DNA of 64,000 nt, taken from Thermodesulfobacteriota bacterium (GTDB taxonomy: Bacteria; Desulfobacterota; Desulfobacteria; Desulfobacterales; SURF-7). The notes under the pieces are model-generated. The model had not been told where the DNA came from and searched no databases. It saw nothing but the letters and a program-made list of their open reading frames with translations. Both the position numbers and the translations under genes were made by a program. Below are positions 1 through 64,000 of this stretch, piece after piece. The stretch is from NCBI GenBank assembly GCA_049320885.1, contig JBMORA010000001.1, forward strand, positions 402,622 to 466,621. The letters run 5' to 3'. Within the stretch, counting starts at the first letter, position 1. Every line of letters starts with the position of its first letter.

Positions 1-32
1 AAGTGGATGAAACCGGGAATTCCCCGGCCGTG

Positions 33-656
33 ATGCTTCCGGAAGCTGTCCCCGGCTTGTATATCCGTGAGGCCATGGCGGAGACGAAACTGGCGGCCCC
101 CGTTTACCTGAAAATCGTCAACGGATTTTTCAACAACAACCGCGCCACGGCGGACAACATCCAGCAGGCTTTCCAAACCGGCGACAACGAACGCCTGTAT
201 TCATTGGCCCATACCCTGACAGGCAGCGCCGCGGGCATCGGTGCCCGCGATCTCGCTGCCGCAGCCAGGCAACTGGAGCACGCCGCCCGATCCGGACAAG
301 ACCCGGCTTCCATGAGCGAATTGATCGCAGCGGTTCGCGGGGAGCTGGAAACCGTCCTTGCCGCCATTCCGGCCATCCGGGAATATCCTACCGCCCCCGC
401 CGGAGGACCGACCCTTCCGCGGCCCGGCATTGCTTCTTCCCGGATGACGGCGCTGCTGTCCCAACTCTCAACCGCGCTGGGGCGCTCCGATCCCCAGGAA
501 ATCAACCGGTTGATGGCGGAGCTGTCATCTTGTCCGGAGAGCGGGAAGGTCGGCGCCTTGGAGCGCCTGGTCCAAAACTATGATTACGAGGAGGCAGTCC
601 GGCTTGTCGATGAATGGCTGCACGCCGTGAATCCGACCGCAACACCGGACGAATAA
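33..656 (+). CDS. HPt (histidine phosphotransfer) domain protein
   Basis: LAHTLTGSAAGIGA matches the HPt AHxLKGSA motif. ATG at 33 overlaps a frame-1 TGA (31-33); the frame is also open to the window edge, so the start is uncertain. Confidence 0.8.
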   Translation: MLPEAVPGLYIREAMAETKLAAPVYLKIVNGFFNNNRATADNIQQAFQTGDNERLYSLAHTLTGSAAGIGARDLAAAARQLEHAARSGQDPASMSELIAAVRGELETVLAAIPAIREYPTAPAGGPTLPRPGIASSRMTALLSQLSTALGRSDPQEINRLMAELSSCPESGKVGALERLVQNYDYEEAVRLVDEWLHAVNPTATPDE

Positions 657-666
657 GGAGTTAGCG

Positions 667-1728
667 TTGGCAAATCAGAAACCGCTGGTGCTTATCGTCG
701 ATGACAATCCCACCAACCTGGATCTGCTGGTCAACACCCTGAACCGGGATTACCGTCTGGGAGTGGCCAAAAACGGCGTCAAGGCCCTGGATTACGCCCG
801 AAGGGAAAAACCGGATATCATCCTGTTGGATATCATGATGCCGGAAATGAACGGATTCGAAGTCTGCGCCCGGTTGAAAGCCGATGCCGGCACCAGCCAT
901 ATCCCGGTGATCTTCATCACGGCCCTGGATGACGCGACCCGCAAATCCAAAGGGTTCGAAATCGGCGCGGTGGATTATATCACCAAGCCTTTCCTGACGG
1001 AGGAAGTCCAGGCCCGGGTCCGGACCCACCTGGCCTTGAAGGCCATGCACGAGGAACTGGCCGCTCAAAATATCGACCTGGAAAAAAAGGTGGCGGACAA
1101 AACCGCCGAAATCCAGGCCATGCTCGCCGCCACCATAACCGTGATCTCGCTGATGGCGGAAACCAGGGATCCCTACACCGCCGGCCACCAGCAGCGGGTC
1201 GCCGTCCTGGCGACCGCCATCGCGAAACGCATGGGCCTTTCCGCCGAAATCGTCCGCACCACCGAGCTGGCGGGTATCCTCCATGATATCGGCAAAATCC
1301 GCATCCCCACGGCCCTGATCAACCGGCCCGGCGAGTTGCTGAAAACCGAACGCGAACTCATCAAAATCCATCCCCGGGTGGGTTACGATCTGCTAAAGAC
1401 CATTCCGTTCCAACTCCCGGTGGCCGACGTGGTCCTCCAGCATCATGAGCACCTGGACGGCTCCGGCTATCCCGCCGGTCTCGCGGGAGATCAAATCCGG
1501 TTGGAATCCCGGATCATCACCGTGGCCGATGTCACCGAAGCCCAGAGTTCCTACCGGCCATACCGCCCGGCCCTCGGGCTGGAAGTGGCATTGGCCGAAC
1601 TCTCCGAGAACAGCGGGAAGTATTATGATCCCGAGGTTGTCAGGGCCTGCCTGGCCCTTTTCCGGGAAGACGGGTTCCGCTTGCTGGATTTGGAAAAAGC
1701 GGTCTCCGCCCCGGCCCGTTTTCCGTGA
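667..1728 (+). CDS. Response regulator with HD-GYP c-di-GMP phosphodiesterase domain (RpfG-like)
   Basis: REC motifs LIVDD, LLDIMMP, YITKP; HD-GYP motifs HDIGK and HHEHLDGSGYP; AAGGAG RBS before the TTG start. Confidence 0.93.
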   Translation: MANQKPLVLIVDDNPTNLDLLVNTLNRDYRLGVAKNGVKALDYARREKPDIILLDIMMPEMNGFEVCARLKADAGTSHIPVIFITALDDATRKSKGFEIGAVDYITKPFLTEEVQARVRTHLALKAMHEELAAQNIDLEKKVADKTAEIQAMLAATITVISLMAETRDPYTAGHQQRVAVLATAIAKRMGLSAEIVRTTELAGILHDIGKIRIPTALINRPGELLKTERELIKIHPRVGYDLLKTIPFQLPVADVVLQHHEHLDGSGYPAGLAGDQIRLESRIITVADVTEAQSSYRPYRPALGLEVALAELSENSGKYYDPEVVRACLALFREDGFRLLDLEKAVSAPARFP

Positions 1729-3283
1729 TGCCGGAAGGTGTTTCTTTGTCGGAAACAGCCGCAATGAAAAATGGATTCTGCCTGGCCAACCGGACAGCGC
1801 AAGCCGGCTCCTGGAAAACCGCATCCCCGGAACGCGGATCGAAAAGCAGGGGCAGCAATCTGCCCCGGGGTTGATCGGTCCGGATCAACAGGTCGCCGGT
1901 TTTCAACTCAATGGCGGTTGTTTCTTCCGTTGTGTCGATCGTCAACCGGAGCCTGGATTTGCCGGCCGGCGGCGGGAACATGTTGATCCGCGTCACCGCC
2001 ATCCGGGTTCCGGGCCGGCTTTCCGGCTGCACGATGACATCATAGCGGATGCCGTGGAGGTCCAACAAACCGCCGATCCAGTCATGTTCGGCCGTGACGG
2101 CATAGGCAGCCGGCAGGAAGATCGGTTTTTCCGTGACAACGGCGCCGTGATAGGGAAACGTCACTGTCTCCAGTTCATTGGTATCCCTTCTGCGCAATGG
2201 GATGTCGATGCCGGGGATGGTGGGATGGGCGGCGTAATGGGAATTCAGATACAATTTCCGCTCCGGCACGGTATCCGGGGCATCCGCCCCGTGGCGGGCG
2301 GTGAAACCGGCGATTTTCTCCCGGTGGAGCCGGATCCGGTCCAGGAAACTCGCAACGCACAGGTATTGTTTCTCCACCCGCCCCTTGATGTTGCGCGGTG
2401 TCGGGTAAGCGCCGGGGGGATCGAGGCGGTTTTCCAGCAGCCAGGAGAAAATCCCCCGGAATCCGGCATAATTCCGCAGATTGCGCAGGGACAGGCCGCC
2501 GTGCTGGATGGGCTGGTGAATATCCGTGATTTCGCCGATGTAGCGGTTGGCGGCCAGCCCTTTCCCCTGGATATCCGCTATCAGTTCCGGCAGAAAGACA
2601 TCCACACTGTAACCGCGCATATCGCCGTCGATCATGGCGTGATTGGCGCATTCGAACTGGGCCTCGAAATCCGTCAGATATCCCTGGCGGCCGAGGGATT
2701 TTTTCTTGAGAATCGCCGATTCGTGAATATCCAGCAGGATATCCGGCTGGAAGCGGTTGAGGAGTCCGACCACGGCCCTGGTCTCGGGCTGGGAGATCAG
2801 GGCAAAATCCGTGCTGAGATTGATTCCATTGGCATTGACGCGCATCTTCCGGTCAAACCCGTCGGGATTGGACACCGGCACGAGGATGAAGTTGAACTGT
2901 TCCAGATGGCGGGTCAGCTCGCCCTGCACCAGCTCCCGGGCGACGATCTGCAGGACTTCGGCTCCGGACGGTTCCGATCCGTGCTGGGAACCGAGGAGCA
3001 TGACGGTGAGCCTGGTGTTCGCATCCCGCGTTTTTCCGGAACGGGGGGGCGTCTTCCCCGCCCAGAGGCCGACAATCGGGCGCTGGCCGGCCGAGCGGCC
3101 GGCCCAGACGAGTTCAGCCTTGTCGGAACTGCCGGCCAATCGGGTCAGAAAATCGATAATCGCCTCGTTTTTCGAAAGTTCCTGATACTGGCCGGCCTCC
3201 AGGGCGGTCTGCAGCGGTTCGGCGGCCCGGGCCGCGGGAATAAACGACAGAAGAAACCCGATGGTAAGGCAAAACAATTTCAT
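1640..3283 (-). CDS. Secreted M14-family zinc carboxypeptidase-like protein
   Basis: Signal peptide MKLFCLTIGFLLSFIPAARA; motifs QHGSEPSG, NPDG, RVNANGINL, LDIHE; AAGGAG RBS before ATG 3283. Confidence 0.85.
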   Translation of the reverse strand: MKLFCLTIGFLLSFIPAARAAEPLQTALEAGQYQELSKNEAIIDFLTRLAGSSDKAELVWAGRSAGQRPIVGLWAGKTPPRSGKTRDANTRLTVMLLGSQHGSEPSGAEVLQIVARELVQGELTRHLEQFNFILVPVSNPDGFDRKMRVNANGINLSTDFALISQPETRAVVGLLNRFQPDILLDIHESAILKKKSLGRQGYLTDFEAQFECANHAMIDGDMRGYSVDVFLPELIADIQGKGLAANRYIGEITDIHQPIQHGGLSLRNLRNYAGFRGIFSWLLENRLDPPGAYPTPRNIKGRVEKQYLCVASFLDRIRLHREKIAGFTARHGADAPDTVPERKLYLNSHYAAHPTIPGIDIPLRRRDTNELETVTFPYHGAVVTEKPIFLPAAYAVTAEHDWIGGLLDLHGIRYDVIVQPESRPGTRMAVTRINMFPPPAGKSRLRLTIDTTEETTAIELKTGDLLIRTDQPRGRLLPLLFDPRSGDAVFQEPACAVRLARQNPFFIAAVSDKETPSGITENGPGRRPLFPNPASGTRLPGKGPGRP

Positions 3284-3316
3284 GGCTGGCGCTCCTTGGT
3301 TGCTGAAAATGGCCGC

Positions 3317-3346
3317 ACTATATCCGCTGCCCGGCTTTCTTGTCAA
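3317..3346 (-). promoter_or_regulatory. Putative sigma70 promoter for the M14 peptidase
   Basis: TTGACA-N18-TATAGT on the - strand. Confidence 0.45.
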
Positions 3347-3359
3347 CACAACAGGGACC

Positions 3360-3389
3360 TTGACAGGGAAGTACAAATAACAGTATAAA
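3360..3389 (+). promoter_or_regulatory. Putative sigma70 promoter for the cytidylate kinase-like gene
   Basis: TTGACA-N18-TATAAA. Confidence 0.5.
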
Positions 3390-3438
3390 ATTATTGATAC
3401 ATCACGAAAACAGAACGCCTATTCTGCAAGGAGGCTGC

Positions 3439-4212
3439 ATGGCCGACGGAAAAAGCCGACATCGGGATACGGATTTAGACAGATATTGGAAGAGCAAGGT
3501 CCGGGTCAACAAATTGGCCGAGGAATATGCCGGCCGCTTCCATCTGGACCAGTTGCGCGAAAAAACGAAACACCTCAATCCGGATATTTTCCCGACCATT
3601 TGTTTTTCCAGAAAAATCGGGGTCGGCGCCCTGGAGCTGGCGGAAGTGACGGCGGAAAAGCTGGGATACCGGGTGGTGGACCGGCAAATCATCGAACATC
3701 TGTCCCGGGCCACGGAACTGAATCCGGCAAGCATCACCAGTTTTGATGAACGCTATCCCGGAAAACTCCGGGAACTGCTGGGACGCATTTTAGGAGACCG
3801 CGCCTTTGATCTGAATGAATACACCCGCCATCTGTTCATTACGGCCTTCTTTTTCGCCCACATGGAAAAAACCGTTTTTGTCGGCCGCGGTCTTCATTTA
3901 ATGCTGCCCCGCCAAAGGGTGTTTGCGGTCCGCTGCATCGGCTCCCTTGATCACCGCATTGCCAACCTCGCCCAAACCCTGGAGGTCAGCGAAAGAAAAG
4001 CCCGCATGACCCTCGCCCAGGCGGACATGGAACAGAAAGAGTTCTTTCAAAAGGTTCACGGCAAAACCGGCGCCCCGCCCCAGGAATTCGACCTGATTCT
4101 GAACATGGATTTTGTCCAGGACAACAAGGCCGCGGCGGACGCCATCATCCGGTTGTTCAAAAGCCGATTCGAACCAGCCCGGCCCGCCAAAAAACAATGC
4201 CGGACGAAATAA
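3439..4212 (+). CDS. Cytidylate kinase-like family protein
   Basis: TICFSRKIGVGA...LAEVTAEKLGYRVVD, VFVGRG and FDLILN fit this family; GGAGG RBS before ATG 3439. Confidence 0.8.
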   Translation: MADGKSRHRDTDLDRYWKSKVRVNKLAEEYAGRFHLDQLREKTKHLNPDIFPTICFSRKIGVGALELAEVTAEKLGYRVVDRQIIEHLSRATELNPASITSFDERYPGKLRELLGRILGDRAFDLNEYTRHLFITAFFFAHMEKTVFVGRGLHLMLPRQRVFAVRCIGSLDHRIANLAQTLEVSERKARMTLAQADMEQKEFFQKVHGKTGAPPQEFDLILNMDFVQDNKAAADAIIRLFKSRFEPARPAKKQCRTK

Positions 4213-4292
4213 GCCCGCCAACGCAGCAGGGACAATTCTCGAATATGACTGCACCGCCGGGGAACACCTTCCGGGGGGCGACCCCGGATCGG

Positions 4293-6776
4293 TCATTTCG
4301 GAACATGCGCCGTCTCCCGGAAAATAGCGGCCGCTCCGGATAGGGCTTTTGCATCGATACTCCGCAGATGCAGGTCTCGCTGGGGAAAGGGGATTTCGAT
4401 CCCCGCTTCCCGGAAGCGGCGCTCGATATCCAGGTTCAAGGCGCTGATCACCTTCGGGCCTTTATCCACATCGTCGATCCAGATCCGCAGCTGGAAATCC
4501 AGGGAGCTTTCCCCGAAGGCCATGAACAGCACCTGGGTTTCCGGCTCCTTCAGGACATCGGCGTTTTCGGCCGCACAGGTATGTAATATCTCCATGACCC
4601 GCGGGACATCGGAACCGTAGGCGACACCGATGGATATGCTGATCCGCCGGGTGCGGTCCGCCAAAGTCCAGTTGGTGACCTTGTTCGAGATCAGATCGCT
4701 GTTGGGCACCACGATTTCCGCGCGGTCATAGGTCTCCACGATGGTGGCCCGCAGGCCCACCTTTTTGATCCTGGCGGCCTGGTCATCGATCTGGATCATG
4801 TCCCCCACCTTGATGGGGCGCTCGAACAGCAGAATCAAGCCGGACACGAAATTGTTGACGATGGCCTGGAGGCCGAAACCGATACCGATACTGAGGGCGC
4901 CGCCGATGATGGTGACATTCTGCAGGCTGAACCCGAGGGCCTTCAGGGTCATCAGGAAGCCCGCGGATACGAATGCATAATGGACCAGACGGGCGATGGA
5001 TATCCGCACCCCGTATTCCACCTGGCGCCGGGGAAAGAATTCTTCCTTCAATATCGTCTGGACCATCCTGGATGCCAGAATGGATCCATAGAAAATAATC
5101 GCCGCGCCGACCGCCACGCCGACGGTCAGGCGCCATTCGCCGATGGTAAACCCCAGATCGAGAAAATCCTCCAGAATGTCTTCCGGATGCAATGCCGGTT
5201 TCCAGGTAACCAGCATGAGGGAAAGAAAGAGAACACCGAACAGCAGGTTGACCGCCGCCGCCATTTTGGAGATGACGACATGGGTACGGACACGGATCAT
5301 GTGGATGCGCTGCAGGTGAGCGCTTCGAACGGCAAAGGAGAGCAGGCCACAGGCAACCCGGGAAAACATCCATGCGGCCAGCGCCAGAAAGACGGTTTTC
5401 AAGGCCGCATCCATGATATGCTGGGAAAGGCGCCCGTATCCCAACACCTCGGTGATCAAAACGGCCGCGAAAACCACCGCACCCAGGCGTAACACGACGG
5501 TAAAACCCGCCGGCTTGCCCTGTCGGGAGCGCGCGATGGACCGCCATACGCACAACACCAATCCGATGCCGGACATGCCGAAAAGAAACAGTCCCAGCAG
5601 CGGAACCGGCAAGTTGAAAATCCGAAACATCTGCAAGACGGAAAGGAGTACCGCCATACCATAGAGCAGCCATTTTCTCCATAAACTGTCCAGAAACGGC
5701 CGGGCGGTTCTGGCGGCGGCGATCGATCCCATGATCCAGATAACCGCCCACCACTCCTGGGGAGCCATTTTATACCAGTGGGACAGAGCGAACAGGCTGA
5801 TGAAAATGCCGGAAGCCATGGGACGATTGGCCAAAAACCGCAATTCATCCCAAGCCGTGAGGTCTTGCCGATAGCGGTAGATGGCGACGGGGATGACAAT
5901 GGCGATCAGCAGCTGCAGCAGCAGCAGCCAGGCGTTGCCCGCCAGGAACGACCGGGGAGGCGATTTGACGGCGGCGATTCCCCCGGCCAGGCTTTTTGCC
6001 AGATCAACATCAAACTGTTTGAGAAAGGCCAGGGTATACATGGGCGGACCGGACGACGCCAGGATATCCCGCCGGTGCCGGTCCAGCAGGAGATTGATCT
6101 CTTCCGTCAACGGGAGAATCTTGCCCTGAATTTCCGAGGCCTTTTCCTCGACCTCAACGAGGTTTTTCAGCTTTGCGGAAATGAGCGCCAGGGACTTTTT
6201 CACCGTCTGCTGTCCGCGCTTCAGAACCGATTTGACGTCCTGCAGGGAGGCGTCCTTGTTCAACAAGGACTTCCAATCCTCCAGCCGTTTCATTTCCTCA
6301 CGCCAGGATTTTTCAAGGACTTCCAGGTTCGTGAGGGCTTCGCCTACGCCTCCCGTGATTTTTTTCAGTTCGGTCCTGCTTTTGCGGAGTTCGGTCTTGA
6401 TTTCATTGATCTGATCCATATTGAACCCGCCGGTGGTGCTATACTGCTTGAATCGCAGGCCGATTTCCCTTACGGAGCCGCCCAGTTCCTCCAGCTGCCT
6501 TTTCGTCATCGCCTCATCGAACAGTGCCGCCAGCTTCGGCTCCAGATCATTGGCGCGTTCGGCCAGATCCGCTGTTTTGGAAACCAGATCGCTGATTCCG
6601 GTCAGGGCGGGCTGCTGCTCCGCCTCTTTCGAGGGCGCCGGAGCCTCCCCTTCCGCAGACTGGGCCCAAACGGCGCCGGGTGGCAGACTGGAAATGCACC
6701 ACAGGCACATCAGGTAAACAACCACATGAATTCCGGCTGAAATCACTGCAACCGGTTTTGAAAGGGACCTGTTCAT
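4293..6776 (-). CDS. Large MscS-family mechanosensitive channel (MscK-like, with N-terminal periplasmic coiled coil)
   Basis: GIGFGLQAIVNNFVSGLILLFERPIKVGD, VPNS, NWT, GVAYGSD, IEIPFPQRDLH; many TM segments. Confidence 0.93.
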   Translation of the reverse strand: MNRSLSKPVAVISAGIHVVVYLMCLWCISSLPPGAVWAQSAEGEAPAPSKEAEQQPALTGISDLVSKTADLAERANDLEPKLAALFDEAMTKRQLEELGGSVREIGLRFKQYSTTGGFNMDQINEIKTELRKSRTELKKITGGVGEALTNLEVLEKSWREEMKRLEDWKSLLNKDASLQDVKSVLKRGQQTVKKSLALISAKLKNLVEVEEKASEIQGKILPLTEEINLLLDRHRRDILASSGPPMYTLAFLKQFDVDLAKSLAGGIAAVKSPPRSFLAGNAWLLLLQLLIAIVIPVAIYRYRQDLTAWDELRFLANRPMASGIFISLFALSHWYKMAPQEWWAVIWIMGSIAAARTARPFLDSLWRKWLLYGMAVLLSVLQMFRIFNLPVPLLGLFLFGMSGIGLVLCVWRSIARSRQGKPAGFTVVLRLGAVVFAAVLITEVLGYGRLSQHIMDAALKTVFLALAAWMFSRVACGLLSFAVRSAHLQRIHMIRVRTHVVISKMAAAVNLLFGVLFLSLMLVTWKPALHPEDILEDFLDLGFTIGEWRLTVGVAVGAAIIFYGSILASRMVQTILKEEFFPRRQVEYGVRISIARLVHYAFVSAGFLMTLKALGFSLQNVTIIGGALSIGIGFGLQAIVNNFVSGLILLFERPIKVGDMIQIDDQAARIKKVGLRATIVETYDRAEIVVPNSDLISNKVTNWTLADRTRRISISIGVAYGSDVPRVMEILHTCAAENADVLKEPETQVLFMAFGESSLDFQLRIWIDDVDKGPKVISALNLDIERRFREAGIEIPFPQRDLHLRSIDAKALSGAAAIFRETAHVPK

Positions 6777-7210
6777 CGGAGGTAATCCGAATACATGTTA
6801 TGGTGACTCAAGGCCGCGGCAAATTCTTCCGCCCGGATAGTGCAGAAACGGCATTCCACCTCGCCGCTGCAGCCGTTGTCGAAATCCGCGCCCTCGAATG
6901 TCAGGGACAGCACGTCTTTATTGCTATGGCCGACACGAATCCGGCCGAGTCGCTCGTCGTCCAGGGGCAGATGGATAAAGGCCCTGGATTTGGCAAAAGC
7001 CATAAATCGCTTGCCGGTCAGAATCAACGACCCCGTGAACCAGTCGACCTTGTGGTAGTACCTTCGCCCACAAGCCTTGAATGTCTTGAATTTGATCGAA
7101 CTATGGATGCCTTCGTCGATCAGTGCGATGCCCTCCTGCATCAGGGGGCGCTTTTTATCGACGGGGATTTTCCCGATTCGGAAGAAACGATAGAGAATGC
7201 TTTTCGCCAT
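6773..7210 (-). CDS. Hypothetical protein
   Basis: 145-aa ORF with GGAG RBS; its stop overlaps the mscS-like start by 4 nt. Confidence 0.65.
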   Translation of the reverse strand: MAKSILYRFFRIGKIPVDKKRPLMQEGIALIDEGIHSSIKFKTFKACGRRYYHKVDWFTGSLILTGKRFMAFAKSRAFIHLPLDDERLGRIRVGHSNKDVLSLTFEGADFDNGCSGEVECRFCTIRAEEFAAALSHHNMYSDYLR

Positions 7211-7366
7211 GAAACTGTTTGTCTCCGTTGATGTTTCCCTCTTTTTGGATACACGGCTCCGTAAAATTCGATCAATAGTTTATGGCAGTTGGCTTGTCAA
7301 GAACGAAAGCCCGAAACTGGTTTCCATCATTTTCCGCTTGCAGATTCTTATCGATCATATAAGTTA

Positions 7367-7422
7367 TGATGTCGTCGTAAAAAAGTCCTCCTTCCGGTTC
7401 TCCCTCGGAAGCCGGAGTCCAG
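7367..7422. repeat. Degenerate half of a palindromic REP/MITE-like element
   Basis: TGATGTCGTCGTAAAAAAGTC...CCGGAGTCCAG resembles the reverse complement of 45821-45884. Confidence 0.4.
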
Positions 7423-7452
7423 AACCATTACAATCAACCGGATAAGGTAACA

Positions 7453-9621
7453 ATGCAAAAAATATGGCGATTCGATTTTCAAAACCGCTGGTGCGCCGGG
7501 CTGCTCATGGTGATTCTGATCGTCGCGCTGGGATTCAGGTTTGCCGAACCCATTACGGACGGTGATCTGTTCTGGCAGATCGAATACGGACGCCAGTTGG
7601 TTGAAAACCGCACCCTGGTGCCCGACCATACATTGTATTCCTGGACCCCTTCCAGCAACGAAACCATTTATTGCGCCTGGATCTCGCAATTGTTTTTATA
7701 CTTCCTGGATCTCGCGGGAGGGCTGAAGTTGTTTTTCGTCCTGCGGTATCTATGCGTTCTGGCTTTTGTTCTGGCGGTGTGGTGGTTCGGCCATCGCCTG
7801 GGCATAGGGAAACACCCCCTTACGTTTGCCGTGATGCTGGCTGGAATATTGGCCGCCTATCTGGGCACCTATATCAAACCGGAACTATTTTCCCTGATTT
7901 TTTTCCTGGCGGCGGCCCTGGTCTATTTCGGCGTGAAAGCCTCCCTGTGGCCCGGAATCGGCTCCCGCCTGTTCTATGTCTATCCGATTCTGTTTCTTCT
8001 ATGGGTCAACAGCCACGGTGTGTTCATCTTCGGTCTCGCCCTTCTGGCCGTCCTGGTCCTGGCGGAAGGGGTGAATCGGAAACTGTCCCCAAAAATCGCC
8101 ATGGCCCGGAGGGATTACCATCGTTTCGCCGGTGCCGCGATTCTGAGCGCTGGCACCATTCTGCTGACGCCATATGGGTTCAGAATGCCCGGCCAGTTGC
8201 TGCCGATTCTGCTGTCCGGGGAGCAGGGAGATCAGAACCTGATGACGGTGGGGGCCCATCTTTCGACTTTTGCGGGCTCGTCCAGACTTCATACCTTTGA
8301 ATTCTTCATCCTGTTCGTCGCTCTGCTGGGCGGGATGTACTTGTATCACGGATTCCGACGGAAACAATGGGATTGGGGGATTTTGATTCCCAACCTTTTT
8401 CTGGCATACCTCTACACCCGGTTTCTGCGGACGACCTATTACTGGGCGCCCTTCTGGTGCTTCAGCATTCTGTACCTGCGACATCGTCTTTCAGCCGACG
8501 GAACGGCACACCGAACCCCCATGACGTTCATCATCCGGTTCCTGGCGGTTCTGTATGTCATTTTTCTTGCGGCGCGGGCGGTATACGATGTGCGCTACGA
8601 CAATTTCCCCACGCGCTGGGCCGGATTCGGCATTTCCTACTATAACCCCGTGGACGCCAGTGACTTTCTGAAACAATATCATCCCGGAGAAAGGCTTTAC
8701 AACAGTTATACGGCGGGAGGATATCTGCTCTACGATCTCTACCCGCTTTACAAGGTATTCTGCGATCCAAGATACTTTCCTTATAAGGACTGGTATCCGG
8801 AATACTATCGCTTCAACAACGGCCCCACCCCCATTGAGGAATTTCAAAAAAAATATCCATTCGATGTGGCGCTCATCGATTATCATACATCCACTGCGCT
8901 GATTTTGAAATTCCTGCAATCCAGGGCTTGGAAACCGATTTTTTACGGGCCTTTCGCCATGGTGTTCGCCCAGAAGGCTCTTCCCTTTCCGTCGGATTTG
9001 ACACAATTGGATCCGGCCCGGTTCGATGACCAGCTCCATAGCCTGACCCAGGCCCATCTGGTGTTCGCCGTGGCGGTTGAACTGGGTGATCTGGAAACCT
9101 CCGGTCGTGTTCTAAACGTCATCCGGAGAGAATTCAGGGGATATCCACGCTATGAACGGACACTGAGAGAATGCTCCCTGGCGCAGCAAGGGCTTACCGC
9201 CTTTAAAAACAAAGAGTATGAAAAAGCCTTCGCCGCGTTATACGATCTGGGATACCGGGATAACGCGCCCAGAACCAATTTCGCGCTGTTGTATCTCACC
9301 AATTACAAGGTCAAACAGCTAGTCGGAAAGAACGACCTCGAAGCAGCCCTCAAATTGATGGAGGCCATGCTGCGCCATCAGCCCGATTATGAGGACTTTT
9401 TGTTTAACGCAGGCGTTATCGGTTATCTGGTGGAAAAACACGCTCCCGCCAATCCGAATGCAGGCCTCATGCCCCAGATGGAACTGCTTTCCAGCAAGAC
9501 CGATTGGCAGCGACATTTCATGCGGCTGCTGAAACTGAACCCGAACCACCGGTATGCGGATCTGATCCGGCGGGTGCTGAACGGAGAAGATCTCCCGAAA
9601 CAGACCCCGTTGATCCTGTAA
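7453..9621 (+). CDS. Polytopic membrane protein, putative GT-C-fold glycosyltransferase with C-terminal helical/TPR-like region
   Basis: Many TM helices; acidic loop after TM1 (DGDLFWQIEYG); LWVNSHG; periplasmic YNSYTAGGYL...VFCDPR; first gene of a sugar operon. Confidence 0.6.
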   Translation: MQKIWRFDFQNRWCAGLLMVILIVALGFRFAEPITDGDLFWQIEYGRQLVENRTLVPDHTLYSWTPSSNETIYCAWISQLFLYFLDLAGGLKLFFVLRYLCVLAFVLAVWWFGHRLGIGKHPLTFAVMLAGILAAYLGTYIKPELFSLIFFLAAALVYFGVKASLWPGIGSRLFYVYPILFLLWVNSHGVFIFGLALLAVLVLAEGVNRKLSPKIAMARRDYHRFAGAAILSAGTILLTPYGFRMPGQLLPILLSGEQGDQNLMTVGAHLSTFAGSSRLHTFEFFILFVALLGGMYLYHGFRRKQWDWGILIPNLFLAYLYTRFLRTTYYWAPFWCFSILYLRHRLSADGTAHRTPMTFIIRFLAVLYVIFLAARAVYDVRYDNFPTRWAGFGISYYNPVDASDFLKQYHPGERLYNSYTAGGYLLYDLYPLYKVFCDPRYFPYKDWYPEYYRFNNGPTPIEEFQKKYPFDVALIDYHTSTALILKFLQSRAWKPIFYGPFAMVFAQKALPFPSDLTQLDPARFDDQLHSLTQAHLVFAVAVELGDLETSGRVLNVIRREFRGYPRYERTLRECSLAQQGLTAFKNKEYEKAFAALYDLGYRDNAPRTNFALLYLTNYKVKQLVGKNDLEAALKLMEAMLRHQPDYEDFLFNAGVIGYLVEKHAPANPNAGLMPQMELLSSKTDWQRHFMRLLKLNPNHRYADLIRRVLNGEDLPKQTPLIL

Positions 9622-9644
9622 GCCGTCTCCGGGAGAAAGCATGA

Positions 9645-10469
9645 TTGACAGATAAAGGAAAAATTGGAATACCGGAACTCATGAAATCCAACGCCTATGA
9701 AAAAAACTGGGGGCATTACGGGAAGGCCATCGCGGAAAAGAGGGCGACTCCGGAATGGGGAATCGTCCGGAAAGCGAGGGAAACCCACTGGGACGAATTT
9801 TTTTCCGTCAATGGAACCCATGCGGTTCTGGATGCCGGTTGCGGACTCGGAGATTATACGGTCTATGCATTGCGTAGTGGCGCCCGGGTCTGGGCCTTTG
9901 ATTACACTCCGGAAATGGTCATCGCCACCCGTGACAGGATATCGGAAAACGGATTGAAGGCCGAGGGGCTGTATGTGGGTTCCGTCACCGACATCCCCCA
10001 CGAAGACCGATCTTTTGATATTGTTTTCTGCCTCGCCGTGCTGGATCATCTGCCATTGCGGGAACGCCTGCAAGCCCGCAGCGAATTATACCGCGTCCTG
10101 AAACCGGGAGGATTCCTGTATCTGGACGTGCCGAACCGGCTGGCCTGGCATTGGCGTCTCGTCTTTTACGGCATGCGTTTTCTGAACCTGTATCCCGGGG
10201 GGAAAATCCATTTTTTCCTGCCCTGGGAACTGCAAGCCTTCATCCGCGGAGGGGGCTTTCAACCCTCGGGCAGTTTGGGGATGACTTTCTGTCCGCCCTT
10301 CAGCGGCATCTATACCACCGATATCCGGCGGCTCACGATTCTGCCGGACCATCTGATCCAACCCCTGGACGAGTTCTATCTCCGGATCGAGCAAACCTTT
10401 CGGCGCAAGCGTCTTTTCAAGCCGTTCTGCTGGCATTATTTTCTGAAGGCAAAAAAACCGAATGAATGA
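9645..10469 (+). CDS. Class I SAM-dependent methyltransferase
   Basis: VLDAGCGLG, SFDIV, RVLKPGG. Alternative start at ATG 9681. Confidence 0.9.
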   Translation: MTDKGKIGIPELMKSNAYEKNWGHYGKAIAEKRATPEWGIVRKARETHWDEFFSVNGTHAVLDAGCGLGDYTVYALRSGARVWAFDYTPEMVIATRDRISENGLKAEGLYVGSVTDIPHEDRSFDIVFCLAVLDHLPLRERLQARSELYRVLKPGGFLYLDVPNRLAWHWRLVFYGMRFLNLYPGGKIHFFLPWELQAFIRGGGFQPSGSLGMTFCPPFSGIYTTDIRRLTILPDHLIQPLDEFYLRIEQTFRRKRLFKPFCWHYFLKAKKPNE

Positions 10470-10514
10470 TTCATGATATGAGACCCCCCTCGACAACACC
10501 CGGAGCTTCTTTCC

Positions 10515-11252
10515 ATGGCCCTTGACCGCCGCCGATTTTCCATCCCCGCCAGGGAACTGTTGCGGGCGGTCCCGGCCTGGGAATGCCATCTGCATACGGA
10601 TATGACGGATGGGAGCGCCACCATCGAGGCCTGCGCCCGCAAGGCCTGCGATCTGGGATTGACCCGCATCATTTTTACCGAACACACCGAGGGTTGGAAA
10701 TCGTCCAGGCGGAACTGGTTTGACGCCTACCTGGTGGCGGTGCGAAAAACCGCAGAGGCCTATGCGGGCCGGATGGAAATTGTCGCCGGAATCGAGGCCC
10801 CGGCCCTGGATTTCAACCACACGCTGGATCTCGGCGGAGCCGTTCAGGCGGACATCCCGTTTATCCTCGGCGCGGCCCATCGCTATCCGGGCCTGAACGG
10901 CCGACGGGTGAAAGAACTGTCTCCGGCCGAATGCATTGAATTGGAGTACAAAACCCTGCTCTCCCTGGCCCGCAACCCCATGATTTCGTCCATCGCCCAC
11001 CTGGGAGGAACCTGTCGCCGGTATTGCAGCGAATTCCCCGACGACCTGACCGCCAAGGTGATTCGCACGGCCAGGGACAACGGAATCGCCATCGAGCTGA
11101 ATTCCAGATACCACGTTCCCTTATCTCCGATTCTGAGCATCTGTCTTCAGGAGAACGCCCATGTCACCATCGGCAGCGACGCGCATTCCCTCAACGAAAT
11201 CGGGACCGGATGTGCGGCAGTGGCAACCGCCCTGGAGGAGCTGAACGGATGA
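10515..11252 (+). CDS. PHP-domain phosphoesterase (histidinol-phosphatase-like)
   Basis: HLHT..TDG, FTEH, GIE, IAH, IELN, GSDAH. Confidence 0.88.
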   Translation: MALDRRRFSIPARELLRAVPAWECHLHTDMTDGSATIEACARKACDLGLTRIIFTEHTEGWKSSRRNWFDAYLVAVRKTAEAYAGRMEIVAGIEAPALDFNHTLDLGGAVQADIPFILGAAHRYPGLNGRRVKELSPAECIELEYKTLLSLARNPMISSIAHLGGTCRRYCSEFPDDLTAKVIRTARDNGIAIELNSRYHVPLSPILSICLQENAHVTIGSDAHSLNEIGTGCAAVATALEELNG

Positions 11253-12229
11253 GCGAACGTCCCATCCATTTGCTGATCACGGCCGTCGGTTCCGAGCTGG
11301 CTCTTTCGGTCATCAAGGCCGCGCGCCTGGTACGTTTCCCGTTGACTCTGTTCGGCTGCGATATCCATGCCCAGGTGGTCGGCCGGTATTGGTGTAACGG
11401 TTTTCGGACGGTGCCGCCGGCGCGGGAAGAGGATCGGTACATCGCCGCCGTCCGGAACCTGGTCCGGGAATTCCACATAGACGCCCTTGTGCCCACGGCC
11501 GATGCCGAGTTCGAAATTCTCGCCCGGCACCGGGATGGGTTCCGTTCCGATCCCGGTTGCCGCATCCTGGTGAACCCGCTGGATGAAATCAGACGCTTCA
11601 CCGACAAATGGGCAACCCATCAATGGTTTCAAAAAAAAAATATTCCGTCCCCCGCAACCCATCCAGCTGAAACCGAAGCGGATATCCAGGAGGCGGTGTC
11701 CGCACTCGGATTCCCGATGATGCTCAAACCAAGAACCGGCGGAGGTTCGCGACACATATGGAAGCTGCGATCCATGGATGATCTCCGCAAGTATCTGCCG
11801 TCGGTCCCCCGCCCTGTCCTGCAGGAATATGTGTTTCCCGATGACGAAGAATACACCGCCGGCACCTACAGAAGCCGGAGCGGGGAAATTTACGCGATTG
11901 TATTGAAACGCGCACTCAAATTCGGTATGACCAACTCCGCCCGAAGCCTTGCCCACAGACCCGAACTGGAAGCCTTCTGCGCTGAAACCATCCGTAAAAC
12001 CAACCTGGAGGGTTCGAACAACATTCAGTTCCGAATCGACTCGAAGGGCCCCAGGGTGATGGAGATCAACCCCCGTTTTTCCGGCACCACCGGCATCCGC
12101 GCGAACTGCGGCTTCAACGACCTGGAAATGTGGCTGACGGAAGCCCTCGACCTTGGAACAATCCGTCCCCCCACGATCCGCGAGCGGCTGGTGATGAGAT
12201 ATATGGAAGAGCTGTATGTCGATATTTAG
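11249..12229 (+). CDS. ATP-grasp domain protein (carbamoyl-phosphate-synthase-like ligase)
   Basis: DKW, FPMMLKPRTGGGS, LQEY, EINPRFSG; ATGA overlap with the PHP gene. Confidence 0.88.
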   Translation: MSERPIHLLITAVGSELALSVIKAARLVRFPLTLFGCDIHAQVVGRYWCNGFRTVPPAREEDRYIAAVRNLVREFHIDALVPTADAEFEILARHRDGFRSDPGCRILVNPLDEIRRFTDKWATHQWFQKKNIPSPATHPAETEADIQEAVSALGFPMMLKPRTGGGSRHIWKLRSMDDLRKYLPSVPRPVLQEYVFPDDEEYTAGTYRSRSGEIYAIVLKRALKFGMTNSARSLAHRPELEAFCAETIRKTNLEGSNNIQFRIDSKGPRVMEINPRFSGTTGIRANCGFNDLEMWLTEALDLGTIRPPTIRERLVMRYMEELYVDI

Positions 12230-12241
12230 GAGCAAAACAAC

Positions 12242-13168
12242 ATGCATGTATCCATGGTGAGCCCGGTCTACAACGAAGAAAAAACCATTGTCGAATTTAT
12301 CGAGCGATCCCTCGCCGCGCTGAGGACGATGACGCCGGATTTCGAGATGATCCTGGTCAATGACGGCAGCACGGACAACACCCTGCGACTTTTGCAGGCT
12401 TTAAAAGCAGCGCATCCGCAGATACGGATTGTCAATCTGTCGAGAAACATGGGCCAGCAGGCCGCGACACTCATCGGAATGCAGCAGGCAAGCGGCGAGA
12501 TGGTTTTTCTGCTCGACTCCGATCTGCAGATATATCCGGAAGATATGCTCAAACTGTATCGACACGCCGGCGGCCTCGAAACCTGGGAAGTGATCAGCGG
12601 CGCCAGGTCGCACAGGTCCCATGGATTCCTGCGATCCATCGGCTCCCGTACGGTGACCCGCCTGGTCAACTTCATGGCCCGCACCAACCTGACGGATCCG
12701 GCCTCCACCTTTCTGCTGATCAAAAAGGATGTCCTGCAAAAAGTCATCAAATACGACATCCTGGCCCAAAATTTTTCCCTGCTCATCTGCTATCTGGGCT
12801 TCTCGATTTCCCAGGTTCCGATCGAGTATCATCCCAATACCAGACGCAACAGCAGTTACAGCCTGTTCACCCTGATGGAAGTGCTGTTTCTGGCCGTTCT
12901 CAACTATTCAACGGGAAAAAAAACCATCTTCTACCTCATGCTCACGGGGTTTGCATCCCTGGGAACCGGCGCTTTTTTCACCGTCGTGCTCATCATGGCC
13001 GGGATCATCCAGCAGACGAAACTGGCCACCAATCTGCTGCTGTTTTTTTTATCCATCGCCATTATCGGTATCCAGTTCATTTTCCTGGGCATCATCGCCT
13101 ATAAAATCGAATCCACCAACCGGAACCTCGGGTTCCGCCAGACCATCACCTGTATCCGCGATGAATAA
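12242..13168 (+). CDS. GT2 polyprenyl-phosphate glycosyltransferase (ArnC/GtrB-like)
   Basis: PVYNEE, VNDGSTD, LSRNMGQQAA, LDSDLQ; two C-terminal TM helices. Confidence 0.9.
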   Translation: MHVSMVSPVYNEEKTIVEFIERSLAALRTMTPDFEMILVNDGSTDNTLRLLQALKAAHPQIRIVNLSRNMGQQAATLIGMQQASGEMVFLLDSDLQIYPEDMLKLYRHAGGLETWEVISGARSHRSHGFLRSIGSRTVTRLVNFMARTNLTDPASTFLLIKKDVLQKVIKYDILAQNFSLLICYLGFSISQVPIEYHPNTRRNSSYSLFTLMEVLFLAVLNYSTGKKTIFYLMLTGFASLGTGAFFTVVLIMAGIIQQTKLATNLLLFFLSIAIIGIQFIFLGIIAYKIESTNRNLGFRQTITCIRDE

Positions 13169-14219
13169 ATCAAAAACACCGCTTCCGGAAAACGCCGTCT
13201 ATACCGGCAGAGGCACAACGGCCCTCTGGGCGATCCTCAACGCGCTGGATCGCAGGGGCGCCGATGTGATGCTGCCCGTCAATATCTGCGAGATCGTCAT
13301 CCCGGTGCTGCTGAATGCCGGCCTGCGACCGGCCTTCTACGATGTCGATCCGAACAGCGGCAACACGACCATCGAGATTCTCCGGGCTTCCAGAACGGCC
13401 CGCGCCGCCGCCTGCATCGTCGTTCACAATTTCGGGACACCTCTGGAAATCGGCCCCATGGCGGAATGGGCCGCCCGGGAGGGTCTTTTCCTGATCGAGG
13501 ATGCCTGCAATGCCCTGGGCGCCGCCTGGCGGGGAAGGCCGGTCGGAACCTTCGGGGATGCTTCCATATTCAGTTTCGGTCATGCCAAGATCGTCGCTGT
13601 CGGCGCCGGCGGTGCGCTCCATGTCCGGGACCGGGAAATGGGGGAAAAAGCCAAGCAGCTCCTGAGGTCCCTGCCGACGGCCTCCCGCGTCCATAAGGAA
13701 GCGGATGTCCATTTCCAATCTGTTTTGCGCTCCCTGCGCCTGAATCCGATCGCCCAGAAACCGTCGATCTACAGAAGTCTGTATGGAGAATATTTTCCGT
13801 ACCTCCTGTTCCAGCCGGACGAAGCCATGAAAAAAGACATGGACCAAGGCCTGACGGGGCTGGAGGCGAACCTCGCATCCAGGCGCAAAAAAGCGGCGCT
13901 ATGGCGGGAATGCCTGACCTTGGCGACCCTGGAACATCGTGAACTCGTCGAGGGGGACGCCGTCTGGCGGTATACCTTCCTTGCCCCGGAAAAAAGACGG
14001 AACGGGATTCTGGAAGCATTGTCTGCCGCTTCCATACCGGCAAGCAAGTGGTATCCTCCCGTCCATACCCTTTTCGACGAGTTTTCCGGGTTTGGCGCCT
14101 TTCCCGGCGCGGAAAGTTTCGCCAGCCGCTGCATCAATGTCTTCGTGGACGAATCCGTCTCCGTCCGCCGGATACGCAAGGCGGCCGAACTTATTCAACA
14201 GACGCTGGAAGAATCATGA
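13161..14219 (+). CDS. DegT/DnrJ/EryC1/StrS-family PLP-dependent aminotransferase (divergent)
   Basis: GTTAL, VHNFG, IEDACNALGA, GTFGDASIFSFGHAK. Confidence 0.85.
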   Translation: MNKSKTPLPENAVYTGRGTTALWAILNALDRRGADVMLPVNICEIVIPVLLNAGLRPAFYDVDPNSGNTTIEILRASRTARAAACIVVHNFGTPLEIGPMAEWAAREGLFLIEDACNALGAAWRGRPVGTFGDASIFSFGHAKIVAVGAGGALHVRDREMGEKAKQLLRSLPTASRVHKEADVHFQSVLRSLRLNPIAQKPSIYRSLYGEYFPYLLFQPDEAMKKDMDQGLTGLEANLASRRKKAALWRECLTLATLEHRELVEGDAVWRYTFLAPEKRRNGILEALSAASIPASKWYPPVHTLFDEFSGFGAFPGAESFASRCINVFVDESVSVRRIRKAAELIQQTLEES

Positions 14220-14935
14220 GGCGCATTTCCATCATCCAACCAAGCTTCCTGCCCTGGCTGGGATATTTCGAACAGATGGGCCGCGCCGACGTGTTCGTTC
14301 ATTTCGACGATGTCCAATACACCCGCAAGGACTGGAGGAATCGCAACCGCCTGAAGAGCCCGGACGGGGTGCAGATGGTCACCGTTCCGGTGCAGCAACA
14401 CCACTATGCGCAAACACCCATTAACCAGATCCGGATATCGTATGATTCCCCCTGGAATGAAAAAATGCTCCACCGGATTTCCTTCTGGTATAAAAGCGCC
14501 CCATATTTCGAACCCGTCTTTTCCGAAATCAAGGCCGTTCTCATGATGAGGTTCGATTATCTCACGGATCTGAACTACGCCCTGCTTGAAATTCTGAGGA
14601 AACGGCTGGAAATTGCGACTCCCCAATATAAATCCTCCGATCTTCCCGGAAAACCGGAGGACAAGAACGCAAAAATCATCGACATCTGCAGACGCCACAA
14701 TGCGGATCTGCTCTATGACGGCAATGCGGCCAAAAGCTTCATCAACCGGGACCTGTTCGCGGCAAACGGGATATCCGTCATCTTCCAGGAATACCATCAC
14801 ACCCCTTACCCGCAATTGTGGGGCGATTTCACCTCCCATCTTTCGGTGCTGGACCTGCTGATGAATTGCGGACCGGAATCGAGAAAAATTCTGCTGTCGA
14901 GTCCCGTTCCGGAATTGTTGGAGAAGCCATCATGA
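14216..14935 (+). CDS. WbqC-like family protein
   Basis: IIQPSFLPWLGYF, DDVQY..WRNRNR, YPQLWGDF..HLSVLDLLMNCG. Confidence 0.92.
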   Translation: MRRISIIQPSFLPWLGYFEQMGRADVFVHFDDVQYTRKDWRNRNRLKSPDGVQMVTVPVQQHHYAQTPINQIRISYDSPWNEKMLHRISFWYKSAPYFEPVFSEIKAVLMMRFDYLTDLNYALLEILRKRLEIATPQYKSSDLPGKPEDKNAKIIDICRRHNADLLYDGNAAKSFINRDLFAANGISVIFQEYHHTPYPQLWGDFTSHLSVLDLLMNCGPESRKILLSSPVPELLEKPS

Positions 14936-16107
14936 CCTGCACCCGCAATTGCCCTGTCTGCGGCTCCGAAAACTGGGAGCCGTTTCTTGGTTTCCGCACG
15001 GGCAGGGCGCTCACCAGCGACCAGGCCATTATCTGCGCCGATCTGGACAAATCCGTCTGCCGCGGGTGCGGGATAGTGGCGAACACCCGGAGGGCGACGG
15101 AAGCAGAGCTGCGACGCTATTATTCCACGGATTACACCCTCGGCCTGTCGGAAACCGAGCATCTGTTCTTCGGCAGCCATGGACCGCTGCCCCGCTCCCA
15201 GGTATATTTCGACTGGATAAGCCCCCACCTGCCGGAACATTTTTCTAGTCTGCTGGAAATCGGCTGCGGTCAGGGGCATTTGCTGAAAAGGCTTTCCGAC
15301 CGGTATCCCGGAAAGCGCCTGCGGGGTATCGACGGCAGCCGGGAGGCCTGCGGAATCGCCAGGAAAAAAGGCCTTGCGGTTGATCCGGGAATGCTGTCGC
15401 CGGACGATGGCGCCCCTCCCCGTCCCAAGGTGGATGTCATCCTCGCCGTCGGTGTTCTGGAACATGTGGAGACACCCGCCTTCTTTGTCCATTCCATCAG
15501 CCAGATGCTTTCCGAAAACGGAACCGCCATCTTATGCGCTCCTGTTCAGGATTATCCCGGATGCGATCTGTTTTTCTGCGAACACATCTGGCATTTCACC
15601 GCCTTCCAATGCGCCGGCATGCTGGAGAACAACGGCCTGGAAGTGGTGCATCTGGATTTCCATCATCCCGTCAACACCGGTTTCGGCCTTTTTGTCTGCC
15701 GAAGCGCCATGGGGAAAAAACATCCGGTGAACCCCGCGCCGCAAAGCCGCGCCGCCATAACGAACAGGGATGTCTGGCTACGGATTTTCGACGCCGTGAA
15801 CGCCTGGCTCGCCGCCAGGACCGGAATCCGGCTGGCGGTGTTCGGCTGCAGTGAGATCTTCAGTCTGTTGATGGCCTATACGGCGCTTGGCGACCATAAC
15901 ATCCTTGCCTGCCTCGACGAAAACCGCGCCCTCTGGGGCACCGGAAAGCACGGAATCGAGGTGGTTTCACCGGAATGGCTGGCCGCCGGGCGGGCGGATG
16001 CGGTTTTACTGGCCATCAGTCCAAAATATCACAATCTTGTATTGGAAAAAATCCGGCCTTACGGTATAGAGGTTTTTTCATTCATCCAAAAGGAGATCGG
16101 TGCTTGA
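14932..16107 (+). CDS. SAM-dependent methyltransferase with N-terminal Zn finger (sugar C-methyltransferase-like architecture)
   Basis: CPVC...CRGC, LLEIGCGQG, VLEHV, EHIWHF; C-terminal Rossmann-like segment LAVFGCS...LDEN. Confidence 0.85.
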   Translation: MTCTRNCPVCGSENWEPFLGFRTGRALTSDQAIICADLDKSVCRGCGIVANTRRATEAELRRYYSTDYTLGLSETEHLFFGSHGPLPRSQVYFDWISPHLPEHFSSLLEIGCGQGHLLKRLSDRYPGKRLRGIDGSREACGIARKKGLAVDPGMLSPDDGAPPRPKVDVILAVGVLEHVETPAFFVHSISQMLSENGTAILCAPVQDYPGCDLFFCEHIWHFTAFQCAGMLENNGLEVVHLDFHHPVNTGFGLFVCRSAMGKKHPVNPAPQSRAAITNRDVWLRIFDAVNAWLAARTGIRLAVFGCSEIFSLLMAYTALGDHNILACLDENRALWGTGKHGIEVVSPEWLAAGRADAVLLAISPKYHNLVLEKIRPYGIEVFSFIQKEIGA

Positions 16108-17135
16108 GAACCATATTAATCACCGGAGGCGCTGGTTTCATCGGCTCCAACCTGGTGCGCTACTGGTATGACAACCATCCGGAGGACCGGATCATCGTCC
16201 TCGACACCCTGACCTATGCCGGCCGACTGTTGAACATACCGGTACGGATTCACAAGGACAAAGACCGTTTCGATTTCTACCTGGGAAGCGTCACGTCCAT
16301 CGAGATGGTCAATTCGGTTGTCCAGAAATCGGATATTGTCGTTCATTTCGCGGCCGAAACCCATGTCACCCGGTCCATCCTCGAAAGCCGGCGCTTCTTT
16401 GAAACCGATGTTCTGGGTACCCATACCATCGCCAATGCCGTGCTGAAATTTCAGGACCAGGTGGAACGGTTCATCCACATATCCACTTCGGAGGTTTACG
16501 GCACGGCCCTATACGATCCCATGGATGAGGAGCACCCCCTCAACCCCTGCAGCCCTTATGCCTCCGCCAAATGCGGCGCCGACCGCCTCGTGCTCTCGTA
16601 TTTCCTGACCTATGGAATACCGGCGGTCATCCTGCGGCCTTTCAACCAGTATGGTCCCTATCAGCATCTGGAAAAAGTGATCCCGCGGTTCATCACCTCG
16701 GCCATTCATGACGAGCCCCTGACCATCCACGGGGACGGAACCGCCAAAAGGGATTGGTTGTATGTGGAGGACACCTGCCGCCGCATCGAAGCGGCCATCG
16801 AGGCCCCGCTGGAAACGGTCCGCGGCCAGGCCATCAATATCGGCTCCGGGGAGGATATCAGCATCATCGACATCGCGCACATGATCCTGCAGGAAACCGG
16901 AAAGCCCATGGAACTGCTCGTTCATGTGGGGGACCGTCTCGGCCAGGTTTCCCGACACATATCCTCAACGGAAAAAGCCGCAAACCTGCTGGGTGTTGGT
17001 GCCGGCCGGCCGTTCCGGGAAGGGTTGCGGCAGACCATCGACTGGTATGTCCGCAATGAACCCTGGTGGCGGGAAATCGAATGGATGAAACACGTAAAGG
17101 TATTGACCGATGCCGGAAAAGAGGAAGCCCATTGA
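16104..17135 (+). CDS. rfbB: dTDP-glucose 4,6-dehydratase-like NAD-dependent epimerase/dehydratase
   Basis: ITGGAGFIGSN, LDTLTYAG, HFAAETHVTRS, ISTSEVYG, PYASAK, RDWLYVED; TTG start overlaps the upstream TGA; AGGAG RBS. Confidence 0.85.
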   Translation: MRTILITGGAGFIGSNLVRYWYDNHPEDRIIVLDTLTYAGRLLNIPVRIHKDKDRFDFYLGSVTSIEMVNSVVQKSDIVVHFAAETHVTRSILESRRFFETDVLGTHTIANAVLKFQDQVERFIHISTSEVYGTALYDPMDEEHPLNPCSPYASAKCGADRLVLSYFLTYGIPAVILRPFNQYGPYQHLEKVIPRFITSAIHDEPLTIHGDGTAKRDWLYVEDTCRRIEAAIEAPLETVRGQAINIGSGEDISIIDIAHMILQETGKPMELLVHVGDRLGQVSRHISSTEKAANLLGVGAGRPFREGLRQTIDWYVRNEPWWREIEWMKHVKVLTDAGKEEAH

Positions 17136-17181
17136 TGCCATTTGTCAGGATTGAATAACCGATGAAACCATCGCCGCGGCC

Positions 17182-18225
17182 GTGCTTATGACCTTCAATC
17201 TATTGAAACTCAAACAACACCTGCGCATCATCGGCCACAACCCCTGGTTGTTGGGGCTGCATCCGAATATTCTCAACTATTTGAAATACAAAATAGAAAA
17301 AAAAAGAACGACGGTCGATATCCACAAAAGGGGCGTGGTCTATACGACCCTGTATCTGACCCGCAGGTGCAATCTGAACTGCCGCTTCTGCATTGTGGCC
17401 CGGACGACGAACACCAGGGATCACCGCGAATTTGAAATGAGTCCTGGACAATGTCGGCGGATCATGGAGCATCCGGCTTTCAACCGCAGCCTGTATGTCA
17501 TGCTCTCCGGAGGCGAACCGCTGCTGAACGACCATATCGGCGACATCGTCCGCCTGCTCAAAGGCCAGAAACGCATCGTCTCCGTCACCACCAACGGCCT
17601 TCTGTTGCCCCGGAAATTGGATCGGCTGCTGGAAGCCGGGCTTGATTCCATCAATATTTCCGTTTATGACGAGACCATCGAAAAATTGCGGGAAATCGTC
17701 CCCGTGGCGGCCGCCGCTTCCTTTGTCAAGCTCTGCAAACTGGTGACCAGGGACATGCTTCATGATCCCGGAAAGGTGGAGGAGGCAGCGGAGCTTGCCG
17801 CCGCATCCAATTGCGGGGGGTTGTATCTGGCGAATGTCCTGCCCGGACCGGGGACGTCCCACGACATCAGCGCCGGGGTCGTTTTCGAGAACGATCCGGC
17901 CTTTGAACCATTTCAAAGACGATTGAAACGGAAGTTTCCCGGGTTGCCGATTCATTTTTTCGCTCCTCTGCAACGGACGCCCCGGAAAAGAGTCTGCCAG
18001 ATCCCCTGGTACCTGGGAATTGTGGATAACCAGGGGAACTATGGTTTTTGCTGTTATGATCACCTGTGCAACAAGGGCAATATTTATGATGAAGCCCTTT
18101 CCCGTTTCCACAACGGCGACCCCTGGCCCCGGGTGCGCGGGGAAATTCTGGATCCGTCGGCTCCGATGACCGTTTTTTGCAGAAACTGCTACCTGTTGAA
18201 CGACAGATGGGCCGCGAAGGTATAG
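17182..18225 (+). CDS. Radical SAM protein with SPASM/twitch domain
   Basis: CNLNCRFC, SGGEPLL, TTNG; C-terminal CQIPW..CC..CRNC. Confidence 0.9.
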   Translation: MLMTFNLLKLKQHLRIIGHNPWLLGLHPNILNYLKYKIEKKRTTVDIHKRGVVYTTLYLTRRCNLNCRFCIVARTTNTRDHREFEMSPGQCRRIMEHPAFNRSLYVMLSGGEPLLNDHIGDIVRLLKGQKRIVSVTTNGLLLPRKLDRLLEAGLDSINISVYDETIEKLREIVPVAAAASFVKLCKLVTRDMLHDPGKVEEAAELAAASNCGGLYLANVLPGPGTSHDISAGVVFENDPAFEPFQRRLKRKFPGLPIHFFAPLQRTPRKRVCQIPWYLGIVDNQGNYGFCCYDHLCNKGNIYDEALSRFHNGDPWPRVRGEILDPSAPMTVFCRNCYLLNDRWAAKV

Positions 18226-18238
18226 GAAAGGGAAACAA

Positions 18239-18649
18239 GTGAATGAAACCGGCATCCGTTCATCCGATGGAGGCGGCCAAGTGACGGGATATCTCTATCT
18301 TGGCGCGGCGCTGATACTGGCGGCCTATATCAATCTGGTTCTCAAATATTATCTGAACTCGGTGGGGGACATCCCTTCGGGAACCGATTTTCTCTTGTTC
18401 TGCCTGAAGTTTCTGTTTTTAAGCTTCTGGGGCCTGAGCTGCATTGCCAGTGTCGTCTCATGCGCCCTGCTGTGGTTCGCGATCATCTCCCGGTTTGAGC
18501 TGAGCTACATTTTCCCTTTTATGAGCCTGAATTTCGTTCTGGTTACGGTTCTGTCCATGCTCATTCTGGGAGAGCCGTTTTCATGGAACAAAATCATCGG
18601 CGTGGCGTTGATCGTCCTCGGGGTTGTGGTGGTGGGGCGGGGTATCTGA
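18239..18649 (+). CDS. Small DMT/EamA membrane protein (ArnE/ArnF-like flippase subunit)
   Basis: About 4 TM helices; ELSYIFPFMSL, LGEPFSWNKIIG. Alternative GTG start at 18281 with GGAGG RBS. Confidence 0.8.
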   Translation: MNETGIRSSDGGGQVTGYLYLGAALILAAYINLVLKYYLNSVGDIPSGTDFLLFCLKFLFLSFWGLSCIASVVSCALLWFAIISRFELSYIFPFMSLNFVLVTVLSMLILGEPFSWNKIIGVALIVLGVVVVGRGI

Positions 18650-18651
18650 AA

Positions 18652-19392
18652 ATGACCGGATACTCCGCGAAAAGGATATCCAGCCTGCATACGGGACGGA
18701 ATCATTTCTGGTTCCGGCATCGCAACCGTGTCATCGCGGGAAAACTTTACAAGGCCCTGGCCGGGATTTCGCACCCCAGGATCCTGGAACTGGGTTGCGG
18801 CAGCGGCATCATCGCCAACTATCTCAAAGCCTTGGGCTACGAAATGACGGCTTCGGATCTGAATCCGGGCTTTCAATCCTTTCTGACCGACGGAATCGAC
18901 GCCTTTGAATATTCCCTGGGGGATGATCCGCCCCCCGAACGGGCGCAGGCATACGACGCCCTTCTCCTGGGCGATGTCATCGAACACATCCGCAATCCCG
19001 TCGCCGCCCTGCAAAAAGCCCGGGGCTTTATCAGGCCGGGAGGCATCCTTCTCGTCACGGTGCCGGCCATGCGGGAGTTGTGGTCCGAATTGGATGACTT
19101 CAGCCTTCATGTAAAACGCTATGGCCCGGGCGATCTGCGCCGGGAGATGCAGGCCGCGGGGTATGCGGTGGAGTCGCTGGAATATTTCATGTTCATTCCC
19201 GCGGTAATTTTGTATATCCAGCGCGGAATGATTCTGGGGAAAGGCTCGCGGAGACTGAATCACGACAGCCTTGCGATCCCGGGATACGTAAACGCCATCC
19301 TGGAAATGTGTATGCGCATGGAATATCATGTCCTGAAACAGATTGCGGCGCCTTTCGGCAGCTCGCTGATAACCATCGGAAGAAAATCATGA
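18652..19392 (+). CDS. Class I SAM-dependent methyltransferase
   Basis: HFWF..R, ILELGCGSG, DVIEHI, VTVPA..LWS..D...HVKRY. Confidence 0.88.
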   Translation: MTGYSAKRISSLHTGRNHFWFRHRNRVIAGKLYKALAGISHPRILELGCGSGIIANYLKALGYEMTASDLNPGFQSFLTDGIDAFEYSLGDDPPPERAQAYDALLLGDVIEHIRNPVAALQKARGFIRPGGILLVTVPAMRELWSELDDFSLHVKRYGPGDLRREMQAAGYAVESLEYFMFIPAVILYIQRGMILGKGSRRLNHDSLAIPGYVNAILEMCMRMEYHVLKQIAAPFGSSLITIGRKS

Positions 19393-20519
19393 AGGTTGAA
19401 TTCTACAGACACGCGCTGGGGGATGAGGAGCGGGAAAGCGTTCAAACCTGCCTCAGGGGACTGTTTCTCACCACCGGCGAATATGTCGACCGTTTTGAAA
19501 AACAATTGGCCGGTTATCTCCATCTGCCCTGGGCCGTGGGCCTCACCTCCTGCACCGCCGCGCTCCATCTCTCCCTGCTGGCGCTCGATATCGGGCCGGG
19601 CGACGAGGTCATCACCACCCCCATGACCTTCATCGCCACCGTCACCGCCATCATGCACACCGGGGCGACGCCCGTGTTCGTGGATGTGGAAGCGGCTACG
19701 GGCCTGCTGGATCCGGAGCGGATCGAAAAGGCGCTCACCCCCGCCACCAAAGCGATCCTGCCGGTGCACCTGTACGGCAACATGTGCGATATGCGGCGGC
19801 TGCGGGAAATCGCCGACCGATATGGCCTGCGCCTGGTGGAAGACAGCGCCCACTGCATCGAGGGCGAACGGGACGGGGTCCGGCCGGGCGGTCTCTCCGA
19901 GGCCGTCTGTTTCAGCTTTTACGCCACCAAGAACATCACCTCCGGCGAGGGGGGGGCGGCGGCCACGCGAAGAGCGGAAATCGCCGAGCGCATCCGCCTG
20001 CTGCGCCAGCACGGGATGTCCAGGGAGGCCGCGGACCGCTATCACGGCGAATACCGGCACTGGGACATGCTCGCCTGCGGCTGGAAATACAACATGGACA
20101 ACATCCACGCCTCCCTGCTGCTGCCCCAGATGCGGAAAATCGACCGTCTCTGGGAAAAACGGCGCGAGCTTTACCAGCGATATGCGGCGGCCCTGGCCGG
20201 CATCCCCGGCGTCCGGCTGCCCGGAATACCGGACGGCTGCAAAAGCGCCCATCACCTGTTGACGATTCTCGTTTCAGCGGACCTTCGCGACCAGGTGCTG
20301 TCGTCTCTGTACCGCCAGGGCATCGGCGTGGCCGTCAACTACCGGGCCATTCATCTGCTGAGCTATCTGCGGGAGGCCCTCGGATACAAGGAAGGTGATT
20401 TCCCCCATGCCGAAACCATCGGCCGCAGCACCATCAGCCTGCCGTTCTGGATCGGCATGGGCGCTGCGGAAGTGGAAACCGTAGCCGACAGCCTCCGCCA
20501 AGCCATGCATGAAAAATAA
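19389..20519 (+). CDS. DegT/DnrJ-family sugar aminotransferase (ArnB-like)
   Basis: SCTAALHL, GPGDEVIT, PVHLYG, EDSAH, SFYATKNITSGEGG, GWKYNM. Confidence 0.93.
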   Translation: MKVEFYRHALGDEERESVQTCLRGLFLTTGEYVDRFEKQLAGYLHLPWAVGLTSCTAALHLSLLALDIGPGDEVITTPMTFIATVTAIMHTGATPVFVDVEAATGLLDPERIEKALTPATKAILPVHLYGNMCDMRRLREIADRYGLRLVEDSAHCIEGERDGVRPGGLSEAVCFSFYATKNITSGEGGAAATRRAEIAERIRLLRQHGMSREAADRYHGEYRHWDMLACGWKYNMDNIHASLLLPQMRKIDRLWEKRRELYQRYAAALAGIPGVRLPGIPDGCKSAHHLLTILVSADLRDQVLSSLYRQGIGVAVNYRAIHLLSYLREALGYKEGDFPHAETIGRSTISLPFWIGMGAAEVETVADSLRQAMHEK

Positions 20520-20570
20520 TGAAAATCAAGGTGGTATGCGGTATTATCGACGGGTTTGTCAAAAAAACAT

Positions 20571-21812
20571 TCAAACACGTTTCATGTACTCCTCGATCCG
20601 CTCGATCATCCGCGTGAAGGTGAATTCCCGGCTCACTGTCCGGGCGGTTGCGGAGATGCGCCTGCGAAGCTCCCCGCTGCGCGCCAGCTGGACCACCATC
20701 TTCGCCAGGGAAGCGGCATCTCCCTTTGAAAACAGCATGCCGGTTCTGCCGTGGAATATGATCTCCGGATTCCCGCCGGCGCTGGAGGACACCGTCGGAA
20801 TACCGGCTTCCAGGGCATGGATGAGGGTGAGGGAAAACGGCTCATAGAGAGAAGGAAACAGGTACAGGTCATACTGCTGAAAAAGGTCGAAAAGCGAACT
20901 TTCCGGCACCGGCGGCAGGAATCGGATCCGATCCTGAATGTTCAGGGAAGCCGCCGTTTTTTGCAGGCGTTCCAGGTACTGCCGATCCTGGGCGTCGCCC
21001 AGGATGTCGAGCCTGACGTCATGACCGGACAGGGTTCGCAAGATTTCCGGCATTGCCTCGAGGATGGTGTGAACCCCTTTCATTTCAACCACTCTGCCGG
21101 CAAACAGGAGGTGGAGGCATCCGGGGCGGCGCAGCTCGCCCCGGTCGCAATAGGCGCTGTCGCCATGCGCCGCCAGATTGACGCCATGGTGGATGACGGC
21201 GGCATCCTGGAAACCGATCCCTCCCCGGGCGTACAGGTCCCGCATGAACCGGCTTGGGAAAACCGCCCGCCCGCGGATATGGAAACGCTTCCGCCCTCTT
21301 CCGGCCAGCAGTCTTGCCGCGACCGACTTCAACTCGTGTTTCCATGAAAAAGACGCCAGCACGTTTTCCGTGAAATAGGTCTGCCAGAAATCCGGCCGCA
21401 GAAAACACAGCAACCAGTTGTCGGTGAGCAGGAAAGCGAGTCTCCGGCCGGTCTCCTGCAGGGCGTCGAAAAAGGAGCGGTCCAGAAAAAACAGGTTCCA
21501 GGCGAAAATGATATCGGGCTTCCGTTCCGCGACCAGCCGTTGCATCCGGTCAACATTGTGCCGGTTGATGCGTTCCCGCTCGGACGCCTGGGCGTCGAAG
21601 GGCCGGTAGATGTCCGTATGATCCGCCAGTAATTGCAGGGAACGATCCACGGTGATTCCCGGATAATCGGCCTTTTTGCTGCCATAGCCGCTGGTCAACA
21701 CAAAAACTTCATGGCCCCTGGCGGACAGGGCCAGGGCGTTTTCATGGCACAGCCGCTCGTACCCGCCGACGGCATTGGGGGGATAGAGATTGCTGATGAA
21801 AAAAAAATTCAA
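20571..21812 (-). CDS. GT4 family glycosyltransferase
   Basis: SNLYPP..GGYE, FAGRVVEMKG, PSLYEPFSLTLIHALEAG; TTG start overlaps the upstream TGA. Confidence 0.9.
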   Translation of the reverse strand: MNFFFISNLYPPNAVGGYERLCHENALALSARGHEVFVLTSGYGSKKADYPGITVDRSLQLLADHTDIYRPFDAQASERERINRHNVDRMQRLVAERKPDIIFAWNLFFLDRSFFDALQETGRRLAFLLTDNWLLCFLRPDFWQTYFTENVLASFSWKHELKSVAARLLAGRGRKRFHIRGRAVFPSRFMRDLYARGGIGFQDAAVIHHGVNLAAHGDSAYCDRGELRRPGCLHLLFAGRVVEMKGVHTILEAMPEILRTLSGHDVRLDILGDAQDRQYLERLQKTAASLNIQDRIRFLPPVPESSLFDLFQQYDLYLFPSLYEPFSLTLIHALEAGIPTVSSSAGGNPEIIFHGRTGMLFSKGDAASLAKMVVQLARSGELRRRISATARTVSREFTFTRMIERIEEYMKRV

Positions 21813-22729
21813 CCGGCCATTCGAAGCATGCATGTGTAAAATTCCTGGTCCTCCTGGTAGCGCACCGGGTCCAACCCGCGTGCTGCGCAGGCATTCATGT
21901 AGCTGATAAACAAAGCGACCATGCTTGTCAACTGATGGGTTTCCGTGACGGCTGCGAATCTCTCCCAATACTGCCATCCCCCGCGCCTCAAATTCGGGTG
22001 AAGGGCGGTCGCCTGCAGAAATGCGGCGCAGCAATAGGCCCACTCCACCCGAACCCTGGCATGTTCTTCCCGGATGGTGTTCCCCTGGTGGATCCGGTAG
22101 GACAGGAGCGCCTCGTCATGCAGAAGGATCTCCTTTCCCCGGGTCAGCAGGCGCAGCATGAATTCCAGGTCATGGGCGTACCGCAGCGATTGAAAATAGC
22201 CGACTTCCTCGAAAACACTCTTTCTGAGAACCAGGTTGGAAGTGGTCATGATGAAGTTGCCGTTCAGAAGCGCCAGGGCCATATCGCCATCCTGATCATA
22301 AAACGCCCGCGCCTGCCGATACCATGCATTTTCGACGGACCGGCCGCTTTCGTTCATGAACGAAAGCCCGGTGGCGACGGCGGCCGCCTCCGGATGCTTT
22401 TTCAGCAGGGCCAGGCATATTTCCATGCGCCGCGGATGATAGGCGTCATCCGAATTCAGGATGGCGACGAATTCCGACGTGGCCCGATGCAAGCCGGAAT
22501 TGATGGCCTGATGGGCTCCCTGATTGCGCTGGGACCAGCAGACGACGACTTCGGGATGCCGCCTTGCGACCCCGGCCGCCACGGAAGCCGAGCCGTCCAA
22601 AGAGCCGTCATCGACCACGATGATTTCCGCCGGCCGGACACTTTGCCGCAATACGCTTTCCATGGCCGCCTCTATATACTTTTCGTGGTTGTAGAGGGGG
22701 ATTACCACCGAGAAACCACCGCTGCTCAT
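21809..22729 (-). CDS. GT2 family glycosyltransferase
   Basis: SVVIPLYNHE, VDDGS, LNSDD, AHDLEF; AAGGAGG RBS. Confidence 0.92.
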   Translation of the reverse strand: MSSGGFSVVIPLYNHEKYIEAAMESVLRQSVRPAEIIVVDDGSLDGSASVAAGVARRHPEVVVCWSQRNQGAHQAINSGLHRATSEFVAILNSDDAYHPRRMEICLALLKKHPEAAAVATGLSFMNESGRSVENAWYRQARAFYDQDGDMALALLNGNFIMTTSNLVLRKSVFEEVGYFQSLRYAHDLEFMLRLLTRGKEILLHDEALLSYRIHQGNTIREEHARVRVEWAYCCAAFLQATALHPNLRRGGWQYWERFAAVTETHQLTSMVALFISYMNACAARGLDPVRYQEDQEFYTCMLRMAG

Positions 22730-22792
22730 AGGCTGACAGCCTCCTTTGGCATGGTCACAGGACGCGGATATTCCGATATGCGGATTGCCGGA

Positions 22793-25700
22793 TCATTCAT
22801 TGCGCGCGGCCGCCCCATCCGGAAAACCCATCAAGCCGAGATCCGCCAGCATCCGGCGAATGGCGTCTTTCCCGGCCTCCAGTGAATACCGTCTTTGAAT
22901 ATACGCTCTTCCGTTCACGGAAAGATGATTCCAGAGCTCCTGCTGCTCATGCAGATTGACCACGGCCCGGGCGAAAGCAGCCGGATCGTCGGCTATCAGG
23001 ATTTCCTCGCCATCCCGCAAACCGGTTCCCTCCACGGCCATGGTAGTCGCGACACAAGGCACACCGTATCCCAGGCTGGTGACCACCTTGCCTTTCAGCC
23101 CGGCCCCGTAGCGGATCGGAGCCACCGCGATGCGACAGGCTGAAAAGCGGGGTGCGATGTCCGGTACATGTCCGAGAATGGATATGCCGCCGCCGGAGAG
23201 ATCCAGCACCGCCTGGGGGGCGTTTTTACCGATAACGAAACATTCCACCTGCGGGAGTTTTTTTCGGATCAAAGGCCATATTTCCGTCCCGAACCAGATA
23301 ACCGCATCCACATTCGGCCGGTGCTGGAACCCGCCGATGAATACTACTCCCCGGCGTTCCTCAAATCCGGCATCCGCACCGGGAAAATCCCCCCGGATCA
23401 GGGGGATGACGAACAGGCTTTCCGGCGTCACGCCCGCTTCCCGAAGCAGGAGTTCCTTTTCCACCGGACTGAGCAGAATCGTGGCGTCGACACGACGGAT
23501 CACGGACAATTCCAGTTCCTTGGTTCTGGCCGCCTGTTCGGCAAGCGCAGCGGAATTCTCCACGGCCGCCTGGCGCTCCTCGCGCAGATAATGCAAATCC
23601 ACCGTGTTGTAAACGATTTTGGCGCGGGGGCAGAAACGCCGCACCAGATGAACATGGGCCGCGGCGCAATGCGGACGGTAGATCATGACCAGCTCGAAGC
23701 GCTGGCCGTGTGCCTCCAGATAAGCCCCGATATCCCTGACAAACGGGGCATGGAGGCATTGCACCCCGATCCGTTGCAGATCCCGGGTGTATGGCTCCAC
23801 GCATCTGAGATCCGCGGCTGGAATGAAGGTAATGCTGAATCCCAGGGATCGCAGAATCAGGAAATAGGAAACCAGATCCTGGGAACCCGAATCCTGGTCA
23901 GGGGTGGGCGTCCATTCATCGATGATCAGCAAATTGCCGCGCGGGAGGGCAGCCTTCACAAACGCCCCCGCAAAATCCCTGCCCAAACGGAAACCCGATG
24001 ATCTTTTTTTCTCCGTCATACCTTCCGTATCACCGATTCCGCGACAAACAACGGAATGCGGATTCAACACCACCCGGGACAATGGCTGGTGATACGCTTT
24101 CCTGCCCGCGGCCCTGACGGCCATGGCCAGATACATCCCTTCTTCTTCCGGGCTGCAATCCGAAGGCATTTCAGCGGCGCCGCCGAAAAACAGGTCCCGG
24201 GGAATCATGATGGCGAACGCCGGACAGAAGTCTACTTCCCGCAAATAATGGAAGGCCGGATGGGCCGGGTCTTCGCCGCTTCCCATGCGCAGCAGTCCGC
24301 CTTCTTCATCCGCCTGTCCGCCCGCCGCCCAGATGCATCCGTCCGCGCGGACGACCGTTGCCCCGGCAAGACCCGCGTCAACCGTGTGCCGGAAAACCCA
24401 GGCCAATTCCCGCAGCCATCCTGGTGATGCGTGAACATCCCCCCGCAGGAATACAAGTCGCGCGCCTTTTGCGGCTTTTGCACCCGCCAGCCAGACGCTC
24501 ATGCCGCTTCCTTCAGCCGGGACCATTCTTGCGCCGGCAATCCGCGAAAAAATCCGCTCGCGGTCTTCTTCGTCAAGCCGATCCGTAACCAGAATCACCT
24601 CACACTCCTCGTCCGGCAGGGTGTCCAGCAGGGATTTCAGGTTGCGCAAACTGCTTTCCGGATGGTCATGCAGGGGAACGATGATCGAAATCTCCGGCAC
24701 CGCCGGCTCCGGAAAGGCCAGGACCTCCTCCGGGGATAAATGCGGCGCGTGGAGACTGACAGACGTCTGTTCCGCATCGGGGCAGGCGCGTTCGTGGGCC
24801 ATCCAGGCCTGATAGGAAGGGGAATGGCGGAACAGTCCCCCGGAATGACGAAACACGAAGGATCGCATCCGATAGCGGGTTTCGTAGGATAAGGGCAGCC
24901 CATGATACAGCAGGCGCAGCGGACGCCACAGACAGGGACCTGCCAGGGCCCGCAGAAAGCCCATGGTCCACCGCATCGGGGCGGTGATCCGCCAGCTGGT
25001 CGACGCCTGCAGGTCCGCGGCCGTTCCCTGAAGCGCCCGGATCTGACGCTGCAATTCAGCGGTTTCCTCTTGAAAGGCTTCCACCTGTCTGTCCCGGTCG
25101 GCGGAGAGACGGTTCATGCGGCGCTCCCGGTCGTCCACCGCCCGTATCAGGATGTCGATTCTTTCGGCCCGGTCCGCGATGATCCCGTCGAGGGCCTCTA
25201 TTTTTTTTCCCAGCTCCGCCAGCCGCCGATCCTTTTCAGCCGCTTCCTGAATCAGGTCGGCTATTCGGCCATCGCGCTCCAGCAAGCTGCGGCCGAGAGC
25301 GCCCGCCTTGCTCTCCAAGTCGGCGGTGCGCCATTCGAATTCGATCCCCCGTCCCACAGCCCCGAAAAACCGTCGGAGCAGATGTCCCTCCGCCCGGCGC
25401 GACCATTCTTCCGTCAGCCGCCGCAGACTCTCCGGTTGCTCGGCGCCGACCAGGAGCACGCCGAGGCCGTGACTGTGATGGAAACCCAGGTGCGGATGGA
25501 CAGCGACCAGTTCCTCCCACAACCGCCATACGCCGAAATCCCGCTCCCGCACATCCGTGTCATGCAAGACGACGACAGCCTTTTCGGACAGTTTCGGCCG
25601 CCAGGTATCGAAATCGTGCTTCACCGCATCGTAGGTATGCAGGCCGTCGATGTGCAGGAAATCGATGCTGCCGTCGCTGAAATAGGCGACCGCTTCATCG

Positions 25701-26035
25701 AAGGTCATGCGCAGCAGGTTGGAAAAGCCGCTGTAATACCGCTGGTTGTGTTCTCGGACGGACTGGTAGACCTCTTCGCCGTAAAGACCGCTCTGTTCAT
25801 CGCCCTGCCAGGTGTCCACCGCATGGCAACGCGTCGAAAGACCGTTCTCCAGCACCGACTGGCAGAAGGAAAAATAGGAATTGCCGGTATGGGTGCCCAG
25901 TTCGACCAGCAGGCGGGGTTCCGTCTGTTCCACCAGCCAGGCGCCGAAGGGAATATGCCCGACCCAGGAATGGGGCGGCATCACCCGGTGGGGCCGCATC
26001 AATGCGGACTTGGTGATCATCAGGGAAGCATTCAT
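22793..26035 (-). CDS. Multidomain methyltransferase / coiled-coil / GT2-like / GT4 protein
   Basis: N-terminal VELGTHTGNS, VDTWQGD, LHIDGLHTY; coiled coil ending STSWRITAPMR; GT2-like ISIIVP; C-terminal PDQDSGS, FIGGFQHRPN, GAGLKGKV. Confidence 0.88.
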   Translation of the reverse strand: MNASLMITKSALMRPHRVMPPHSWVGHIPFGAWLVEQTEPRLLVELGTHTGNSYFSFCQSVLENGLSTRCHAVDTWQGDEQSGLYGEEVYQSVREHNQRYYSGFSNLLRMTFDEAVAYFSDGSIDFLHIDGLHTYDAVKHDFDTWRPKLSEKAVVVLHDTDVRERDFGVWRLWEELVAVHPHLGFHHSHGLGVLLVGAEQPESLRRLTEEWSRRAEGHLLRRFFGAVGRGIEFEWRTADLESKAGALGRSLLERDGRIADLIQEAAEKDRRLAELGKKIEALDGIIADRAERIDILIRAVDDRERRMNRLSADRDRQVEAFQEETAELQRQIRALQGTAADLQASTSWRITAPMRWTMGFLRALAGPCLWRPLRLLYHGLPLSYETRYRMRSFVFRHSGGLFRHSPSYQAWMAHERACPDAEQTSVSLHAPHLSPEEVLAFPEPAVPEISIIVPLHDHPESSLRNLKSLLDTLPDEECEVILVTDRLDEEDRERIFSRIAGARMVPAEGSGMSVWLAGAKAAKGARLVFLRGDVHASPGWLRELAWVFRHTVDAGLAGATVVRADGCIWAAGGQADEEGGLLRMGSGEDPAHPAFHYLREVDFCPAFAIMIPRDLFFGGAAEMPSDCSPEEEGMYLAMAVRAAGRKAYHQPLSRVVLNPHSVVCRGIGDTEGMTEKKRSSGFRLGRDFAGAFVKAALPRGNLLIIDEWTPTPDQDSGSQDLVSYFLILRSLGFSITFIPAADLRCVEPYTRDLQRIGVQCLHAPFVRDIGAYLEAHGQRFELVMIYRPHCAAAHVHLVRRFCPRAKIVYNTVDLHYLREERQAAVENSAALAEQAARTKELELSVIRRVDATILLSPVEKELLLREAGVTPESLFVIPLIRGDFPGADAGFEERRGVVFIGGFQHRPNVDAVIWFGTEIWPLIRKKLPQVECFVIGKNAPQAVLDLSGGGISILGHVPDIAPRFSACRIAVAPIRYGAGLKGKVVTSLGYGVPCVATTMAVEGTGLRDGEEILIADDPAAFARAVVNLHEQQELWNHLSVNGRAYIQRRYSLEAGKDAIRRMLADLGLMGFPDGAAARNE

Positions 26036-26047
26036 CTGGTTTCCTGT

Positions 26048-28420
26048 TCATTCTTTCCGGTAAAACCCGTTCAGCAGCAAGGCAATCGATCCATCGGTCC
26101 CGCCGGCGATTTCATATTTCCGGCTCAAATCCGCGGAAACGAAAGCGATATAGGGTTGCCGCACTTTCAGACCGCCGACCTTTTCCAACCCGAGCCCCGC
26201 GAACAAACCGGAAAATTCAGCCGGTTCACACTGCATGGAATCGTGCACCACAATGGCGAAGGCGTGATAATCCTCCCGGGATCGCTCCACGACGGCCCGG
26301 AAGGGTTCGGCCGTCACAGGTTGATTCTGATCGGAGCAGGCGTCCACATTCGAAAGGATCGCCACCGTGGACGGGCCGGCGATGCCCACCAGCGAGACTC
26401 CCCGGGCAAGGACTTGTCGGGTATTTCCCGCCCGCAGATAGGAGTCGCCCTTATCGTAATGGCCCTGGGAGCGGATCCGGATCCTGCCGAGGGCATCCTT
26501 TCCCGGCAAAAAAACCAGCCGTTTGTGCTGATAGATTTTCAGGCGTCGGATGAGATGTTTCCGTCTTTCGTCTGCCAGGGCCGATGAAACCGCATGGCTC
26601 AACACTTCCGCCAGCTGTTCCCGCCCGATATACAGCTCGTCTTCAACGCCCGCGACCAGGGCGTTCGGATCGCCCGGTTTCCCCAGGAAAACACAATACG
26701 TCGTTTTTCCGCAACCAGGTTGAAACGCGTCGACCTCCTCCCCGGCATCCACCCATAGGACGGGCTCTTCCGGACTCCGTTCCAGAACACGGTGCGCCAG
26801 TTTCCGTTCACCGGAAAAGTCGAAGAGGACTTCCTTTATCCCCCCCTCCTCCGTCAGGATCAGCAGCACCGGCAGTTTCAACACCCGGTCCTCCAGGCGC
26901 AGATGTCCCCGCAGGGCATCGACCAGGCAGCCGGAGCTGATTTCCGGGTATTCCCAGAACGTTTCGATCTCCTCGGCCCATCCTTTCAGGGTCTCATCCG
27001 GGTCCAGCGCCTTTTCCACCAATGTCGGTTCGTTTCCCAGCAGATTGCGGCCGAGACCCAGAGCCGGCGTATCATACCCGAGCAGGCTCAGGATCGTGGG
27101 CGCGATATCCAGCAGCGATCCGGGCTTGGCGATCGACACCGGTTGAGGACGGTCGGGATCGATGACGATGAACAGGTTTTTCCTGTCTCCTTGAGACAAT
27201 TTATCCATGGCGCTGTTGTTCATGGCCAGGTGATCCGACCCGATGACGATCAGGGTGTCTTGCGCATACGGGGAGGCGAGGATCCGGTCCACCAGCTCGG
27301 TGATCAAAAAATCGGAGCAGCGCACGGCGTTGAGCATGGGGTTGCTTCCATCCCCATAGTCCAAGCCCCCGCACCGCCCGGATGGATGCCCGACAGGATG
27401 GTGGGTGTCGACGCTCAGGGTGACAAGTCCGAATTTCTCGCCGGACTCCGACAATTCCTCGAAACGCCGATAGACCCTTTCAAACAGGGAGTCGTCGAAG
27501 AGCCCCCAGTCGTTCACATAAGCCTCGTCCTCCAGGGTCGGAATCAATTCCCTGCTGCCGAAGGTCGCGTCGAAACCATGGGTGGCGTAAAATTTGCCTT
27601 TGCCGGCGAATTCCAAATCCGCGCCGGCCATGTAGGTCAGAAAATAACCGTGTTCCTTCAGGAGATCCCCGAGGCAGACCGCGCCGGAAAGGAACCGGTC
27701 CATGCCCGCCATGGAATTGCCGTCCGAGGGCGTGACCAGCGGGATTCCGCATTGGCCGGCAACCATGCCGGCGATGGTCCACCCCCCCCCGAAAACCGGA
27801 TCCAGATGCGTGAAAGACAAGCCCCGCTGTTCCAGACGCCGGAGACCGACGATGAGTCCCGGGAAAAGCGTTTCGTCAAAATAGGTGCGCTCCAGCGACT
27901 CTGCGTAAATATACACCAGGTTTTTGGTCCGGGACGGTTCCGCCCCGCTCCCCGGCTTTGCGTACATTGCGGAAAAAGGGACGTCGCTGGCCCTCACCGC
28001 AAGAGTCGAGATCAACTCGCTGCGGACGACGGGATGCGACACAAGGGCCAGCAGGAGAAATGCATACCCCAGCCGCCCGGCCGGGGTCCGCCGAACCTCC
28101 CGGGCCGGTGGAATTACCCGGAACACGACGCAGCATGCCGCCAGCGCCAGCAGAATCGAGGCCGACGCCACCACCAATGCGCCGCGGTATTCCCCGAAAC
28201 CGGCGCCTGCCAATCCATAGCGGAGATGGTACCAAACGGATTCATCGATGCCGTTTCCGGTGAAATAATCGGAAACGATATACAAACCGGAGGACAGCAC
28301 CAACAAAAATCCGCTGAAGCCGAAAAAGAGCCGCAGGATGCCCGTCCCTCCGCCCCTCCGGATCCAGAAGATGGCGGCGCCATAGAAAACAAGGGCCAGA
28401 CAGATCAACAAAAAGTCCAT
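26048..28420 (-). CDS. mdoB: Phosphoglycerol transferase I / LTA-synthase-family protein with a C-terminal extension
   Basis: SDYFTGNGI, NLVYIYAESLE, WTIAGMVAGQCGIPL, DTHHP, SDHLAM; N-terminal TM helices. Confidence 0.85.
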   Translation of the reverse strand: MDFLLICLALVFYGAAIFWIRRGGGTGILRLFFGFSGFLLVLSSGLYIVSDYFTGNGIDESVWYHLRYGLAGAGFGEYRGALVVASASILLALAACCVVFRVIPPAREVRRTPAGRLGYAFLLLALVSHPVVRSELISTLAVRASDVPFSAMYAKPGSGAEPSRTKNLVYIYAESLERTYFDETLFPGLIVGLRRLEQRGLSFTHLDPVFGGGWTIAGMVAGQCGIPLVTPSDGNSMAGMDRFLSGAVCLGDLLKEHGYFLTYMAGADLEFAGKGKFYATHGFDATFGSRELIPTLEDEAYVNDWGLFDDSLFERVYRRFEELSESGEKFGLVTLSVDTHHPVGHPSGRCGGLDYGDGSNPMLNAVRCSDFLITELVDRILASPYAQDTLIVIGSDHLAMNNSAMDKLSQGDRKNLFIVIDPDRPQPVSIAKPGSLLDIAPTILSLLGYDTPALGLGRNLLGNEPTLVEKALDPDETLKGWAEEIETFWEYPEISSGCLVDALRGHLRLEDRVLKLPVLLILTEEGGIKEVLFDFSGERKLAHRVLERSPEEPVLWVDAGEEVDAFQPGCGKTTYCVFLGKPGDPNALVAGVEDELYIGREQLAEVLSHAVSSALADERRKHLIRRLKIYQHKRLVFLPGKDALGRIRIRSQGHYDKGDSYLRAGNTRQVLARGVSLVGIAGPSTVAILSNVDACSDQNQPVTAEPFRAVVERSREDYHAFAIVVHDSMQCEPAEFSGLFAGLGLEKVGGLKVRQPYIAFVSADLSRKYEIAGGTDGSIALLLNGFYRKE

Positions 28421-28436
28421 GATTCGTGTATTCCCC

Positions 28437-29432
28437 TCACTTCAACCGCGGCCGGAGGCCCTTGTCAAAACTCCGCCAGACGGCATGGGCGGAAGCCGTC
28501 CGCCGTGTCTGGACGACCTGGCGCTTGCGCCACATGGCCGGAAGTCCCCGGATCGCATCCCGTTTGGCGTGCAGGATGACCCGACCCTGTCCGCGCAGAA
28601 TGAAACGCGCAACGGCGGCGGCATTCATCAGCAAAAAGGCCGGCAGCAGCAGCCAGAACAGCAGGCCCGGCATATTCTTCACATAACACCAGACCAGATT
28701 GCGATGGCCGTGGTAGACCGCGAAATCGCTTTTCTGGCCGCCGGTGGTCACCGAGCCCACATGACCGGCCACGGCGGCCGGAATCAGCCGGCATTCCCGG
28801 CCCATCAACCGCAGGCGGAACGCCAGATCCACATCTTCGAAATAGCAAAAAAAATCCTCGTCGAAAGCCCCGGCTTCCACGAGCACATCCCGCCGATAGA
28901 GGGCGGCGGCGGCGCAGGGTCCGAACACGTCCATTTCCGTCAAAGGGAAGGTATTCCTTCTGGCGCCGTGCCCCCGGCGCCAGGCGATTCCGCTGAAATG
29001 GAAAGCATCGCCGGCTCCGTCCAGCCGGTCCGGGTCCAGGGCTTTGACCAGGCAGCCGGCGAAAACCGGAATCGTGGGATAACGGCGGGCGGCGTCCAGA
29101 AGCCTGCCGAGCCAATCCGGCTTTAAAAAAGCGTCCGGATTCACCAGGGCGATCCAGTCACAATCCGAAAGATGCGGCAAGGCGATATTGTTGGCCTTTG
29201 CGAAGCCCACATTCCGGGGCAGAGCGATCCGTTGGAAATGACGCGGCCATACACCCTCCCATGCTCCGGCGGCAGCGTCATCGCCGTTGTCGACCACCAC
29301 AACCCGGGTGAAGGCGGCTTCCTGCTCGGCCATGGCTTTCAGGCATCGGCCCAGGTATTCTCCGGAATTCCAGTTGACCACCACCGCGCCAACGGAAAAA
29401 CCCGCGGGAGGTTTGCCGTCCATTATACGCAC
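28437..29432 (-). CDS. GT2 glycosyltransferase (WbbL/rhamnosyltransferase-like)
   Basis: VVVNWN, NVGFAKANN, VNPDA, FDEDFFCYFEDVDL. Confidence 0.9.
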   Translation of the reverse strand: MRIMDGKPPAGFSVGAVVVNWNSGEYLGRCLKAMAEQEAAFTRVVVVDNGDDAAAGAWEGVWPRHFQRIALPRNVGFAKANNIALPHLSDCDWIALVNPDAFLKPDWLGRLLDAARRYPTIPVFAGCLVKALDPDRLDGAGDAFHFSGIAWRRGHGARRNTFPLTEMDVFGPCAAAALYRRDVLVEAGAFDEDFFCYFEDVDLAFRLRLMGRECRLIPAAVAGHVGSVTTGGQKSDFAVYHGHRNLVWCYVKNMPGLLFWLLLPAFLLMNAAAVARFILRGQGRVILHAKRDAIRGLPAMWRKRQVVQTRRTASAHAVWRSFDKGLRPRLK

Positions 29433-30376
29433 CCGCCTTCATCACCCGCGGTCTTTTCCATCCGCAGCCAGTTCCGCATGCGCTCCAGCCCTTCCGGAAA
29501 CGTCGTCCGCGGCTTCCAGCCCAGCTCCATGCCGGCACGTTCCACGGCCAGAACGCTGGACGGTACATCAAACGGTCTGGCTTCCTTGAACACCCGCTCC
29601 GCCGCGATACTCGTCACCTGTTCCACAGCCTCCAGCACATCCAGAAGGCGCATGCCGGTGCCGGAGCCGATATTGAATATCCGTTCGGCGCCGCCGTATT
29701 CCAACGCCAGAATCATCGCCTCGACCACGTCGCCGATATACACATAGTCCCGGACAACGGAACCGTCACCCCAAATCTCCACTGGTTCCCCCCGCAGGAT
29801 TTTTCCCATGAAAACCGCCACGGCGCCCTGCCGGGCCAGTGTGCGCTGTCTCTCGCCGAAGGGATTGGAGAGGCGCAGCACGATATACGGCATGCCGTGA
29901 AGCCGCTGATACAAGGCGAGGTATTTCTCTATGGCCAATTTGGTGATTCCGTACGAGCAAATCGGATTGGTGGGATGCGCCTCATCCAGCGGCAGATACT
30001 GCGGGATACCGTATACCGTGCCCCCGGAAGAAATGAAAATAATCTTTTTGATGCCCGTCTGGACGGCCAGGCTCAACATCCTGACGGTCCCCGTCAGGTT
30101 CGTTTCCACATCAAACGCCGGATCGGCATTGGAGGATTTCGGTATGGTCGTCGAGACCAGATGATAACAAACGTCACATCCCGCCAAAGCTTCACCCATG
30201 TCGGACACACTGGTGAAATCGCCCTCCATATATTCGACACCTTCCGTCCGGGGCTCCGGTTCGAGGGACTCCAGATGGGGCCGGTCGAATATCCGGACGT
30301 CGAATCCTTTTTTCAGCAACCCATCCACCAGATGCGAACCGATAAATCCTTTCCCGCCCAAGACCAGGCACTTCAT
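29423..30376 (-). CDS. NAD-dependent epimerase/dehydratase
   Basis: GGKGFIGSH, SSGGTVYG, YGITK, WGDGSVVRDY. Confidence 0.92.
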   Translation of the reverse strand: MKCLVLGGKGFIGSHLVDGLLKKGFDVRIFDRPHLESLEPEPRTEGVEYMEGDFTSVSDMGEALAGCDVCYHLVSTTIPKSSNADPAFDVETNLTGTVRMLSLAVQTGIKKIIFISSGGTVYGIPQYLPLDEAHPTNPICSYGITKLAIEKYLALYQRLHGMPYIVLRLSNPFGERQRTLARQGAVAVFMGKILRGEPVEIWGDGSVVRDYVYIGDVVEAMILALEYGGAERIFNIGSGTGMRLLDVLEAVEQVTSIAAERVFKEARPFDVPSSVLAVERAGMELGWKPRTTFPEGLERMRNWLRMEKTAGDEGGCV

Positions 30377-30421
30377 TCGCTTGTCCCTTTCACTCCGTAT
30401 CGCGCTTAGCTCCCGCGGGTT

Positions 30422-31030
30422 CTATCCCATGGCCAGCCGCATCATCCGGTGACGGAGCGCCGCCTTCAGCCGGCTGTTGAAGTTCGGCCAGAAACCGTCA
30501 TCCGGCTTGCGGCAGACCAGCAGGGAATCATGCCACTGATCGCTGCCGTCATCATATCCCTCGTCCTGCCACTGGGTGGATGTCTCCAGCGTCTCCAGCC
30601 GGGCGAAATCCGCCATGGCCCGCATCCCGTCCGGATAAAAGCGCCAGCAATCGTCCGGATAGCGATGCTCCGGACCGCCGGAGGGCGCCAGAACGCAGCA
30701 GAGGCCGCCGGGCTTCAGCACCCTCGCGATTTCGAGGATCGTCAGCCAGAAATAGCGGATATGCTCGAACGCTTGGCCGGAAACCACCACATCCGCGGAA
30801 TTGCCGCGGATCTCGCGGAAAGCATACGGATTCCGCAGAACAATGTCCACGTTTTTCCCGGGCGCCATATCGATTCCCGCGTAACGCCAGCAGGAGCCGC
30901 TGAATATCGGCCGATAGCTGCCGTTGATGTCCTGGCTTCCCAGGTCATAAATCACCAGGGGAGCGCTTTTCCGGTCCGCCAGATACCGGTCCCGGAACCG
31001 GATCATTTTGTCATAGGAACTCTGATGCAT
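30422..31030 (-). CDS. SAM-dependent methyltransferase
   Basis: DLGSQDINGSYR, SGQAFEH, RVLKPGG, HRYPDDCWRF. Confidence 0.88.
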   Translation of the reverse strand: MHQSSYDKMIRFRDRYLADRKSAPLVIYDLGSQDINGSYRPIFSGSCWRYAGIDMAPGKNVDIVLRNPYAFREIRGNSADVVVSGQAFEHIRYFWLTILEIARVLKPGGLCCVLAPSGGPEHRYPDDCWRFYPDGMRAMADFARLETLETSTQWQDEGYDDGSDQWHDSLLVCRKPDDGFWPNFNSRLKAALRHRMMRLAMG

Positions 31031-31043
31031 CCGTTTTGCTCTT

Positions 31044-31811
31044 TCAGCTTCTGCGCAGCAACCACCCGTCCGGACAATAGGTCAGGTTGCGAATGACGTA
31101 TTCCTCGCCGTAAAGCGCCGCCGGCCTTTGAATGATGAAATTCGGGTTCAGGGCCGCAAACTCCCGGGCGGCGGCGGCCGGGTTGTCCTCGCGCCAGTGG
31201 GCGGCCCCTTCCGGCGTATCGGACAGAATCCGCATCACGCCGTCGGCGGCGACGATATACGAGCCGACGGAGACCAGCCCGGCATAGGCATTCAACTCCC
31301 GCAGCACATGGGCCCTGGAATGGTCGCTGTCCAGGAAAACAAAGGTCCGCTCGCCCGGCCGGATCAGATCGCGCACCTTTCGGACGGTGTCCGGCGCCGC
31401 CGAATCCGCCTGGATCAAGGTGATGGCCTCCCCGTATGGGCTTTCAGCCACGGCTTTCCGGACGGATTCCGGAATATGGACATCAATGGAAATCACCCGG
31501 CCCTTGCCCAGCAGACGGCACAAGGAGGCGAAAAAAATCGCGCTCCCCCCCTGGTTCACCCCGGTTTCCACAATGACATCCGGCTGAATCCGGAACAGGC
31601 TTTCCTGCAGCCGGATCATGTCGTCGGGCAATTGCCAGATCGGGAAGCCTAGCCAGGACAAGGAGCGCCAGTTGGCCGCATTCCACTGCTGCTTGATCCA
31701 CAATCCGGTCATCTTTTCCAGGCCTTCCCTGGAAAACAGGTCGAGCGTTTCAACAACGCCGTCTTCTTCCACGACCATCGAGTTGGCCGCTGTATCAATA
31801 CGGATTTTCAT
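31044..31811 (-). CDS. CmcI (cephalosporin hydroxylase) family, putative sugar O-methyltransferase
   Basis: WLGFPIWQLPDD, PDVIVETGV..GGS, LDSDHS..HVLREL, NP; ATGA overlap with wzt. Confidence 0.88.
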   Translation of the reverse strand: MKIRIDTAANSMVVEEDGVVETLDLFSREGLEKMTGLWIKQQWNAANWRSLSWLGFPIWQLPDDMIRLQESLFRIQPDVIVETGVNQGGSAIFFASLCRLLGKGRVISIDVHIPESVRKAVAESPYGEAITLIQADSAAPDTVRKVRDLIRPGERTFVFLDSDHSRAHVLRELNAYAGLVSVGSYIVAADGVMRILSDTPEGAAHWREDNPAAAAREFAALNPNFIIQRPAALYGEEYVIRNLTYCPDGWLLRRS

Positions 31812-33169
31812 ACCAGATGAATCCTGATGTCGTTCATGGGCACGCCCATCAGCCCGAAACAGACGGAACTGGAATGTACCCGGAAAGCCAGGGCCTCGTG
31901 CAGCCAGTGGTGCTGGACATGCTCCTGCTGGGTGCCCTCGGCCGCCGAGGCGGCCACCGTGTAGTCCCCCACCGGCATAACCGGCATGCGAAAGGAGAAG
32001 CTGGCTTGAAATTTCAAGCCGGACGGCACGTGCAGCGGTGAATTCATATGGGCGAGATAGGTATTGTCGGCAAACAGGACCTGACCGAGCCTGTCCTGCA
32101 CCATGAATCCGACAATCGGGTGAAACAGGTCGCAGTTGGCCCGGCACTGAATGACCAGTGTCAGCATTTCCCCCCCCACCACCCATGCCAGCTGACGTCC
32201 CTCCCCGTCCTGGAGCCGGACGTCCGTCACGACAGCGCCGCCCTTGCCGAACTGGGCCTTGTCCGGTTTAAAGGCGAACAATTCGATGTCGTTCCGGTGG
32301 GGCGTCGCATTGATGAAGTCCTGCCGCATATCCCGGGGTGGTTCATCCGCTGGGGCAGCTTTGTTATCCCGCACCGCCGGAACAGCGGCGATGCTCTCTC
32401 CCTGGCGTGCCTCATAACACGCCGTCAGATATTTTGCCACGATATCTTTGGGTTCCCCCCGCCCCCGGACAACCCCCTTATCCAGCCAGAAAGCGGTCCG
32501 GCACAGGCCGGTCACGGCGCCGGTATCGTGGCTGACCAGGATGATGGTCCCCTGTTCCATGAAACGCCGCAGAAAACGCATGCACTTCTGGACAAAAAAC
32601 GCATCCCCGACCGCCAGGGCTTCATCGATGACCAGGATATCGGCGTCCACATGGGCCATCACGGCGAACGCCAGCCGGACATACATGCCGCTGGAGTAGG
32701 TTTTGACCGGCCGTTCGATGAATTCACCGATATCGGCAAAAGCCGCGATATCGTCGAAACGCGCGTCGATCTCCGTTTTCGTGAGCCCCAGCACGGCCGC
32801 GTTCATGTAGACATTTTCCCGGCCGGTGAATTCCGGGTTGAACCCGGAGCCGAGTTCCAGCAGGGCCGCCACTCTGCCGCGAGTCTCCACCGTTCCGGAA
32901 GTGGGCGACAAGGTCCCGCAGATGATCTGCAGCAGGGTCGATTTGCCGGAGCCGTTGCGGCCGATGATGCCCGTCGTTTCGCCGCGCCGGATTTCGAAAG
33001 AGACGTCCCGGAGGGCCCAGAAATCACGATAATACCGGCTTTGCTTCCACCCCGCCATGCGCTGGAGACGGGGTACGACGAACTGCTTGAGCCGGTCCCG
33101 GGGAGTATCGTATATCTGATATCCCTTGCTGAGATTTTCGATGCGGATGGCGATCTGTTCAGATAACAT
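31808..33169 (-). CDS. wzt: Glycan ABC exporter ATP-binding protein with C-terminal Wzt_C domain
   Basis: GRNGSGKST, YSSGMYVRLAF, IDEALAVGD; C-terminal extension. Confidence 0.95.
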   Translation of the reverse strand: MLSEQIAIRIENLSKGYQIYDTPRDRLKQFVVPRLQRMAGWKQSRYYRDFWALRDVSFEIRRGETTGIIGRNGSGKSTLLQIICGTLSPTSGTVETRGRVAALLELGSGFNPEFTGRENVYMNAAVLGLTKTEIDARFDDIAAFADIGEFIERPVKTYSSGMYVRLAFAVMAHVDADILVIDEALAVGDAFFVQKCMRFLRRFMEQGTIILVSHDTGAVTGLCRTAFWLDKGVVRGRGEPKDIVAKYLTACYEARQGESIAAVPAVRDNKAAPADEPPRDMRQDFINATPHRNDIELFAFKPDKAQFGKGGAVVTDVRLQDGEGRQLAWVVGGEMLTLVIQCRANCDLFHPIVGFMVQDRLGQVLFADNTYLAHMNSPLHVPSGLKFQASFSFRMPVMPVGDYTVAASAAEGTQQEHVQHHWLHEALAFRVHSSSVCFGLMGVPMNDIRIHLV

Positions 33170-34010
33170 CGGCAAACCCCTTGCGGGTTTTCTGAAACCA
33201 GGCGAAACCCAGCCAGGCAACCACCAGGGCCGCGGCGGAATAAACCAGAAGTCCTGGCCAATCCGGCAACCGTCCCCAGACCAGAACATCGCGGGACTGT
33301 TCGATGATGAACGCCAGGGGATTGGCCATCATCCAGGGACGATAGGCTTCCGGCAAGGCGGTTATGGGGAAAAAAACCGGGGAGACGAACAGCAGCACGG
33401 CGGTGACGATGCCGATGAACTGACCCACGTCACGGATATACACGCCGAGGGAGGCCAGGCCCCAGGAAACGCCGGCGGAAACCGCCACCAGGGGCAGCAG
33501 GATCAGGGGGAACAGGATGACGGTCCAGTGCAGAAAGCCATTGAACAGAAAAATGGCCATCAGCAGCACCGCCAGGCTGACCAGGCACTGGAAAAGCGCC
33601 GCGGCCACGGACACCACCGGCAGGATTTCCAGGGGGAAAACGACTTTCTTGACATAGTTCGCATTGGCCAGGATGACCCCCGGGGCCCGGTTGGCGGCTT
33701 CCGCCAGCAGGTTGTAAACAATCAGTCCGGCAAACAGCATCACGGCGAACTGGGTTCTGGTCTCCTGTTCACCCATTCCCCAGCGGGCCTTGAACACCAC
33801 CGAAAAGACGAAAGTATACACCGCCAGCATGAGCAGGGGATTGGAGAAGGACCAGGCCAGGCCGAGAATCGAGCCCCGATACCGGCCGATGACCTCGCGC
33901 CGGGTCATCTGAAAAATCAGGTCGCGGCTGGTCCACAGGCAGGCCAGCATGGCCTGGATGGATGCGGGATGGGCTCTGTGAGGATTCATGGATGTTGCCA
34001 CCGCCTTCAA
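33159..34010 (-). CDS. wzm: Glycan ABC exporter permease
   Basis: RYRGSILGLAWS..NPL, NANYVKKVVFPLE, RDV, FADVI. Alternative start at ATG 33989. Confidence 0.95.
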   Translation of the reverse strand: MKAVATSMNPHRAHPASIQAMLACLWTSRDLIFQMTRREVIGRYRGSILGLAWSFSNPLLMLAVYTFVFSVVFKARWGMGEQETRTQFAVMLFAGLIVYNLLAEAANRAPGVILANANYVKKVVFPLEILPVVSVAAALFQCLVSLAVLLMAIFLFNGFLHWTVILFPLILLPLVAVSAGVSWGLASLGVYIRDVGQFIGIVTAVLLFVSPVFFPITALPEAYRPWMMANPLAFIIEQSRDVLVWGRLPDWPGLLVYSAAALVVAWLGFAWFQKTRKGFADVI

Positions 34011-34972
34011 TCCCTTAAATTGATCGCCCCGCAGCCGGCGATGTCCATCTCCAGACCGAGCTCCCGGGCATGACGGCGGGCCAGGGTCAGGCAGGATTCC
34101 ATTTCGCCGGTGAGCTGCGGCTGGAAGGCATCCACGTCGAACACCACATGATGCACACCCAGCCTGCCGGAGCGTTCCAGAAACGTGACGATATCACTTG
34201 GAATCGTGTTTTCCGGGAGCAGAATATACTTGGTTACCAGGGTTTTGCCGTGTTCCGCGTAACCGGCCAGGTTTTCCCAGACAGCTTCATATCGATCGCT
34301 TTGTTTCAGGTGGCGATAGGTCTCCCGGCTGCCGGCATCCACCGAGCAGATAATCGTCAGATTCGGCTGGCTGGCTTCGGCCATGGTCCGGTTGAAGATG
34401 GTTGCGTTGGTGGTCAGGGTCACCCAGGGGCCGTATTCCAGCAACATCAGCAGCAGGTCCTCGAAACCCGGCATGAGGGTCGGCTCCCCCCCGCCCCAGA
34501 AGATCTCCGCCTGGCGGGAAAGAAAACCGCTCTCCATGAATTGGCGGAAGACCGGCCCCAGGTCCAGGGGATGGTGCCCGAACTGAATGTCACGGTCATC
34601 ATTCCACCAGGCCGCGGCAATGCGCTCCTTTTGCAGATAACAATAGGCGCAGCGCAGGTTGCAACGGGTGAAATGACTGAGATTGATTTTCCGCAGGGTG
34701 AATTCGGGGCTGGTTTCATCGGCCGGACGAATTGTCAGCAAGGGGCATTCCCGGCATTGTTCCGCCTTGCCGGCCGCAAGGGCTTCCCGCAGCGCGCGCT
34801 TCGCCTGCTGGAAGCGCCCCACATCAAACGGACCGCCGTCATACGGGAACAGGAGCGGCCACCCGCAGGTTTCATGATGCACTACGCAACAGGCGTGCGC
34901 CGACCGGGGGGCGAAGGCGAGCCCGCCCTCGATCCATTCACAGCTCAAGCGTTCATGCATATCGCCCCGCAT
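34007..34972 (-). CDS. Radical SAM protein with N-terminal Cys motifs
   Basis: CNLRCAYC, GGGEPTL, TTNA, SVDAG; N-terminal CEW..CC..CRECP. Start uncertain. Confidence 0.85.
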   Translation of the reverse strand: MRGDMHERLSCEWIEGGLAFAPRSAHACCVVHHETCGWPLLFPYDGGPFDVGRFQQAKRALREALAAGKAEQCRECPLLTIRPADETSPEFTLRKINLSHFTRCNLRCAYCYLQKERIAAAWWNDDRDIQFGHHPLDLGPVFRQFMESGFLSRQAEIFWGGGEPTLMPGFEDLLLMLLEYGPWVTLTTNATIFNRTMAEASQPNLTIICSVDAGSRETYRHLKQSDRYEAVWENLAGYAEHGKTLVTKYILLPENTIPSDIVTFLERSGRLGVHHVVFDVDAFQPQLTGEMESCLTLARRHARELGLEMDIAGCGAINLRD

Positions 34973-35100
34973 TTCCGTTCCCCATTCCCGGTCCCTTCCT
35001 GTCTTTTCAAACCCTTTTGTTTCTATCCACGGCAATTCTTGAGTCCGGCTATTACCAAAAAATGAGGAAAATGCAAGCTTTTCAAGCACCCCGCCGGCCG

Positions 35101-35862
35101 TCACTCCGCAGTCGGCGCGCCCTCTTTTTTCCGGGATTCATACCAGGACACCATTTTCTGGGCCTCGCTGTTTCCTTTAACAGCCGCCTCTTGATACAAT
35201 TCCAGGGCCTTGTCATGGTCCTGCCGAAACACTCCCACTCCCTGCTGGTACAGGGACGCCAGGTGCACCATGGCCTCCGCATCCCCCTGGGCCGCTGCCT
35301 TGGCATACCATTCCCCGGCCATGACCGGATCCCGCGCCAGGCCGCCCGCGCCGTTATAATACATCACCCCCAGCGCGTCCTGCCCCCGGGGGTTTCCCTG
35401 GGCCGCCGATTTCTGGAAATACCCGAGGGCCTTCTCCGGGTCGGCCTGGATACCCGGCCCGCCCAGCAGATGCACCACACCGGCGAAATATTGTCCCACC
35501 GCCGTCCCCAATTCAGCGGATTTTTCAAACAATTCAAGCGCTTTCTTATCATCCTTGGCCAGCCCGGCAAGCCCCTGGTAATACATCACGCCCAGCCGAT
35601 TCATGGCAAACGCATTGCCCTTCTCCGCAGCCAGCGCATACCATTTTCGAGCGGTTGTCAAATCCCTGGCCAGCCCCCGGTCGCCTTCCTCATAGCATCT
35701 TCCCAGCTCAAACGCAGCCGGAGCGATCCCCGCCGCCGCCATTTTCCTCAGTTGCGCCATATCCACCGGGGCGGAACCTTCCCCGGCCAGACCCGGGGGA
35801 ACGCCCACCGCCAAAAACCACATCAGGACGGACATCAGGCTCCAGAACATATTTTTTTTCAT
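35101..35862 (-). CDS. Secreted Sel1-repeat protein
   Basis: Signal peptide; repeated LGVMYYxG...A..W/YF.KAA.QG units. Confidence 0.9.
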   Translation of the reverse strand: MKKNMFWSLMSVLMWFLAVGVPPGLAGEGSAPVDMAQLRKMAAAGIAPAAFELGRCYEEGDRGLARDLTTARKWYALAAEKGNAFAMNRLGVMYYQGLAGLAKDDKKALELFEKSAELGTAVGQYFAGVVHLLGGPGIQADPEKALGYFQKSAAQGNPRGQDALGVMYYNGAGGLARDPVMAGEWYAKAAAQGDAEAMVHLASLYQQGVGVFRQDHDKALELYQEAAVKGNSEAQKMVSWYESRKKEGAPTAE

Positions 35863-35994
35863 ATGAATAGATATGGTTGCCGTATTCAGCCCCCCTTGCC
35901 GGCGCAAACATTTTCCTTGCATAAAACACTCCTTTATGTCAGATATTCGGTCTCTACACGGTTGATCAGCAATCCATACATTTTGGAGGAACCT

Positions 35995-37047
35995 ATGCGT
36001 TACCACTCGTATTGCATGTATATTACGCTTTTCTTTCTACTCTGCGGCCTTGCCCCGGCAAGGTCGAGCGCCGATGCGCAAACCGCAAAGGAATTGTTCG
36101 ATGAAGCCGGCCGCCTTGCGGAAAAAGGCAACATGGAGCAGGCGCAGCCGTTATTTGATAAAGCGATCCAGCTGGATCCGTCCATGGCCGGCTTGGCCAA
36201 TTTCCGGCTGGGAACAGCCTTTGCCCAGCAACAAAATTTCACGGAAGCTGTGAAGTATTACGAAAAAGCGCTGGAGTCAAAGAAAAACGAGCCCATTATT
36301 TATATGAACATGGCCAATGCCTATCTCGCTCTGCATCGACCCGACAGGGCCGTCGATTGCTATAAACGGATAACGGAGTTGGATCCCAAAGCGGTTTGGG
36401 CTTATCACAATCTGGGTTCCCTCTATCTGCAGATGAAAGCATATCCTTCGGCCGTAGAAGCATTCAACAAGGTCATCGAAATCGATGCCAACACGTTCCG
36501 CACCGTGTACGAACAAATTGGCTATGCCTATCAGATGATGAGAAACTTCGACCAGGCCATCCTCGCCTACCAGAAGGCGATCAAGGTGAACCCCAAATCG
36601 TTCGCGGCCCATTACAATCTGGGCAAGTGCTACTTCGACCTCCGGGAAGCGGACAATGCCATCAAGTCGTATACCACGGCCATCGAGCTGGATCCGAAAA
36701 GCGCCGAGGCCATCACCAACCTGGGGCATGCATATTACTATAAATATACCATCTCGTTCGCCCGCAGCGACCTCGATCTGGCGTCAGCCGCCTTCAATCG
36801 CGCCCTGATGATGAAAAAGGACCTGGGTCAGGCCCTGTTCGGTCTTTCCCTGGTAAACCGGGAACGGGGGGAATATCAGACGGCCCTGGATCTCGCGGAG
36901 CGGGCCAAGCAATCCGGTCTCAAAGTGAGTTCAAAATATATCGAGAATCTGCAGGCCCGTATCGAAAAGAAACCCTTGGCGGATGATCCGGCGGCAAAGC
37001 CGGCCATCCCGCCCGACACCAAGGAAGACACCACCGGCAAGAGCTGA
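35995..37047 (+). CDS. Secreted TPR-repeat protein
   Basis: GGAGGA RBS; signal peptide; multiple TPRs (AYHNLG, AHYNLG, KAIxLDP). Confidence 0.9.
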   Translation: MRYHSYCMYITLFFLLCGLAPARSSADAQTAKELFDEAGRLAEKGNMEQAQPLFDKAIQLDPSMAGLANFRLGTAFAQQQNFTEAVKYYEKALESKKNEPIIYMNMANAYLALHRPDRAVDCYKRITELDPKAVWAYHNLGSLYLQMKAYPSAVEAFNKVIEIDANTFRTVYEQIGYAYQMMRNFDQAILAYQKAIKVNPKSFAAHYNLGKCYFDLREADNAIKSYTTAIELDPKSAEAITNLGHAYYYKYTISFARSDLDLASAAFNRALMMKKDLGQALFGLSLVNRERGEYQTALDLAERAKQSGLKVSSKYIENLQARIEKKPLADDPAAKPAIPPDTKEDTTGKS

Positions 37048-37133
37048 GCCATCGCTTTGCCATCCCCGTTTGTTGGCCACGGATTCCGCCGGGCCGCGCT
37101 TTCCCGGGCTCGGCGCGCACAGCCATCCGGCGC

Positions 37134-37177
37134 TCCTTCATTCCGGCTGCGGCGCAGCGGAAAGCCGGAACGAAGGA
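37134..37177. terminator. Hairpin between convergent genes (likely bidirectional terminator)
   Basis: TCCTTCATTCCGGCT ... AGCCGGAACGAAGGA inverted repeat. Confidence 0.55.
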
Positions 37178-37183
37178 AATCCA

Positions 37184-37651
37184 TTAAAAGGGCGACCCGG
37201 ACTTGGGCGGCGCCAAATCCGCCACCCACCTCCCGTCTTCCTGAAGCCAATTTTCCTGAAGGATTGCCCCGGGTATCAGAAAACCCATCTGCTTGATATC
37301 GAACCGGACGCTCACCTTGGCCCTGGTTTTATCCTCTGAGAACGTAATCCCGGCGATTTCGAATTTCTCAATCCGTGAGCGGCATTTGGACCGGTTGTCC
37401 TCCAGGGTAACCTGCCGGCGGTAGAGAGCTGAAGCGTTTTCGTAAATGACGTCGCAATCCCCGTCCACTTTGGCCTGCCAGACCACCGCCACCCGTTCCC
37501 GCAAATCCTGTTCGGACACTTTCGGAAACAGATGCGCGCAACCGAGAAAAGCGAAAACCAGCGCCCACGCCGCGATGGCCATCCCCATCGCAGCAAATCG
37601 GGCGCCGATGCCACCAAGCCCGTGATCGGATCTCTTTTTTTCCATCGCCAC
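37184..37651 (-). CDS. Putative lipoprotein (NTF2-like small domain)
   Basis: Hydrophobic signal ending in lipobox FLGC; LRERV..W.AK and W...DG.W pattern. Confidence 0.7.
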   Translation of the reverse strand: MAMEKKRSDHGLGGIGARFAAMGMAIAAWALVFAFLGCAHLFPKVSEQDLRERVAVVWQAKVDGDCDVIYENASALYRRQVTLEDNRSKCRSRIEKFEIAGITFSEDKTRAKVSVRFDIKQMGFLIPGAILQENWLQEDGRWVADLAPPKSGSPF

Positions 37652-37662
37652 TTCCTTCGTCT

Positions 37663-38625
37663 TTACCGGTTCCCCGATGTCCTTCTTTTGGCCAGGTTGC
37701 GTTGTGTCTCGAATTCTTTTTCCAGGGCATCAAATTCCGGATCCGATGCCACGGACGGTGTCAATTCCTTTAAAAAGCTTTCCTGCCGCTCGATTTTCCC
37801 GTTCCGGTCCAGCCATATCCGGATGACCCCCACATGTTTCCCGCCCATGCTGGATTTCAGCAGAATCTTGCCATGGACCACCGCCGGCTCGAAATCATAA
37901 TAATACTGGTGTCCCACGATGATCACATCGATGCCGTCCACCTCATTCGCCAGTCGCACGCTTTCGTCCCAGCCGGCATGGGACAGCAGGACAACGAGGC
38001 CGGTTTCCTTTTTCAGGGCCGGCAGGACGGCCTTCAGGGATGAAACCATATCCCGCACTTCGATTCCATCCGCACCTGTCCGGGCCGGGTCCGTGAAACC
38101 GGCGGAAACGACCCCCACCACGCCGATCTTGACGCCGTTGACGGTTTTCGTATGGTAGGGTTTCCAGGCGTATTCCTTGCCCACAAAGGTATTCGAGCCG
38201 ATGAAACCCGGCTGAATCGAGTCCCGGAAACGCTGCAAGAAAGGCAGGCCATACCCCAGCTCACCGTCCGCGACATTCATGGCGTCATATCCCAACATCT
38301 TCAGGGCTCTTGCGGTAAACTCGGCCCTCAGTTCCGCCGGTTCTTCCTGGCTCCAGAAAAAATCCCCGGCATCCACCAGCAGGATGTCGCCGTATTCCTT
38401 CCGCAGCTCCGCAACATAGCCGGCCCGCCGGGCCAGCCCGCCAGGGGCGTTCGTTGCTCAGCCAAAGCATTTGATATGCCCCTGGCCGTCGCTGGTGTAG
38501 GCGATCACCACATCCGGCGGGGCGGCCTGTTTGCTTTCCGCGCCCTGGCCCGGGCCCACGGATCCGAGGCCCACCGCCAGAACCAGAACAACGCTCCATA
38601 ACCGACAGGAAAAGAAACACCTCAT
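37663..38625 (-). CDS. UshA-like (5'-nucleotidase N-domain) secreted selenoprotein, Sec56 in a CxxU motif
   Basis: ORFs 38458-38652 and 37663-38376 are in frame across a single TGA (38460-38458): YTSDGQGHIKCFG-U-ATNAPGGLARRA...LLVDAGD. GAGGAGAGG RBS; signal peptide; SECIS-like hairpin downstream. Confidence 0.88.
38411..38457 (-). promoter_or_regulatory. Candidate bacterial SECIS element
   Basis: Directly 3' of the UGA: outer GCAAC/GUUGC stem and inner GCUGGCCC-[GGC]-GGGCCGGC stem; the apical loop starts with G, 28 nt after the UGA. Confidence 0.72.
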
Positions 38626-38676
38626 GAATGACCTCTCCTCGTAACCTGACACTCAACCAATGAACCATATTCCATC

Positions 38677-38711
38677 ATTCGTAATTCGAAATTCCTAATT
38701 CGTAATTCCGA
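38677..38711. repeat. Tandem heptamer array (ATTCGTA consensus, 5 units)
   Basis: ATTCGTA ATTCGAA ATTCCTA ATTCGTA ATTCCGA. Confidence 0.85.
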
Positions 38712-38718
38712 TTTGCTT

Positions 38719-41184
38719 TTACCGGTACAGTTCCGCTCCGCTGAGCAACCCGAGGCTCCCGTCACCATAGAGGAAAAGTCCCATGATGCCGTTGCCGTCG
38801 GCGGTGATCCGCACCCAGGGCAGCTCCGGCAAGCGGGTTTCCGGGAAAACCTCGCCGAGGTTGAAAACGGCCTTGGTAAAAGGCGCAACGGTCAAAACCA
38901 CCTCCTCCCCCGGCACCATTTCACCGTTCCGGCCCATGGGAGTCAGGGTCACCGCAACACCCATCGGCCCCGGGTTGTACAGCGCGACTCCGGTCCACCA
39001 ATCGCCGTCCCGGGCGATGTGGGGAATGGCCAGTTGATTCACGCCCTGATCCAGGGCCATGAGTTCAAAAGCCGCGCTGCTGACGGCGGTCTTATAGGTG
39101 AAATAACCGGCGACGGGGGTCTGGGCGGTGATCTGCAGGGCTCCCTGGGCCAGCTCCTCCTCCGTCATCGCCGGAAACAGGTCGACGATGGACCGGGTTG
39201 TTTTTTCATAGGGCATCAACTCCAGCGGAACCGGTTCGCCGCCCTGGCCATTCACCATCCGGCATTCAACGGCATTGACGGCGCCGCCCGGATTGATCAA
39301 GGTCATTTCCGTACGCCAGACGCCGGAAACCGCCACATGGGGAATGATCATCCGGGTATCGGTCCGGGTCAGGGCAAACAGGCTGTCCGGACCGCCGGAA
39401 TCGTTTTTGAGCCAGCGGGAAAAGCCGTCCACGCCGGCAGCGGTGTCCGGGACAGAGGTCTGCACGTCGATCCAGCCGTTTTCAATGGCTTTGTAAAACG
39501 GATTGGCGCTGGGCGAGTACCGCAGGACGGAACCGGCCGGAAGATGGATGCCCGCCTGGCGCTCCGGTATTCCCTGGGCGCTGTACAGCAGGCAATTCAA
39601 CTCCACGGCCTGGGCGAAGCGGTTGACCAGCCCCCAGGTGACGACCTTGCTGGTGGAAAAAAGTCCGGAAGTATCGGGTATCATCCATCGTCCGGCGCCG
39701 GATCCGCCGGGCTGGCCGAAACCGGCCAGGCTTTGCCGGCCGATGCCGTCCAGGGAAATCATCGCCGCCGGGTCGTCGCATAACAGTTTCAGGGCCTTGA
39801 TCGAGGCTTTTTCGTGCAGACGCATGGGCAGGCTTTCCGCCAGCCAGACATCCTTTTGCCGGGGGCCGATTTCGTAAGGCCCCTTGAGGGTGGCCACAGG
39901 CCGGGAGGCGCTGTCATAGGCGACGATCTGGACATCGGTGAGCGGGAGATCGAAGGTATTGGTGATGGCGACCCCGTTCCAGGCCGATCCCTTTTGAAGA
40001 TCGGGAATCCATTGTTCGTTGGCCTTGGACTGGTCGAAAACGATGCGGTAAATTCCCCCTCCGCCGTAGTTGTCGCGGCGGACGTTCAAGCGATAGGGTG
40101 GATTTTCCGCTGCAAGGGTCAGGGTGGCCGTATCATTGAGTTCCGCCTGCCATACCATCCGGCCGGCCGCATCCAGGAGGTCAATCCGGATGCCGTCCTC
40201 CAGGGTATCGATCTTCTCGAACCCAAACGCCAGCCGGTCGCCGGAACCGGCGTTGATGGTATAGGCATCCTCGTTCAGCAATATCAGGTTGTAATTGCCC
40301 GGCGTCAACTGCACGGCTCCCGTGTTTTCCAGAAAATCATCCTTGTGCAGGGAAATGGACCGGATCAGCTCATAGTTGAGAAAGGGATTGGTGGCCTGGG
40401 GCGCCAGCGGATAAAATACCGAGCGGGGCGGGCTCCCGGCGCTGGTGCCGGTCCATTCGCCGCCGGTGATTTCATTCCGGGCGTTGAGATAGAGAAGATA
40501 GGTGTAAATCTTTGTCTTGACCACCGTACCCTGGATATCCGGATGCACGTTGTCGTCGGCGTACCAGATCTGGCAACGCACCTCCTTGCCGGCACTGGTG
40601 TTGGTGAGCTGCATGTCATACTGGAAAATGGGGTAAAACCAGGCTTCCGTGGCCGAACCGAGATTGGCCACAAAGGCCCGGCGGTGAACCTTGATATAGT
40701 TCAACAGCCAGGCGTGAAAAATCTCCGGGTTGTACCGCACCGATTCGCTGATGGTCAGGTCGCTGCCATGGCAGGCGGAGAGCAGGCCTTTTTTGTCCCC
40801 CACCCGGAAAATGATATTATTGTAGGAAGAGGGGTAAAAAACGATGTTTTCATAGGCTGCGGCCGCGGCCCAGGCATGGCATTGGCCGTTCCAGCTTTCC
40901 GCGTCCGGGTCGTAATGGTTGGCCAGTTCCCACTGGGTGGTGGCGCCCGGATAGGTTCCGGTGGTCAGCAGCTCGAACTTCTCGGTGGGCGCCGGATGGC
41001 CGAAATTGGCATAGCCGTTGGCCAGGGCGCCGCTTCTGGTGGACCACCAATAGCCGGACCAGGGCCGAAAATAGGTTTCCGCCGCATCCGTGCCGGCCAG
41101 GGCCTGGAACGGCGGAGCCAACAAAACCGCCCACAACACGGAGGTCATGACAAGGGCGGCTGCATGGAAGGTCTTGGTTTTCAT
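38719..41184 (-). CDS. Secreted protein: N-terminal GP42/elicitor-type transglutaminase-like domain plus four C-terminal beta-rich repeats
   Basis: Signal peptide; PWSGYWW, SWNGQCHAWAAAA, FRVGDKKGLL, NPEIFH, AWFYPIFQY, YTYLL..N...EITGGEW. Confidence 0.78.
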   Translation of the reverse strand: MKTKTFHAAALVMTSVLWAVLLAPPFQALAGTDAAETYFRPWSGYWWSTRSGALANGYANFGHPAPTEKFELLTTGTYPGATTQWELANHYDPDAESWNGQCHAWAAAAAYENIVFYPSSYNNIIFRVGDKKGLLSACHGSDLTISESVRYNPEIFHAWLLNYIKVHRRAFVANLGSATEAWFYPIFQYDMQLTNTSAGKEVRCQIWYADDNVHPDIQGTVVKTKIYTYLLYLNARNEITGGEWTGTSAGSPPRSVFYPLAPQATNPFLNYELIRSISLHKDDFLENTGAVQLTPGNYNLILLNEDAYTINAGSGDRLAFGFEKIDTLEDGIRIDLLDAAGRMVWQAELNDTATLTLAAENPPYRLNVRRDNYGGGGIYRIVFDQSKANEQWIPDLQKGSAWNGVAITNTFDLPLTDVQIVAYDSASRPVATLKGPYEIGPRQKDVWLAESLPMRLHEKASIKALKLLCDDPAAMISLDGIGRQSLAGFGQPGGSGAGRWMIPDTSGLFSTSKVVTWGLVNRFAQAVELNCLLYSAQGIPERQAGIHLPAGSVLRYSPSANPFYKAIENGWIDVQTSVPDTAAGVDGFSRWLKNDSGGPDSLFALTRTDTRMIIPHVAVSGVWRTEMTLINPGGAVNAVECRMVNGQGGEPVPLELMPYEKTTRSIVDLFPAMTEEELAQGALQITAQTPVAGYFTYKTAVSSAAFELMALDQGVNQLAIPHIARDGDWWTGVALYNPGPMGVAVTLTPMGRNGEMVPGEEVVLTVAPFTKAVFNLGEVFPETRLPELPWVRITADGNGIMGLFLYGDGSLGLLSGAELYR

Positions 41185-41207
41185 GGGTAAGAAAATCGTT
41201 TCGGAGA

Positions 41208-41855
41208 TCAATGGGTTTCCCGCCAGGATCGACGATCGCCGGTGTCTTCGTAGAGCCACCACCGGTCGCCCTCGGCCCATAGCTGACGGACGCGGATGGA
41301 TTTTCCATAATGAACGGAAACCAGTTTCAGGACACGGCCCGTGTGGACATGGGCCTGGTCCGGCGGAATCATTTCCCGGGCCACGGCTTCCGCCAGGGTG
41401 ATGGGGCGGGTCTCTTTGTCGAGGTGATAGGCAAACCCGGTGTCGCCGACCAGTTTGCGACTGACGGCTTGGGTCTGGCCGCTGTCTCCGGGGTTCAGAT
41501 CGTCCAGGGGAAACGGATAGCCCCAGGAAAGGGTGATGGTTTCTTCCGCCCGGGTGTCATGGGTGTAGATGCCGGACAGCCGGTCTTCGATTCTCATCAG
41601 GCGGCCGGTAGCCGCATATTGGAGCATCAGGTCGGGCTGGGCCTGATCGTTGCGGAAAACGGCGTAGGAACCGGATTCCCGGGGAACAAGGCGCCATTTG
41701 ATTTCATTGTCCCAGGCCTGGGTAACGGGATTGAGGTAGCGGCTGCGGATGACGATCCCGGCCGGCTCCGCCGGAGCCGTGGCCGCGAACAGTGCAGCGA
41801 GTGCCGATGTCACGGCGAAAACGATGCTAATGATCTTAAATGGTTTCATTTTCAC
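41208..41855 (-). CDS. Secreted hypothetical protein
   Basis: 215-aa ORF with a signal peptide, colinear within the operon. Confidence 0.7.
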   Translation of the reverse strand: MKMKPFKIISIVFAVTSALAALFAATAPAEPAGIVIRSRYLNPVTQAWDNEIKWRLVPRESGSYAVFRNDQAQPDLMLQYAATGRLMRIEDRLSGIYTHDTRAEETITLSWGYPFPLDDLNPGDSGQTQAVSRKLVGDTGFAYHLDKETRPITLAEAVAREMIPPDQAHVHTGRVLKLVSVHYGKSIRVRQLWAEGDRWWLYEDTGDRRSWRETH

Positions 41856-41879
41856 AATTCAAAACCTGCCGCCCAAAAT

Positions 41880-41916
41880 AAGATGAAGAAGGAATCAGGG
41901 ATTCCTTCTTCATCTT
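41880..41916 (-). terminator. Perfect 17-bp hairpin downstream of the S-layer-like gene
   Basis: AAGATGAAGAAGGAATC-agg-GATTCCTTCTTCATCTT, followed by ATTTT on the - strand. Confidence 0.75.
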
Positions 41917-41973
41917 TACAGCTGCTGTTTCAAGCGCCCGCGTTCAAGCCGGACGTTTCAAACAGGTTGGTGG

Positions 41974-43812
41974 TTAGTTGTTCCACTGGCTGGCGTTGGT
42001 GTAGGCCGTGTAACCGGTGCTGTCGGACCCGTTGCCGGTCATGCCGAAACCGCCGGCGCTGGCGAACTGGGTCACCACCACGATGTGGCAGGACGAGTCG
42101 CCCAAGGTGCCGGTGCCGGCAGTCTGGGTCAGGTTGGCCAGCAGCGTGGAAGCGCCGTATACCGCCAGTCCGCCCGCCGCGATGGAAGGCGTGGTGTAGG
42201 TGCCGACGTCGCCGTCAGACTCGTATACCGTCACCGCGGCGGTGCCGGCGGCTGAAGACGGGTTGCCGATGGTCATGCCATACCACCATCCTTGGGAACC
42301 ATCCAGCGCAACCGCATAGGGATAGTACAGGGTGGTGGTGGGTACGGAAGCCGCACAGGTATCGACGAATTCGGCGATGATGCGGTCGTCGGTGAAAATC
42401 AGGCCGCAGGGCAGTCTGTACAGTTCCACGGTGACGGTGACCTGGTCGCCGTTGTCGAACTGGGCCGGGTCATAGACGACCAGCGGGACATCCACGCGGA
42501 TCACGTTATCGGTGTCGATGCCGGTGAAGGCAGCAGCGGTGGTGAATTCCACCACGCGTTCGCCTGCGGGAATGGCCTGGCAGTCAGCACCGCTGGCATA
42601 GCCGGTAACCGCAACGCCGGTTTCCGTGGCCGGGGTGCCCAGGGCCACAACCGCCGTGCCGGGATCCGAGCAGGGATCTTCGCTCGGCAGGAAGGAAGCA
42701 GCGGTCGGAGCAGCGGCAAAATAAGCGCCGTCGCCGGAGATCGTCAACGTCAAACGGTATTCGTCGTTCGGGTTGAAGAAGGTGCCGCTCTGGTTTTCGA
42801 TCAGCAGGGTGTTGCCGCCGAAGGTGGTGGAGGTGCAGTAGGAAGCTGCCGTCTCATAGTTGAAGGTACAGGAAGAGCTCTGGCCGCCGGCCGGTTCCAC
42901 ATAACCGTACAGATCACCCTTGCAGGCGTCCAGAACGATGGTGGTGGCCGCGATCAGATGGGCAACCTGGGGGTTGGAGGGGTTGAAGGTCAGGAAGTTG
43001 TTGCCATCCACACCGCCGGAGTTGATGCTCACGTTGATGGTGGTGCCGCTGTACTGGGCGCTGTTCACCGTCACGCAGATGTTGTTGTCCCAGTCGGCGT
43101 TGTACTGCAGCACGTCCGCGGCAGCGCCGGGACCGGCAATGCCGTCGCCGTAGATGCCGTCGCCGTCATAGTCCTTGACCGCCAGCTGGGCGCCGTTGGT
43201 GGGCACGGTGACGCCGTCATGGGGGTTGTTGTCGAACAGTTTGATCTGGAACTCGGTGCCGGGCTCGACGGTGAGGGAAGAAGAACCGTCATAGTTGGCG
43301 GCATTGTTGATGCCCAGGGCGTTGTCTTCGTCGTAGACATCGATGCGGATCCGGCTGGAGCCGCTGGTGCCGCGCACGCGGAAAACGATTTCCTGACCGG
43401 CTACGGTGATGCCGGCGTTGGTGCCGTCACCCACGGTGCCGACATCCTTGATGGCCCACAGGTAATTGTCAACCACCGCGCCGGTGTCGCCGATATCGGT
43501 GGTGGCGAAGCCGGAGTTGCCGGCGGGCAGGGGCACGGTGTCGGCGCCCAAGGCCGCGCCCAGGACCAGGAAGTCAAAAGACTGGCAGAGGGTGACGCCC
43601 AGGGGCATGTCCATGGTGACCCAGTCGCCGTCACGCAGCACGGTGCCGCCGTCGAAAATCAGGGTGACGTTACCGGTTTTTTCACAGGCATTCGCCGCAG
43701 CGGTGATGCCTTCCGAGTTGGTTTTCACTTCGACCTGTTGCGCGGCCATCGCGGACATGGTGATTCCCATGACCAGCATCAACGCCGCCATGACTACAGT
43801 AAATTTTCTCAT
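41974..43812 (-). CDS. Probable S-layer / major surface protein
   Basis: GGAGGA RBS; Sec signal peptide; very acidic, T/G/A/V/D-rich, few K/R; strongly C-ending codons; DYDGDG Ca-binding-like loop; no C-terminal TM anchor; followed by strong hairpins. Confidence 0.65.
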   Translation of the reverse strand: MRKFTVVMAALMLVMGITMSAMAAQQVEVKTNSEGITAAANACEKTGNVTLIFDGGTVLRDGDWVTMDMPLGVTLCQSFDFLVLGAALGADTVPLPAGNSGFATTDIGDTGAVVDNYLWAIKDVGTVGDGTNAGITVAGQEIVFRVRGTSGSSRIRIDVYDEDNALGINNAANYDGSSSLTVEPGTEFQIKLFDNNPHDGVTVPTNGAQLAVKDYDGDGIYGDGIAGPGAAADVLQYNADWDNNICVTVNSAQYSGTTINVSINSGGVDGNNFLTFNPSNPQVAHLIAATTIVLDACKGDLYGYVEPAGGQSSSCTFNYETAASYCTSTTFGGNTLLIENQSGTFFNPNDEYRLTLTISGDGAYFAAAPTAASFLPSEDPCSDPGTAVVALGTPATETGVAVTGYASGADCQAIPAGERVVEFTTAAAFTGIDTDNVIRVDVPLVVYDPAQFDNGDQVTVTVELYRLPCGLIFTDDRIIAEFVDTCAASVPTTTLYYPYAVALDGSQGWWYGMTIGNPSSAAGTAAVTVYESDGDVGTYTTPSIAAGGLAVYGASTLLANLTQTAGTGTLGDSSCHIVVVTQFASAGGFGMTGNGSDSTGYTAYTNASQWNN

Positions 43813-44024
43813 TGTTCCTCCATTGATTGTGGGTTTGCTTGTTTCATTCCAAATTCCACTTTGGATCGGACTGTCTCCGGCCCGGGCCGCAGCCCGCCCG
43901 ATCCCCTGCATGCGAGATTCCGCGCCATCACCTCCTTTTCAATTTCAGAAACCGGCCGCCGGCGGTTTTTCCACGATCCACACCAAGGCATCCGCCCGGC
44001 CCATTATGGTGAAAGTTATCATGA

Positions 44025-44051
44025 AACCGCGCCTGGTGTGCCGGCGCGGTT
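44025..44051 (-). terminator. Hairpin downstream of the CAP-domain gene
   Basis: AACCGCGCC ... GGCGCGGTT inverted repeat with only a short U tail. Confidence 0.4.
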
Positions 44052-44095
44052 CCTGAACCGTATTACAGAAAAATCAGATAGTCTTATTTGTTTTA

Positions 44096-45547
44096 TCAGT
44101 TGTCCGTGGAAACCGGTAAACCGATTTTCCAGGCGTTCCAAACGCTGCCTGCTCCCCCATCCGTCCAATTCTCGTTGTTCAGCACCCCCGGCCAGATCAC
44201 CAGCCGCGTGCCTCCCGGATCCAGCGGCAGTTCCAGCCCGCCGACCGCATCCGTGGCCAGCTCCAGCTTGACATTGGGATAATCGACAAACAGCGGCAAT
44301 CCCGGGATTCCTTCGCCCGGATCGAACAGGTTGTTGCCGTTTCCATCCGCGTAGGCCACGCCCATGACCCGTGATGTCCCGGCCGCCGCCGGCGTCGCGA
44401 AGACAACCGTCACCAGATACAGATGGCGGAATTCCTCCCCCTCCCGCGGTGCCACCGGGCGCAAGCCGATGCCCATTTCCGTCAGGGCCGGATGGAACAA
44501 CTGCCGGGCCTCGCTCCCGCTTTCGCTGAAGGCCCGAAACAGCAATTGCTCGAACACCGCCTCACTCACCTCCGCCAGGGGCGTTTCCGGTTCCAGGGCG
44601 AGGATATCGATGATCTGGGCGAACTCCCGCGGTTCATACCCGGCTGCCTTCAGCCTGTCCGGAGTCGACCGGCCGTCATATCCGTTGGGATCGAAATACC
44701 GGTGAGCCGCCATTTCCTCGGTGTGGGCCTGCGCGGCCCAGCCCAAGGTTTCATCGGCGGACAATGCCTGCATGCCGCTGGTCAGCGCGGCGCGCCATTC
44801 GGGTCGGGTTGTCAGAATGGTTTCCGGATTCAAGCCCATCGCGGCAGCCACCTCTACCGGTTTGGTTCTTGCCTGGTTGATCAGATGCGCCAGAATTGTC
44901 TCCGCTTCCTGCAGGGAGCCGACCTGCGATGCACCTGAAACGCCAAAATCGCATACGGCAAGATACACATTGTAGGCAGTTTTCCCAATCGTCAATGATC
45001 CGGTCTGGACGCCGATACCGATATGGGTAAAATGGGGGTTGAGCAACTTACGCTCCACGTCGGCGCCGGTTTGCAGCTCATCTAAAAACATGTTTTTAAA
45101 CAAAATGTCAACTGCTTTTTGCGGTTCGATGAAATTTTTGAAGGCCACCAGCCCCAGGCTTTCACCGGTCATAAGCGGCATAAACCCCTGAAACCGTATT
45201 CGATCCTCATGGGTTAAGCCGTCCGGGGAAACGGTGCTGTAATAATTCCGGGCCAGCATATCCCCGGTATGTTCGCGGGCCGCCGCCGAAAGCGATTCCT
45301 GCGCCTGCAGGGGCATGAGCCCGCTGTTCAGGATATCACCGAATTCCGGCAGGGCTGCGAGCAGCGCCTTCGGGTCTTTCCCCAGGGAGGCCGCCGTCGC
45401 CAACGGATTGGAGCGGGCCGCATTGATCCGGTTCATCAGCATGGCTTCCATATTCCTGGACTGATCATATGGTTCATCCGCCCGGGCCACGCCCGCCACC
45501 GGCAAGGCAAACAGAAAAAGCAATATGAAGCGGAGGCAATATGTCAT
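44096..45547 (-). CDS. Secreted protein with two CAP (SCP) domains and a C-terminal SdrD-B-like module
   Basis: Two INxAR...L..AA..H..M....YF...DG...DR...G...GIG units; VMGVAYADGNGNNLFDPGEGIPG. Confidence 0.82.
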   Translation of the reverse strand: MTYCLRFILLFLFALPVAGVARADEPYDQSRNMEAMLMNRINAARSNPLATAASLGKDPKALLAALPEFGDILNSGLMPLQAQESLSAAAREHTGDMLARNYYSTVSPDGLTHEDRIRFQGFMPLMTGESLGLVAFKNFIEPQKAVDILFKNMFLDELQTGADVERKLLNPHFTHIGIGVQTGSLTIGKTAYNVYLAVCDFGVSGASQVGSLQEAETILAHLINQARTKPVEVAAAMGLNPETILTTRPEWRAALTSGMQALSADETLGWAAQAHTEEMAAHRYFDPNGYDGRSTPDRLKAAGYEPREFAQIIDILALEPETPLAEVSEAVFEQLLFRAFSESGSEARQLFHPALTEMGIGLRPVAPREGEEFRHLYLVTVVFATPAAAGTSRVMGVAYADGNGNNLFDPGEGIPGLPLFVDYPNVKLELATDAVGGLELPLDPGGTRLVIWPGVLNNENWTDGGAGSVWNAWKIGLPVSTDN

Positions 45548-45562
45548 GGCGCACCTGGCTTA

Positions 45563-45578
45563 TGCAACGAAAATGCCA
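45563..45578 (-). promoter_or_regulatory. sigma54 (-24/-12) promoter
   Basis: TGGCATTTTCGTTGCA, i.e. GG-N10-GC with TTGCA; AT-rich tract upstream (about 45628-45660); NtrC-type activator encoded nearby. Confidence 0.65.
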
Positions 45579-45820
45579 TCCATTCCCGACGCGGTTACCC
45601 TCCTCCGATCCGATCGTTCATTTGCTGGATAACAATCCGTTTTTATATTATATATTCGTTCAGAAAAAACTGCGCTGATGGGTCCCACCCCCCTGTTTGC
45701 CCAGCGGTGCGGTTGCTTGCCGCCGTTTCGATTGGCTAGATTTAGCCAGCCATGGCTGATTTCGACCAGCTTCCCGCCGGCGACATTCACTTTCCGTTTC
45801 GCTCTATCCGAACCGCCCAT

Positions 45821-45884
45821 CTGGATGCCGGATCAAGTCCGGCATGACGAAAACCGAGATACCCGACTTTTTACAATTCCATCA
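45821..45884. repeat. REP/MITE-like palindromic element half
   Basis: CTGGATGCCGGATCAAGTCCGGCATGACG (ATGCCGGA/TCCGGCAT stem) followed by GACTTTTTACAATTCCATCA. Confidence 0.6.
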
Positions 45885-45899
45885 ATATTGAATTATTTT

Positions 45900-48005
45900 T
45901 TACCACTTGTATCGCAACATCACCTGGACGGTCCGGGGCGGCCCCTCGATGACCCGATACTGTCCCGGCTGGGTGTATTCCCGGTCCAACAGATTCCGAA
46001 CCGACAGGGTCAACTCCATGCTCGGAATCACGAAACGGTGGACCGTGGCATTCCAGTCCAACAGCCAGGCCTCCTTGCAGGTGATGACCGCTTCCTCCCG
46101 GGGATGGATCAGGTCCCGGGCAGAGATATACCGCAATATGCCCGTGGTGCTGAACCGCTGGACGGGTCGCCAGGTACCGATCAGATTGAACAATCGGTCA
46201 GGCCCCAGATCGTAGGGATAAACCAGTTCGACATAGTGTTTTTCGACGCTGCCGTCCGGCCGGATGAAATCATAATCGTTGTACAGGTATTTCTCATCCG
46301 GCCCGCTGTTGCTCAGCACCGTGAAATTGAGTTCCACATCCAGGGTGTCATGGGGATGCAGGCGGGTTTCGAATTCAAGCCCGTTGATTGTCTGCGTGTT
46401 GGGACTGCTCAAGCCCGCGTAGGGATCCTCCATCACATGATTGGCGATACGGTTGTTGAAGCCGCAGAGCGACATATCCAAAACCATGGAGGGCTTCCAG
46501 GCGACCTGGGCGCTGAGATTGGTGATTTTCTCCGGCTCGAGTTCGTCTTCTTCCCGCAGCTGGCTCGCATAGGGCGTGCGGAAAGCCGTTCCGTGAAACA
46601 GCTTGACCACCCACTGCCGGTTCGGCGACCAGACCAGCCCCGTATTGTAGCTGACGGCGTCATCGTATTCATCGTGGGCATCGTTCCGAAGCCCGAGCAG
46701 TATATCCACCGGCCCCATTTTGTGGACGTACTGACCGAAAACAGACACCAGGCGTGTATGATAATCCACCTGATCGAGTTCGGGCAGCAGGTTTTCGTTT
46801 TCCGGCCCCAAATAGTCCGGCAGATAGCCGTCCCAGATGAGAGCGTCATCGACCCGCCGGTCCCGGTAGGAAGCCCCGGCGGTCAGCAACCCCCGTCCCG
46901 CCATCAGGGTGTGATCGAAAATCAGTTCCGTGTAGAAACTGTTTTCATTCTGCTCGATGGTGCGATCGATGATATCGTATTCCGGATTCAGCATACTGTA
47001 GCTGGCGGTGAAACGAAGCGCGGAACGAAAGTCGAGACGCTGTTTGCTTTCCAGTTTCAGAAAACCGGAAGGTACTCTTTCCGTTTCGCGCCAGGTATAG
47101 TCCCCTCCCTGTTCCGCCAGGGCATAGGGATGCCGGTAATCGGATATCCGGCCGGAAAGGGAAAAGCGTTCGCCGTGGGAAACCCGGCCGGCAGCCTCCA
47201 CATACTGGGAATCTCCGACGCTTGCCGTACCGTATCGGTTCTCGGGAGGAACCGCCTCTTCCAGATCGCCCCAGAATCGGACGACATTGACATCGCCGTC
47301 CTCCTCCTGCTGCTGATGGTGGGCGCTGACCGAAAAAAATGCATCCCAGTTTCCCGAAAGGAATCCGGCGTTGGCATAGGCGCCCACCGGATGACCGGGC
47401 TCCCCGAAATAGCCGCCCACCTCGCCGCCCTGCACATCCCGGCCGGTGAGGGGGACAATATTGACCACCCCGGCAAAAGCGTCCGGACCCCACAGGACCG
47501 AACCCGGTCCGCTGACGATTTCGATCCGCTTCACCGATTCGAGCGACATCTCCCTGTCCAGAAATTGCAGCGATTTGGATACCTCCGAACCCATCGGCAC
47601 CGTATCGTATAAACAAAGGATGGAATTGGAGACGCCGCGCATATAGGCTTGCGTGCCGCTTTCGCGGCCGGCCATGTGGAATCCAGGCACCAGCGCCAAG
47701 GCTTCACCGAGGGTGGAAACTCCGCGTTCACGGATCTGTTCCCTTGTGACCACGTGGGCCACAGCCGGCACCTGCCAGGCGCTTTCCTCCCGGCGCGTGG
47801 CAATGGACAAAACGTCCAGCGACTCTCCAACAAACATGAGCAACGTATCGCTTTCGGCCGCTCCATCCGGCTTCACTTCGCCTTCAGCCCCGGCTCCCGC
47901 TCCCGGCCGGATCAATACGACCATCAGACAGCAGCACAGGAAAAGATTGCCCACCCGATGAAACAGCCTTGCGATTCCGCGCAGGATAAAATCGTTTTTT
48001 TTCAT
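45900..48005 (-). CDS. TonB-dependent outer membrane receptor
   Basis: Plug motif RIEIVSGPGSVLWGPDAFAGVVNI; TAFRTP, LEPEK, VRNLLD; C-terminal YKW. Confidence 0.92.
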   Translation of the reverse strand: MKKNDFILRGIARLFHRVGNLFLCCCLMVVLIRPGAGAGAEGEVKPDGAAESDTLLMFVGESLDVLSIATRREESAWQVPAVAHVVTREQIRERGVSTLGEALALVPGFHMAGRESGTQAYMRGVSNSILCLYDTVPMGSEVSKSLQFLDREMSLESVKRIEIVSGPGSVLWGPDAFAGVVNIVPLTGRDVQGGEVGGYFGEPGHPVGAYANAGFLSGNWDAFFSVSAHHQQQEEDGDVNVVRFWGDLEEAVPPENRYGTASVGDSQYVEAAGRVSHGERFSLSGRISDYRHPYALAEQGGDYTWRETERVPSGFLKLESKQRLDFRSALRFTASYSMLNPEYDIIDRTIEQNENSFYTELIFDHTLMAGRGLLTAGASYRDRRVDDALIWDGYLPDYLGPENENLLPELDQVDYHTRLVSVFGQYVHKMGPVDILLGLRNDAHDEYDDAVSYNTGLVWSPNRQWVVKLFHGTAFRTPYASQLREEDELEPEKITNLSAQVAWKPSMVLDMSLCGFNNRIANHVMEDPYAGLSSPNTQTINGLEFETRLHPHDTLDVELNFTVLSNSGPDEKYLYNDYDFIRPDGSVEKHYVELVYPYDLGPDRLFNLIGTWRPVQRFSTTGILRYISARDLIHPREEAVITCKEAWLLDWNATVHRFVIPSMELTLSVRNLLDREYTQPGQYRVIEGPPRTVQVMLRYKW

Positions 48006-48072
48006 AACCGATTTGATTCCCATCCAAAACGACCCGCATCCGTCATTCGCGATTGCCGATCCGTCATATCCC

Positions 48073-49416
48073 TCATCCAAGATTTTTCAGGAACACCCGG
48101 AGCTTTGCCCGGGTCAGCCCCAGCAATTTGGCCGCCTGGGTCTGGTTGTTGCCGGTCATCCGCAGGGCCTGATGGACCATTTCCTTGTTGAAATCCTCCA
48201 GACAAATCCCCCCCGGTGGCAGCTGGAAGTTCCGGGAACCCGGGTCGGAAGCACCAGCATTGTTCAAAAAAGAAAGCGTTTCGGCCGTAATGGCTTCCCG
48301 GTCCGATCCGATGATCATGGCCCGCTCCATGGCATTGGCGAGTTCCCGGACATTACCCGGCCACCGGTAGGCCGTCAGCATGCGCCCCGCGCCGTCGGTC
48401 AATTCCATGGCCCGGCCTTCTCCGAGGAGATTGAGAAAATGCTGGCACAGGGGCAGAATATCCTCCGTCCGTTCCCGCAGGGGAGGCAGTTCAATGGGCA
48501 CCACATTGATGCGGTAAAACAAGTCCTGCCGAAAACGGCCGTTCCGGACCGATTCCATCAGGTTTTGATTGGTGGCGCATATGAAACGTGCATCCACGGG
48601 TATTTCCTCGTTTCCTCCCACGCGCCGGACGGTTTTTTCCTGGAGGGTCCGCAGCAGCTTGGCCTGGGCTTCCAGCGGCAGGTCGCCGATCTCGTCCATC
48701 AACAGAGTGCCCTGGGAGGCGAATTCAAATTTCCCCTTGGTTCTTCGTTCCGCCCCCGTGAAAGCGCCTTTTTCATATCCGAACAATTCCGATTCCACCA
48801 AGGAAGCCGGGATGGCCGCGCAGTTGATGGGCACGAAACGACCGTTTCTCCGTCCGCTCTGGCTGTGTATGTATCGGGCCAACAATTCCTTGCCGGTCCC
48901 GGACTCGCCTTGAATCATCACCACCGAGTCGCTGCGGGCCACCTTGGCCGCCAGTTCCATCACGGACTGCATCGCCTTGGAGCGATAGACGATGTCGCCG
49001 GCGCCGGCCACCAGGGAAAGCTCCCGCTTCAGTTCCTTGTTTTCCTGTATCACTCTGGAAAAGTTCAAGGTTCTTTCAATAGTGAGCTGGATGCGGTCCT
49101 CCTCGAACGGTTTGGTGATATAATCGGAGGCCCCCATGCGCATGGATTCCACCGCCGAGTCCACGGTGGCGAACGCAGTGATGAAAACGAAGGGACACGG
49201 CAGGTCTTCCGCCTTGACCTTCTGCAGCAGTTCGACGCCGCTCATGCGGGGCATCTTGATATCGCTGATCACCATGTCATAAGGTGTTTCCTTGATCTTC
49301 GCATATGCCTCCAACCCGTCCGAGGCCTGTTCCGTTGTATGACCGTTTCGCTGCAGCAACAGGGCCAGGAGATGACGCATTTTTTCTTCATCATCGACGA
49401 TCAGTATGTGAGCCAT
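48073..49416 (-). CDS. sigma54-dependent response regulator (NtrC family)
   Basis: REC domain; GESGTGKE, ESELFGYEKGAFTGA, WPGNVREL; Fis-type HTH NQTQAAKLLG. Confidence 0.96.
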   Translation of the reverse strand: MAHILIVDDEEKMRHLLALLLQRNGHTTEQASDGLEAYAKIKETPYDMVISDIKMPRMSGVELLQKVKAEDLPCPFVFITAFATVDSAVESMRMGASDYITKPFEEDRIQLTIERTLNFSRVIQENKELKRELSLVAGAGDIVYRSKAMQSVMELAAKVARSDSVVMIQGESGTGKELLARYIHSQSGRRNGRFVPINCAAIPASLVESELFGYEKGAFTGAERRTKGKFEFASQGTLLMDEIGDLPLEAQAKLLRTLQEKTVRRVGGNEEIPVDARFICATNQNLMESVRNGRFRQDLFYRINVVPIELPPLRERTEDILPLCQHFLNLLGEGRAMELTDGAGRMLTAYRWPGNVRELANAMERAMIIGSDREAITAETLSFLNNAGASDPGSRNFQLPPGGICLEDFNKEMVHQALRMTGNNQTQAAKLLGLTRAKLRVFLKNLG

Positions 49417-49512
49417 TGTCTTCACTCCTTCCAATCGGATATCTTTCCCCCCGCCTTCCCCCCTCTGCGTCGACCGTGGGCCGCAACCGGCTTCTTGCCG
49501 CATGGTGCATGA

Positions 49513-50934
49513 CTATCTTCCCTGCTGCAGGGGAATGTCCACCGTGAAAAGCGCCCCACCCGAATCGGCATCCTCCACCAGGATGAACCCTCCATGGGAT
49601 TTGAAAACCTGGGAGGCGAACGCCAGCCCCAGGCCCGTGCCTTTGGCTCGTGTTGTGAAGAACGGTTCAAAGATTTTTCCCTTGTCATCCGGACGAATGC
49701 CACCGCCGTTGTCCTCGATCTGCACCCGCCAGCGGTCGAAATCGACTTCCGCCTTGATCCGCACATATCCGTTCTCCCCCGCCGCCTGGCAGGCATTTTC
49801 GATGATGTTGCCGAAAGCCCGGACCATCAAATCACGGTCCGCATGACGGATCGCCGGCCGTTCCGGCAGATCGAGATTCAACTGCAGGGCGGACTGATGG
49901 TGCAGCATTTCAAAACGCCGGAATACATCATCCAGCATCTGATTGAGATCAACGGTCCGGAAAACCGGTTTCGTCGGTCTGGCGAACTGCAGAAAGGCCT
50001 CGATCATGCTGTTAAGGCGGCGGATTTCATCCTCGATATAACCCACCAGGGTCTGCTCGCTGCTCAGGTTGTAATCGCGCTTGATCATATCCAGGGAAGT
50101 TTTGATAATGGCCAGCGGATTTTTCACCTCATGGGCGATCATCAGGGAAAATTTTCCCATTTCCGCCAGGGATTTCTGCTTCATCATTTCCCGGTTCACC
50201 CGGGCAAGATCCTCCTGGCTTTCCTTCAAGGAATCCAGCATGGCGTTAAACGATTTCGCCAGCGCCCTGGTTTCCGGCAATTTACCGGGCCGGGCTCTCA
50301 ATTCGAAGTCCCCCCGGCCGATGTGCATGGCGGTGGCGGTCAGTTGTTTCAATTCGGAACCGATGGGCCGGGACACGAAATAAAACACCAGGCCGGCAAT
50401 CAGTGCCAGACCCAGGGACATCCAGATGAATCTGCGCGCGATATCGGCCATCAGCAGATCGATTCCATGGGTGCTGAAGTGGATGCGCACCTTGCCGATA
50501 TGGTCCACGATCGCGGTCCGCACGGGTTCGAAAGGGGTACGCGCCACGACTTTCCCGCCGGAAAATACGATATTCTCGTCGCTCGCCCGCTTGAAAACCA
50601 CCGGCGTCTCCACCAGCGACAGGGGGCCTTCGGCGGATCGGGACAAATCCACCAGCGTATTGTTGTGATTATCCAGAATCAGCACCCGCGCCACATCCTT
50701 TTCCCCCAGCAGGTTATGAGCCAGATTTTTCAGTCCCTCCTTGTCATTGATCAGGACCCCCACTTCCGAATTCAGGGCCAGGTACCGGGCCAGAAACGCT
50801 ATCCGGTCCTCGAAGCGCTCATGCATGAAACGGCTGGTGATCCGCACCCCCACGATGCCGAAAATGGCCGTGGAAGCGCCGATCAGCACAAAAGCCGCCA
50901 GCAGAAAGCGCGTATGGATACCGGGACTTTTCAC
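49513..50934 (-). CDS. HAMP-domain sensor histidine kinase
   Basis: Two TM helices, HAMP, AHEVKNPL, NIIENA, DNGGGI, FEPFFTTRAKGTGLGL. Confidence 0.95.
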   Translation of the reverse strand: MKSPGIHTRFLLAAFVLIGASTAIFGIVGVRITSRFMHERFEDRIAFLARYLALNSEVGVLINDKEGLKNLAHNLLGEKDVARVLILDNHNNTLVDLSRSAEGPLSLVETPVVFKRASDENIVFSGGKVVARTPFEPVRTAIVDHIGKVRIHFSTHGIDLLMADIARRFIWMSLGLALIAGLVFYFVSRPIGSELKQLTATAMHIGRGDFELRARPGKLPETRALAKSFNAMLDSLKESQEDLARVNREMMKQKSLAEMGKFSLMIAHEVKNPLAIIKTSLDMIKRDYNLSSEQTLVGYIEDEIRRLNSMIEAFLQFARPTKPVFRTVDLNQMLDDVFRRFEMLHHQSALQLNLDLPERPAIRHADRDLMVRAFGNIIENACQAAGENGYVRIKAEVDFDRWRVQIEDNGGGIRPDDKGKIFEPFFTTRAKGTGLGLAFASQVFKSHGGFILVEDADSGGALFTVDIPLQQGR

Positions 50935-51926
50935 GGCTTCTCCTCTTCCTTCTCGCCGCCGGCCTGCCCTTCAAAGGGAATGTGCAACGCCTCCAGCACC
51001 TGATGGTTCAGCAACACCTTGAAGGCGGGAACGGCCAGATGGCAAGGGCGCCCTTCCAGCCGGTCCAGCCCCATGGCTGCCGCCTGTTTCCCGATGGCCT
51101 GGTAATCGCACACCAGGCCCAGCGCCGCGCCGCTGTCGGTAAAAAACCGATTGTATCCCAGCACCGCCACGTTGCTGGCAATGGCTTCCTTGATCAGGAA
51201 CAGGATAATGCTCTCGGAAATCACCGTGTGGTCCGGAATCACCCACAAGGCGTTGATGTCCTTGCGGTGTTTTTTAAAAACCGCCAGGATGTCGCTGCGG
51301 GATTTCACCGTGAGGGGGACGATGTCGATACCGTGATCCCGGGCCGCCGCCGCCGCGCCGGCCGCGAAATCACTGTTGTTGGCGGGGTCATAGATCAGGC
51401 CGATCCGCCTGGTCTTGGGCAATTTCCGGCCGATCTCCCTGACCTGGATTTGGGCCGGGATGTCCAACGGGATTCCGCACCACCCCTTGGCTTCCGGCAC
51501 GATCTTTTCCGGATGCAGCACCATGGCGAAAACCTTGGGAACCGTTTCATCCGGAAAGGTTTTCCAGATCAACTCCATGGCCTCCGGACCGACGGCGATC
51601 AGCAGATGGAAACGCTCCTTTTTCAGCCGGCGGATCAAAACCGTGTGATCCGGGTCCGTCTCCGGTTCCAGAAACGACACGTCCAACGACATATGGTCTT
51701 TCTGTTCGAAAGAAGATTGGATTCCCTGGAGTGCATCCAGATACGGCCTGATTTTCTGGGAAACCACCACCGCCGCGCTGGAAGGCGGCGGATTTTCCGC
51801 AGGCAAGACCCGGCCGGCCGCCATTAGCGTCACCATCAGACTCGCCATCAGGACCGGCAACAGACCGACGCCCGTCCTTCGCGGTGCTGCAAAAACCGCT
51901 TTCTCCTTTTGGCCGCCTGGTCTCAT
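50931..51926 (-). CDS. Periplasmic ABC-type substrate-binding protein (no transporter adjacent)
   Basis: LIAVGPEA, RIGLIYDP, ALWVIPD, GA...DYQAIGKQAA; overlaps the histidine kinase start by 4 nt. Confidence 0.85.
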   Translation of the reverse strand: MRPGGQKEKAVFAAPRRTGVGLLPVLMASLMVTLMAAGRVLPAENPPPSSAAVVVSQKIRPYLDALQGIQSSFEQKDHMSLDVSFLEPETDPDHTVLIRRLKKERFHLLIAVGPEAMELIWKTFPDETVPKVFAMVLHPEKIVPEAKGWCGIPLDIPAQIQVREIGRKLPKTRRIGLIYDPANNSDFAAGAAAAARDHGIDIVPLTVKSRSDILAVFKKHRKDINALWVIPDHTVISESIILFLIKEAIASNVAVLGYNRFFTDSGAALGLVCDYQAIGKQAAAMGLDRLEGRPCHLAVPAFKVLLNHQVLEALHIPFEGQAGGEKEEEKP

Positions 51927-51937
51927 CGATTGCTGGA

Positions 51938-54292
51938 TTATCGTCCGGTTTCGATCCTGTTTCTGAAATCCCTGGTTACATCATCCACCGCGCTCAAATC
52001 GGCGATGACCCGCGGAGTGATCAGCACGATCATTTCGTTGCGACTGGTTTTATTCGTGTTTTTCCCGAACAGATAGCCGAGCACGGGGATGTCTTTCAAA
52101 TACGGCACCCCGGAATCCCCTTCCGATGTGTCATTTTTGATCAGGCCGCCGATGACGATGGTCTGGTTATGCCCCACGGTCAGATTCGTGGAAACGCTGC
52201 GCTGGAAAAAGGAAGGGTATGCGACGCCGCCCACCAGTACATCGCCGGCCACGTCGCTGACCTCCTGGTTGACGGTCAGGCTCACCAGACCGTTGTCGTT
52301 GATATGGGGCGTGACCGACAGGATGATGCCGGTGTTGCGATACTGGATATTGGTCTGGACCATGGACTCATTGCTCAGGTTGGTGGTGTTGTACACGGCG
52401 CTGGCCACCGGAACTTCCGTGGAGATATTGATTTTCGCCTCCTTGTCGTTGGAAGCCAGGACGGTGGGCGAGGAGAGCACATTGACCCTGTTTTCCTTGG
52501 CAAGGGCCGACAGGGTCGCCGACCAGCGCGCGGTCTGCCCCATCACGTAGGTGAGGCCGTCCACTCCCATGCTGGCGCTCAAGACTTCGGTGCTCGGACC
52601 GCCTTTGCCGCTGACATACCGCCACTCGACACCAAATTCCTCCGAATCGGACAGCGTGATATCGGCGATCATGACTTCGATCAACACCTGGCGCGGCAGG
52701 ACATCCAGGGATTCCAGCATGCGTTGAATAATCTGATAATCCGAAGGGATCGCTTCGATAATCAAAGCGTTGCGGGAGAGATCCGGTGTTATTTTGATCG
52801 GTGCCCGGAGGGTGCCGGAGCCGATTTCGCCGAATTCCCGCGGGGTCTGGGGTTTGGAGCCGCCGGCCGCCGGCTTGGCGATGGCAAAGGGATTGGGGGA
52901 GGTTTTGACGGTTTCCGCTTCCTGAGCGCCGCCGGCTTTCTTGGCGCCGGCCTTTTCCTGCCCGGTTTTGGTCTCGGAAGCGGTCTTGAATATTCCGTCC
53001 AGCAGGCCGGCCAATTCCCCGGCCTGGCCGTTCTTGACCTTGTAGACATACAATTGGGGGGCGACGGTCTCATTGGGGCCGTCCAGGGTCTTGAGGAGCT
53101 GGGCCACCTTTTCGATGACCCGGGGCTGCCGGCTCATCACCAGCAGCATGCCCAGCCGGTCGATGGGAATCAACCGGACATCCGTCTCGGAAGCACTGTA
53201 ATAGACCGGCAGGGCGTCCTGCAGCACCTTGATGATGTCCTCCATCGTGTTGTATTCGATCCGGAAAAACCGGTGGCCGACCCCGGCGAACATGTCCAGA
53301 TCGAAACTTTCCACCAGCTTCAAGGCCTTGGCGACATTGACCCCCTTGTCCACCAGCAGGATGGAATTGGAATTATCCGGGGCCACCATGGTTCCCTCGG
53401 AGGAGATGAACGGCGTCAGGATTTTCATCATTTCCGCGGAATGGATATTCTTCAGGGGAATGATCTGCATGAGCACCCGCTCCCCGGGAGGCAACGCCTG
53501 GCTTTCCGCCTCCTGCCGGGTCAGCATCGGCATCCGGGCCGCTTCCTTGAGGCTCGTGATGTTATATACCGCCCCTTCCTTGACGGCCGTCAATCCGTTG
53601 GTCTCGAGGATTTGAAAAAAAACCGGGAACAAATCCCGGGGGCTGATGGTGCCGGCGGTATGCAGGGTCACCCGCCCGCGCACAGCGGGGTCCACGATAT
53701 ACGAGATTTTCAGGATATCCGCCATGGTCCGGATGACTTCATACAGATCGGCGTCATCAAAATTGAGCGTCACTTTTTCCTTTTCGGATTTCGCGGCCTC
53801 GGGGGCGGCTTCCTTGCCCCTTGCCTCCGGGGATGTCATACCGGCCCCCGGCTGTTCCTGTTTCGTAGCCGGTGCTGTCCGCCGGATGTCCGCGGGCTCT
53901 TCGCTCTCTATTGCCGGTGCTTCGGGGGCCGGCTCCGCTTTCACCGGAGCGGGCGCCGGACGCCGGTCCGCACTTGTTTCCTTCCGGGCGGCAGCCGGTT
54001 TTGGGGTGGCGGCGGGCTCCTTTTCCGATTTTCCGGAAGGCGGGCCGGCTTCCGCGGGCTGCTTCATCATGCCGAAGGGCGTGCTGACGATCCGGTATGT
54101 TTTTCCGTTTTCCGTCACCAGTTTGGGAAAATCCTTCTGCAGCATCTCTCCGCCGGCCGGCCCGGAGGCGACCCCGGCGCTGCCGGATTCCGCCCGGCCA
54201 TCCCCCGGACCCAGAAAGCACATACACACAAAGGCCGCAATACCCGGCACCATCCTACAGCATCTGCCGATTGATCTTGTAATTCGCATCAT
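51938..54292 (-). CDS. gspD: Type II secretion secretin
   Basis: TLNFDDADL (N0 domain), LDVLPRQVLIEV, NVLSSP, TGIILSVTPHIN, VPYLKDIPVLGYLF. Confidence 0.95.
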   Translation of the reverse strand: MMRITRSIGRCCRMVPGIAAFVCMCFLGPGDGRAESGSAGVASGPAGGEMLQKDFPKLVTENGKTYRIVSTPFGMMKQPAEAGPPSGKSEKEPAATPKPAAARKETSADRRPAPAPVKAEPAPEAPAIESEEPADIRRTAPATKQEQPGAGMTSPEARGKEAAPEAAKSEKEKVTLNFDDADLYEVIRTMADILKISYIVDPAVRGRVTLHTAGTISPRDLFPVFFQILETNGLTAVKEGAVYNITSLKEAARMPMLTRQEAESQALPPGERVLMQIIPLKNIHSAEMMKILTPFISSEGTMVAPDNSNSILLVDKGVNVAKALKLVESFDLDMFAGVGHRFFRIEYNTMEDIIKVLQDALPVYYSASETDVRLIPIDRLGMLLVMSRQPRVIEKVAQLLKTLDGPNETVAPQLYVYKVKNGQAGELAGLLDGIFKTASETKTGQEKAGAKKAGGAQEAETVKTSPNPFAIAKPAAGGSKPQTPREFGEIGSGTLRAPIKITPDLSRNALIIEAIPSDYQIIQRMLESLDVLPRQVLIEVMIADITLSDSEEFGVEWRYVSGKGGPSTEVLSASMGVDGLTYVMGQTARWSATLSALAKENRVNVLSSPTVLASNDKEAKINISTEVPVASAVYNTTNLSNESMVQTNIQYRNTGIILSVTPHINDNGLVSLTVNQEVSDVAGDVLVGGVAYPSFFQRSVSTNLTVGHNQTIVIGGLIKNDTSEGDSGVPYLKDIPVLGYLFGKNTNKTSRNEMIVLITPRVIADLSAVDDVTRDFRNRIETGR

Positions 54293-54295
54293 AAG

Positions 54296-55018
54296 CTACT
54301 GTTTCTTCCGTTTCATCATACCGAACGGCGTACTGATCGTTTCATACTGCTCGTCCGTTCCCGAATCCTTTTTGCGCCGGCTGGCGATGCCGGCATCCTT
54401 CTTCGGTTCCGGCTTGGGTTTCTTTTCCGGCGGTGTCGCCACGACAACGGGTTTTGCCGGTTGACGGGCGGCCGCCGGTTGCCGGATCTTGCTCTGTTCG
54501 TACAGTCCCACGCGAAACTTCTTTCGGCCTTCGTCCGTGAAGACGACTCCATCCGCGAAGATCTGCTCAACCCGCAACTGTCCCACCCGATCCCCCCGCC
54601 TGACCCACAGGGAATGATCGGCGGCGGATTTCGCCTCGGGATTGTTGATCAGGGCCGCTTCGTAACCATCCAGAATCACGACGCCGAAAAGCAGGATGTC
54701 CCGTCCCTCGATCCGGGGCTTGTCTTCTTCCGGCAGGGCTTCGATCCCGGGTTCCGGGGCCTGGTATTCCTCCCGCTCCGGTGAAAACAGGTTTTTCCCC
54801 ACCACATCCTGAAAGGCGCTCTGGGGCTGCGGGCGTTCCCCGGGAAAGCCGCCGGCGGGAACGGACGGCGTCTCCCTTTCCAGGGCGCGGTTTTCCGAAG
54901 GCCGCTCCGGCTGGCGGATGGGCAAGGGATCGTGCCGCCATACCTGAACGGTCTTGTGGATAAAAAAAACACTCAGAACGGCCAGGCCGATATTGATGTA
55001 GGTGATCTTGGAAATCAT
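54296..55018 (-). CDS. gspC: Type II secretion GspC-like protein (TM + HR domain, no PDZ)
   Basis: N-terminal TM helix, KNLFSPER, LFGVV...ALI...VRRGD.V...V.QI; located before gspD. Confidence 0.65.
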   Translation of the reverse strand: MISKITYINIGLAVLSVFFIHKTVQVWRHDPLPIRQPERPSENRALERETPSVPAGGFPGERPQPQSAFQDVVGKNLFSPEREEYQAPEPGIEALPEEDKPRIEGRDILLFGVVILDGYEAALINNPEAKSAADHSLWVRRGDRVGQLRVEQIFADGVVFTDEGRKKFRVGLYEQSKIRQPAAARQPAKPVVVATPPEKKPKPEPKKDAGIASRRKKDSGTDEQYETISTPFGMMKRKKQ

Positions 55019-55039
55019 GCGCGATTTTTCATGCCCCGG

Positions 55040-55630
55040 TCACCGAATTTCCTGATTCTTCATTTTCTTTTCCGGTCTTTTCATATAACCCGAAACGGTC
55101 ATGCTGGCCGTCAGCACATCCGGTCCGGCCGCTTCCATGCGAAGCAGGCGCATATCGACAATCGCCAGCAATTTCGGAGCGGATTCAATTCTATACAAAA
55201 AAGTTCGCAATTGCGCGACATTCATCCGGGTCGTGATCTGGACAGGAATTTCAAGATAGTCCTTTTCCGGCTCTTCCCTGGTTTTCAGAACCAGTTGGGA
55301 TAGAATTTCCAAGCCGTTTGCCTGGGCGATCTCATTGATCACATTCTGAATGCTCACCGCGGCCAGAGCCGGTGTGGCCCCATCCAGCAGCGCCTGTTCG
55401 GCCTGCTCCAGACGCCGGGTCAGGATCATGTTGCGCTCCTGAATCCGGCGGCGTTCCGCCACTTTCTGCCGGTAGCGCTCCACGGTTTTCATTTTCACAT
55501 CCAGCTCCCCGCCATCGGGCAGGAGGCCGGCGACATCCGGATAGAAGCGATACACCAGGCCCAGCAGGAGCAGGAGGCCGCCCACCGCCAAAATGATTTT
55601 CCTTTCCTTGGTTATCTCGAACCCAGCCAT
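55040..55630 (-). CDS. gspM: Type II secretion GspM-like protein
   Basis: TKERK-TM, coiled coil, LRTFLYRIES...L.I..M; located after gspL. Confidence 0.8.
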   Translation of the reverse strand: MAGFEITKERKIILAVGGLLLLLGLVYRFYPDVAGLLPDGGELDVKMKTVERYRQKVAERRRIQERNMILTRRLEQAEQALLDGATPALAAVSIQNVINEIAQANGLEILSQLVLKTREEPEKDYLEIPVQITTRMNVAQLRTFLYRIESAPKLLAIVDMRLLRMEAAGPDVLTASMTVSGYMKRPEKKMKNQEIR

Positions 55631-55657
55631 GGCCGCCACTATCTCCGAATTCAATTT

Positions 55658-57058
55658 TTATTGCAAGCCCATACCGATCCGGAATCGTTCCTTGCCGTTC
55701 TTGTCCTTGGTAATGGCGGAAAGAAAAACCACCTCTTCAAAAACAGGCGAATCCTCAAGCAATTCTACAATTTCCCTTGCCGAATCGGCCAGCCCGACGA
55801 TCTGCACACCGCCTTTCTGGAGAGCAAATTCCTGAATCCAGGCAGTGGTGGGAACGCGGGTGCTGAGTTCATTCAACAGCACCAGCGTCGGAATCCGCCC
55901 GCTACGCAGTTGGGCTAGCGTCTCGATCCGGGATTCCATGGCTTCTGCCTGCCGGACCATGTTTTCGATTTCCTTCACTTCCTCCTGGAGACCGCTCAAT
56001 TCCTTGTTGAGACCGGACAAGGCCATCCGGTGCCGGACGACAAGACTTCCGGACCAGGAAACGACGGAGATCAGCGTCAGCAGGACGAGGGCCAGCATGG
56101 TGTAATAGCCGATGCGGCTCGGTTTTTTACGCAGCTTTTCCGGCAGGAGATTCACCTTTGTCGCGGCATCACGCAGTCCCTTGCAGGCCAGCCCGTAAGC
56201 CGGAGCGAAATCCGCGGAAGGCAGCCCGGAATTCCCGGTGCTCACCGGATCGATTTCCCGTGACGCCTTTTCCCGGATACGATCCAGAAGGCGCTCCGAT
56301 CCGGGCGATCCATAAAAGCTCCAGTGGAAGGGACCGCCGATTCCCTGTCTCTGGTTCTCGGCCGTTTCCAGGTTTGCCGCCAGCTCCGCTGCCAGATCGT
56401 CGCCTTCGTCCGTCGGCTGGATCAGCTTGGAATATTCCAGCCGCCCTCCCCGGTAAATGCAGATTTCACCGCTTTTGTTTCCGGCCCGGATCACGGCCTG
56501 GGAGGTCTGCTCCCCGCCCGGGCCCTGAAACTCCAGAAAACCCGCAAAGGCCGTGGCGCCGATTTCGATTCCTCCCAAATTCCGGCCGAGGTGGGTAGCC
56601 AACGGCAGGTATCCGTCCAGATCCCGTTTGCGCATCGCAAACAGCAGGATCCGCAACGTGTTTTGCGAACGGTTTTCCTCCGTGATCAGATAATCGAAGT
56701 AGATTTCGTCGGCGGGCAAGGGAACGTATTTGGGCATTTCATATCCCAGAGTGGCGCGCAGGTTTTCCTTCACGGAAAGCGGAAGACCGATTTCACGCAC
56801 AATGACATGCTCCCTGGGGATGGCGACAAATATTTCCGCTGGCCCCATGCCTTCCTGCCGGCTCATTTCATTGACGACATCGGCAATCACCTTGACCCTG
56901 TCGTTCAGATGCAGGCTGCCGTCAAAACCGACCGTGTTGCAGGCCGAAAGGCGAACTCCCTTGAAGCCGTCCTTCAGCGCCACGACGCTGAAACTTTCGG
57001 CCCGGATATCAATCCCGATGCTGTTCTGAAATAACAAAAACCGCCTCCTCCGCCGCAC
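55658..57058 (-). CDS. gspL: Type II secretion GspL (PilM-like cytoplasmic domain + PilN domain)
   Basis: IGIDI, YEMPKYVP, VNLLP-TM, LLNELS..VP...W, LEDSPVF. Confidence 0.85.
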   Translation of the reverse strand: MRRRRRFLLFQNSIGIDIRAESFSVVALKDGFKGVRLSACNTVGFDGSLHLNDRVKVIADVVNEMSRQEGMGPAEIFVAIPREHVIVREIGLPLSVKENLRATLGYEMPKYVPLPADEIYFDYLITEENRSQNTLRILLFAMRKRDLDGYLPLATHLGRNLGGIEIGATAFAGFLEFQGPGGEQTSQAVIRAGNKSGEICIYRGGRLEYSKLIQPTDEGDDLAAELAANLETAENQRQGIGGPFHWSFYGSPGSERLLDRIREKASREIDPVSTGNSGLPSADFAPAYGLACKGLRDAATKVNLLPEKLRKKPSRIGYYTMLALVLLTLISVVSWSGSLVVRHRMALSGLNKELSGLQEEVKEIENMVRQAEAMESRIETLAQLRSGRIPTLVLLNELSTRVPTTAWIQEFALQKGGVQIVGLADSAREIVELLEDSPVFEEVVFLSAITKDKNGKERFRIGMGLQ

Positions 57059-57100
57059 GGGAATTCTGCTTCCCGGTCCGTATTTCCTGGTTCACGCTCC

Positions 57101-58153
57101 TCACCTGGCAACGGGCATATGGTCAAACCATTGCACGATACGATATTTTTCCTTGGATTTCAAATCAAGATAGATCATCGCGCTGATTTCCTGACGCACC
57201 TTTCCTTCGGCGAACAGCCCCCGGGACGTAACCCGGAAATACGGCGACAGGGAGAAGGTGATATAATTCTGCGTGGCGGCGTAAGCCTCGGCGCCCACAA
57301 GTGTCAGGTAATCCCCGTTGGAAGCGATGTCCTTTTCCCGCCGATAGGTATGGACCGCTGCCACGATTTCAGGGGTGAAACCCGGCAATAAGAGCAACAG
57401 CGCCGGCGGAGCCGCATTGATGTTGAATTTGTTGTAATTAAAACCGGTTTTGGCGACGGCGGCGCCTGGAGCGGCGCCTGTTTTTGTTTCCACGGCCTTT
57501 CTCGAGGGATATACCGTGACCGTCTGCCGGAAACATTCGTGAAAAATACCCGGGGTGATTCCTTTTACCAGCAGAAGCTCTTCAACGCTGTCAAAATCAC
57601 CGTTTTTGCAGTGGTAGGGGTTCGGCAGGGACTGGTAGTAGTCCTCCTCGGCGCCGTGCATGCGATGGAGGTCGTCACTGTCGCGCCAGTCCATAATCGA
57701 ATCCACGATGGCGCTCTTTTCATCCTCGCTGATCGGAAGCCCCTTCAGGAGAAGGAGGATCAGCGCCTGGTCGGCAAGATTGATATTCACTTTGCCGCCT
57801 TCGTTGTCGATCCTCACCATGATCTGTCCTTCTCCGAAAGGAATCGCCGGGATTTCGGTATTGACGCGCCAGTCGATGTCAGCCCCCTCCTCTTTCGCCA
57901 CTTCCGAGGCGGGGCGGGGATTGAACATCGTCCGCAGCATCTGGTAAACGGTCAGATGGATGCCCCCCAAAGCCGCATAATATCCCTGGCTGGTTTCCTT
58001 GAAATTCCGGGCGATCATCAATTCCGTGCGCATGGAACGAGAGAATTCGGCGGCGATGACGGACAGGAAAGCCAGCACCCACAGCACCAGCAGCAGGGCA
58101 ATCCCTTTTTGATTGCAAGTATCCCCCCGCGGTTTCATCCTATCTGCCCTCAT
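57101..58153 (-). CDS. gspK: Type II secretion minor pseudopilin GspK
   Basis: GIALLLVLW, EGGKVNINLA, DWRDSD, GAEEDYY, VEELLLVKG, NINAA. Start 58153 or 58138. Confidence 0.92.
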   Translation of the reverse strand: MRADRMKPRGDTCNQKGIALLLVLWVLAFLSVIAAEFSRSMRTELMIARNFKETSQGYYAALGGIHLTVYQMLRTMFNPRPASEVAKEEGADIDWRVNTEIPAIPFGEGQIMVRIDNEGGKVNINLADQALILLLLKGLPISEDEKSAIVDSIMDWRDSDDLHRMHGAEEDYYQSLPNPYHCKNGDFDSVEELLLVKGITPGIFHECFRQTVTVYPSRKAVETKTGAAPGAAVAKTGFNYNKFNINAAPPALLLLLPGFTPEIVAAVHTYRREKDIASNGDYLTLVGAEAYAATQNYITFSLSPYFRVTSRGLFAEGKVRQEISAMIYLDLKSKEKYRIVQWFDHMPVAR

Positions 58154-58172
58154 GATGTTTCGCCGATGGTTC

Positions 58173-58820
58173 TCACAATCCCAAGCTGCGAACGGGGATG
58201 ACGGTAACGATGGGAAAGTCATCCGCTCGATCCTGAATGCTGATCTTCACGGCCTGGGGAAGACCTTCTTCCGCTGCCGGGTCCCATTGCGGCTGCCAAT
58301 CATAGATGTTCTGCGTATCCGGGGGCTTTAAAAACTGAAAAAGGATCGAATGCATCCCTGCCAGCAGCCTGCGTCTTCCGGTCTCTGGTGCCGTCGCATC
58401 GACATCCACAGGTGCCGCCGCCGTGGGCGCCTTTTCCTCGATCAGAAACAGTTCGGCCCCTTGGGAGGTCTCCTCGACGATATATTGACTGTAGACATCA
58501 CCGAATCGGTTCCGTGGATCCAGCGCCAGTTTTGAAATCATGGACATTCGTTGCTCATGGCCCTCGAAAGCGGCCGGTTTTTCCGAGCTTCGGAGTACTT
58601 CCAAGGGGGCCAGGGAAGCGATCTGCTTTTTCATCAATTCTAGGACGACGCGCAGGCGCTGTTGCCGTTCGATGTCCCGCTCCCCCCTTTCCCAGGCCCG
58701 CAGTCCAACCCTGAATATCCCGAAAATCAAGCCGATGATGATGGCGGTGATGGCCATGGAAAGCAGCAGTTCCAGCAGGGTAAAACCGCCGCCACCTTCC
58801 CGTTGGAGTTTATTTTTCAT
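58173..58820 (-). CDS. gspJ: Type II secretion pseudopilin GspJ
   Basis: GFTLLELL prepilin motif; W..QW...LPQAVKI. Confidence 0.85.
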   Translation of the reverse strand: MKNKLQREGGGGFTLLELLLSMAITAIIIGLIFGIFRVGLRAWERGERDIERQQRLRVVLELMKKQIASLAPLEVLRSSEKPAAFEGHEQRMSMISKLALDPRNRFGDVYSQYIVEETSQGAELFLIEEKAPTAAAPVDVDATAPETGRRRLLAGMHSILFQFLKPPDTQNIYDWQPQWDPAAEEGLPQAVKISIQDRADDFPIVTVIPVRSLGL

Positions 58821-59256
58821 CGGCCAGCCTTGCCGCCAATGCCAGGGTTTGCAGGTCGATCCGGCGTTGCCGTTCGCCGTCCGTCCAGGACACCTCCAGC
58901 TTTACATGAAACGGTTCGGGTTCGTCAGGCAGGATTTCCACTTCCTCCGGTTCCAATCGGGCGATCTCCGCTTTCCAGGAAAAACCGTCCTCCCAGCGGC
59001 CTTCGATCATGGTATCCTCCATCCGGGTCGCCAGAAGGATTTCCTCCATTTTCTCGCGGGCGTGGAAGACGGCCCGGGTATACCGATCCGCCAGGAAAAC
59101 CGCCCCCAGCCCTCCGGAGAAAAGCCGCAGCAGGATGATCAGCGCCGTGGCCAGAATCATGGTGGCGGCCAAGGTCTCGAAAAGAGTGAAACCGGCGGCG
59201 TTCGATGCGCAAACCGGAATCCGGTATGGCCAGCGGAAGACGTGTCTGCGTCGCAT
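58810..59256 (-). CDS. gspI: Type II secretion pseudopilin GspI
   Basis: GFTLFETL prepilin motif; short protein; position in operon. Confidence 0.82.
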   Translation of the reverse strand: MRRRHVFRWPYRIPVCASNAAGFTLFETLAATMILATALIILLRLFSGGLGAVFLADRYTRAVFHAREKMEEILLATRMEDTMIEGRWEDGFSWKAEIARLEPEEVEILPDEPEPFHVKLEVSWTDGERQRRIDLQTLALAARLADEK

Positions 59257-59796
59257 TCATTCTCCCAGGGACACGGCGCCGGTGATGGAATCGACCTCCA
59301 CGCGGCGGCTTCGGCCCATGGCGTCGCTCAACCGGATATCCGCGCCGGTGCAGTTGCCGATGGGGAAAAAAGTGATGATATCGATATCCGTTTCTAACGC
59401 CTCCTCCGGACCGGGCTCACAGGCGAGGGTCAGATTCACCGGCAGGTGATAGATTCGCTCGACGCCGTCATCGATTTCCTTCGACTCCGCCGCCGCATCG
59501 CCTTCCGGCGCTTTGGGAACGGCAACAAAAATCCGCCGGTCTTCGGGTTGGAACCACACCGCCATGGAACAGCTTCGGCTGACGGCCTGGCTGCGGGCGA
59601 ACCGCATGATTGCCGCAAGATCCCTGGCCGCCGTAACCAGAGGCAGTTTTTCATAGGAGCCGGATAAACGGGGAACCGCCATGGCCGCCATCAAACCGAC
59701 CAGCACCAGCACCACCATCATCTCCAGCAGCGTGAAACCCGCGGCATCTTCTTCATCACAACGCCCTCCGCGCGGCAAATCGGCTTCGGCAATCAC
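59257..59796 (-). CDS. gspH: Type II secretion pseudopilin GspH
   Basis: GFTLLEMMVVL, ARSQAV, ITFFPIG; GTG start just after the gspG stop. Confidence 0.85.
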   Translation of the reverse strand: MIAEADLPRGGRCDEEDAAGFTLLEMMVVLVLVGLMAAMAVPRLSGSYEKLPLVTAARDLAAIMRFARSQAVSRSCSMAVWFQPEDRRIFVAVPKAPEGDAAAESKEIDDGVERIYHLPVNLTLACEPGPEEALETDIDIITFFPIGNCTGADIRLSDAMGRSRRVEVDSITGAVSLGE

Positions 59797-59797
59797 G

Positions 59798-60226
59798 TCA
59801 TTCCAGATTTTTCCAGCTGACGACATCCTCGTCTTCCCCCTCTCCTCCGGGACTGCCATCCGCTCCATAGGAAAGGATATCAAAGTCGCCGTGCTCTCCC
59901 GGCGAACGGTACTCATACGGCCGCCCCCATGGATCCGTGGGGATATCCTTGGGCAGATAGGGGCCTTCCCATTTTTCCGCATCGTCCGGTTTGACGCGCA
60001 GGGCCGTCAGTCCCATTTCGGTTGTGGGATATTTCCCGACATCCAGACGATAGGTATCCAGGGCGGTTTCAAACAGGGATATCTGGGCCTTGGCCGATTT
60101 CTGCTTGGACTTGCCGACCTTGCCGAACATTCTCGGCCCCACCAGGGCGGCCAGCAACCCCAGAATCACCATGACAATCAACATTTCAATCAGCGTAAAC
60201 CCTTTTTGGTCTTTTCCGATCTTCAT
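59798..60226 (-). CDS. gspG: Type II secretion major pseudopilin
   Basis: GFTLIEMLIV, ALDTYRLDVGKYP, GPYL, DPWGRPY, SYGADG. Confidence 0.97.
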   Translation of the reverse strand: MKIGKDQKGFTLIEMLIVMVILGLLAALVGPRMFGKVGKSKQKSAKAQISLFETALDTYRLDVGKYPTTEMGLTALRVKPDDAEKWEGPYLPKDIPTDPWGRPYEYRSPGEHGDFDILSYGADGSPGGEGEDEDVVSWKNLE

Positions 60227-60237
60227 TCTCGCTTCCC

Positions 60238-61467
60238 TTAAAATGGTAGTTCATTCATGCTGAAAATGGCCATCAGCATCGAAATGACGATGAATCCGAC
60301 CACCACCGCCATAAGCAAAATCAATGCCGGCTCCAACAGGCTGATAAAGCGTTTCACCAGGTTTCGCAACGATTTTTCATAATTGTCCGCCACCCGCAGC
60401 AGCATTTCCTCCAGCCGGCCGGTCTCTTCTCCCACGGTGATCATCTGAAGCGCCAGGGAGGGGAAGACACCGGCGTGTTCGAGCGTTTTCGACAGGCGAT
60501 CCCCGGCCTTCACCCGGGTGTGGACCTGGTTCATGGACTGGGAAACGATCTGGTTGGCCAGTACATGGCGCACCAATTCAATTCCCTGCAAAATCGGAAC
60601 TCCGCTGCGGATCAGGGTGCCCAGGGTTCTGGCGAATCGGGCCACTTCCGCCTTTTTCACCAACTCCCCGATGAAGGGCAGGCGCAACTTCAGGGAGTCG
60701 ATGGACATCCGTCCCTTCTCCGTGCCCCGATAGCGGCGGAAACCGAATACCGCCAGGATCAATGCTCCCAGCAGAAGCCACCAGTAATTTCGTAACAATT
60801 CACTTCCTGCCAGCAAGAGACGGGAGGATAACGGGATGGAAGCACCCATATCCGAGAAAATGAAAGCGAATTTAGGAATCACGTACGTTATCAGGATGAT
60901 AATGGATATCCCGCTTACACACACCAGGAAGACGGGATACACCAACGCCGACTTGATAAAATCCTTCAAATCCTGGGAGCTTTCCAGGTACCCGCCGAGT
61001 CGTGAAAGCACCTCCTCCAAGACGCCGCCGGCCTCTCCGGCCCGCACCATGTTTACGTAAAAATCTGAAAAAACATCCGGGTTCTTTGCAAGGGCATCGG
61101 AAAGATAGGCCCCTCCCTGAACCGCGGCCAACATTCCGGCGATAATGGTCTTGAATTTCTTTTTTTCAGTCACCTCCACCAGGATGGCCAATGCCCGGTC
61201 GACAGGCAGGCCGGCTTCCAGCAGCGCCGAAAGATCCTGCGTGAACATCATGACATCCTTGCCGCCGATCCCCCCGAAGATCATGCCCGGCAGTTCCGCG
61301 GGATGATATTGAAACAGGCGCATCTGTTTTCCCGCCGGTGATATCCGGATCGGAATCAGGCCCATTTCCTGAATGCGCGCGGCCGCCGCCGATTCGTCCG
61401 CCGCGTCCAGCACCGCCCGGACAATTTTCCCGCTCGAATCCGATGCTTTGTAAGAAAAAATCGCCAT
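60238..61467 (-). CDS. gspF: Type II secretion inner membrane platform protein
   Basis: FTQDLSALLEAGLP, AGEAGG.L, ARTLGTL..SGVP, VGEETG.L, LLEP. Confidence 0.96.
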   Translation of the reverse strand: MAIFSYKASDSSGKIVRAVLDAADESAAAARIQEMGLIPIRISPAGKQMRLFQYHPAELPGMIFGGIGGKDVMMFTQDLSALLEAGLPVDRALAILVEVTEKKKFKTIIAGMLAAVQGGAYLSDALAKNPDVFSDFYVNMVRAGEAGGVLEEVLSRLGGYLESSQDLKDFIKSALVYPVFLVCVSGISIIILITYVIPKFAFIFSDMGASIPLSSRLLLAGSELLRNYWWLLLGALILAVFGFRRYRGTEKGRMSIDSLKLRLPFIGELVKKAEVARFARTLGTLIRSGVPILQGIELVRHVLANQIVSQSMNQVHTRVKAGDRLSKTLEHAGVFPSLALQMITVGEETGRLEEMLLRVADNYEKSLRNLVKRFISLLEPALILLMAVVVGFIVISMLMAIFSMNELPF

Positions 61468-61497
61468 AATGCTGTTTACAATCGACTCCCATCCACC

Positions 61498-61532
61498 ATT
61501 CGTAATTCCCAATTCGTAATTCGTAATTGCGT
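61498..61532. repeat. Tandem heptamer array (ATTCGTA consensus, 5 units)
   Basis: ATTCGTA ATTCCCA ATTCGTA ATTCGTA ATTGCGT. Confidence 0.85.
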
Positions 61533-63049
61533 TAATTATCGAGCGTCACCCGCAGCACTTCCTCAATGGTGGTGATGCCGGCCTTGACTTTGCGCCAGCC
61601 GTCTTCCCGCAGCGTGATGACGCCTTTTTCCTGGGCGATCTTCTTGATGCGCTCGGTGCTGGACCGGTTGGTGATCTCCCGCCGGATATCTTCATCCACC
61701 CCGATGTATTCAAAGATACCGATTCGGCCGCGATAGCCGGTAAAATGGCAGGTTTCACAACCCGCGCCGCTGAAAAAACGGATTCCAGCCAGTTCCTTCG
61801 GCTGAATGCGCATGGGGCGCAATAATTTGTCATCCGGCCGGGTCTCTTCTTTACAGTCCGCACAAATGACCCGGACGAGTCTCTGGGCCAGGATCCCGAG
61901 CAGGGTGGAACTGAGCAGAAAATGCTCGACCCCCATGTCCATCAGACGCGTGATGGCGCCGGCCGCGTCATTGGTGTGCAGGGTGCTGAACAGCAGATGC
62001 CCGGTCAGGGCGGATTGAATGGCGATCTGGGCCGTCTCCTGGTCGCGGATTTCACCCACCAGAATGATATCCGGGTCCTGCCGGACGATGGAGCGCAGTC
62101 CGTTCGCGAAATTCAGGCCGATTTTTGGATTGACCTGCAGTTGATTCACCCCCATCAATTGATATTCCACCGGATCTTCCAATGTGATGATTTTGCTTTT
62201 GGGCGAGTTGATCCGCTCCAGGGTGGCATATAAAGTCGATGTCTTTCCGCTTCCGGTGGGCCCCGTCACCAGGATCATACCGTAGGGCTGACGGATAATG
62301 TCCAGATAGCTTTCCAGAATGTCTTCGGGAAAGCCGATGGCGTGGAAATCCAGGACCAGGGAACCGCGATCCAGGATACGCATGACCAGGCTCTCACCGA
62401 ACAGAGTCGGCAGGGTCGAAACCCGGAAATCGATTTCCCGTTCGGCGATCTTGATTTTAATCCGGCCGTCCTGGGGCAGGCGCCTTTCGGCGATGTCCAG
62501 CTTGGCCATGATTTTCACGCGGGAAATGATGGCGGCCTGCAACCGCACCGGAGGAGACTCGGTCTCGTGGAGGATACCGTCGATACGATACCGCACCTTG
62601 AAGGCATTTTCGAACGGTTCGAAATGAATATCGCTGGCCCGCTGCTCGATGGCGTTCAGGATCAGGCGGTTCACCAGGCGAATGATCGGCGCTTCGGACG
62701 CCAGATCGCGCAGATGGTCGGCGTCCTCGTCCATGTAGGAAGTCAGGTCCTCCACATTTTTCCCGGCTTCCTCAATGATCATGTCCATGCTCTGGCTGCC
62801 GGCGCCGTACAAACGGTCGATGGCATCCTGGATATCCTCCGGTTTTCCAGGGCAGGTCTCAATCCGAAAGCCATAGGCGAAAGCGAGGGCTTCAACCGTA
62901 TAAAAATCGCCCGGGTCCGCCATGGCGATTCGCAGGATATCGCCATCCAGATGGATCGGCACGAAACCGGACGTCTTCATGAACTTGATCGACAGGTTGT
63001 CGATCACCACGGGCTCCTTGGGGTAGTCGGCTGAGGATAATGGGGTCAT
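61532..63049 (-). CDS. gspE: Type II secretion ATPase
   Basis: ASDIHFEP, RLPQDGR, GPTGSGKTS, LEDPVE, RQDPD..VGEIRD, TGH..STLH, CxxC..CxxC. Confidence 0.97.
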   Translation of the reverse strand: MTPLSSADYPKEPVVIDNLSIKFMKTSGFVPIHLDGDILRIAMADPGDFYTVEALAFAYGFRIETCPGKPEDIQDAIDRLYGAGSQSMDMIIEEAGKNVEDLTSYMDEDADHLRDLASEAPIIRLVNRLILNAIEQRASDIHFEPFENAFKVRYRIDGILHETESPPVRLQAAIISRVKIMAKLDIAERRLPQDGRIKIKIAEREIDFRVSTLPTLFGESLVMRILDRGSLVLDFHAIGFPEDILESYLDIIRQPYGMILVTGPTGSGKTSTLYATLERINSPKSKIITLEDPVEYQLMGVNQLQVNPKIGLNFANGLRSIVRQDPDIILVGEIRDQETAQIAIQSALTGHLLFSTLHTNDAAGAITRLMDMGVEHFLLSSTLLGILAQRLVRVICADCKEETRPDDKLLRPMRIQPKELAGIRFFSGAGCETCHFTGYRGRIGIFEYIGVDEDIRREITNRSSTERIKKIAQEKGVITLREDGWRKVKAGITTIEEVLRVTLDN

Positions 63050-63441
63050 GTCCGTCTTTACTTTCGTCCCGGTTACAGATAATAGCTCCGCTTTTCAGCC
63101 GGACGGCTTCGACGCGCAGTTCTTCCAACCTCGTGAATCCTTCTTCCGGAAGAGTGGTAATGATCTCGTCTCCAGAACAAGGCGACAGCTCCGCATCCTG
63201 CTTTCCAGGCCGTTCGTGCGTCCATCCATTGACCATGAATGCCCAGGCTTGTCAAGAAAATAGAGCCATCAACGATCCAAACCAGAACCTGCGGATTATC
63301 TTACATTTTTTTCAGGAAAAGTCCATCCCAATCAACGATCCGGAACCCCGGCCGCCCGGGAATGAAACCAACGGCCGGTCAGCCGGGCTCTGAAGGCTTC
63401 GGCCGAACCCTCAGGGCCGCTGCCAAGGAATTGCATCCGCC

Positions 63442-63470
63442 TTGACACGCCGACGCCTTTTGCATATACT
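63442..63470 (+). promoter_or_regulatory. sigma70 promoter for the FecR-domain gene
   Basis: TTGACA-N17-TATACT. Confidence 0.7.
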
Positions 63471-63522
63471 CGTCTATAATCTTTTTTTTACCAATATATA
63501 TAATAATTTACGTCGGTGAACC

Positions 63523-64000
63523 ATGAACAGACAACAACTCCCGGTCATCCTGTTATTCCTGTTCTTTTTACCCGCCCTTATTTCCGCGGCAGACAAGATC
63601 GAACGCGACGACGTTCCAAAAAGCGCCGAAATCATCTCGGTGGCGGGGGAAGGCTGGATGCGTTTTGTCACCGCCACCGACTGGCAGGCCGCCGTCCGGG
63701 ACCAGGCCCTGTCCGCCGGCGATGCCATCCGGACCGGCGACCACGGCCGGATGGGCCTCCTGTTCACCGACGGCATTCAGATCAAGGTGAATCGCAACAC
63801 CCTGCTGGCCATCCAGGATCGCCAGGGCAAGGCCCCGCAAGGGAGCTGGCCCCTGACCCTGAATCTCCGGATCGGTGAAATCTGGAGCCGGTCGAAAACC
63901 ATCCCGGACGGCATGCGGGTGGAAACCCCCTCCGCCACGGCCGCCATCCGGGGTACGGACTGGGATATCCTGGTGGATGAACAGGGACGCAGCTATCTGA
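63523..64000 (+). CDS. Secreted FecR-domain protein (partial, runs off the window; absent from the ORF track)
   Basis: Own translation: MNRQQLPVILLFLFFLPALISA...GDAIRTGDHGRMGLLFTDG...ETPSATAAIRGT. Confidence 0.88.
   Translation, partial: MNRQQLPVILLFLFFLPALISAADKIERDDVPKSAEIISVAGEGWMRFVTATDWQAAVRDQALSAGDAIRTGDHGRMGLLFTDGIQIKVNRNTLLAIQDRQGKAPQGSWPLTLNLRIGEIWSRSKTIPDGMRVETPSATAAIRGTDWDILVDEQGRSYL

Follow-up and report, generated by a model that had tools for sequence, protein, structure and literature searches.

In Aeromonas salmonicida, the A-layer genes and their type II secretion system (T2SS) are described as lying between wzm and wzt (PMC4483657), and in marine Gammaproteobacteria a conserved T2SS operon is followed directly by the gene for Slr4 (PF19526), a protein of ~59 kDa with a Sec signal (PMC7821379). 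Slr4 is reported there to be abundant, to have had no Pfam domains when it was found, and to come almost only from Gammaproteobacteria. The A-layer island of A. salmonicida and A. hydrophila, with vapA and a dedicated Sps T2SS inside a wzm/wzt O-antigen cluster (PMC4483657), combines three elements that the locus analyzed here also contains: its own T2SS operon, one gene for a major exported surface protein (here, as a candidate, the 612-aa exported protein, P612) and an O-polysaccharide cluster of the ABC-2-transporter type. The likeness is one of gene content, and phylum and lifestyle differ. The linkage of T2SS, cargo and O-polysaccharide parts is conserved in related loci. The original prediction held that S-layer T2SSs and Wzm/Wzt were known just separately, which the A. 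salmonicida locus, as given in PMC4483657, contradicts. Beyond that island, our locus encodes a substrate-binding protein (SBP), a kinase, a sigma54 regulator, a TonB receptor, a CAP protein, and LolA-like, transglutaminase-like and selenoprotein products. The arrangement is known from other bacteria but has unusual extra parts here; UshA-like selenoproteins are already catalogued.

Our preferred reading, to which we give a rough probability of 45%, is that of a surface coat that is induced through sigma54, exported by the T2SS, bound to the neighboring O-polysaccharide and conserved in Desulfobacterales and relatives; such a locus would have its counterparts in the Aeromonas A-layer and Slr4 loci. 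All of its genes lie on the minus strand of a 26-kb segment at 37184..63049 of the window (the whole stretch of 64,000 nucleotides that was analyzed), in the order gspEFGHIJKLMCD, SBP, histidine kinase, sigma54 regulator, TonB receptor, promoter, CAP, P612, a 215-aa protein (P215), the transglutaminase-like protein (TGL), the UshA-like selenoprotein and a lipoprotein, matching gene for gene the run that had been predicted (Table 1). This is a genuine gene cluster, common to many sulfate-reducer relatives and beyond chance, since the order of all 20 genes is identical in a congener (G001) and parts of it are found again on dozens of named Desulfobacterota contigs.

Table 1. Features of the locus and of its flanking polysaccharide cluster, in window coordinates
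Feature	Coordinates	Strand	Basis
gspE, T2SS ATPase	61532..63049	-	TIGR02533 662.5 bits (cut-off 630.25); Pfam T2SSE E 1.5e-143
gspF, inner-membrane platform	60238..61512	-	TIGR02120 410.8 bits, slightly below cut-off 424; Pfam T2SSF, two stretches
gspG, major pseudopilin	59798..60226	-	TIGR01710 177.1 bits (cut-off 88.85)
gspH, minor pseudopilin	59257..59982	-	best family GspH/XpsH, below equivalog cut-off
gspI, minor pseudopilin	58810..59256	-	best family XpsI, below equivalog cut-off
gspJ, minor pseudopilin	58173..58820	-	best family GspJ, below equivalog cut-off
gspK, minor pseudopilin	57101..58222	-	best family GspK, below equivalog cut-off
gspL-like, PilM/PilN fusion	55658..57058	-	PilM_2 and PilN matches
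gspM	55040..55654	-	NF040576 82.5 bits (cut-off 60)
gspC-like	54296..55018	-	GspC_delta just 25.7 bits (cut-off 150)
gspD, secretin	51938..54292	-	TIGR02517 429.6 bits (cut-off 351.35); N0, Secretin_N, Secretin domains
SBP (ABC_sub_bind), likely co-sensor	50931..51926	-	PF04392 E 7.5e-19
Sensor histidine kinase, HAMP-HisKA-HATPase	49513..50934	-	Pfam domain matches
Sigma54-dependent response regulator, NtrC/AtoC type	48073..49503	-	Response_reg, Sigma54_activat, AAA_lid_14, HTH_8
TonB-dependent receptor	45900..48080	-	Plug and beta-barrel domains
Two adjacent palindromes, TGGTCGAAATCAGCCA and TGGCTAAATCTAGCCA	45733..45768	.	candidate activator-binding site, read from sequence
Sigma54 (-24/-12) promoter, TGGCATTTTCGTTGCA	45563..45578	-	single perfect TGGCAT-N5-TTGCA
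Secreted protein, two CAP/SCP domains	44096..45547	-	PF00188 57.9 bits, 2 stretches
Hairpin between CAP and P612 genes	44025..44051	-	inverted repeat read from sequence
P612, 612-aa exported protein, candidate major surface subunit	41974..43812	-	ATG at 43812
P215, 215-aa exported protein	41208..41855	-	LolA/vitellogenin-type open beta-barrel fold
TGL, 821-aa GP42-type transglutaminase-like protein	38719..41184	-	PF16683 (TGase_elicitor) 46.7 bits; C-terminal beta-sandwich repeats
UshA-like selenoprotein	37663..38625	-	in-frame TGA (Sec) 38460-38458, motif CFGU
Small lipoprotein, 155 aa	37184..37651	-	L-G-C lipobox read from translation
ABC-transporter-type polysaccharide cluster	20571..36006	-	Pfam matches
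Wzm	33159..34010	-	Pfam match
Wzt with Wzt_C	31808..33289	-	Pfam match

The T2SS is complete. GspE (88% identical to its counterpart in the congener), GspG, GspM and GspD exceed their NCBIfam cut-offs, and for the minor pseudopilins Pfam GspH, N_methyl and T2SSK_1st exceed their gathering scores. The gspG gene, left unnamed in the original prediction, was found at 60226-59798. The genome has at least two T2SS-like clusters including this one, which makes a dedicated role plausible. We infer that the cargo is exported by this T2SS: the operon products, all with predicted Sec signals (that of the CAP protein seen by eye), would exit across the outer membrane through the adjacent machinery.

The locus encodes its own sigma54 regulator with Response_reg, Sigma54_activat and HTH_8 domains, as had been claimed, and the SBP gene stands directly upstream of the kinase gene in related loci too. 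The perfect -24/-12 site, also part of the earlier claim, lies 16 nt ahead of the CAP start codon, and rpoN is encoded in the genome. Within the window the pattern is no more frequent than chance would give (3 one-mismatch sites, 5.0 expected), so the site's credibility comes not from pattern frequency but from conservation ahead of CAP in other genomes: the identical element is found there in the congener and in a second genome (G029), and the strict pattern in 19 of 47 further loci. The two palindromes lie ~170 bp upstream of the promoter; the exact TGGCTA-N4-TAGCCA is found a single time, both in the window and in the 5.6-Mb genome as a whole, and similar palindromes precede CAP in other loci. 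The SBP and histidine kinase may sense a signal and phosphorylate the NtrC-type regulator, which would bind these palindromes and turn the operon on, giving a first mRNA that would be nearly leaderless at CAP. The hairpin between CAP and P612 was not scored as a terminator in the terminator scan. Environmental RNA contigs, from four metatranscriptome runs of one study that were picked using the P612 gene as query, span 41928-43959, covering this gene nearly end to end and in some cases without any difference; they show transcript presence and cannot rank expression.

A sigma54 two-component pair near polysaccharide genes and exported proteins is also a feature of PEP-CTERM/exosortase systems with PrsK/PrsR. 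On TIGR02915 our regulator reached 393 bits, below the cut-off of 502.6, with an AtoC-type family as its best match, and neither an exosortase nor a PEP-CTERM tail was seen in the locus translations read, in line with the original prediction, which noted neither in the window.

The main product of the operon would be P612, an acidic protein of ~60 kDa (pI 4.05) with abundant Gly, Ala and Thr and 1% Lys. It has no Pfam match; a word search puts 25 clusters in its family and a profile search 436 representatives. The AF2 model (pLDDT 83) is all-beta, and its fold matches are the Ig-like sandwiches of adhesins and pilins (PrgB Ig domains, Z 9.0; BcpA pilin, Z 8.8; AgI/II), and for the C-terminal part TM1070 (Z 8.8) and a CBM (Z 6.8). 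The S-layer identity put forward in the original prediction met with no sequence match, as the S-layer Pfam families including Slr4 hit neither P612 nor 68 sampled family members, and PF19526 hit nothing in the genome. One Slr4-domain model aligns to P612 residues 408-607, and in an ESM Atlas feature search P612 scored 0.96 to its nearest clusters, where the Slr4 domain is present in 15-20% of members, a language-model lead only; S-layer identity is therefore an interpretation. Calling the layer Cys-rich was an overstatement: Cys makes up 1.9% of the mature protein (11 among the 612 residues).

We infer that P612 forms the surface layer or coat, that it is anchored to glycan and that TGL cross-links it. 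A C-terminal sandwich domain common to P612 and TGL would probably tether both to the Wzm/Wzt O-polysaccharide, and the GP42-type Cys enzyme may cross-link or trim the coat protein. Several points weigh against a coat: the predicted P612 fold gives middling matches (Z about 9), to adhesins and pilins rather than lattice proteins; constitutive S-layers are not usually under a two-component sigma54 switch; the ten conserved Cys of P612 are atypical of S-layer proteins; the putative shared domain aligns with an hhalign probability of only 62% (E 7e-5); and the TonB receptor has no part in the model.

Two sugar or glycan gene sets do adjoin the locus below 36 kb, as had been stated, including Wzm and Wzt together with genes for a Sel1-repeat protein, a radical SAM protein, a rhamnosyl O-methyltransferase-like protein, methyltransferases and glycosyltransferases. 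In many related loci the module is again followed by Wzm, Wzt and a 202-aa methyltransferase. The window holds no O-oligosaccharyltransferase gene, and none of the genome's 4 Wzy_C genes falls in it, leaving the proposed glycosylation without in-cluster support; anchoring of P612 to the O-polysaccharide would be the simpler reading.

A reading that we judge rather unlikely is an inducible system of the biofilm-matrix or adhesin kind, in which P612 and its partners would not form a lattice and would instead be released into, or decorate, the exopolysaccharide of the neighboring cluster. It would follow the example of Vibrio cholerae, in which T2SS-secreted matrix proteins act with VPS under a sigma54-type regulator. 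Such a system would account for the adhesin and pilin folds, for conditional expression through the predicted sensor kinase, sigma54 promoter and upstream activator site, and for the polysaccharide genes that follow the regulator block even in loci in which no 612-aa gene was detected. According to PMC7821379, Slr4 itself is a main constituent of the biofilm matrix and is shed from cells. A Wzm/Wzt pathway with Wzt_C and a rhamnosyl O-methyltransferase-like gene, however, is typical of capped O-antigens and not of free exopolysaccharide. Nor does this alternative separate sharply from a surface coat.

The assignment of TGL as transglutaminase-like stood up, at the level of sequence. Its N-terminal ~330 residues align in three segments with the Ca2+-dependent transglutaminase GP42 of Phytophthora sojae (3tw5; profile E 7.4e-17). 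Opposite the nucleophile of GP42, which is Ser in the crystallised chain, stands a Cys invariant in 28/28 aligned proteins. The Cys-His pair, the CH motif described for GP42 transglutaminases in PMC10318531, is kept in the locus protein. Unlike GP42, TGL has ~490 extra residues of beta-sandwich repeats, and the His follows the Cys in just 11 of 28 aligned relatives. TGL could be a peptidase instead.

Conservation was assessed in 80 loci retrieved through the TGL gene, many on short contigs, among which we found CAP in 47, P612 in 43, the selenoprotein in 38, the lipoprotein after it in 38, P215 in 31, the receptor in 30 and the regulator in 27. As predicted, the genes form a conserved unit across Desulfobacterota; a lack of co-occurrence did not arise. 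Of 10 genomes with the TGL gene that were checked, 8 have GspD beside the regulator block (3/5, then 5/5 further genomes). Among the 301 genomes sampled in the class, 68 have a receptor ortholog, including all 28 in which the TGL gene was found. The T2SS/regulator block is not bound to the P612/TGL cargo alone, since 40 sampled genomes have the receptor block without the TGL gene. In the fetched stretches of 10 of these 40, P612 and TGL profiles found neither protein; among these 10 loci, a CAP-like gene follows the receptor in 7 and a T2SS gene is absent directly upstream in 5 or 6.

These patterns would also fit unrelated neighbors, that is, a general T2SS, a two-component system and an LPS cluster kept together by descent, with an inserted mobile cargo module. 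The module is patchy (28/301 genomes, 20/126 genera), sits between CAP and the glycan genes in the manner of an insertion, and in G029 lies on a different contig (CAP to selenoprotein) from the T2SS-SBP-kinase-regulator-receptor block. We consider this improbable, as all 28 module-bearing genomes have the receptor block, the unlinked G029 module retains the same promoter and palindrome while the regulator ortholog (62% identical, runner-up 46%) stays with the T2SS, and our genome has another T2SS-like cluster.

Least probable is nutrient scavenging as in the TonB-receptor/T2SS loci of Xanthomonas, where secreted enzymes free a compound that the receptor imports and the SBP and kinase sense: the receptor, SBP, kinase and regulator do stay in one block with the T2SS and two cargo proteins belong to enzyme superfamilies (papain-like Cys enzyme, UshA-like esterase), but the main cargo, transcribed and conserved, has no enzyme fold, the downstream linkage is to glycan synthesis and not catabolic genes, and of the motifs that we take to be canonical the UshA-like protein reads ADGE by eye in place of GNHE and its orthologs lack the DxH histidine.

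The UshA-like protein best matches NF041198 'PCGU' and NF049981 family 2, with Sec or Cys in C-x(1,2)-U before a GG motif; such families are listed among prokaryotic selenoproteins (PMC13188914, PMC2398784), these two in PMC13188914. Its NF041198 score of 144.7 bits is under the cut-off (275), the match extends over no more than the N-terminal 280 of 519 profile positions, and the motif is CxxU, not CxU. Judged by its conservation, the UGA is a genuine Sec codon: 34 ortholog alignments span the site, 30 with TGA and 4 with Cys, and selB is in the genome. This bears out the CxxU selenoprotein first proposed; the part in thiol chemistry proposed with it is putative. For P215, VIA gives the model (pLDDT 91.8) fold matches to the vitellogenin N-sheet (Z 10.0), DUF1849 (Z 8.0) and LolA (Z 7.5-7.3).

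Read as an inducible surface-coat system, exported by its own type II secretion system (T2SS) and anchored to O-polysaccharide, the locus makes the best sense of its genes, and we give this reading a probability of roughly 0.45, as its architecture matches the Aeromonas A-layer and Slr4 kind of system. According to the available parts of the sources, the A-layer gene vapA of Aeromonas salmonicida and the T2SS genes dedicated to it (spsE-L) are flanked by wzm and wzt within an O-antigen cluster of the ABC-2-transporter type (PMC4483657), and in Pseudoalteromonas tunicata a conserved T2SS operon is followed immediately by the gene of Slr4, an S-layer protein of ~59 kDa (PMC7821379). As in those loci, a T2SS operon is linked here to the gene of an exported surface protein; the operon is the locus's own, is tied to a candidate layer gene and is conserved, as in S-layer systems of the Aeromonas/Slr4 type. 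All genes named in the original prediction are present on the minus strand, from 63049 down to 37184. It knew of no description of the combination, and literature searches, which left most subscription journals outside their reach, returned none either.

Genes were identified with Pfam and NCBIfam profiles at curated cut-offs, and the features are collected in the table. With GspG found, which the original prediction had not listed, the T2SS appears complete except for the prepilin peptidase, and the sole Peptidase_A24 gene of the genome lies outside the cluster, at 43429-43752 of contig C12 of the window's own genome (G000). Of the components expected of a Gsp system, GspE, GspF and GspD, GspG with minor pseudopilins, and a peptidase encoded elsewhere are present; for the assembly platform there are a clear GspM, a PilM/PilN-type protein in the GspL position and a weak GspC-like match. 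The same genome holds a second T2SS-like cluster at C18:72762-81317, with a GspE-like ATPase (48% identity), a secretin and a GspK-like gene, and more sets of pilus-type ATPase and secretin on contigs C12, C63 and C14. The regulator has all three domains of an NtrC-family sigma54 activator, and rpoN is in the genome. It scores 393.4 bits against the PEP-CTERM regulator PrsR (TIGR02915), below the cut-off of 502.6, and because no PEP-CTERM tails were seen in the translations either, the PEP-CTERM/exosortase reading was rejected, in agreement with the original prediction, which had seen neither an exosortase nor such a tail. All six cargo proteins begin with a signal peptide or lipobox, as judged by eye, and Rfam gave no family at gathering scores over 36500-64000.

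Features of the locus and its surroundings. The last column counts loci with a tblastn match among 80 loci found through the transglutaminase-like protein; many of these contigs are a few kb long, and the 10-kb flank stops inside the binding-protein gene, so that the T2SS is outside the view.
Feature	Coordinates	Strand	Description	Loci of 80
GspE ATPase			TIGR02533, 662.5 bits (cut-off 630.25)	
GspF platform			410.8 bits, slightly below cut-off 424; Pfam T2SSF E 4e-61	
GspG major pseudopilin	60226-59798	minus	177.1 bits (cut-off 88.85)	
GspH, I, J, K minor pseudopilins			correct best matches and N-methyl motif; scores below equivalog cut-offs	
GspL position			PilM/PilN-type protein	
GspM			82.5 bits (cut-off 60)	
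GspC-like protein			weak match, 25.7 bits (cut-off 150)	
GspD secretin			429.6 bits (cut-off 351.35)	
ABC_sub_bind periplasmic binding protein		minus	downstream of T2SS genes	20
HAMP histidine kinase		minus	after binding protein	24
sigma54 regulator		minus	receiver, sigma54-interaction and HTH_8 domains	27
TonB-dependent receptor		minus	after regulator	30
-24/-12 promoter	45578-45563		TGGCAY-N5-TTGCW, single perfect site in window, 16 nt upstream of CAP start codon	
CAP protein			cargo gene 1 after promoter; two CAP domains	47
CAP/612-aa spacer	43813-44095		283 nt; hairpin 44025-44051	
612-aa protein			cargo gene 2	43
215-aa protein			cargo gene 3	31
821-aa transglutaminase-like protein			cargo gene 4, TGase_elicitor	
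UshA-like selenoprotein			cargo gene 5; in-frame TGA in motif C-F-G-U	38
Small lipoprotein			cargo gene 6	38
AT-rich repeats	38670-38720; 45821-45863		GAATTACGAAT-type	
Sel1-repeat gene, then TPR gene, then ABC-transporter polysaccharide cluster	below 36 kb		TPR gene oppositely oriented; cluster with Wzm, Wzt with Wzt_C, rhamnosyl O-methyltransferase-like gene, methyltransferases, glycosyltransferases	
Second sugar-modification set	9645-20519	plus	opposite in orientation to Wzm/Wzt cluster; methyltransferases, PHP-domain, ATP-grasp, family 2 glycosyltransferase, two DegT aminotransferases, WbqC, dehydratase, radical SAM	
722-aa ORF	7453-9621		without family	

The candidate coat protein, 612 aa long, has no Pfam or NCBIfam family. 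A word-based search gave 25 clusters of relatives, every one named hypothetical, and a profile search of 1.84 billion representatives gave 436 at E ≤0.001 (211 of them at E ≤1e-30), mostly 560-650 aa long. It is acidic (pI 4.05), and its mature chain is 35% Gly/Ala/Thr with just 1.0% Lys. Ten cysteines are invariant in a 26-row alignment of the family; the description "Cys-rich" was overstated, with 11 cysteines in total making up 1.9% of the mature chain. Three short stretches resembling the N-terminal domain (E 1e-10 to 3e-9) were also seen in a 934-aa ORF at ~44114-46918 of contig C31 (L098:4115-6919), which has no Pfam family and is flanked by an aldehyde ferredoxin oxidoreductase gene on one side and a CrtC-like gene on the other.

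The AlphaFold model of the 612-aa protein is all-beta (pLDDT 83.1, pTM 0.67). Foldseek matched it to antigen I/II C-domains, MSCRAMM adhesins, integrin leg domains and CFA/I pilins, at E of ~1e-6 to 1e-4 and low TM. With VIA-align, whose Z values here are middling on the tool's own calibration, residues 290-485 matched PrgB Ig-like domains (Z 9.0), the BcpA pilin (Z 8.8) and other Gram-positive pilins, and residues 490-598 matched TM1070 (Z 8.8), the Anabaena sensory-rhodopsin transducer (Z 8.6) and a Ruminococcus carbohydrate-binding module (Z 6.8). These folds would suit a matrix or adhesin system as the product of the locus, as would the report that Slr4 itself is also a shed component of the biofilm matrix of P. 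tunicata (available part of PMC7821379); we regard such a system as possible, if on the unlikely side.

In ESM Atlas features, the 612-aa protein scores 0.96 to clusters in which 15-20% of members have the Slr4 S-layer domain, and one Slr4-domain model aligns to residues 408-607, which we treat as a lead only. The Slr4 profile PF19526 matched neither the 612-aa protein nor anything in the genome at E ≤10, nor any of 68 sampled family members at E ≤0.01, and the family profile against PDB sequences gave solely a chance-level aldolase match (E 0.0047). The label "S-layer" of the original prediction is not supported by this profile test. The fold matches of the model, to adhesins and pilins and none to lattice proteins, argue against a classical S-layer, as do the absence of sequence matches to any known S-layer family, control by a sigma54 switch, the ten invariant cysteines and the TonB receptor, which the surface-coat model leaves unexplained.

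The 821-aa protein is predicted to be an enzyme of the GP42 type. It matches PF16683 at 46.7 bits (cut-off 25), and its profile aligns with the GP42 transglutaminase structure 3tw5 in three segments (E 7.4e-17). All 28 aligned proteins have the cysteine opposite the nucleophile position, and 11 of the 28, the 821-aa protein included, keep the Cys-His pair of GP42-type enzymes described in the available part of PMC10318531. Its C-terminal ~490 residues consist of repeats with a W-x-T/G-x-x-L/I-x-N-P signature and a weak DUF5719 match (E 0.012); in the ESM Atlas this half stayed below 0.9 throughout, with unnamed Acidobacteriota clusters and DUF5719. In profile-profile comparison, residues 681-810 align with residues 469-596 of the 612-aa protein (probability 62%, E 7e-5), so the two exported proteins probably end in the same sandwich domain. 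Given the likeness of this domain to carbohydrate-binding folds and the constant proximity of a glycan cluster, we propose that it may anchor both proteins to polysaccharide.

In Gram-positive bacteria, pilin-like folds are the substrates of covalent polymerisation, which makes cross-linking by the 821-aa protein an attractive idea by analogy and, if true, a new way to build a bacterial surface polymer. For the 215-aa protein, which has three word-sharing relatives in a large protein database and was therefore aligned from the fetched loci instead, the model is an open beta-barrel (pLDDT 91.8) with matches to the vitellogenin N-sheet (Z 10.0), DUF1849 (Z 8.0) and LolA proteins (Z 7.5-5.7), a predicted fold of the lipid- or lipoprotein-carrier type. 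A predicted complex of the 612-aa and 215-aa proteins (score 0.01, mark 0.32) was counted neither for nor against their pairing.

The fifth cargo gene encodes a selenoprotein, as judged from its homologs and the Sec machinery. Across 34 ortholog alignments spanning the site, 30 have TGA and 4 have Cys, TGA also being present in G029, a genome of another family in the same order, and selB is in the genome (371.7 bits, above cut-off). Folding for a SECIS element gave a hairpin after the UGA whose stability does not exceed that of shuffled sequence (z -0.67). Among families, NF041198 ("UshA-like (seleno)protein") matches best, with 144.7 bits over the N-terminal half of the profile only, below the cut-off of 275, so membership of that PCGU family was not accepted; NF049981 (family 2) gave 47.8 bits against a cut-off of 140. 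Canonical phosphoesterase motifs are GNHE and DxH; here, by eye, the GNHE position reads ADGE and the DxH histidine is not kept in orthologs, so classical esterase activity is doubtful. UshA-like selenoproteins appear in surveys of prokaryotic selenoproteomes, in the available parts of which they have no known function (PMC13188914, PMC2398784), and the locus supplies a first genomic context for one branch of them. The genome has a further UshA-like paralog at 351997-352854 of contig C9, which shares 31% identity with the selenoprotein of the window.

Genomes with the receptor block and without the transglutaminase-like gene help to separate the parts of the locus. In ten such loci, the order binding protein, kinase, regulator, receptor is kept in all ten, and in 7 a CAP-like gene follows the receptor. 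Sugar-nucleotide and Wzm/Wzt genes come after that. The 612-aa and transglutaminase-like family profiles found no match in these loci. A T2SS gene stands directly upstream in 3 and on the opposite strand in 1 more, and none was seen in the short upstream stretch of the remaining ones. Downstream of the module (the cargo genes after CAP), Wzm homologs with 41-80% identity lie on its strand in 13 loci, Wzt homologs are found in ~20 loci, and a 202-aa methyltransferase in 15. We picture a conserved platform of T2SS, sensor/regulator, receptor, CAP and glycan cluster, with the module genes inserted between CAP and glycan genes in a subset of lineages. Glycosylation of the 612-aa protein, as the original prediction had it, lacks local support, as the four O-oligosaccharyltransferase/ligase (Wzy_C) genes of the genome all lie outside the window (C1:402622-466621), the nearest at C1:130331.

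The original prediction had made its case depend on these genes occurring together in other genomes, and they do so in a class-wide sample, in the 80 loci and in a congener. That congener (G001) has all 20 of 20 genes in identical order, with identities from 88% for GspE through 47% for the 612-aa protein and 32% for CAP to 29% for the lipoprotein. The transglutaminase-like profile, run against one genome per GTDB species, found 173 relatives, of which 80 loci were kept and scored for the window's genes by tblastn; their contigs are labelled Desulfobacterales, Desulfosudis, Desulfatiglandales, Desulfonema, Desulfococcus, Syntrophales, Thermodesulfobacteriaceae and others. GspD is directly beside the regulator block in 3 of 5 genomes of a first set, 41 kb off on the same contig in one of the other two, and in the last on a contig that cannot be related to the locus; in all 5 genomes of a second set, drawn from four families, it shares the receptor's strand and sits 3.9-4.2 kb upstream of it. 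Among 301 genomes spread evenly over the class, all with a completeness of 85% or more, 28 (20 of 126 genera) have the transglutaminase-like gene and 68 a receptor ortholog; comparison of the lists places all 28 within the 68, and the gene in none of the other 233, a pattern rather than a statistic, related genomes not being independent. Functionally unrelated neighbours would fit the split locus of G029, where GspE to the TonB receptor lie on one contig and CAP to the selenoprotein on another; set beside the nested distribution, this explanation seems unlikely.

The -24/-12 element before CAP also occurs in G001 (TGGCATGTCTTTTGCT) and G029 (TGGCATCACGATTGCA), and the strict sigma54 pattern was found before CAP in 19 of 47 further loci, with a chance expectation by our own arithmetic of ~0.004 matches per 510-nt stretch. 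In 17 of the 19 it lies 26-85 nt ahead of the estimated CAP start, estimates that are rough, being taken from tblastn ends. Palindromes of the TGGCTA-N4-TAGCCA type, frequently paired, lie ~170-220 bp upstream of the promoter: TGGTCGAAATCAGCCA and TGGCTAAATCTAGCCA in the window, and TGGCTAAATTTAGCCA in G029. The pattern was matched in 6 of the 19 promoter-bearing loci, with like sites by eye in further loci, and the exact palindrome occurs once in the window and once in the whole 5.6-Mb genome. An activator site upstream of a sigma54 promoter is the classic NtrC-type layout. In G029, promoter and palindrome are kept at the unlinked CAP module, and the ortholog of the regulator, with 62% identity to that of the window versus 46% for the next best match there, remains next to the T2SS, which argues that this regulator would drive the CAP operon. 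A genome-wide search for promoter plus palindrome gave one other pair only, at C9:274130 (L097:631), before a 139-aa ORF without family and near a BrnT-like toxin gene and an AAA_21 gene; in this toxin-antitoxin-like setting it was taken as chance.

The start codon of CAP follows closely on this promoter. In 11 of 12 loci listed, among them the window (45547-45578) and the fetched stretches L018, L019, L022, L028, L031, L037, L046, L048, L061 and L066, the distance from TTGC of the -12 element to ATG is 13-16 nt. Given the usual spacing from -12 element to transcription start, this leaves a leader of a few nt, into which a Shine-Dalgarno site does not fit, so the CAP mRNA would be nearly leaderless and lack a ribosome-binding site, an unusual and conserved trait for a sigma54 promoter if so. 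A nutrient-scavenging locus, which could accommodate the binding protein and the TonB receptor and is set against the main cargo protein, which has no enzyme fold, and the glycan genes, is quite unlikely.

Within the surface-coat reading, a stronger version would see a new Desulfobacterota surface-layer family, in which a T2SS-exported protein of pilin/adhesin fold is covalently polymerised on O-polysaccharide by a GP42-type transglutaminase, with the Sec protein as extracellular redox partner, a sigma54 two-component switch and a leaderless transcript. Sortase-built pili would then have an isopeptide-linked counterpart in Gram-negative bacteria; we consider this version a long shot. The T2SS, NtrC-type regulators, the TGase_elicitor domain, UshA-like selenoproteins and the link between S-layer, T2SS and O-antigen are known parts. 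What appears to be new is their conserved joining in Desulfobacterota, the 612-aa family, a bacterial GP42-type enzyme that shares a domain with its presumed substrate, the genomic context of the UshA-like selenoprotein, and the conserved layout of promoter, palindrome and leaderless start. Desulfobacterota surfaces are involved in aggregation, syntrophic contact, mineral interaction and phage defence, and to our knowledge almost nothing is known of the envelopes of the sulfate-reducing and hydrocarbon-degrading members. As a candidate for a major surface structure in many of them, the locus is specific enough to be tested, with regulator, candidate binding site and promoter named, and it gives a functional context to more than 400 uncharacterised ~600-aa proteins and to a bacterial branch of GP42 transglutaminases.

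The 612-aa gene is transcribed in nature. A search with the 612-aa and CAP genes found contigs from RNA libraries in several studies, and four metatranscriptome runs of one study, chosen with the same query, were aligned to 36500-56400. RNA contigs cover the 612-aa gene over 41928-43959, nearly without gaps in two runs, and for several pieces the difference from the window is just 0-2 letters; one piece extends to 43959, 147 nt upstream of the 612-aa ATG. CAP is covered by one piece of ~250 nt in two runs. In the four runs, the transglutaminase-like, selenoprotein, T2SS and kinase genes are uncovered save for fragments of other organisms of at most 50 nt, an absence that proves nothing in runs selected by a 612-aa/CAP query, whose contigs cannot rank expression. 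The 612-aa transcript is apparently more readily assembled than that of CAP in the same operon, and an internal promoter or processing site in the spacer between the two genes would explain its better cover.

AT-rich repeats are found in the gap that separates the transglutaminase-like gene from the selenoprotein gene and, in G001, upstream of CAP (L007:13060-13210). RNA contigs of other organisms touch 38677-38709 and the second repeat stretch of the window by short parts, with unlike sequence on either side, which suggests that these repeats are small, widespread intergenic elements.

Follow-up and report, generated by a model that had tools for sequence, protein, structure and literature searches.

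One question raised by the locus at 37663..38625, on the minus strand of the 64,000-nucleotide stretch of Thermodesulfobacteriota DNA that was analysed (the window), is whether an in-frame TGA separates two short open reading frames or specifies selenocysteine within a single gene. Read with translation table 11, the locus breaks into a 64-amino acid ORF ending at the TGA and a 237-amino acid ORF, and public protein collections carry the gene solely as pieces of 55 (P0162) and 237 (P0002) amino acids, a splitting that an earlier note on this DNA had expected of annotation. The same note had proposed that a single TGA at 38460-38458 joins the two ORFs and that the sequence motifs run continuously across it, and both proposals hold. 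Translation of 38625-37663 with TGA read as selenocysteine (U) gives 320 residues followed by a TAA stop, in which U56 (38458..38460, minus strand) is the only non-standard step, and the motifs T-S-D-G-Q-G and D-A-G-D flank U56, one on each side. The immediate context reads K-C-F-G-U-A-T-N-A-P-G-G-L-A-R-R-A, so that the selenocysteine (Sec) stands five residues before G-G-L-A-R-R-A and three residues after Cys53 (38467..38469, minus strand), forming C-F-G-U. Cysteines of this UshA-like protein, which has a metallophosphoesterase-type fold, occur at positions 3, 7, and 53 only, in addition to U56, and it contains no CxxCH motif.

The coding region begins with an ATG at 38625, 6 nt downstream of a ribosome-binding site, GAGGAGAGG, read from the sequence at 38632..38640 on the minus strand. 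Approximately the first 30 residues (38536..38625, minus strand) form a putative N-terminal signal peptide; a hydrophobic helix spans residues 4-21 of the structural model and is followed by a low-confidence linker, and hydrophobic leaders are also found at the N-termini of homologs, suggesting that the protein is exported by this route. A genome-wide genetic code in which TGA is a sense codon was rejected, because 9 of the 15 ORFs in the window end with TGA as a normal stop.

The earlier note had made the case for selenocysteine depend on the residue that homologs carry at position 56, on the presence of selA, selB, selC, and selD in the genome, and on the TGA not being a sequencing error, and on each point the result favors a recoded TGA. 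The codon-56 column of a 70-row alignment holds Sec or Cys in 62 of the 62 rows that reach it, and a sample of 201 genomes from the order gave 24 homologous places, 17 with exactly one TGA at the column and 7 with Cys. Thus, an in-frame UGA aligned with a homolog Cys, a general mark of bacterial selenoprotein genes, is found here, and so is the full set of selA, selB, selC, and selD (SelA, 519.6 bits; SelB, 371.7 bits; SelD, 376.6 bits; tRNA-Sec with anticodon UCA, 75.4 bits), with the SelD gene itself containing a TGA. Furthermore, the independent metagenome run X3 yields a 265-nt contig that shows 0 differences across 38368-38632 and includes the same TGA, so the TGA is not an assembly or sequencing error. 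Assignment of UGA56 as a selenocysteine codon is therefore supported, and selenium itself would be inserted at this position. The Cys at -3 from Sec is present in 8 of 9 distinct sequences read from DNA that resemble the small C-x-G-U clade to which the gene belongs (clade A, below); the exception, L098, has no Cys near its Sec, so the Cys-Sec couple is not obligatory. Very probably, the gene at 37663..38625 is single and intact and encodes an exported selenocysteine protein, and its split annotation is an error.

In bacterial SECIS elements the loop usually lies ~16-37 nt after the UGA and has a G among its first positions. A SECIS-type stem-loop of this description, another general mark of bacterial selenoprotein genes, is found at 38418..38438 on the minus strand, where a 9-bp stem over the codons of G-L-A-R-R-A-G-Y carries a GGC loop (38429-38427) at 28 nt from the UGA, the distance that had been noted previously. 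The minimum free energy structure, calculated for this sequence only, adds a predicted outer helix (GCAAC/GUUGC, 38411..38457, minus strand) that encloses the hairpin and begins right after the UGA. In this GC-rich gene alone the hairpin is not significant, with a shuffle z-score of -0.22, at least as good folding in 235 of 2000 synonymous-codon resamples, and a hairpin of at least 9 bp in 257 of 2000; an Rfam scan of 38250-38650 with E up to 10 returned matches at chance level only and no SECIS family. Across relatives, however, the hairpin is significant. The same stem is present in 23 Sec-type relatives, where 88.9% of cells are paired and compensatory, both-side changes occur at 2 pairs, and the covariation score was attained by only 1 of 500 shuffles. 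The codons of the stem are also constrained in these relatives, with GCC encoding the first Ala in all 23 and CGG encoding the first Arg in 21 of the 23; the latter codon is found in 0 of 4 Cys forms read from DNA. In lower-GC relatives, the fraction of synonymous resamples folding as well falls to 0.002 (L031), 0.000 (L042), 0.002 (L030), and 0.028 (L047), while 0 of 7 Cys forms reach 0.05 in the same test. A similar hairpin is present in L028, a GC-rich Cys form.

What, then, does the selenoprotein do? The AF2 model (pLDDT 92.5) matches the N-terminal domain of 5'-nucleotidases in Foldseek (3ivd_A, E 4e-22, TMq 0.77), Pfam reports Metallophos only, at 16.4 bits against a cut-off of 21.5, and the chain ends after this domain, lacking the C-terminal 5'-nucleotidase domain (PF02872). 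Model and sequence comparison together indicate that the protein is the N-terminal metallophosphoesterase fold of 5'-nucleotidases without the C-terminal nucleotide-binding domain. The seven metal and catalytic columns read D-Q-D-D-G-H-H, as compared to D-H-D-N-H-H-H in the four classical sequences aligned, such that 4 of 7 ligand columns of the phosphoesterase site are kept and 3 of 7 are changed. Nearly all seven classical columns are gone from several Sec lineages that have nonetheless retained Sec. In the model of the present protein, the motif-I strand leads straight into the loop that carries Sec and connects strand 1 to helix 1.

The UshA-like gene is embedded in a conserved three-gene cassette. 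Upstream, at 38719..41280 on the minus strand, lies a gene for an 853-amino acid secreted protein whose N-terminal part is transglutaminase-elicitor-like (Pfam PF16683, 46.7 bits) and whose C-terminal part is DUF5719-like, with Atlas cluster and structure rows as further evidence; homologs, with identity of up to 50%, adjoin the UshA-like gene in 11 order-level loci and in 7 loci of the genome collection (L076, L077, L078, L079, L083, L084, and L085). Downstream, at 37184..37651 on the minus strand and with its true start probably at the ATG at 37645, lies a gene for a 155-amino acid lipoprotein of NTF2-like fold (AF2 pLDDT 87.1, Foldseek matches to NTF2-like domains). Of 15 homologs of this lipoprotein, 13 have a lipobox Cys. 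A homolog adjoins the UshA-like gene in 13 order-level loci and in L076-L079, and in L036 the homolog is fused to the UshA-like protein. Pfam and NCBIfam searches of the neighbors gave only the weak transglutaminase-elicitor match and nothing for the 155-amino acid protein, and scanning 36900-41600 for promoters and terminators gave no useful signal, with terminator-like sites at chance level. The arrangement suggests a partnership of the UshA-like protein with its cassette neighbors.

Some relatives are fused to thioredoxin or AhpC-TSA domains (P0004, P0005, and P0007), and in true members of the related NCBIfam family NF041198 the C-terminal domain bears four CxxCH haem motifs (tetrahaem). 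Because the phosphoesterase site is only partly kept here and is lost in other Sec lineages, and because of the thioredoxin-like and tetrahaem fusions, the protein is read as a redox protein and not as a nucleotidase. SelB and tRNA-Sec would recode UGA56 to selenocysteine, guided by the hairpin on the G-L-A-R-R-A codons 28 nt downstream, and the functional centre would be the invariant Sec/Cys of the strand 1-helix 1 loop, here paired with Cys53. In the most likely account, to which we give roughly even chances, the Cys53-Sec56 couple cycles between a selenol/thiol and a selenenylsulfide in a periplasmic redox protein, which would act alongside the secreted transglutaminase-like protein and the NTF2-like lipoprotein.

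Five acidic and histidine residues, D46, D88, D120, H216, and H239, are kept as candidate metal ligands, and so the protein may instead be a metal-centred enzyme, a tentative alternative that keeps some weight. Such an enzyme would use Sec56 and Cys53 in place of the lost His and Asn ligands to complete a remodelled metal site with these five residues; Sec would serve it as metal ligand or nucleophile, and its substrate would be a small sulfur or oxyanion species. Consistent with this, the UshA-like protein and nearly all of clades B and C keep D-x-D-[D/E]-x-H-H, a pattern that takes in each of the four columns of the second classical metal site, the Sec loop directly follows the motif-I strand, and the second-best NCBIfam match is SoxB, at 79.2 bits. 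However, Sec persists where almost every ligand has been lost, namely in family 2 (NF049981), the U-GGxxxGG group, L064-L067, and the clade-A member L026, which reads D-H-S-E-G-N-N.

A different concern is which amino acid the UGA delivers. The genome contains a second tRNA(UCA) (G000:C1:315730-315817) adjoined by a gene for a SelB-like factor, and it is conceivable, if unlikely, that at least under selenium shortage this pair reads UGA56 as Cys, in which case the product would not always be a selenoprotein. The second tRNA has the anticodon UCA and, read by eye, an A1:U72 first pair, an 8-bp acceptor stem, and U73, and the SelB-like ORF (269 bits) begins 48 nt downstream of it. The pair fits the selC* tRNA-Cys/selB* arrangement described for Desulfobacterales in PMC5389517, and the genome has a second cysS copy; yet that copy is 77 kb away rather than adjacent, and the canonical Sec system is complete. 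Reading the codon as Cys would supplement the best explanation more than compete with it. One speculative extension of the redox account, to which little probability is assigned, is that the C-x-G-U clade marks a dedicated extracytoplasmic three-gene module in which a Sec pseudo-phosphoesterase serves as a selenol redox partner, maintaining or restoring the catalytic Cys of the neighboring transglutaminase-like enzyme. In this organism, the second tRNA(UCA)/SelB pair might in addition let selenium supply decide whether the same UGA is read as Sec or as Cys.

That the TGA is a true stop, created by nonsense mutation or by assembly error in a pseudogene or between two separate genes, is what the two pieces delivered by gene callers would imply; it is highly improbable given that 17 of 24 homologous places, and other named MAG loci too, share the TGA at this column, that the sequence is conserved on both sides of it, that the independent contig is identical, and that the 237-amino acid piece would have neither signal peptide nor motif I. 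Fold and family-level homology might suggest a standard periplasmic 5'-nucleotidase or phosphodiesterase in which Sec is incidental, but this can scarcely be credited when Q has replaced the His of motif I, D and G have replaced the Asn and His in G-N-H-E, the C-terminal 5'-nucleotidase domain is missing (320 amino acids compared to ~500-550 in the matched chains), and the Metallophos match falls below its cut-off.

The family is a clear example of an enzyme fold whose original catalytic site was lost and whose invariant Cys/Sec took over. Because public protein sets represent this gene and the rest of its clade by fragments only, and because neither of the two NCBIfam models of UshA-like selenoproteins reaches the clade, counts of the selenoproteome are too low for this order of sulfate reducers. 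The thioredoxin-like and tetrahaem fusions and the conserved cassette are testable leads to the function of a family first listed in 2008, for which searches on UshA-like/COG0737 selenoproteins, at the level of main texts, found catalogue tables only and no functional study. The overall gain is incremental and introduces no new principle.

UshA-like selenoproteins have been catalogued as a group since 2008, and PMC2398784 and PMC9312934 name the NF041198 group 'COG0737 UshA-like, CxU'; family 2, NF049981, was entered with the motif CxxU in PMC13188914. NF041198 ('UshA_like_PCGU') is the best-scoring NCBIfam family for the present gene, at 144.9 bits against a cut-off of 275 and over profile positions 14-280 of 519, which places the gene outside its membership. 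The two share the phylum, the fold, export, a Sec/Cys column just before G-G-L-A-R, and the same type of hairpin over the same codons. They differ in motif, E-P-C-G-U (CxU) in true members and K-C-F-G-U here; in architecture, the members being ~520-550 amino acids long with a coiled-coil linker and the four-CxxCH domain, both absent from the 320-residue protein; and in position, the present gene falling in a separate clade of the tree. Members above the cut-off were found in 61 of 401 sampled genomes of the phylum, nearly all with one TGA, and in 0 of the 201 genomes sampled from the order.

The score against NF049981 is lower still, 47.9 bits for a cut-off of 140, and again outside membership. 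This family resembles the present gene in its short form without a cytochrome domain, in the five residues between Sec and G-G, and in its CxxU spacing, matched here by C-F-G-U. True members differ in reading P-C-P-[S/T]-U and in having lost nearly all classical ligands, and the family is rare, with members in 3 of 401 genomes of the phylum and in 0 of 201 of the order; of the three above the cut-off, L060 and L061 read C-P-S-U or C-P-T-U, and L062 reads V-P-T-U, with no Cys. In a quick IQ-TREE phylogeny of the 70 rows, NF049981 joins NF041198 (SH-aLRT 94) and shares no ancestry with the present gene to the exclusion of other clades, a placement that is unsure as the family-2 branches are long. 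The present gene joins clades B and C (SH-aLRT 96) and falls in its own small C-x-G-U clade, A, beside the Cys-Cys forms of clade B (SH-aLRT 99 for A+B), apart from C-P-S/T-U and from two other CxxU forms of the same order, C-H-S-U and C-F-R-U. The earlier note had presented CxxU as a departure from the typical CxU and likened it to thioredoxin motifs. The spacing is indeed that of C-F-G-U, yet these other forms are precedents for CxxU on this fold, and the partner Cys shifts within the family (CxC, CC, CxxC, CxU, CxxU, and none in some members), so the thioredoxin analogy comes down to spacing.

Clade B consists of P-x-G-C-C all-Cys homologs, including a paralog in the same genome (G000:C9:351976-352809). 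It is the sister clade, with 30-37% identity, the same length class, and the same D-x-D-[D/E]-x-H-H pattern, and differs in having two adjacent Cys residues in place of C-x-G-U and no TGA, in not keeping the hairpin pattern over the L/M-A-R-R-A codons, and in the absence of the cassette neighbors at L003, L027, and L028. Classical 5'-nucleotidases (E. coli UshA, human CD73, and a bacterial 5'-nucleotidase; 2ush, 4h2i, and 3ivd) are alike in fold (TMq 0.71-0.77), and in the alignment CD73 and venom enzymes also have Cys in the same loop, before G-G-V-A-R, presumably in a structural disulfide. Unlike these enzymes, the present protein has Sec in the loop, three of the seven columns changed, and no C-terminal substrate-binding domain. 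Within a selenoprotein group that had been catalogued before, the gene forms a new side branch.

The UshA-like gene runs on the minus strand from an ATG at 38625, with the ribosome-binding site GAGGAGAGG six bases upstream, to a TAA at 37665-37663, and its frame is interrupted once only, by a TGA at 38460-38458. Translation with this TGA as selenocysteine (U) gives a 320-residue product whose residue 56 is U, in the context K-C-F-G-U-A-T-N-A-P-G-G-L-A-R-R-A. As claimed in an earlier note made from the sequence alone, T-S-D-G-Q-G and D-A-G-D flank the TGA, one on each side. Read by table 11, the gene yields ORFs of 64 and 237 aa, and the note's prediction that annotation pipelines would split it is borne out by the public protein collections, where P0162 (55 aa) and P0002 (237 aa) are stored as separate pieces. 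An assembly or sequencing error, which the note had seen as a threat to its reading, is ruled out because contig X3, from an independent metagenome run of another study, spans 38368-38632 with no differences; depth in the likely source run is 21 over the region of the gene. A genetic code with TGA as a sense codon is excluded, since 9 of the 15 ORFs in the window end at TGA.

The finding is real, and the earlier interpretation of the UGA as the selenocysteine codon of an UshA-like selenoprotein is right, given the Cys/TGA column in homologs, the selenocysteine machinery of the genome and the hairpin of relatives. When 201 genomes of the order were searched in six frames, 24 homologous places turned up in 17 genomes; 17 of the places have exactly one TGA and 7 have none. 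In the extracted homologs the TGA sits at the same place, just ahead of G-G-[LMI]-A-R-R-A, and the TGA-free homologs have Cys there. All 62 ingroup rows of a 70-row alignment that reach the U56 column carry Cys or Sec; the four other ingroup rows are database entries starting past it, a pattern that gene callers would produce by truncating Sec genes. The machinery is present throughout: SelA (519.6 bits), SelB (371.7 bits), SelD (376.6 bits) and a canonical tRNA-Sec (75.4 bits, anticodon UCA). SelD is itself a predicted selenoprotein in the source genome, because its gene (G000:C1:345002-345928, locus L022) carries one in-frame TGA of its own.

A rival reading is that UGA56 might be decoded as Cys under some conditions. 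About 87 kb upstream, outside the window but on the same contig (G000:C1:315730-317766, loci L007/L015), there is another tRNA with a UCA anticodon, judged by eye to pair A1 with U72 as first pair, to have an acceptor stem of 8 bp and to carry U73 as discriminator, and directly after it a second SelB-like ORF (269 bits). This pair matches the selC* tRNA-Cys/selB* arrangement reported for Desulfobacterales (PMC5389517), and Cys decoding is suggested because of that match. A second cysS copy, at C1:238753-240120, is not adjacent to the second tRNA.

On the preferred reading, selenocysteine insertion, UGA56 would be recoded by SelB via a hairpin at 38438-38418 on the minus strand, which RNAfold predicts with a 9-bp stem, a GGC loop and an outer helix beginning directly after the UGA. 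The SECIS hairpin proposed in the earlier note is thus present, with 28 nt from UGA to loop, and is conserved in relatives, but in the studied GC-rich gene its z-score is only -0.22. Among 2000 synonymous resamples of the gene, 235 fold at least as well and 257 contain hairpins of at least 9 bp; taken by itself, this hairpin is weak evidence, and it is relatives that support it. The stem occupies the same codons, those of L-A-R-R-A, in 23 Sec-type sequences, with GCC as first Ala codon in all 23, CGG as first Arg codon in 21 and GCC as second Ala codon in 18; of the four Cys forms with DNA sequence, none has CGG and one has GCC at these codons. Across the Sec-type hairpin alignment 88.9% of cells are paired, two stem pairs have changes on both sides (GC/AU/UA/GU), and the covariation score was reached by 1 of 500 shuffles, a type of figure that relatedness inflates. 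Hairpins of lower-GC relatives greatly exceed synonymous resamples in stability, the fraction of resamples folding as well being 0.002 (L031), 0.000 (L042), 0.002 (L030) and 0.028 (L047), and values of 0.05 or less were obtained for 4 of 16 Sec forms and for none of 7 Cys forms. Since a comparable hairpin also occurs in one GC-rich Cys form, L028, the A-R-R-A codons may have been a pre-adaptation. A second Sec-form group (U-G-G-x-x-x-G-G-L-A-R) forms its hairpin at a shifted position, with GGUCUG/U as the loop, and no Rfam model matched the studied hairpin.

The fold is that of a phosphoesterase with a degenerate site. The Pfam Metallophos match lies below threshold (16.4 vs 21.5 bits), and an AF2 model built on an alignment of 67 sequences reaches pLDDT 92.5 and pTM 0.88, with confidence dropping to about 78 in the Sec loop. 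PDB matches by Foldseek and profile search are to the N-terminal domain of 5'-nucleotidases (3ivd, CD73, UshA), whose C-terminal nucleotide-binding domain the studied protein lacks. The seven classical columns, D-H-D-N-H-H-H in four aligned 5'-nucleotidases, read D-Q-D-D-G-H-H here; the motif-I His is retained in 4 of 62 ingroup rows, and the classical Asn in none of 66. Since Sec is kept in several lineages though nearly all seven columns are lost (family 2, the U-GG group, part of NF041198 and the clade-A homolog L026), the conserved function is probably tied to Cys/Sec and not to the old dinuclear site. Alternatively, the five retained acidic/His residues and Sec may form a new site with a metal-centred role. 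In the preferred redox reading, the protein would be exported, and Sec56 and Cys53, in the loop after strand 1, would act by a selenol/selenenylsulfide cycle, the pair riding on a scaffold with a decayed phosphoesterase site. Electron transfer is the role suggested by domain fusions in distant homologs, which carry thioredoxin/AhpC-TSA domains (P0004, P0005, P0007) or multihaem cytochrome domains.

The gene would also be functionally linked to its two neighbours, both of which are conserved. Upstream is a secreted protein of 853 aa, transglutaminase-elicitor-like in its N-terminal part and DUF5719-like in its C-terminal part, and downstream a 155-aa lipoprotein with an NTF2-like fold in its model (pLDDT 87.1); their homologs adjoin an UshA-like gene in 11 and 13 order-level loci, respectively. 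The clade-A loci L076-L079 have homologs of both, one on each side of the gene, and neither is present in clade-B loci L003, L027 and L028. In L036 (G032:C836), a 453-aa Cys-form UshA-like protein has a C-terminal domain homologous to the 155-aa lipoprotein, a fusion that lends Rosetta-stone support to a functional link between these two genes. Farther downstream on the same strand, 26048-35104 holds a cell-surface polysaccharide block (a sulfatase-domain protein, a family-2 glycosyltransferase, an epimerase, two methyltransferases, a Wzt/Wzm-type ABC transporter pair and a radical SAM protein), which suggests an envelope-related neighbourhood. AT-rich heptads (GAATTNN, four to five times) stand out from GC-rich surroundings at 38677-38710, an intergenic run just upstream of the ribosome-binding site, and again at 61504-61522. 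The pattern GAATTNNGAATTNNGAATT occurs three times in the window against none expected and is absent from 103 other loci examined; the heptad run could be bound by a regulator or be a small repeat.

A quick IQ-TREE of the 70 rows, rooted on classical 5'-nucleotidases, groups the gene with P0003, P0103, L026, P0104, L031 and P0107 in a seven-row clade A of C-x-G-U forms (SH-aLRT 94). Its sister is the 13-row all-Cys clade B (P-x-G-C-C; A+B support 99), which includes the source genome's own contig-9 paralog, followed by clade C, the short E-P-C-G-U/C forms (96). NF041198 and family 2 are placed elsewhere (94), the family-2 branches being long and their place unsure, and in this tree the CxxU of the studied gene is separate from that of family 2 and from C-H-S-U and C-F-R-U. 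Extra clade-A-like genes from scans of genome and metagenome collections, assigned outside the tree by motif and 40-49% identity, carry C-T-G-U (twice), C-K-G-U, C-S-G-U, C-D-G-U and, once, P-R-G-U without Cys; of the 9 distinct sequences taken from DNA, 8 have C-x-G-U. In the family at large, the partner Cys lies at -2 (CxC/CxU), -3 (CxxC/CxxU) or +1 (CC), or is absent. Most short forms bear a K/E-rich tail with an L-S-P-E-E-F-like end, which the gene's sub-branch lacks. In L026, L027, L030, L032 and other short homologs the K/E-rich stretch precedes an L-S-P-E-E-F-x-x-x-M-K-like motif, which may serve in docking; the corresponding stretch of NF041198 forms runs into the tetrahaem domain, and the tail has been lost from the studied protein and from its closest relatives, P0003, P0103, P0106 and L077.

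Catalogues have listed UshA-like selenoproteins since 2008, as 'COG0737 UshA-like, CxU' with 76 Sec sequences (PMC2398784) and again in a table of PMC9312934, and PMC13188914 lists NF041198 (CxU) and NF049981 (CxxU); a literature search found no functional study of them. The top NCBIfam match of the studied protein, NF041198 'UshA_like_PCGU', scores 144.9 bits (cut-off 275), and NF049981, 'UshA-like (seleno)protein family 2', 47.9 bits (cut-off 140). True NF041198 members, nearly all with one TGA, occur in 61 of 401 sampled genomes of the phylum and true family-2 members in 3 of 401, and neither in any of the 201 genomes of the order. The three family-2 motifs are P-C-P-S/T-U in two cases and P-V-P-T-U, without Cys, in the third. 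True NF041198 proteins are about 540 aa long, and in them an E-P-C-G-U domain and then a coiled coil lead up to a C-terminal domain that bears four CxxCH motifs, whereas the studied protein has 320 aa and K-C-F-G-U. The gene adds to a known kind a new branch, so far unmodelled, whose Cys-Sec motif is shifted and whose cassette is conserved.

Follow-up and report, generated by a model that had tools for sequence, protein, structure and literature searches.

A GP42-family enzyme and a surface-layer-like protein with a common repeat domain in a conserved gene cluster of the Desulfobacterota

The 64,000-nt stretch of Thermodesulfobacteriota DNA analysed here (the window) encodes an enzyme of the GP42/TGase_elicitor family which, behind its catalytic domain, carries four copies of a repeat; two genes away is a surface-layer-like protein (SL) that ends in one copy of the same repeat. 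The gene order is kept in most related loci, and the two families co-occur in genomes. The reading favored here, at a probability of roughly 45%, is that a secreted cysteine enzyme docks via its repeats and covalently modifies SL, most likely by cross-linking. All features described below are on the minus strand.

The enzyme gene (38719..41184, stop codon included; 821 amino acids) is part of a listed open reading frame of 38719..41280. Translation most likely begins at the ATG at 41184, because relatives begin there and a start at the ATG further upstream would run into the gene before it. The product is multi-domain and predicted to be secreted: residues 1–30 (41095..41184) were read by eye as a signal peptide, with a hydrophobic core and A-L-A before the cut, and the alignment of relatives begins there. 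Next come the GP42-like catalytic domain (residues 31–290; 40315..41094), recognized by Pfam, by alignment to the GP42 crystal-structure sequence 3tw5_A and by an HMM match in the organism's own genome, and a middle domain of about 98 amino acids (residues 291–388; 40021..40314), delimited as a conserved block in the alignment of relatives. The remainder consists of four repeats: D1 (residues 389–500; 39685..40020), D2 (501–611; 39352..39684), D3 (612–716; 39037..39351), and D4 (717–821; 38722..39036). By hhalign, D4 is related to D1 with 98.2% probability, to D2 with 95.9%, and to D3 with 98.8% (E 5.9e-17). D4 also has a weak match to DUF5719, a family for which a literature search found no publications. 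The middle domain has no Pfam match in the window protein or in 24 relatives, and no relation to D1–D4 by hhalign. The possibility that it is a PPC domain was ruled out (hhalign probability 0.5% against archaeal PPC repeats; no Pfam PPC domain in the 24 relatives).

The initial annotation had proposed a GP42/elicitor-type transglutaminase domain at 40370–41090, equal to residues ~33–272, with its motifs in the same order as in GP42, and both the span and the order are borne out. By its alignments the enzyme is a member of the GP42/TGase_elicitor family, far beyond chance: it matches PF16683 (TGase_elicitor) with 46.7 bits and E 2.6e-12, the gathering cut-off being 25 bits, as do all 24 aligned relatives (24/24). 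A profile of 118 relatives picks out a single PDB sequence at E<=1, namely 3tw5_A, which it matches over four collinear stretches (E 5.1e-13); as a single sequence, the enzyme matches GP42 at low identity (phmmer E 0.0019). Recomputed coordinates place every quoted motif at its claimed position: WSGYWW (residues 42–47; 41044–41061), WNGQCHAWAAAA (98–109; 40858–40893), GDKKGLL (129–135; 40780–40800), NPEIFH (152–157; 40714–40731), and AWFYPIFQY (181–189; 40618–40644). The second of these bears Cys102, whose TGC codon is at 40881–40879 exactly as claimed. A correspondence to the Pep-13 segment of GP42 had also been suggested; AWFYPIFQY does align with it, but in the comparison of EAWFYPIFQYDM with EVWNQPVRGFKV identity within the aligned Pep-13 part is limited to W and P, two of 11 positions, and the plant-immunity epitope is therefore not conserved in the enzyme.

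GP42 itself, the Ca2+-dependent transglutaminase of Phytophthora sojae (PDB 3TW5), belongs to the same Pfam family and shares with the enzyme the collinear blocks PWSGYWW, W-G-x-C-H-A-W, GD-K, FH...EVW-x-P, and GGEW...P, a Cys directly followed by His, and secretion, predicted in the case of the enzyme. The differences are that the GP42-like part makes up only ~260 of the enzyme's 821 residues, the middle domain and four repeats having no GP42 counterpart, and that the putative enzyme is bacterial and linked to type II secretion (T2SS) and sigma-54. In PMC10318531 the CH motif of GP42 is described, the protein is placed in the papain-like superfamily, and the sole characterized member of PF16683 is a transglutaminase. 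Judged by their titles, the 15 papers found on PF16683 or the transglutaminase elicitor all concern oomycetes, and the search found no function for any bacterial family member; by the title of their paper, Reiss et al. reported GP42 relatives in marine Vibrio.

The putative nucleophile, Cys102 (40879..40881), is kept in 118/118 close relatives and in 145 of 146 family representatives, the exception being a gap. In 3tw5_A it is matched by the Ser of “GISHAW”, which is reportedly the C290S mutation of the crystallized GP42 (Reiss et al., 2011). Asp130 is likewise kept in 145 of 146 representatives and aligns with an Asp of GP42; Asp216 is kept in 134 of 141, and both are candidates for the partner of the catalytic His. 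Unlike Cys102 and Asp130, no histidine is near-universal in the family. The adjacent Cys-His pair that had been pointed out is present in the window protein, where QCHAW has His103 directly after the Cys, as in the GP42 CH motif, and aligns to “ISHAW”; however, His103 is found in only 21/118 close relatives and 55/146 representatives, and so is not a family constant. In 85/139 representatives a His adjoins the Cys on one side or the other (−1 or +1). The other histidines are H139 (92/146), H157 (108/146), and H252 (110/141), and 3/139 representatives have none of the four. H252, the DHP histidine, is present in GP42 and in 109/118 relatives but replaced by Pro in the window protein. A cross-table of His103 and His252 gave 94/15/6/3; since the sequences with His103 only are close kin, it allows no conclusion as to compensation between the two. 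Transglutaminase and peptidase chemistry are inseparable at the sequence level.

The repeat is a unit of about 105 amino acids, with four copies ending the enzyme and one ending SL (approximately residues 495–600 of the latter; 42013..42330), where it is identified by profile alignments and an own-genome HMM. D4 aligns to the C-terminal domain of the SL family over 92 columns with an hhalign probability of 97.2% (E 4.1e-11), and D1 to the SL C-terminus with 95.1%. The homology is visible only profile to profile; the best pairwise BLASTP E between the two proteins is 0.58. Only three proteins in the organism's own genome carry the domain, the third unlinked and with four copies. Of 28 metagenome loci from other clades that are flanked by 1.5 kb or more on each side, 14 have a neighbor with a domain in common with the non-catalytic part of the enzyme; these neighbors are not of one type, being caspase-like proteases or giant fn3/FG-GAP proteins.

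As claimed, the enzyme gene is the second one downstream from the S-layer-like gene: the order is SL (41974–43812), p215 (41208–41855), enzyme (38719–41184). Of the 51 related loci whose flank is 3 kb or longer, 47 have an upstream same-strand ORF ending in the shared domain, mostly 0.65–0.95 kb from the enzyme. Of 13 enzyme-bearing genomes, 12 have the SL family, vs. 3 of 388 that lack the enzyme, and in 9 of the 12 genomes having both the two are adjacent. Literature searches found no publication on this cluster.

SL is a predicted secreted protein, 612 amino acids long starting at MRKF, acidic and rich in Ala, Gly, and Thr. It is a plausible S-layer protein candidate. Its Atlas features resemble (0.96) clusters of which 15–20% of members carry Slr4, and its C-terminal part has a structural match as well. 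Pfam Slr4 (PF19526) has no match in SL itself; among 26 homologues, two have weak matches, both to the C-terminal portion of the profile and below the 25-bit cut-off (E 1.2e-3 and 7.4e-3). An SL profile search of a large protein collection returned 26 close relatives only, with no Slr4-annotated protein among them, and a search against the PDB gave signal-peptide-like noise only (E>=0.047). The mature protein has only six Lys residues, and Q311, kept in 29/31 homologues, is its only near-invariant Gln; these are a thin basis for a lattice cross-linked between Gln and Lys.

Transcript cover and the 3′ flank both give SL the look of a major structural gene. In all four RNA-library runs (4/4), from two studies, the gene is covered by contigs lying between 41998 and 43959. 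Directly after its stop codon is a 17-bp perfect hairpin with a U-run (41880..41916), resembling a terminator or attenuator, with a fold z-score of -5.03 and 0/200 shuffles as stable; a hairpin and T-run follow 23/31 homologous SL genes vs. 16/138 random stretches. A simple promoter and terminator scan missed this hairpin and found no terminator excess. Codon adaptation was considered as a proxy for expression and is uninformative: against a mean of 0.745 for the ribosomal-protein reference, a histidine kinase (0.815) scores as high as SL (0.814). In the same four RNA runs, contigs are absent over the enzyme, p215, and UshA-like genes; absence of cover is no evidence of silence.

The gene between SL and the enzyme encodes a 215-amino-acid exported protein (p215) with a conserved C-terminal QLW..WWxYE motif and no Pfam or NCBIfam match; an ORF bearing the motif is immediately upstream of the enzyme in 38/65 loci. 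Atlas structure comparison gives a LolA/LolB-like fold at TM ~0.5, a lead only. Upstream of SL is an exported protein in which PF00188 (E 2.3e-15, in two stretches) marks two CAP/SCP domains of YkwD-like type (44096..45547); it is found upstream in 29/43 loci. Just upstream of this CAP gene, TGGCATTTTCGTTGCA (45563..45578) has one mismatch to the sigma-54-type promoter TGGCAC-N5-TTGCW; such sites are not above chance number in the window, and it is therefore a hint only. A TonB-dependent receptor-like outer-membrane protein with Plug and beta-barrel domains follows (45900..48080), found upstream in 22/39 loci, and then a binding protein (PF04392), a histidine kinase, and a sigma-54-dependent response regulator (48073..51926, by domain matches), the last at 56–70% identity in 25 loci. 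A type II secretion set (51938..63049, also by domain matches) comprises secretin GspD, a GspC-like protein, M, PilM/N-like proteins, K, J, H, F, and E; a secretin orthologue adjoins the locus in 5/5 relatives checked. The T2SS genes are thus separated from SL by the two-component system, the TonB receptor, and the CAP gene. On the other side of the enzyme are a UshA-like metallophosphoesterase (37663..38652) and a 155-amino-acid putative lipoprotein (37184..37651), read from the sequence by its lipobox-like FLGC, whose gene adjoins that of the enzyme in 39/57 loci. Rfam has no match at E<=1 over 36500–52500.

Two described systems resemble parts of this arrangement. Slr4 of Pseudoalteromonas tunicata is an abundant secreted S-layer protein whose gene directly follows a T2SS operon on its downstream side (PMC7821379); SL is similarly encoded beside a dedicated T2SS operon, and differs in having no Pfam Slr4 match. 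The word transglutaminase does not occur in the Slr4 papers, PMC7821379 among them. The second system, with the same domain logic as the enzyme, is Cwp84 of Clostridioides difficile, described in PMC5842191 as having a cysteine protease domain, a “lectin-like” middle domain, and three wall-binding repeats shared with SlpA, the substrate it cleaves. The likeness is a working analogy: here too a putative Cys enzyme has a middle domain and tandem repeats that also occur in the layer-like protein of the same locus (97.2% probability; 47/51 loci), as would be expected of an enzyme docked to a layer. The catalytic families (C1A in Cwp84, PF16683 here) and the repeats (CWB2 in Cwp84) are unrelated, however; Cwp84 and SlpA are anchored to a Gram-positive wall, whereas the organism here is a diderm with T2SS; and proteolysis is proven for Cwp84, whereas the enzyme is a prediction from DNA.

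On the favored reading, the enzyme would be exported by Sec and then probably secreted by the T2SS. Catalysis would pass through an acyl-enzyme thioester formed by Cys102 together with His103 and Asp130, the way papain-like transglutaminases work, and D1–D4 would dock the enzyme on whatever the SL C-terminal domain binds, either the layer itself or an anchor. Once docked, it would modify SL covalently. Gamma-glutamyl transfer (cross-linking) is the likeliest chemistry, being that of the only characterized relative of the enzyme. We infer catalytic competence, secretion route, docking, substrate identity, and chemistry; that the enzyme acts on the neighboring surface protein, as the initial annotation held, draws real support from synteny (47/51), co-occurrence (12/13), and the shared domain, but the choice it left between cross-linking and proteolysis is not one these data can make. 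The Cwp84 analogy leads to a rather unlikely variant, in which the enzyme, docked by the domain that it shares with the layer protein, is a maturation or quality-control peptidase of the S-layer, which cleaves that protein or its misfolded copies and cross-links nothing. The same succession of Cys domain, middle domain, and repeats shared with a layer protein would suit it, as would the classification of GP42 in the papain-like superfamily and the scarcity of Lys in SL; it is at odds with the one characterized PF16683 member being a transglutaminase (both from PMC10318531), and a non-systematic look at the SL alignments showed neither a propeptide nor a conserved motif for internal cleavage.

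About as improbable is a nutrient-acquisition locus, with the enzyme as one of its secreted hydrolases or transamidases and the shared domain as a tag for secretion or surface retention, the two proteins then not being enzyme and substrate. The T2SS would export the enzyme, the CAP protein, the UshA-like phosphoesterase, and SL as an abundant binder, and the TonB-dependent receptor would import the products. Conservation of the receptor, the binding protein and two-component sensor, and the phosphoesterase within the cluster points this way; the receptor and the phosphoesterase fit nutrient capture as well as they fit coat building. A general tag would also be expected to turn up in an unlinked protein, as it does in the third, four-copy carrier, and beside varied neighbors such as the caspase-like and fn3/FG-GAP proteins of other clades. 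Against this, the near-invariant spacing of SL, small gene, and enzyme (47/51) and the terminator after SL resemble a structural gene with its accessories, the receptor matches no specific nutrient subfamily above cut-off, and Pfam and profile searches found no enzyme or binding-protein family for SL. A third account, very improbable, makes the GP42-like domain catalytically inert and the protein a structural or adhesive part of the same surface assembly. The lack of a universal histidine, and of His252 in the window protein when GP42 and most relatives have it, would agree with this, but retention of Cys102 and Asp130 in 145/146 representatives, across clades at ~30% identity, is hard to explain without catalysis, and the Cys-His pair to which catalysis is ascribed in GP42 is intact in the window protein.

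On the favored reading of a docked enzyme modifying SL, the locus offers a concrete candidate enzyme–substrate pair: the putative substrate is encoded two genes from the enzyme, the two share a presumed docking domain, and cultivable bacteria (Desulfonema magnum 4be13 and Desulfatitalea alkaliphila M08but) carry the locus. The pairing hints at how a bacterial coat might be stitched or trimmed. Should SL form the coat of these sulfate reducers and syntrophs, both the coat and its enzymatic hardening or trimming would be described here for the first time; otherwise the locus would still represent a conserved and undescribed module of the T2SS secretome. More doubtful is a generalization in which bacterial GP42-type enzymes are “addressed” by copies of a domain of their neighbor-encoded target, and in which a coat found throughout the Desulfobacterota would combine an Slr4-like protein, a dedicated sigma-54-controlled T2SS, and gamma-glutamyl stitching via four docking copies.

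The UshA-like protein downstream of the enzyme is a predicted selenoprotein, with an in-frame TGA at 38458–38460 (U65). The hairpin following this TGA is no more stable than shuffled sequences (z -1.04). Of 38 related loci, 35 share the in-frame TGA at this site and the other three have a Cys codon there.

The enzyme gene occupies an ORF at 38719..41280 (-), in which the ATG at 41184, giving a protein of 821 aa, is the preferred start because the aligned relatives all begin there and the longer reading overlaps the preceding gene (stop at 41208). The N-terminus, a hydrophobic leader ending in Ala-Leu-Ala, is read as a putative signal peptide. With positions computed from the window sequence, every motif quoted in the initial annotation is where it was said to be: WSGYWW at 41044-41061, WNGQCHAWAAAA at 40858-40893 with its Cys codon (TGC) at 40881-40879, GDKKGLL at 40780-40800, NPEIFH at 40714-40731, and AWFYPIFQY at 40618-40644, all on the minus strand; and the surface-layer-like (SL) gene (41974-43812, -) does lie two genes upstream. 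The proposed GP42/elicitor-type family is also borne out: Pfam PF16683 (TGase_elicitor) matches at E 2.6e-12 (46.7 bits; curated cut-off, 25), while no NCBIfam model matches; the window's genome has a single PF16683 gene. Searched alone, the enzyme aligns collinearly with Phytophthora sojae GP42 (PDB 3TW5, chain 3tw5_A) over four stretches (E 0.0019), and a profile of 118 of the 120 relatives listed (alignment A2, leaving out P0016, with a long foreign N-terminus, and P0019, a partial sequence) reaches 3tw5_A at E 5.1e-13 as the sole PDB sequence at E<=1. Judged by sequence, the enzyme truly belongs to a known family, as had been observed.

In both single-sequence and profile alignments the enzyme's WNGQCHAW falls onto WFGISHAW of GP42, placing the Cys-His pair as claimed; the crystallised GP42 protein is reportedly the C290S mutant (Reiss et al. 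2011). The GP42 active site is described as unusual in having His directly after Cys (a “CH” motif) and Asn or Asp as partner (PMC10318531). As proposed, EAWFYPIFQYDM aligns with the Pep-13 segment EVWNQPVRGFKV, but within the epitope only W and P are common, so that this is a core block of the family and not a conserved plant-immunity epitope.

The 118 close relatives all have Cys102, Asp130, Lys131, His139, His157, and Asp216 (enzyme numbering); only 21 of them keep His103, and 109 keep His252, where the window enzyme has Pro. Searched exhaustively, the N-terminal domain yielded 960 cluster representatives at E<=1e-3 (315 at E<=1e-10, 107 at E<=1e-30), and residues were counted in 146 of the best 150. 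Cys102 and Asp130 are each kept in 145/146, and Asp216 in 134/141. No histidine is universal (H103 in 55 of the 146, H139 in 92, H157 in 108; H252 in 110/141). One or more of these four occur in 136 of the 139 representatives that have residues at both ends, and three lack all of them. In one whole clade His precedes Cys (GHCNGW, invariant in 15/15); altogether, His is at -1 or +1 of Cys in 85/139. In a domain tree (FastTree, rows with >25% gaps dropped, midpoint root), the shorter, outlying clades are mostly CH, and within the ~820-aa clades CH has been lost many times, to N, D, F, Y, G, A, L, or P; the window enzyme falls in a CH-keeping subclade, and in our reading few members of its clade resemble GP42 more closely. 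The near-universal Cys/Asp pair argues for catalysis.

A conserved middle block of ~98 aa (residues 291-388) matches no family; its identification as a PPC domain was rejected, with an hhalign probability of 0.5% against archaeal PPC repeats and Pfam PPC absent in 24 relatives. Four tandem repeats of ~105 aa follow: D1 (389-500), D2 (501-611), D3 (612-716), and D4 (717-821). Profile-profile comparison finds them homologous to each other (D3-D4 98.8%, E 6e-17; D1-D4 98.2%; D2-D4 95.9%); the only Pfam match over them is to DUF5719, sub-threshold and in 5/24 relatives, and no mention of DUF5719 was found in the literature. Most important, D4 matches the SL family's C-terminal domain with a probability of 97.2% (E 4e-11, 92 columns), and D1 does so at 95.1%, again by profile-profile comparison; pairwise BLASTP of enzyme and SL gives only a hint (E 0.58), at the WW-x-G...N-P start of the domain. 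Three proteins in the organism's 5.6-Mb genome have this domain: SL (one copy), the enzyme (four), and a 934-aa protein on another contig (G000:C31:44111-46915 = L082:6115-8919, +), with four tandem copies at aa ~526-919 and two repeats resembling the SL N-terminal region in its N-terminal half. The gene for this last is unlinked, and its neighbors (an aldehyde ferredoxin oxidoreductase, an SDR, and a MacB-like permease) are unrelated.

The association extends to other genomes. A scan with one genome per species gave 145 relatives, the best 80 loci of which were used; nearly all are from Desulfobacterota MAGs (Desulfobacterales, Syntrophales, Desulfatiglandales, Desulfobulbia), with a few archaeal and Patescibacteria fragments and two isolates, Desulfonema magnum 4be13 and Desulfatitalea alkaliphila M08but. 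By tblastn (E<=1e-4; the denominators are the loci whose flank suffices), neighbors include the SL gene, upstream (38/52), a CAP-domain gene (29/43), a TonB-dependent receptor (22/39), the 215-aa gene found at 41208-41855 (-) in the window (30/70), an UshA-like gene (30/63), and a 155-aa lipoprotein gene (39/57). HMMs of the shared domain find a same-strand upstream ORF ending in it at 47 of the 51 loci whose upstream flank is 3 kb or more, mostly 0.65-0.95 kb before the enzyme gene and even in a clade of ~25% identity; the exceptions are L063, L077, L079, and the archaeal L080. An ORF with the C-terminal motif of the 215-aa protein is directly upstream of the enzyme at 38/65 loci, none of them in the 25%-identity clade. 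A trio of binding protein, kinase, and sigma-54 regulator (the last 56-70% identical) lies upstream in ~25 loci. An orthologous secretin adjoins the locus in 5/5 relatives checked, and is inside it in five further relatives without the receptor and CAP genes. Among 401 genomes sampled evenly from the phylum, 13 have PF16683, 15 the SL family, and 12 both (plain counts without a statistical test, kin not being independent), and in nine of these 12 the two are within a few kb on the same contig. The one enzyme-only genome is 89% complete, and the three SL-only genomes 84-90%.

Several other features of the region were noted. A near-consensus sigma-54 promoter-like site, TGGCATTTTCGTTGCA (45563-45578, -), ~16 nt before the ATG of the CAP gene, fits the conserved upstream sigma-54 regulator, although such sites are not above chance in the window (21 found, 28.6 expected). 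Between the TonB-receptor and CAP genes is a 30-nt palindromic element, ATGCCGGA…TCCGGCAT (45820-45850); it matches numerous metatranscriptome contigs that are otherwise unrelated and have loose ends on either side, and is therefore taken for a widely shared REP-like hairpin. Downstream of the enzyme, ORF callers cut the UshA-like metallophosphoesterase gene (37663-38652, -) in two at an in-frame TGA (38458-38460), but it encodes a single 329-aa selenoprotein (…KCFG-U-ATNAPGGLARR…), with a below-cut-off match to NCBIfam NF041198, “UshA-like (seleno)protein”. The position is TGA in 35/38 related loci and Cys in three; the hairpin after it is not unusual in stability. A polysaccharide locus farther downstream (22793-34010, -), with a Wzm/Wzt ABC transporter (including the Wzt C-terminal domain), methyltransferases, glycosyltransferases, a sulfatase-like 790-aa protein, and a radical SAM enzyme, could make a glycan anchoring a surface layer; it is not syntenic in most relatives.

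The 612-aa SL protein is exported and very acidic (pI 4.05), high in Ala, Gly, Thr, Val, and Asp and low in Lys (six in the mature form), and matches no enzyme family; most of its database relatives are on contigs of 1.9-2.7 kb, about the size of the gene. All of this suits a surface-layer protein. In the ESM Atlas it has a feature score of 0.96 beside clusters with 15-20% Slr4-carrying members, and its C-terminal part gives a structural alignment with a cluster having the Slr4 domain. Pseudoalteromonas tunicata has Slr4 as its S-layer protein, its gene just downstream of an operon for a dedicated T2SS (type II secretion system) (PMC7821379, PMC11094555). Against this, Pfam Slr4 has no match in SL and sub-threshold matches in only 2/26 homologues, an SL profile search reached no Slr4 protein, and the PDB holds nothing similar; the protein is therefore termed surface-layer-like only. 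Also in favor of a surface-layer protein are contigs from four environmental RNA libraries (two studies, identity >=95%), which cover 41998-43959 of the SL gene region and, in two short stretches, the CAP gene, and a perfect hairpin of 17 bp and a U-run after the SL stop (41880-41916, -; z -5.03, 0/200 shuffles); a simple terminator scan missed it, but a hairpin and T-run follow 23/31 homologous SL genes, compared to 16/138 random 140-nt stretches of the same loci. In 90-100% of its members the SL family keeps seven cysteines (C297, C315, C326, C381, C411, C469, C486), and many short forms have additional Cys-rich N- or C-terminal tails; this is unusual in a protein that strict anaerobes secrete.

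The GP42-family Cys domain, the four copies of the SL C-terminal domain, the fixed gene order, the co-occurrence, and the T2SS and sigma-54 context are established features of this system; the chemistry of the enzyme, its substrate, and the nature of its neighbor we infer. The enzyme would cross the inner membrane via Sec and the outer membrane via the adjacent T2SS; its repeats would then dock it to whatever the SL C-terminal domain binds, either the layer itself or its anchor, and Cys102 could be joined to SL in a thioester, at a side chain or a backbone carbonyl. Resolution of this thioester by an amine would be cross-linking, our first guess because GP42, the only characterised relative, is a transglutaminase. 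The near-invariant Gln311 of SL (29/31) is a candidate donor, although the low Lys content of SL weakens a pure Gln-Lys model. The main rival is that the enzyme cleaves SL, because the Cwp84/SlpA system of C. difficile has the same design, a Cys enzyme with a middle domain and repeats common to the layer protein SlpA, and there serves proteolytic maturation (PMC5842191). A nutrient-capture role for the cluster is kept alive by its TonB receptor, sensor, and selenoprotein phosphoesterase.

Judged by title, publications on the transglutaminase elicitor or PF16683 concern oomycetes throughout; those on transglutaminase with S-layer and isopeptide describe no such system in title or abstract. No publication was found joining transglutaminase, S-layer, and sulfate-reducing organisms, or S-layer protein, Desulfobacterota, and type II secretion. 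As far as these searches reach, neither the multi-domain form nor the shared docking domain nor the conserved cluster with its T2SS link has been published.

Bacterial GP42-type enzymes seem habitually to share a domain with a neighbor, to go by the counts and partner types in a metagenome scan with an alignment of a different clade (A4; 297 relatives, 80 loci). A neighboring ORF shares a domain with the non-catalytic part of the enzyme at 17 of the 80 loci, and at 14 of the 28 with at least 1.5 kb on both sides, lower bounds from single-sequence phmmer (E<1e-3). Partners tested were DUF4384 + caspase-like proteins (5/5 of the ~500-aa type), fn3/FG-GAP giants of 1551-1997 aa (three), and an esterase-like 1382-aa protein (one). 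At the first of these (loci L103, L107, L116, L137, and L148), a GP42-type enzyme of ~520-650 aa is directly followed by the DUF4384 + caspase (Peptidase_C14) protein; the L103 enzyme, the one of the five that was scanned, itself carries DUF4384, and the other four share a domain with their caspase neighbor. In the archaeal protein L080:6441-8579 (Thermoplasmata MAG), PF16683 is C-terminal, preceded by three PPC domains and by repeats of the TSP3 (Ca2+-binding) type, and its cluster is annotated solely as “pre-peptidase C-terminal domain-containing protein”.
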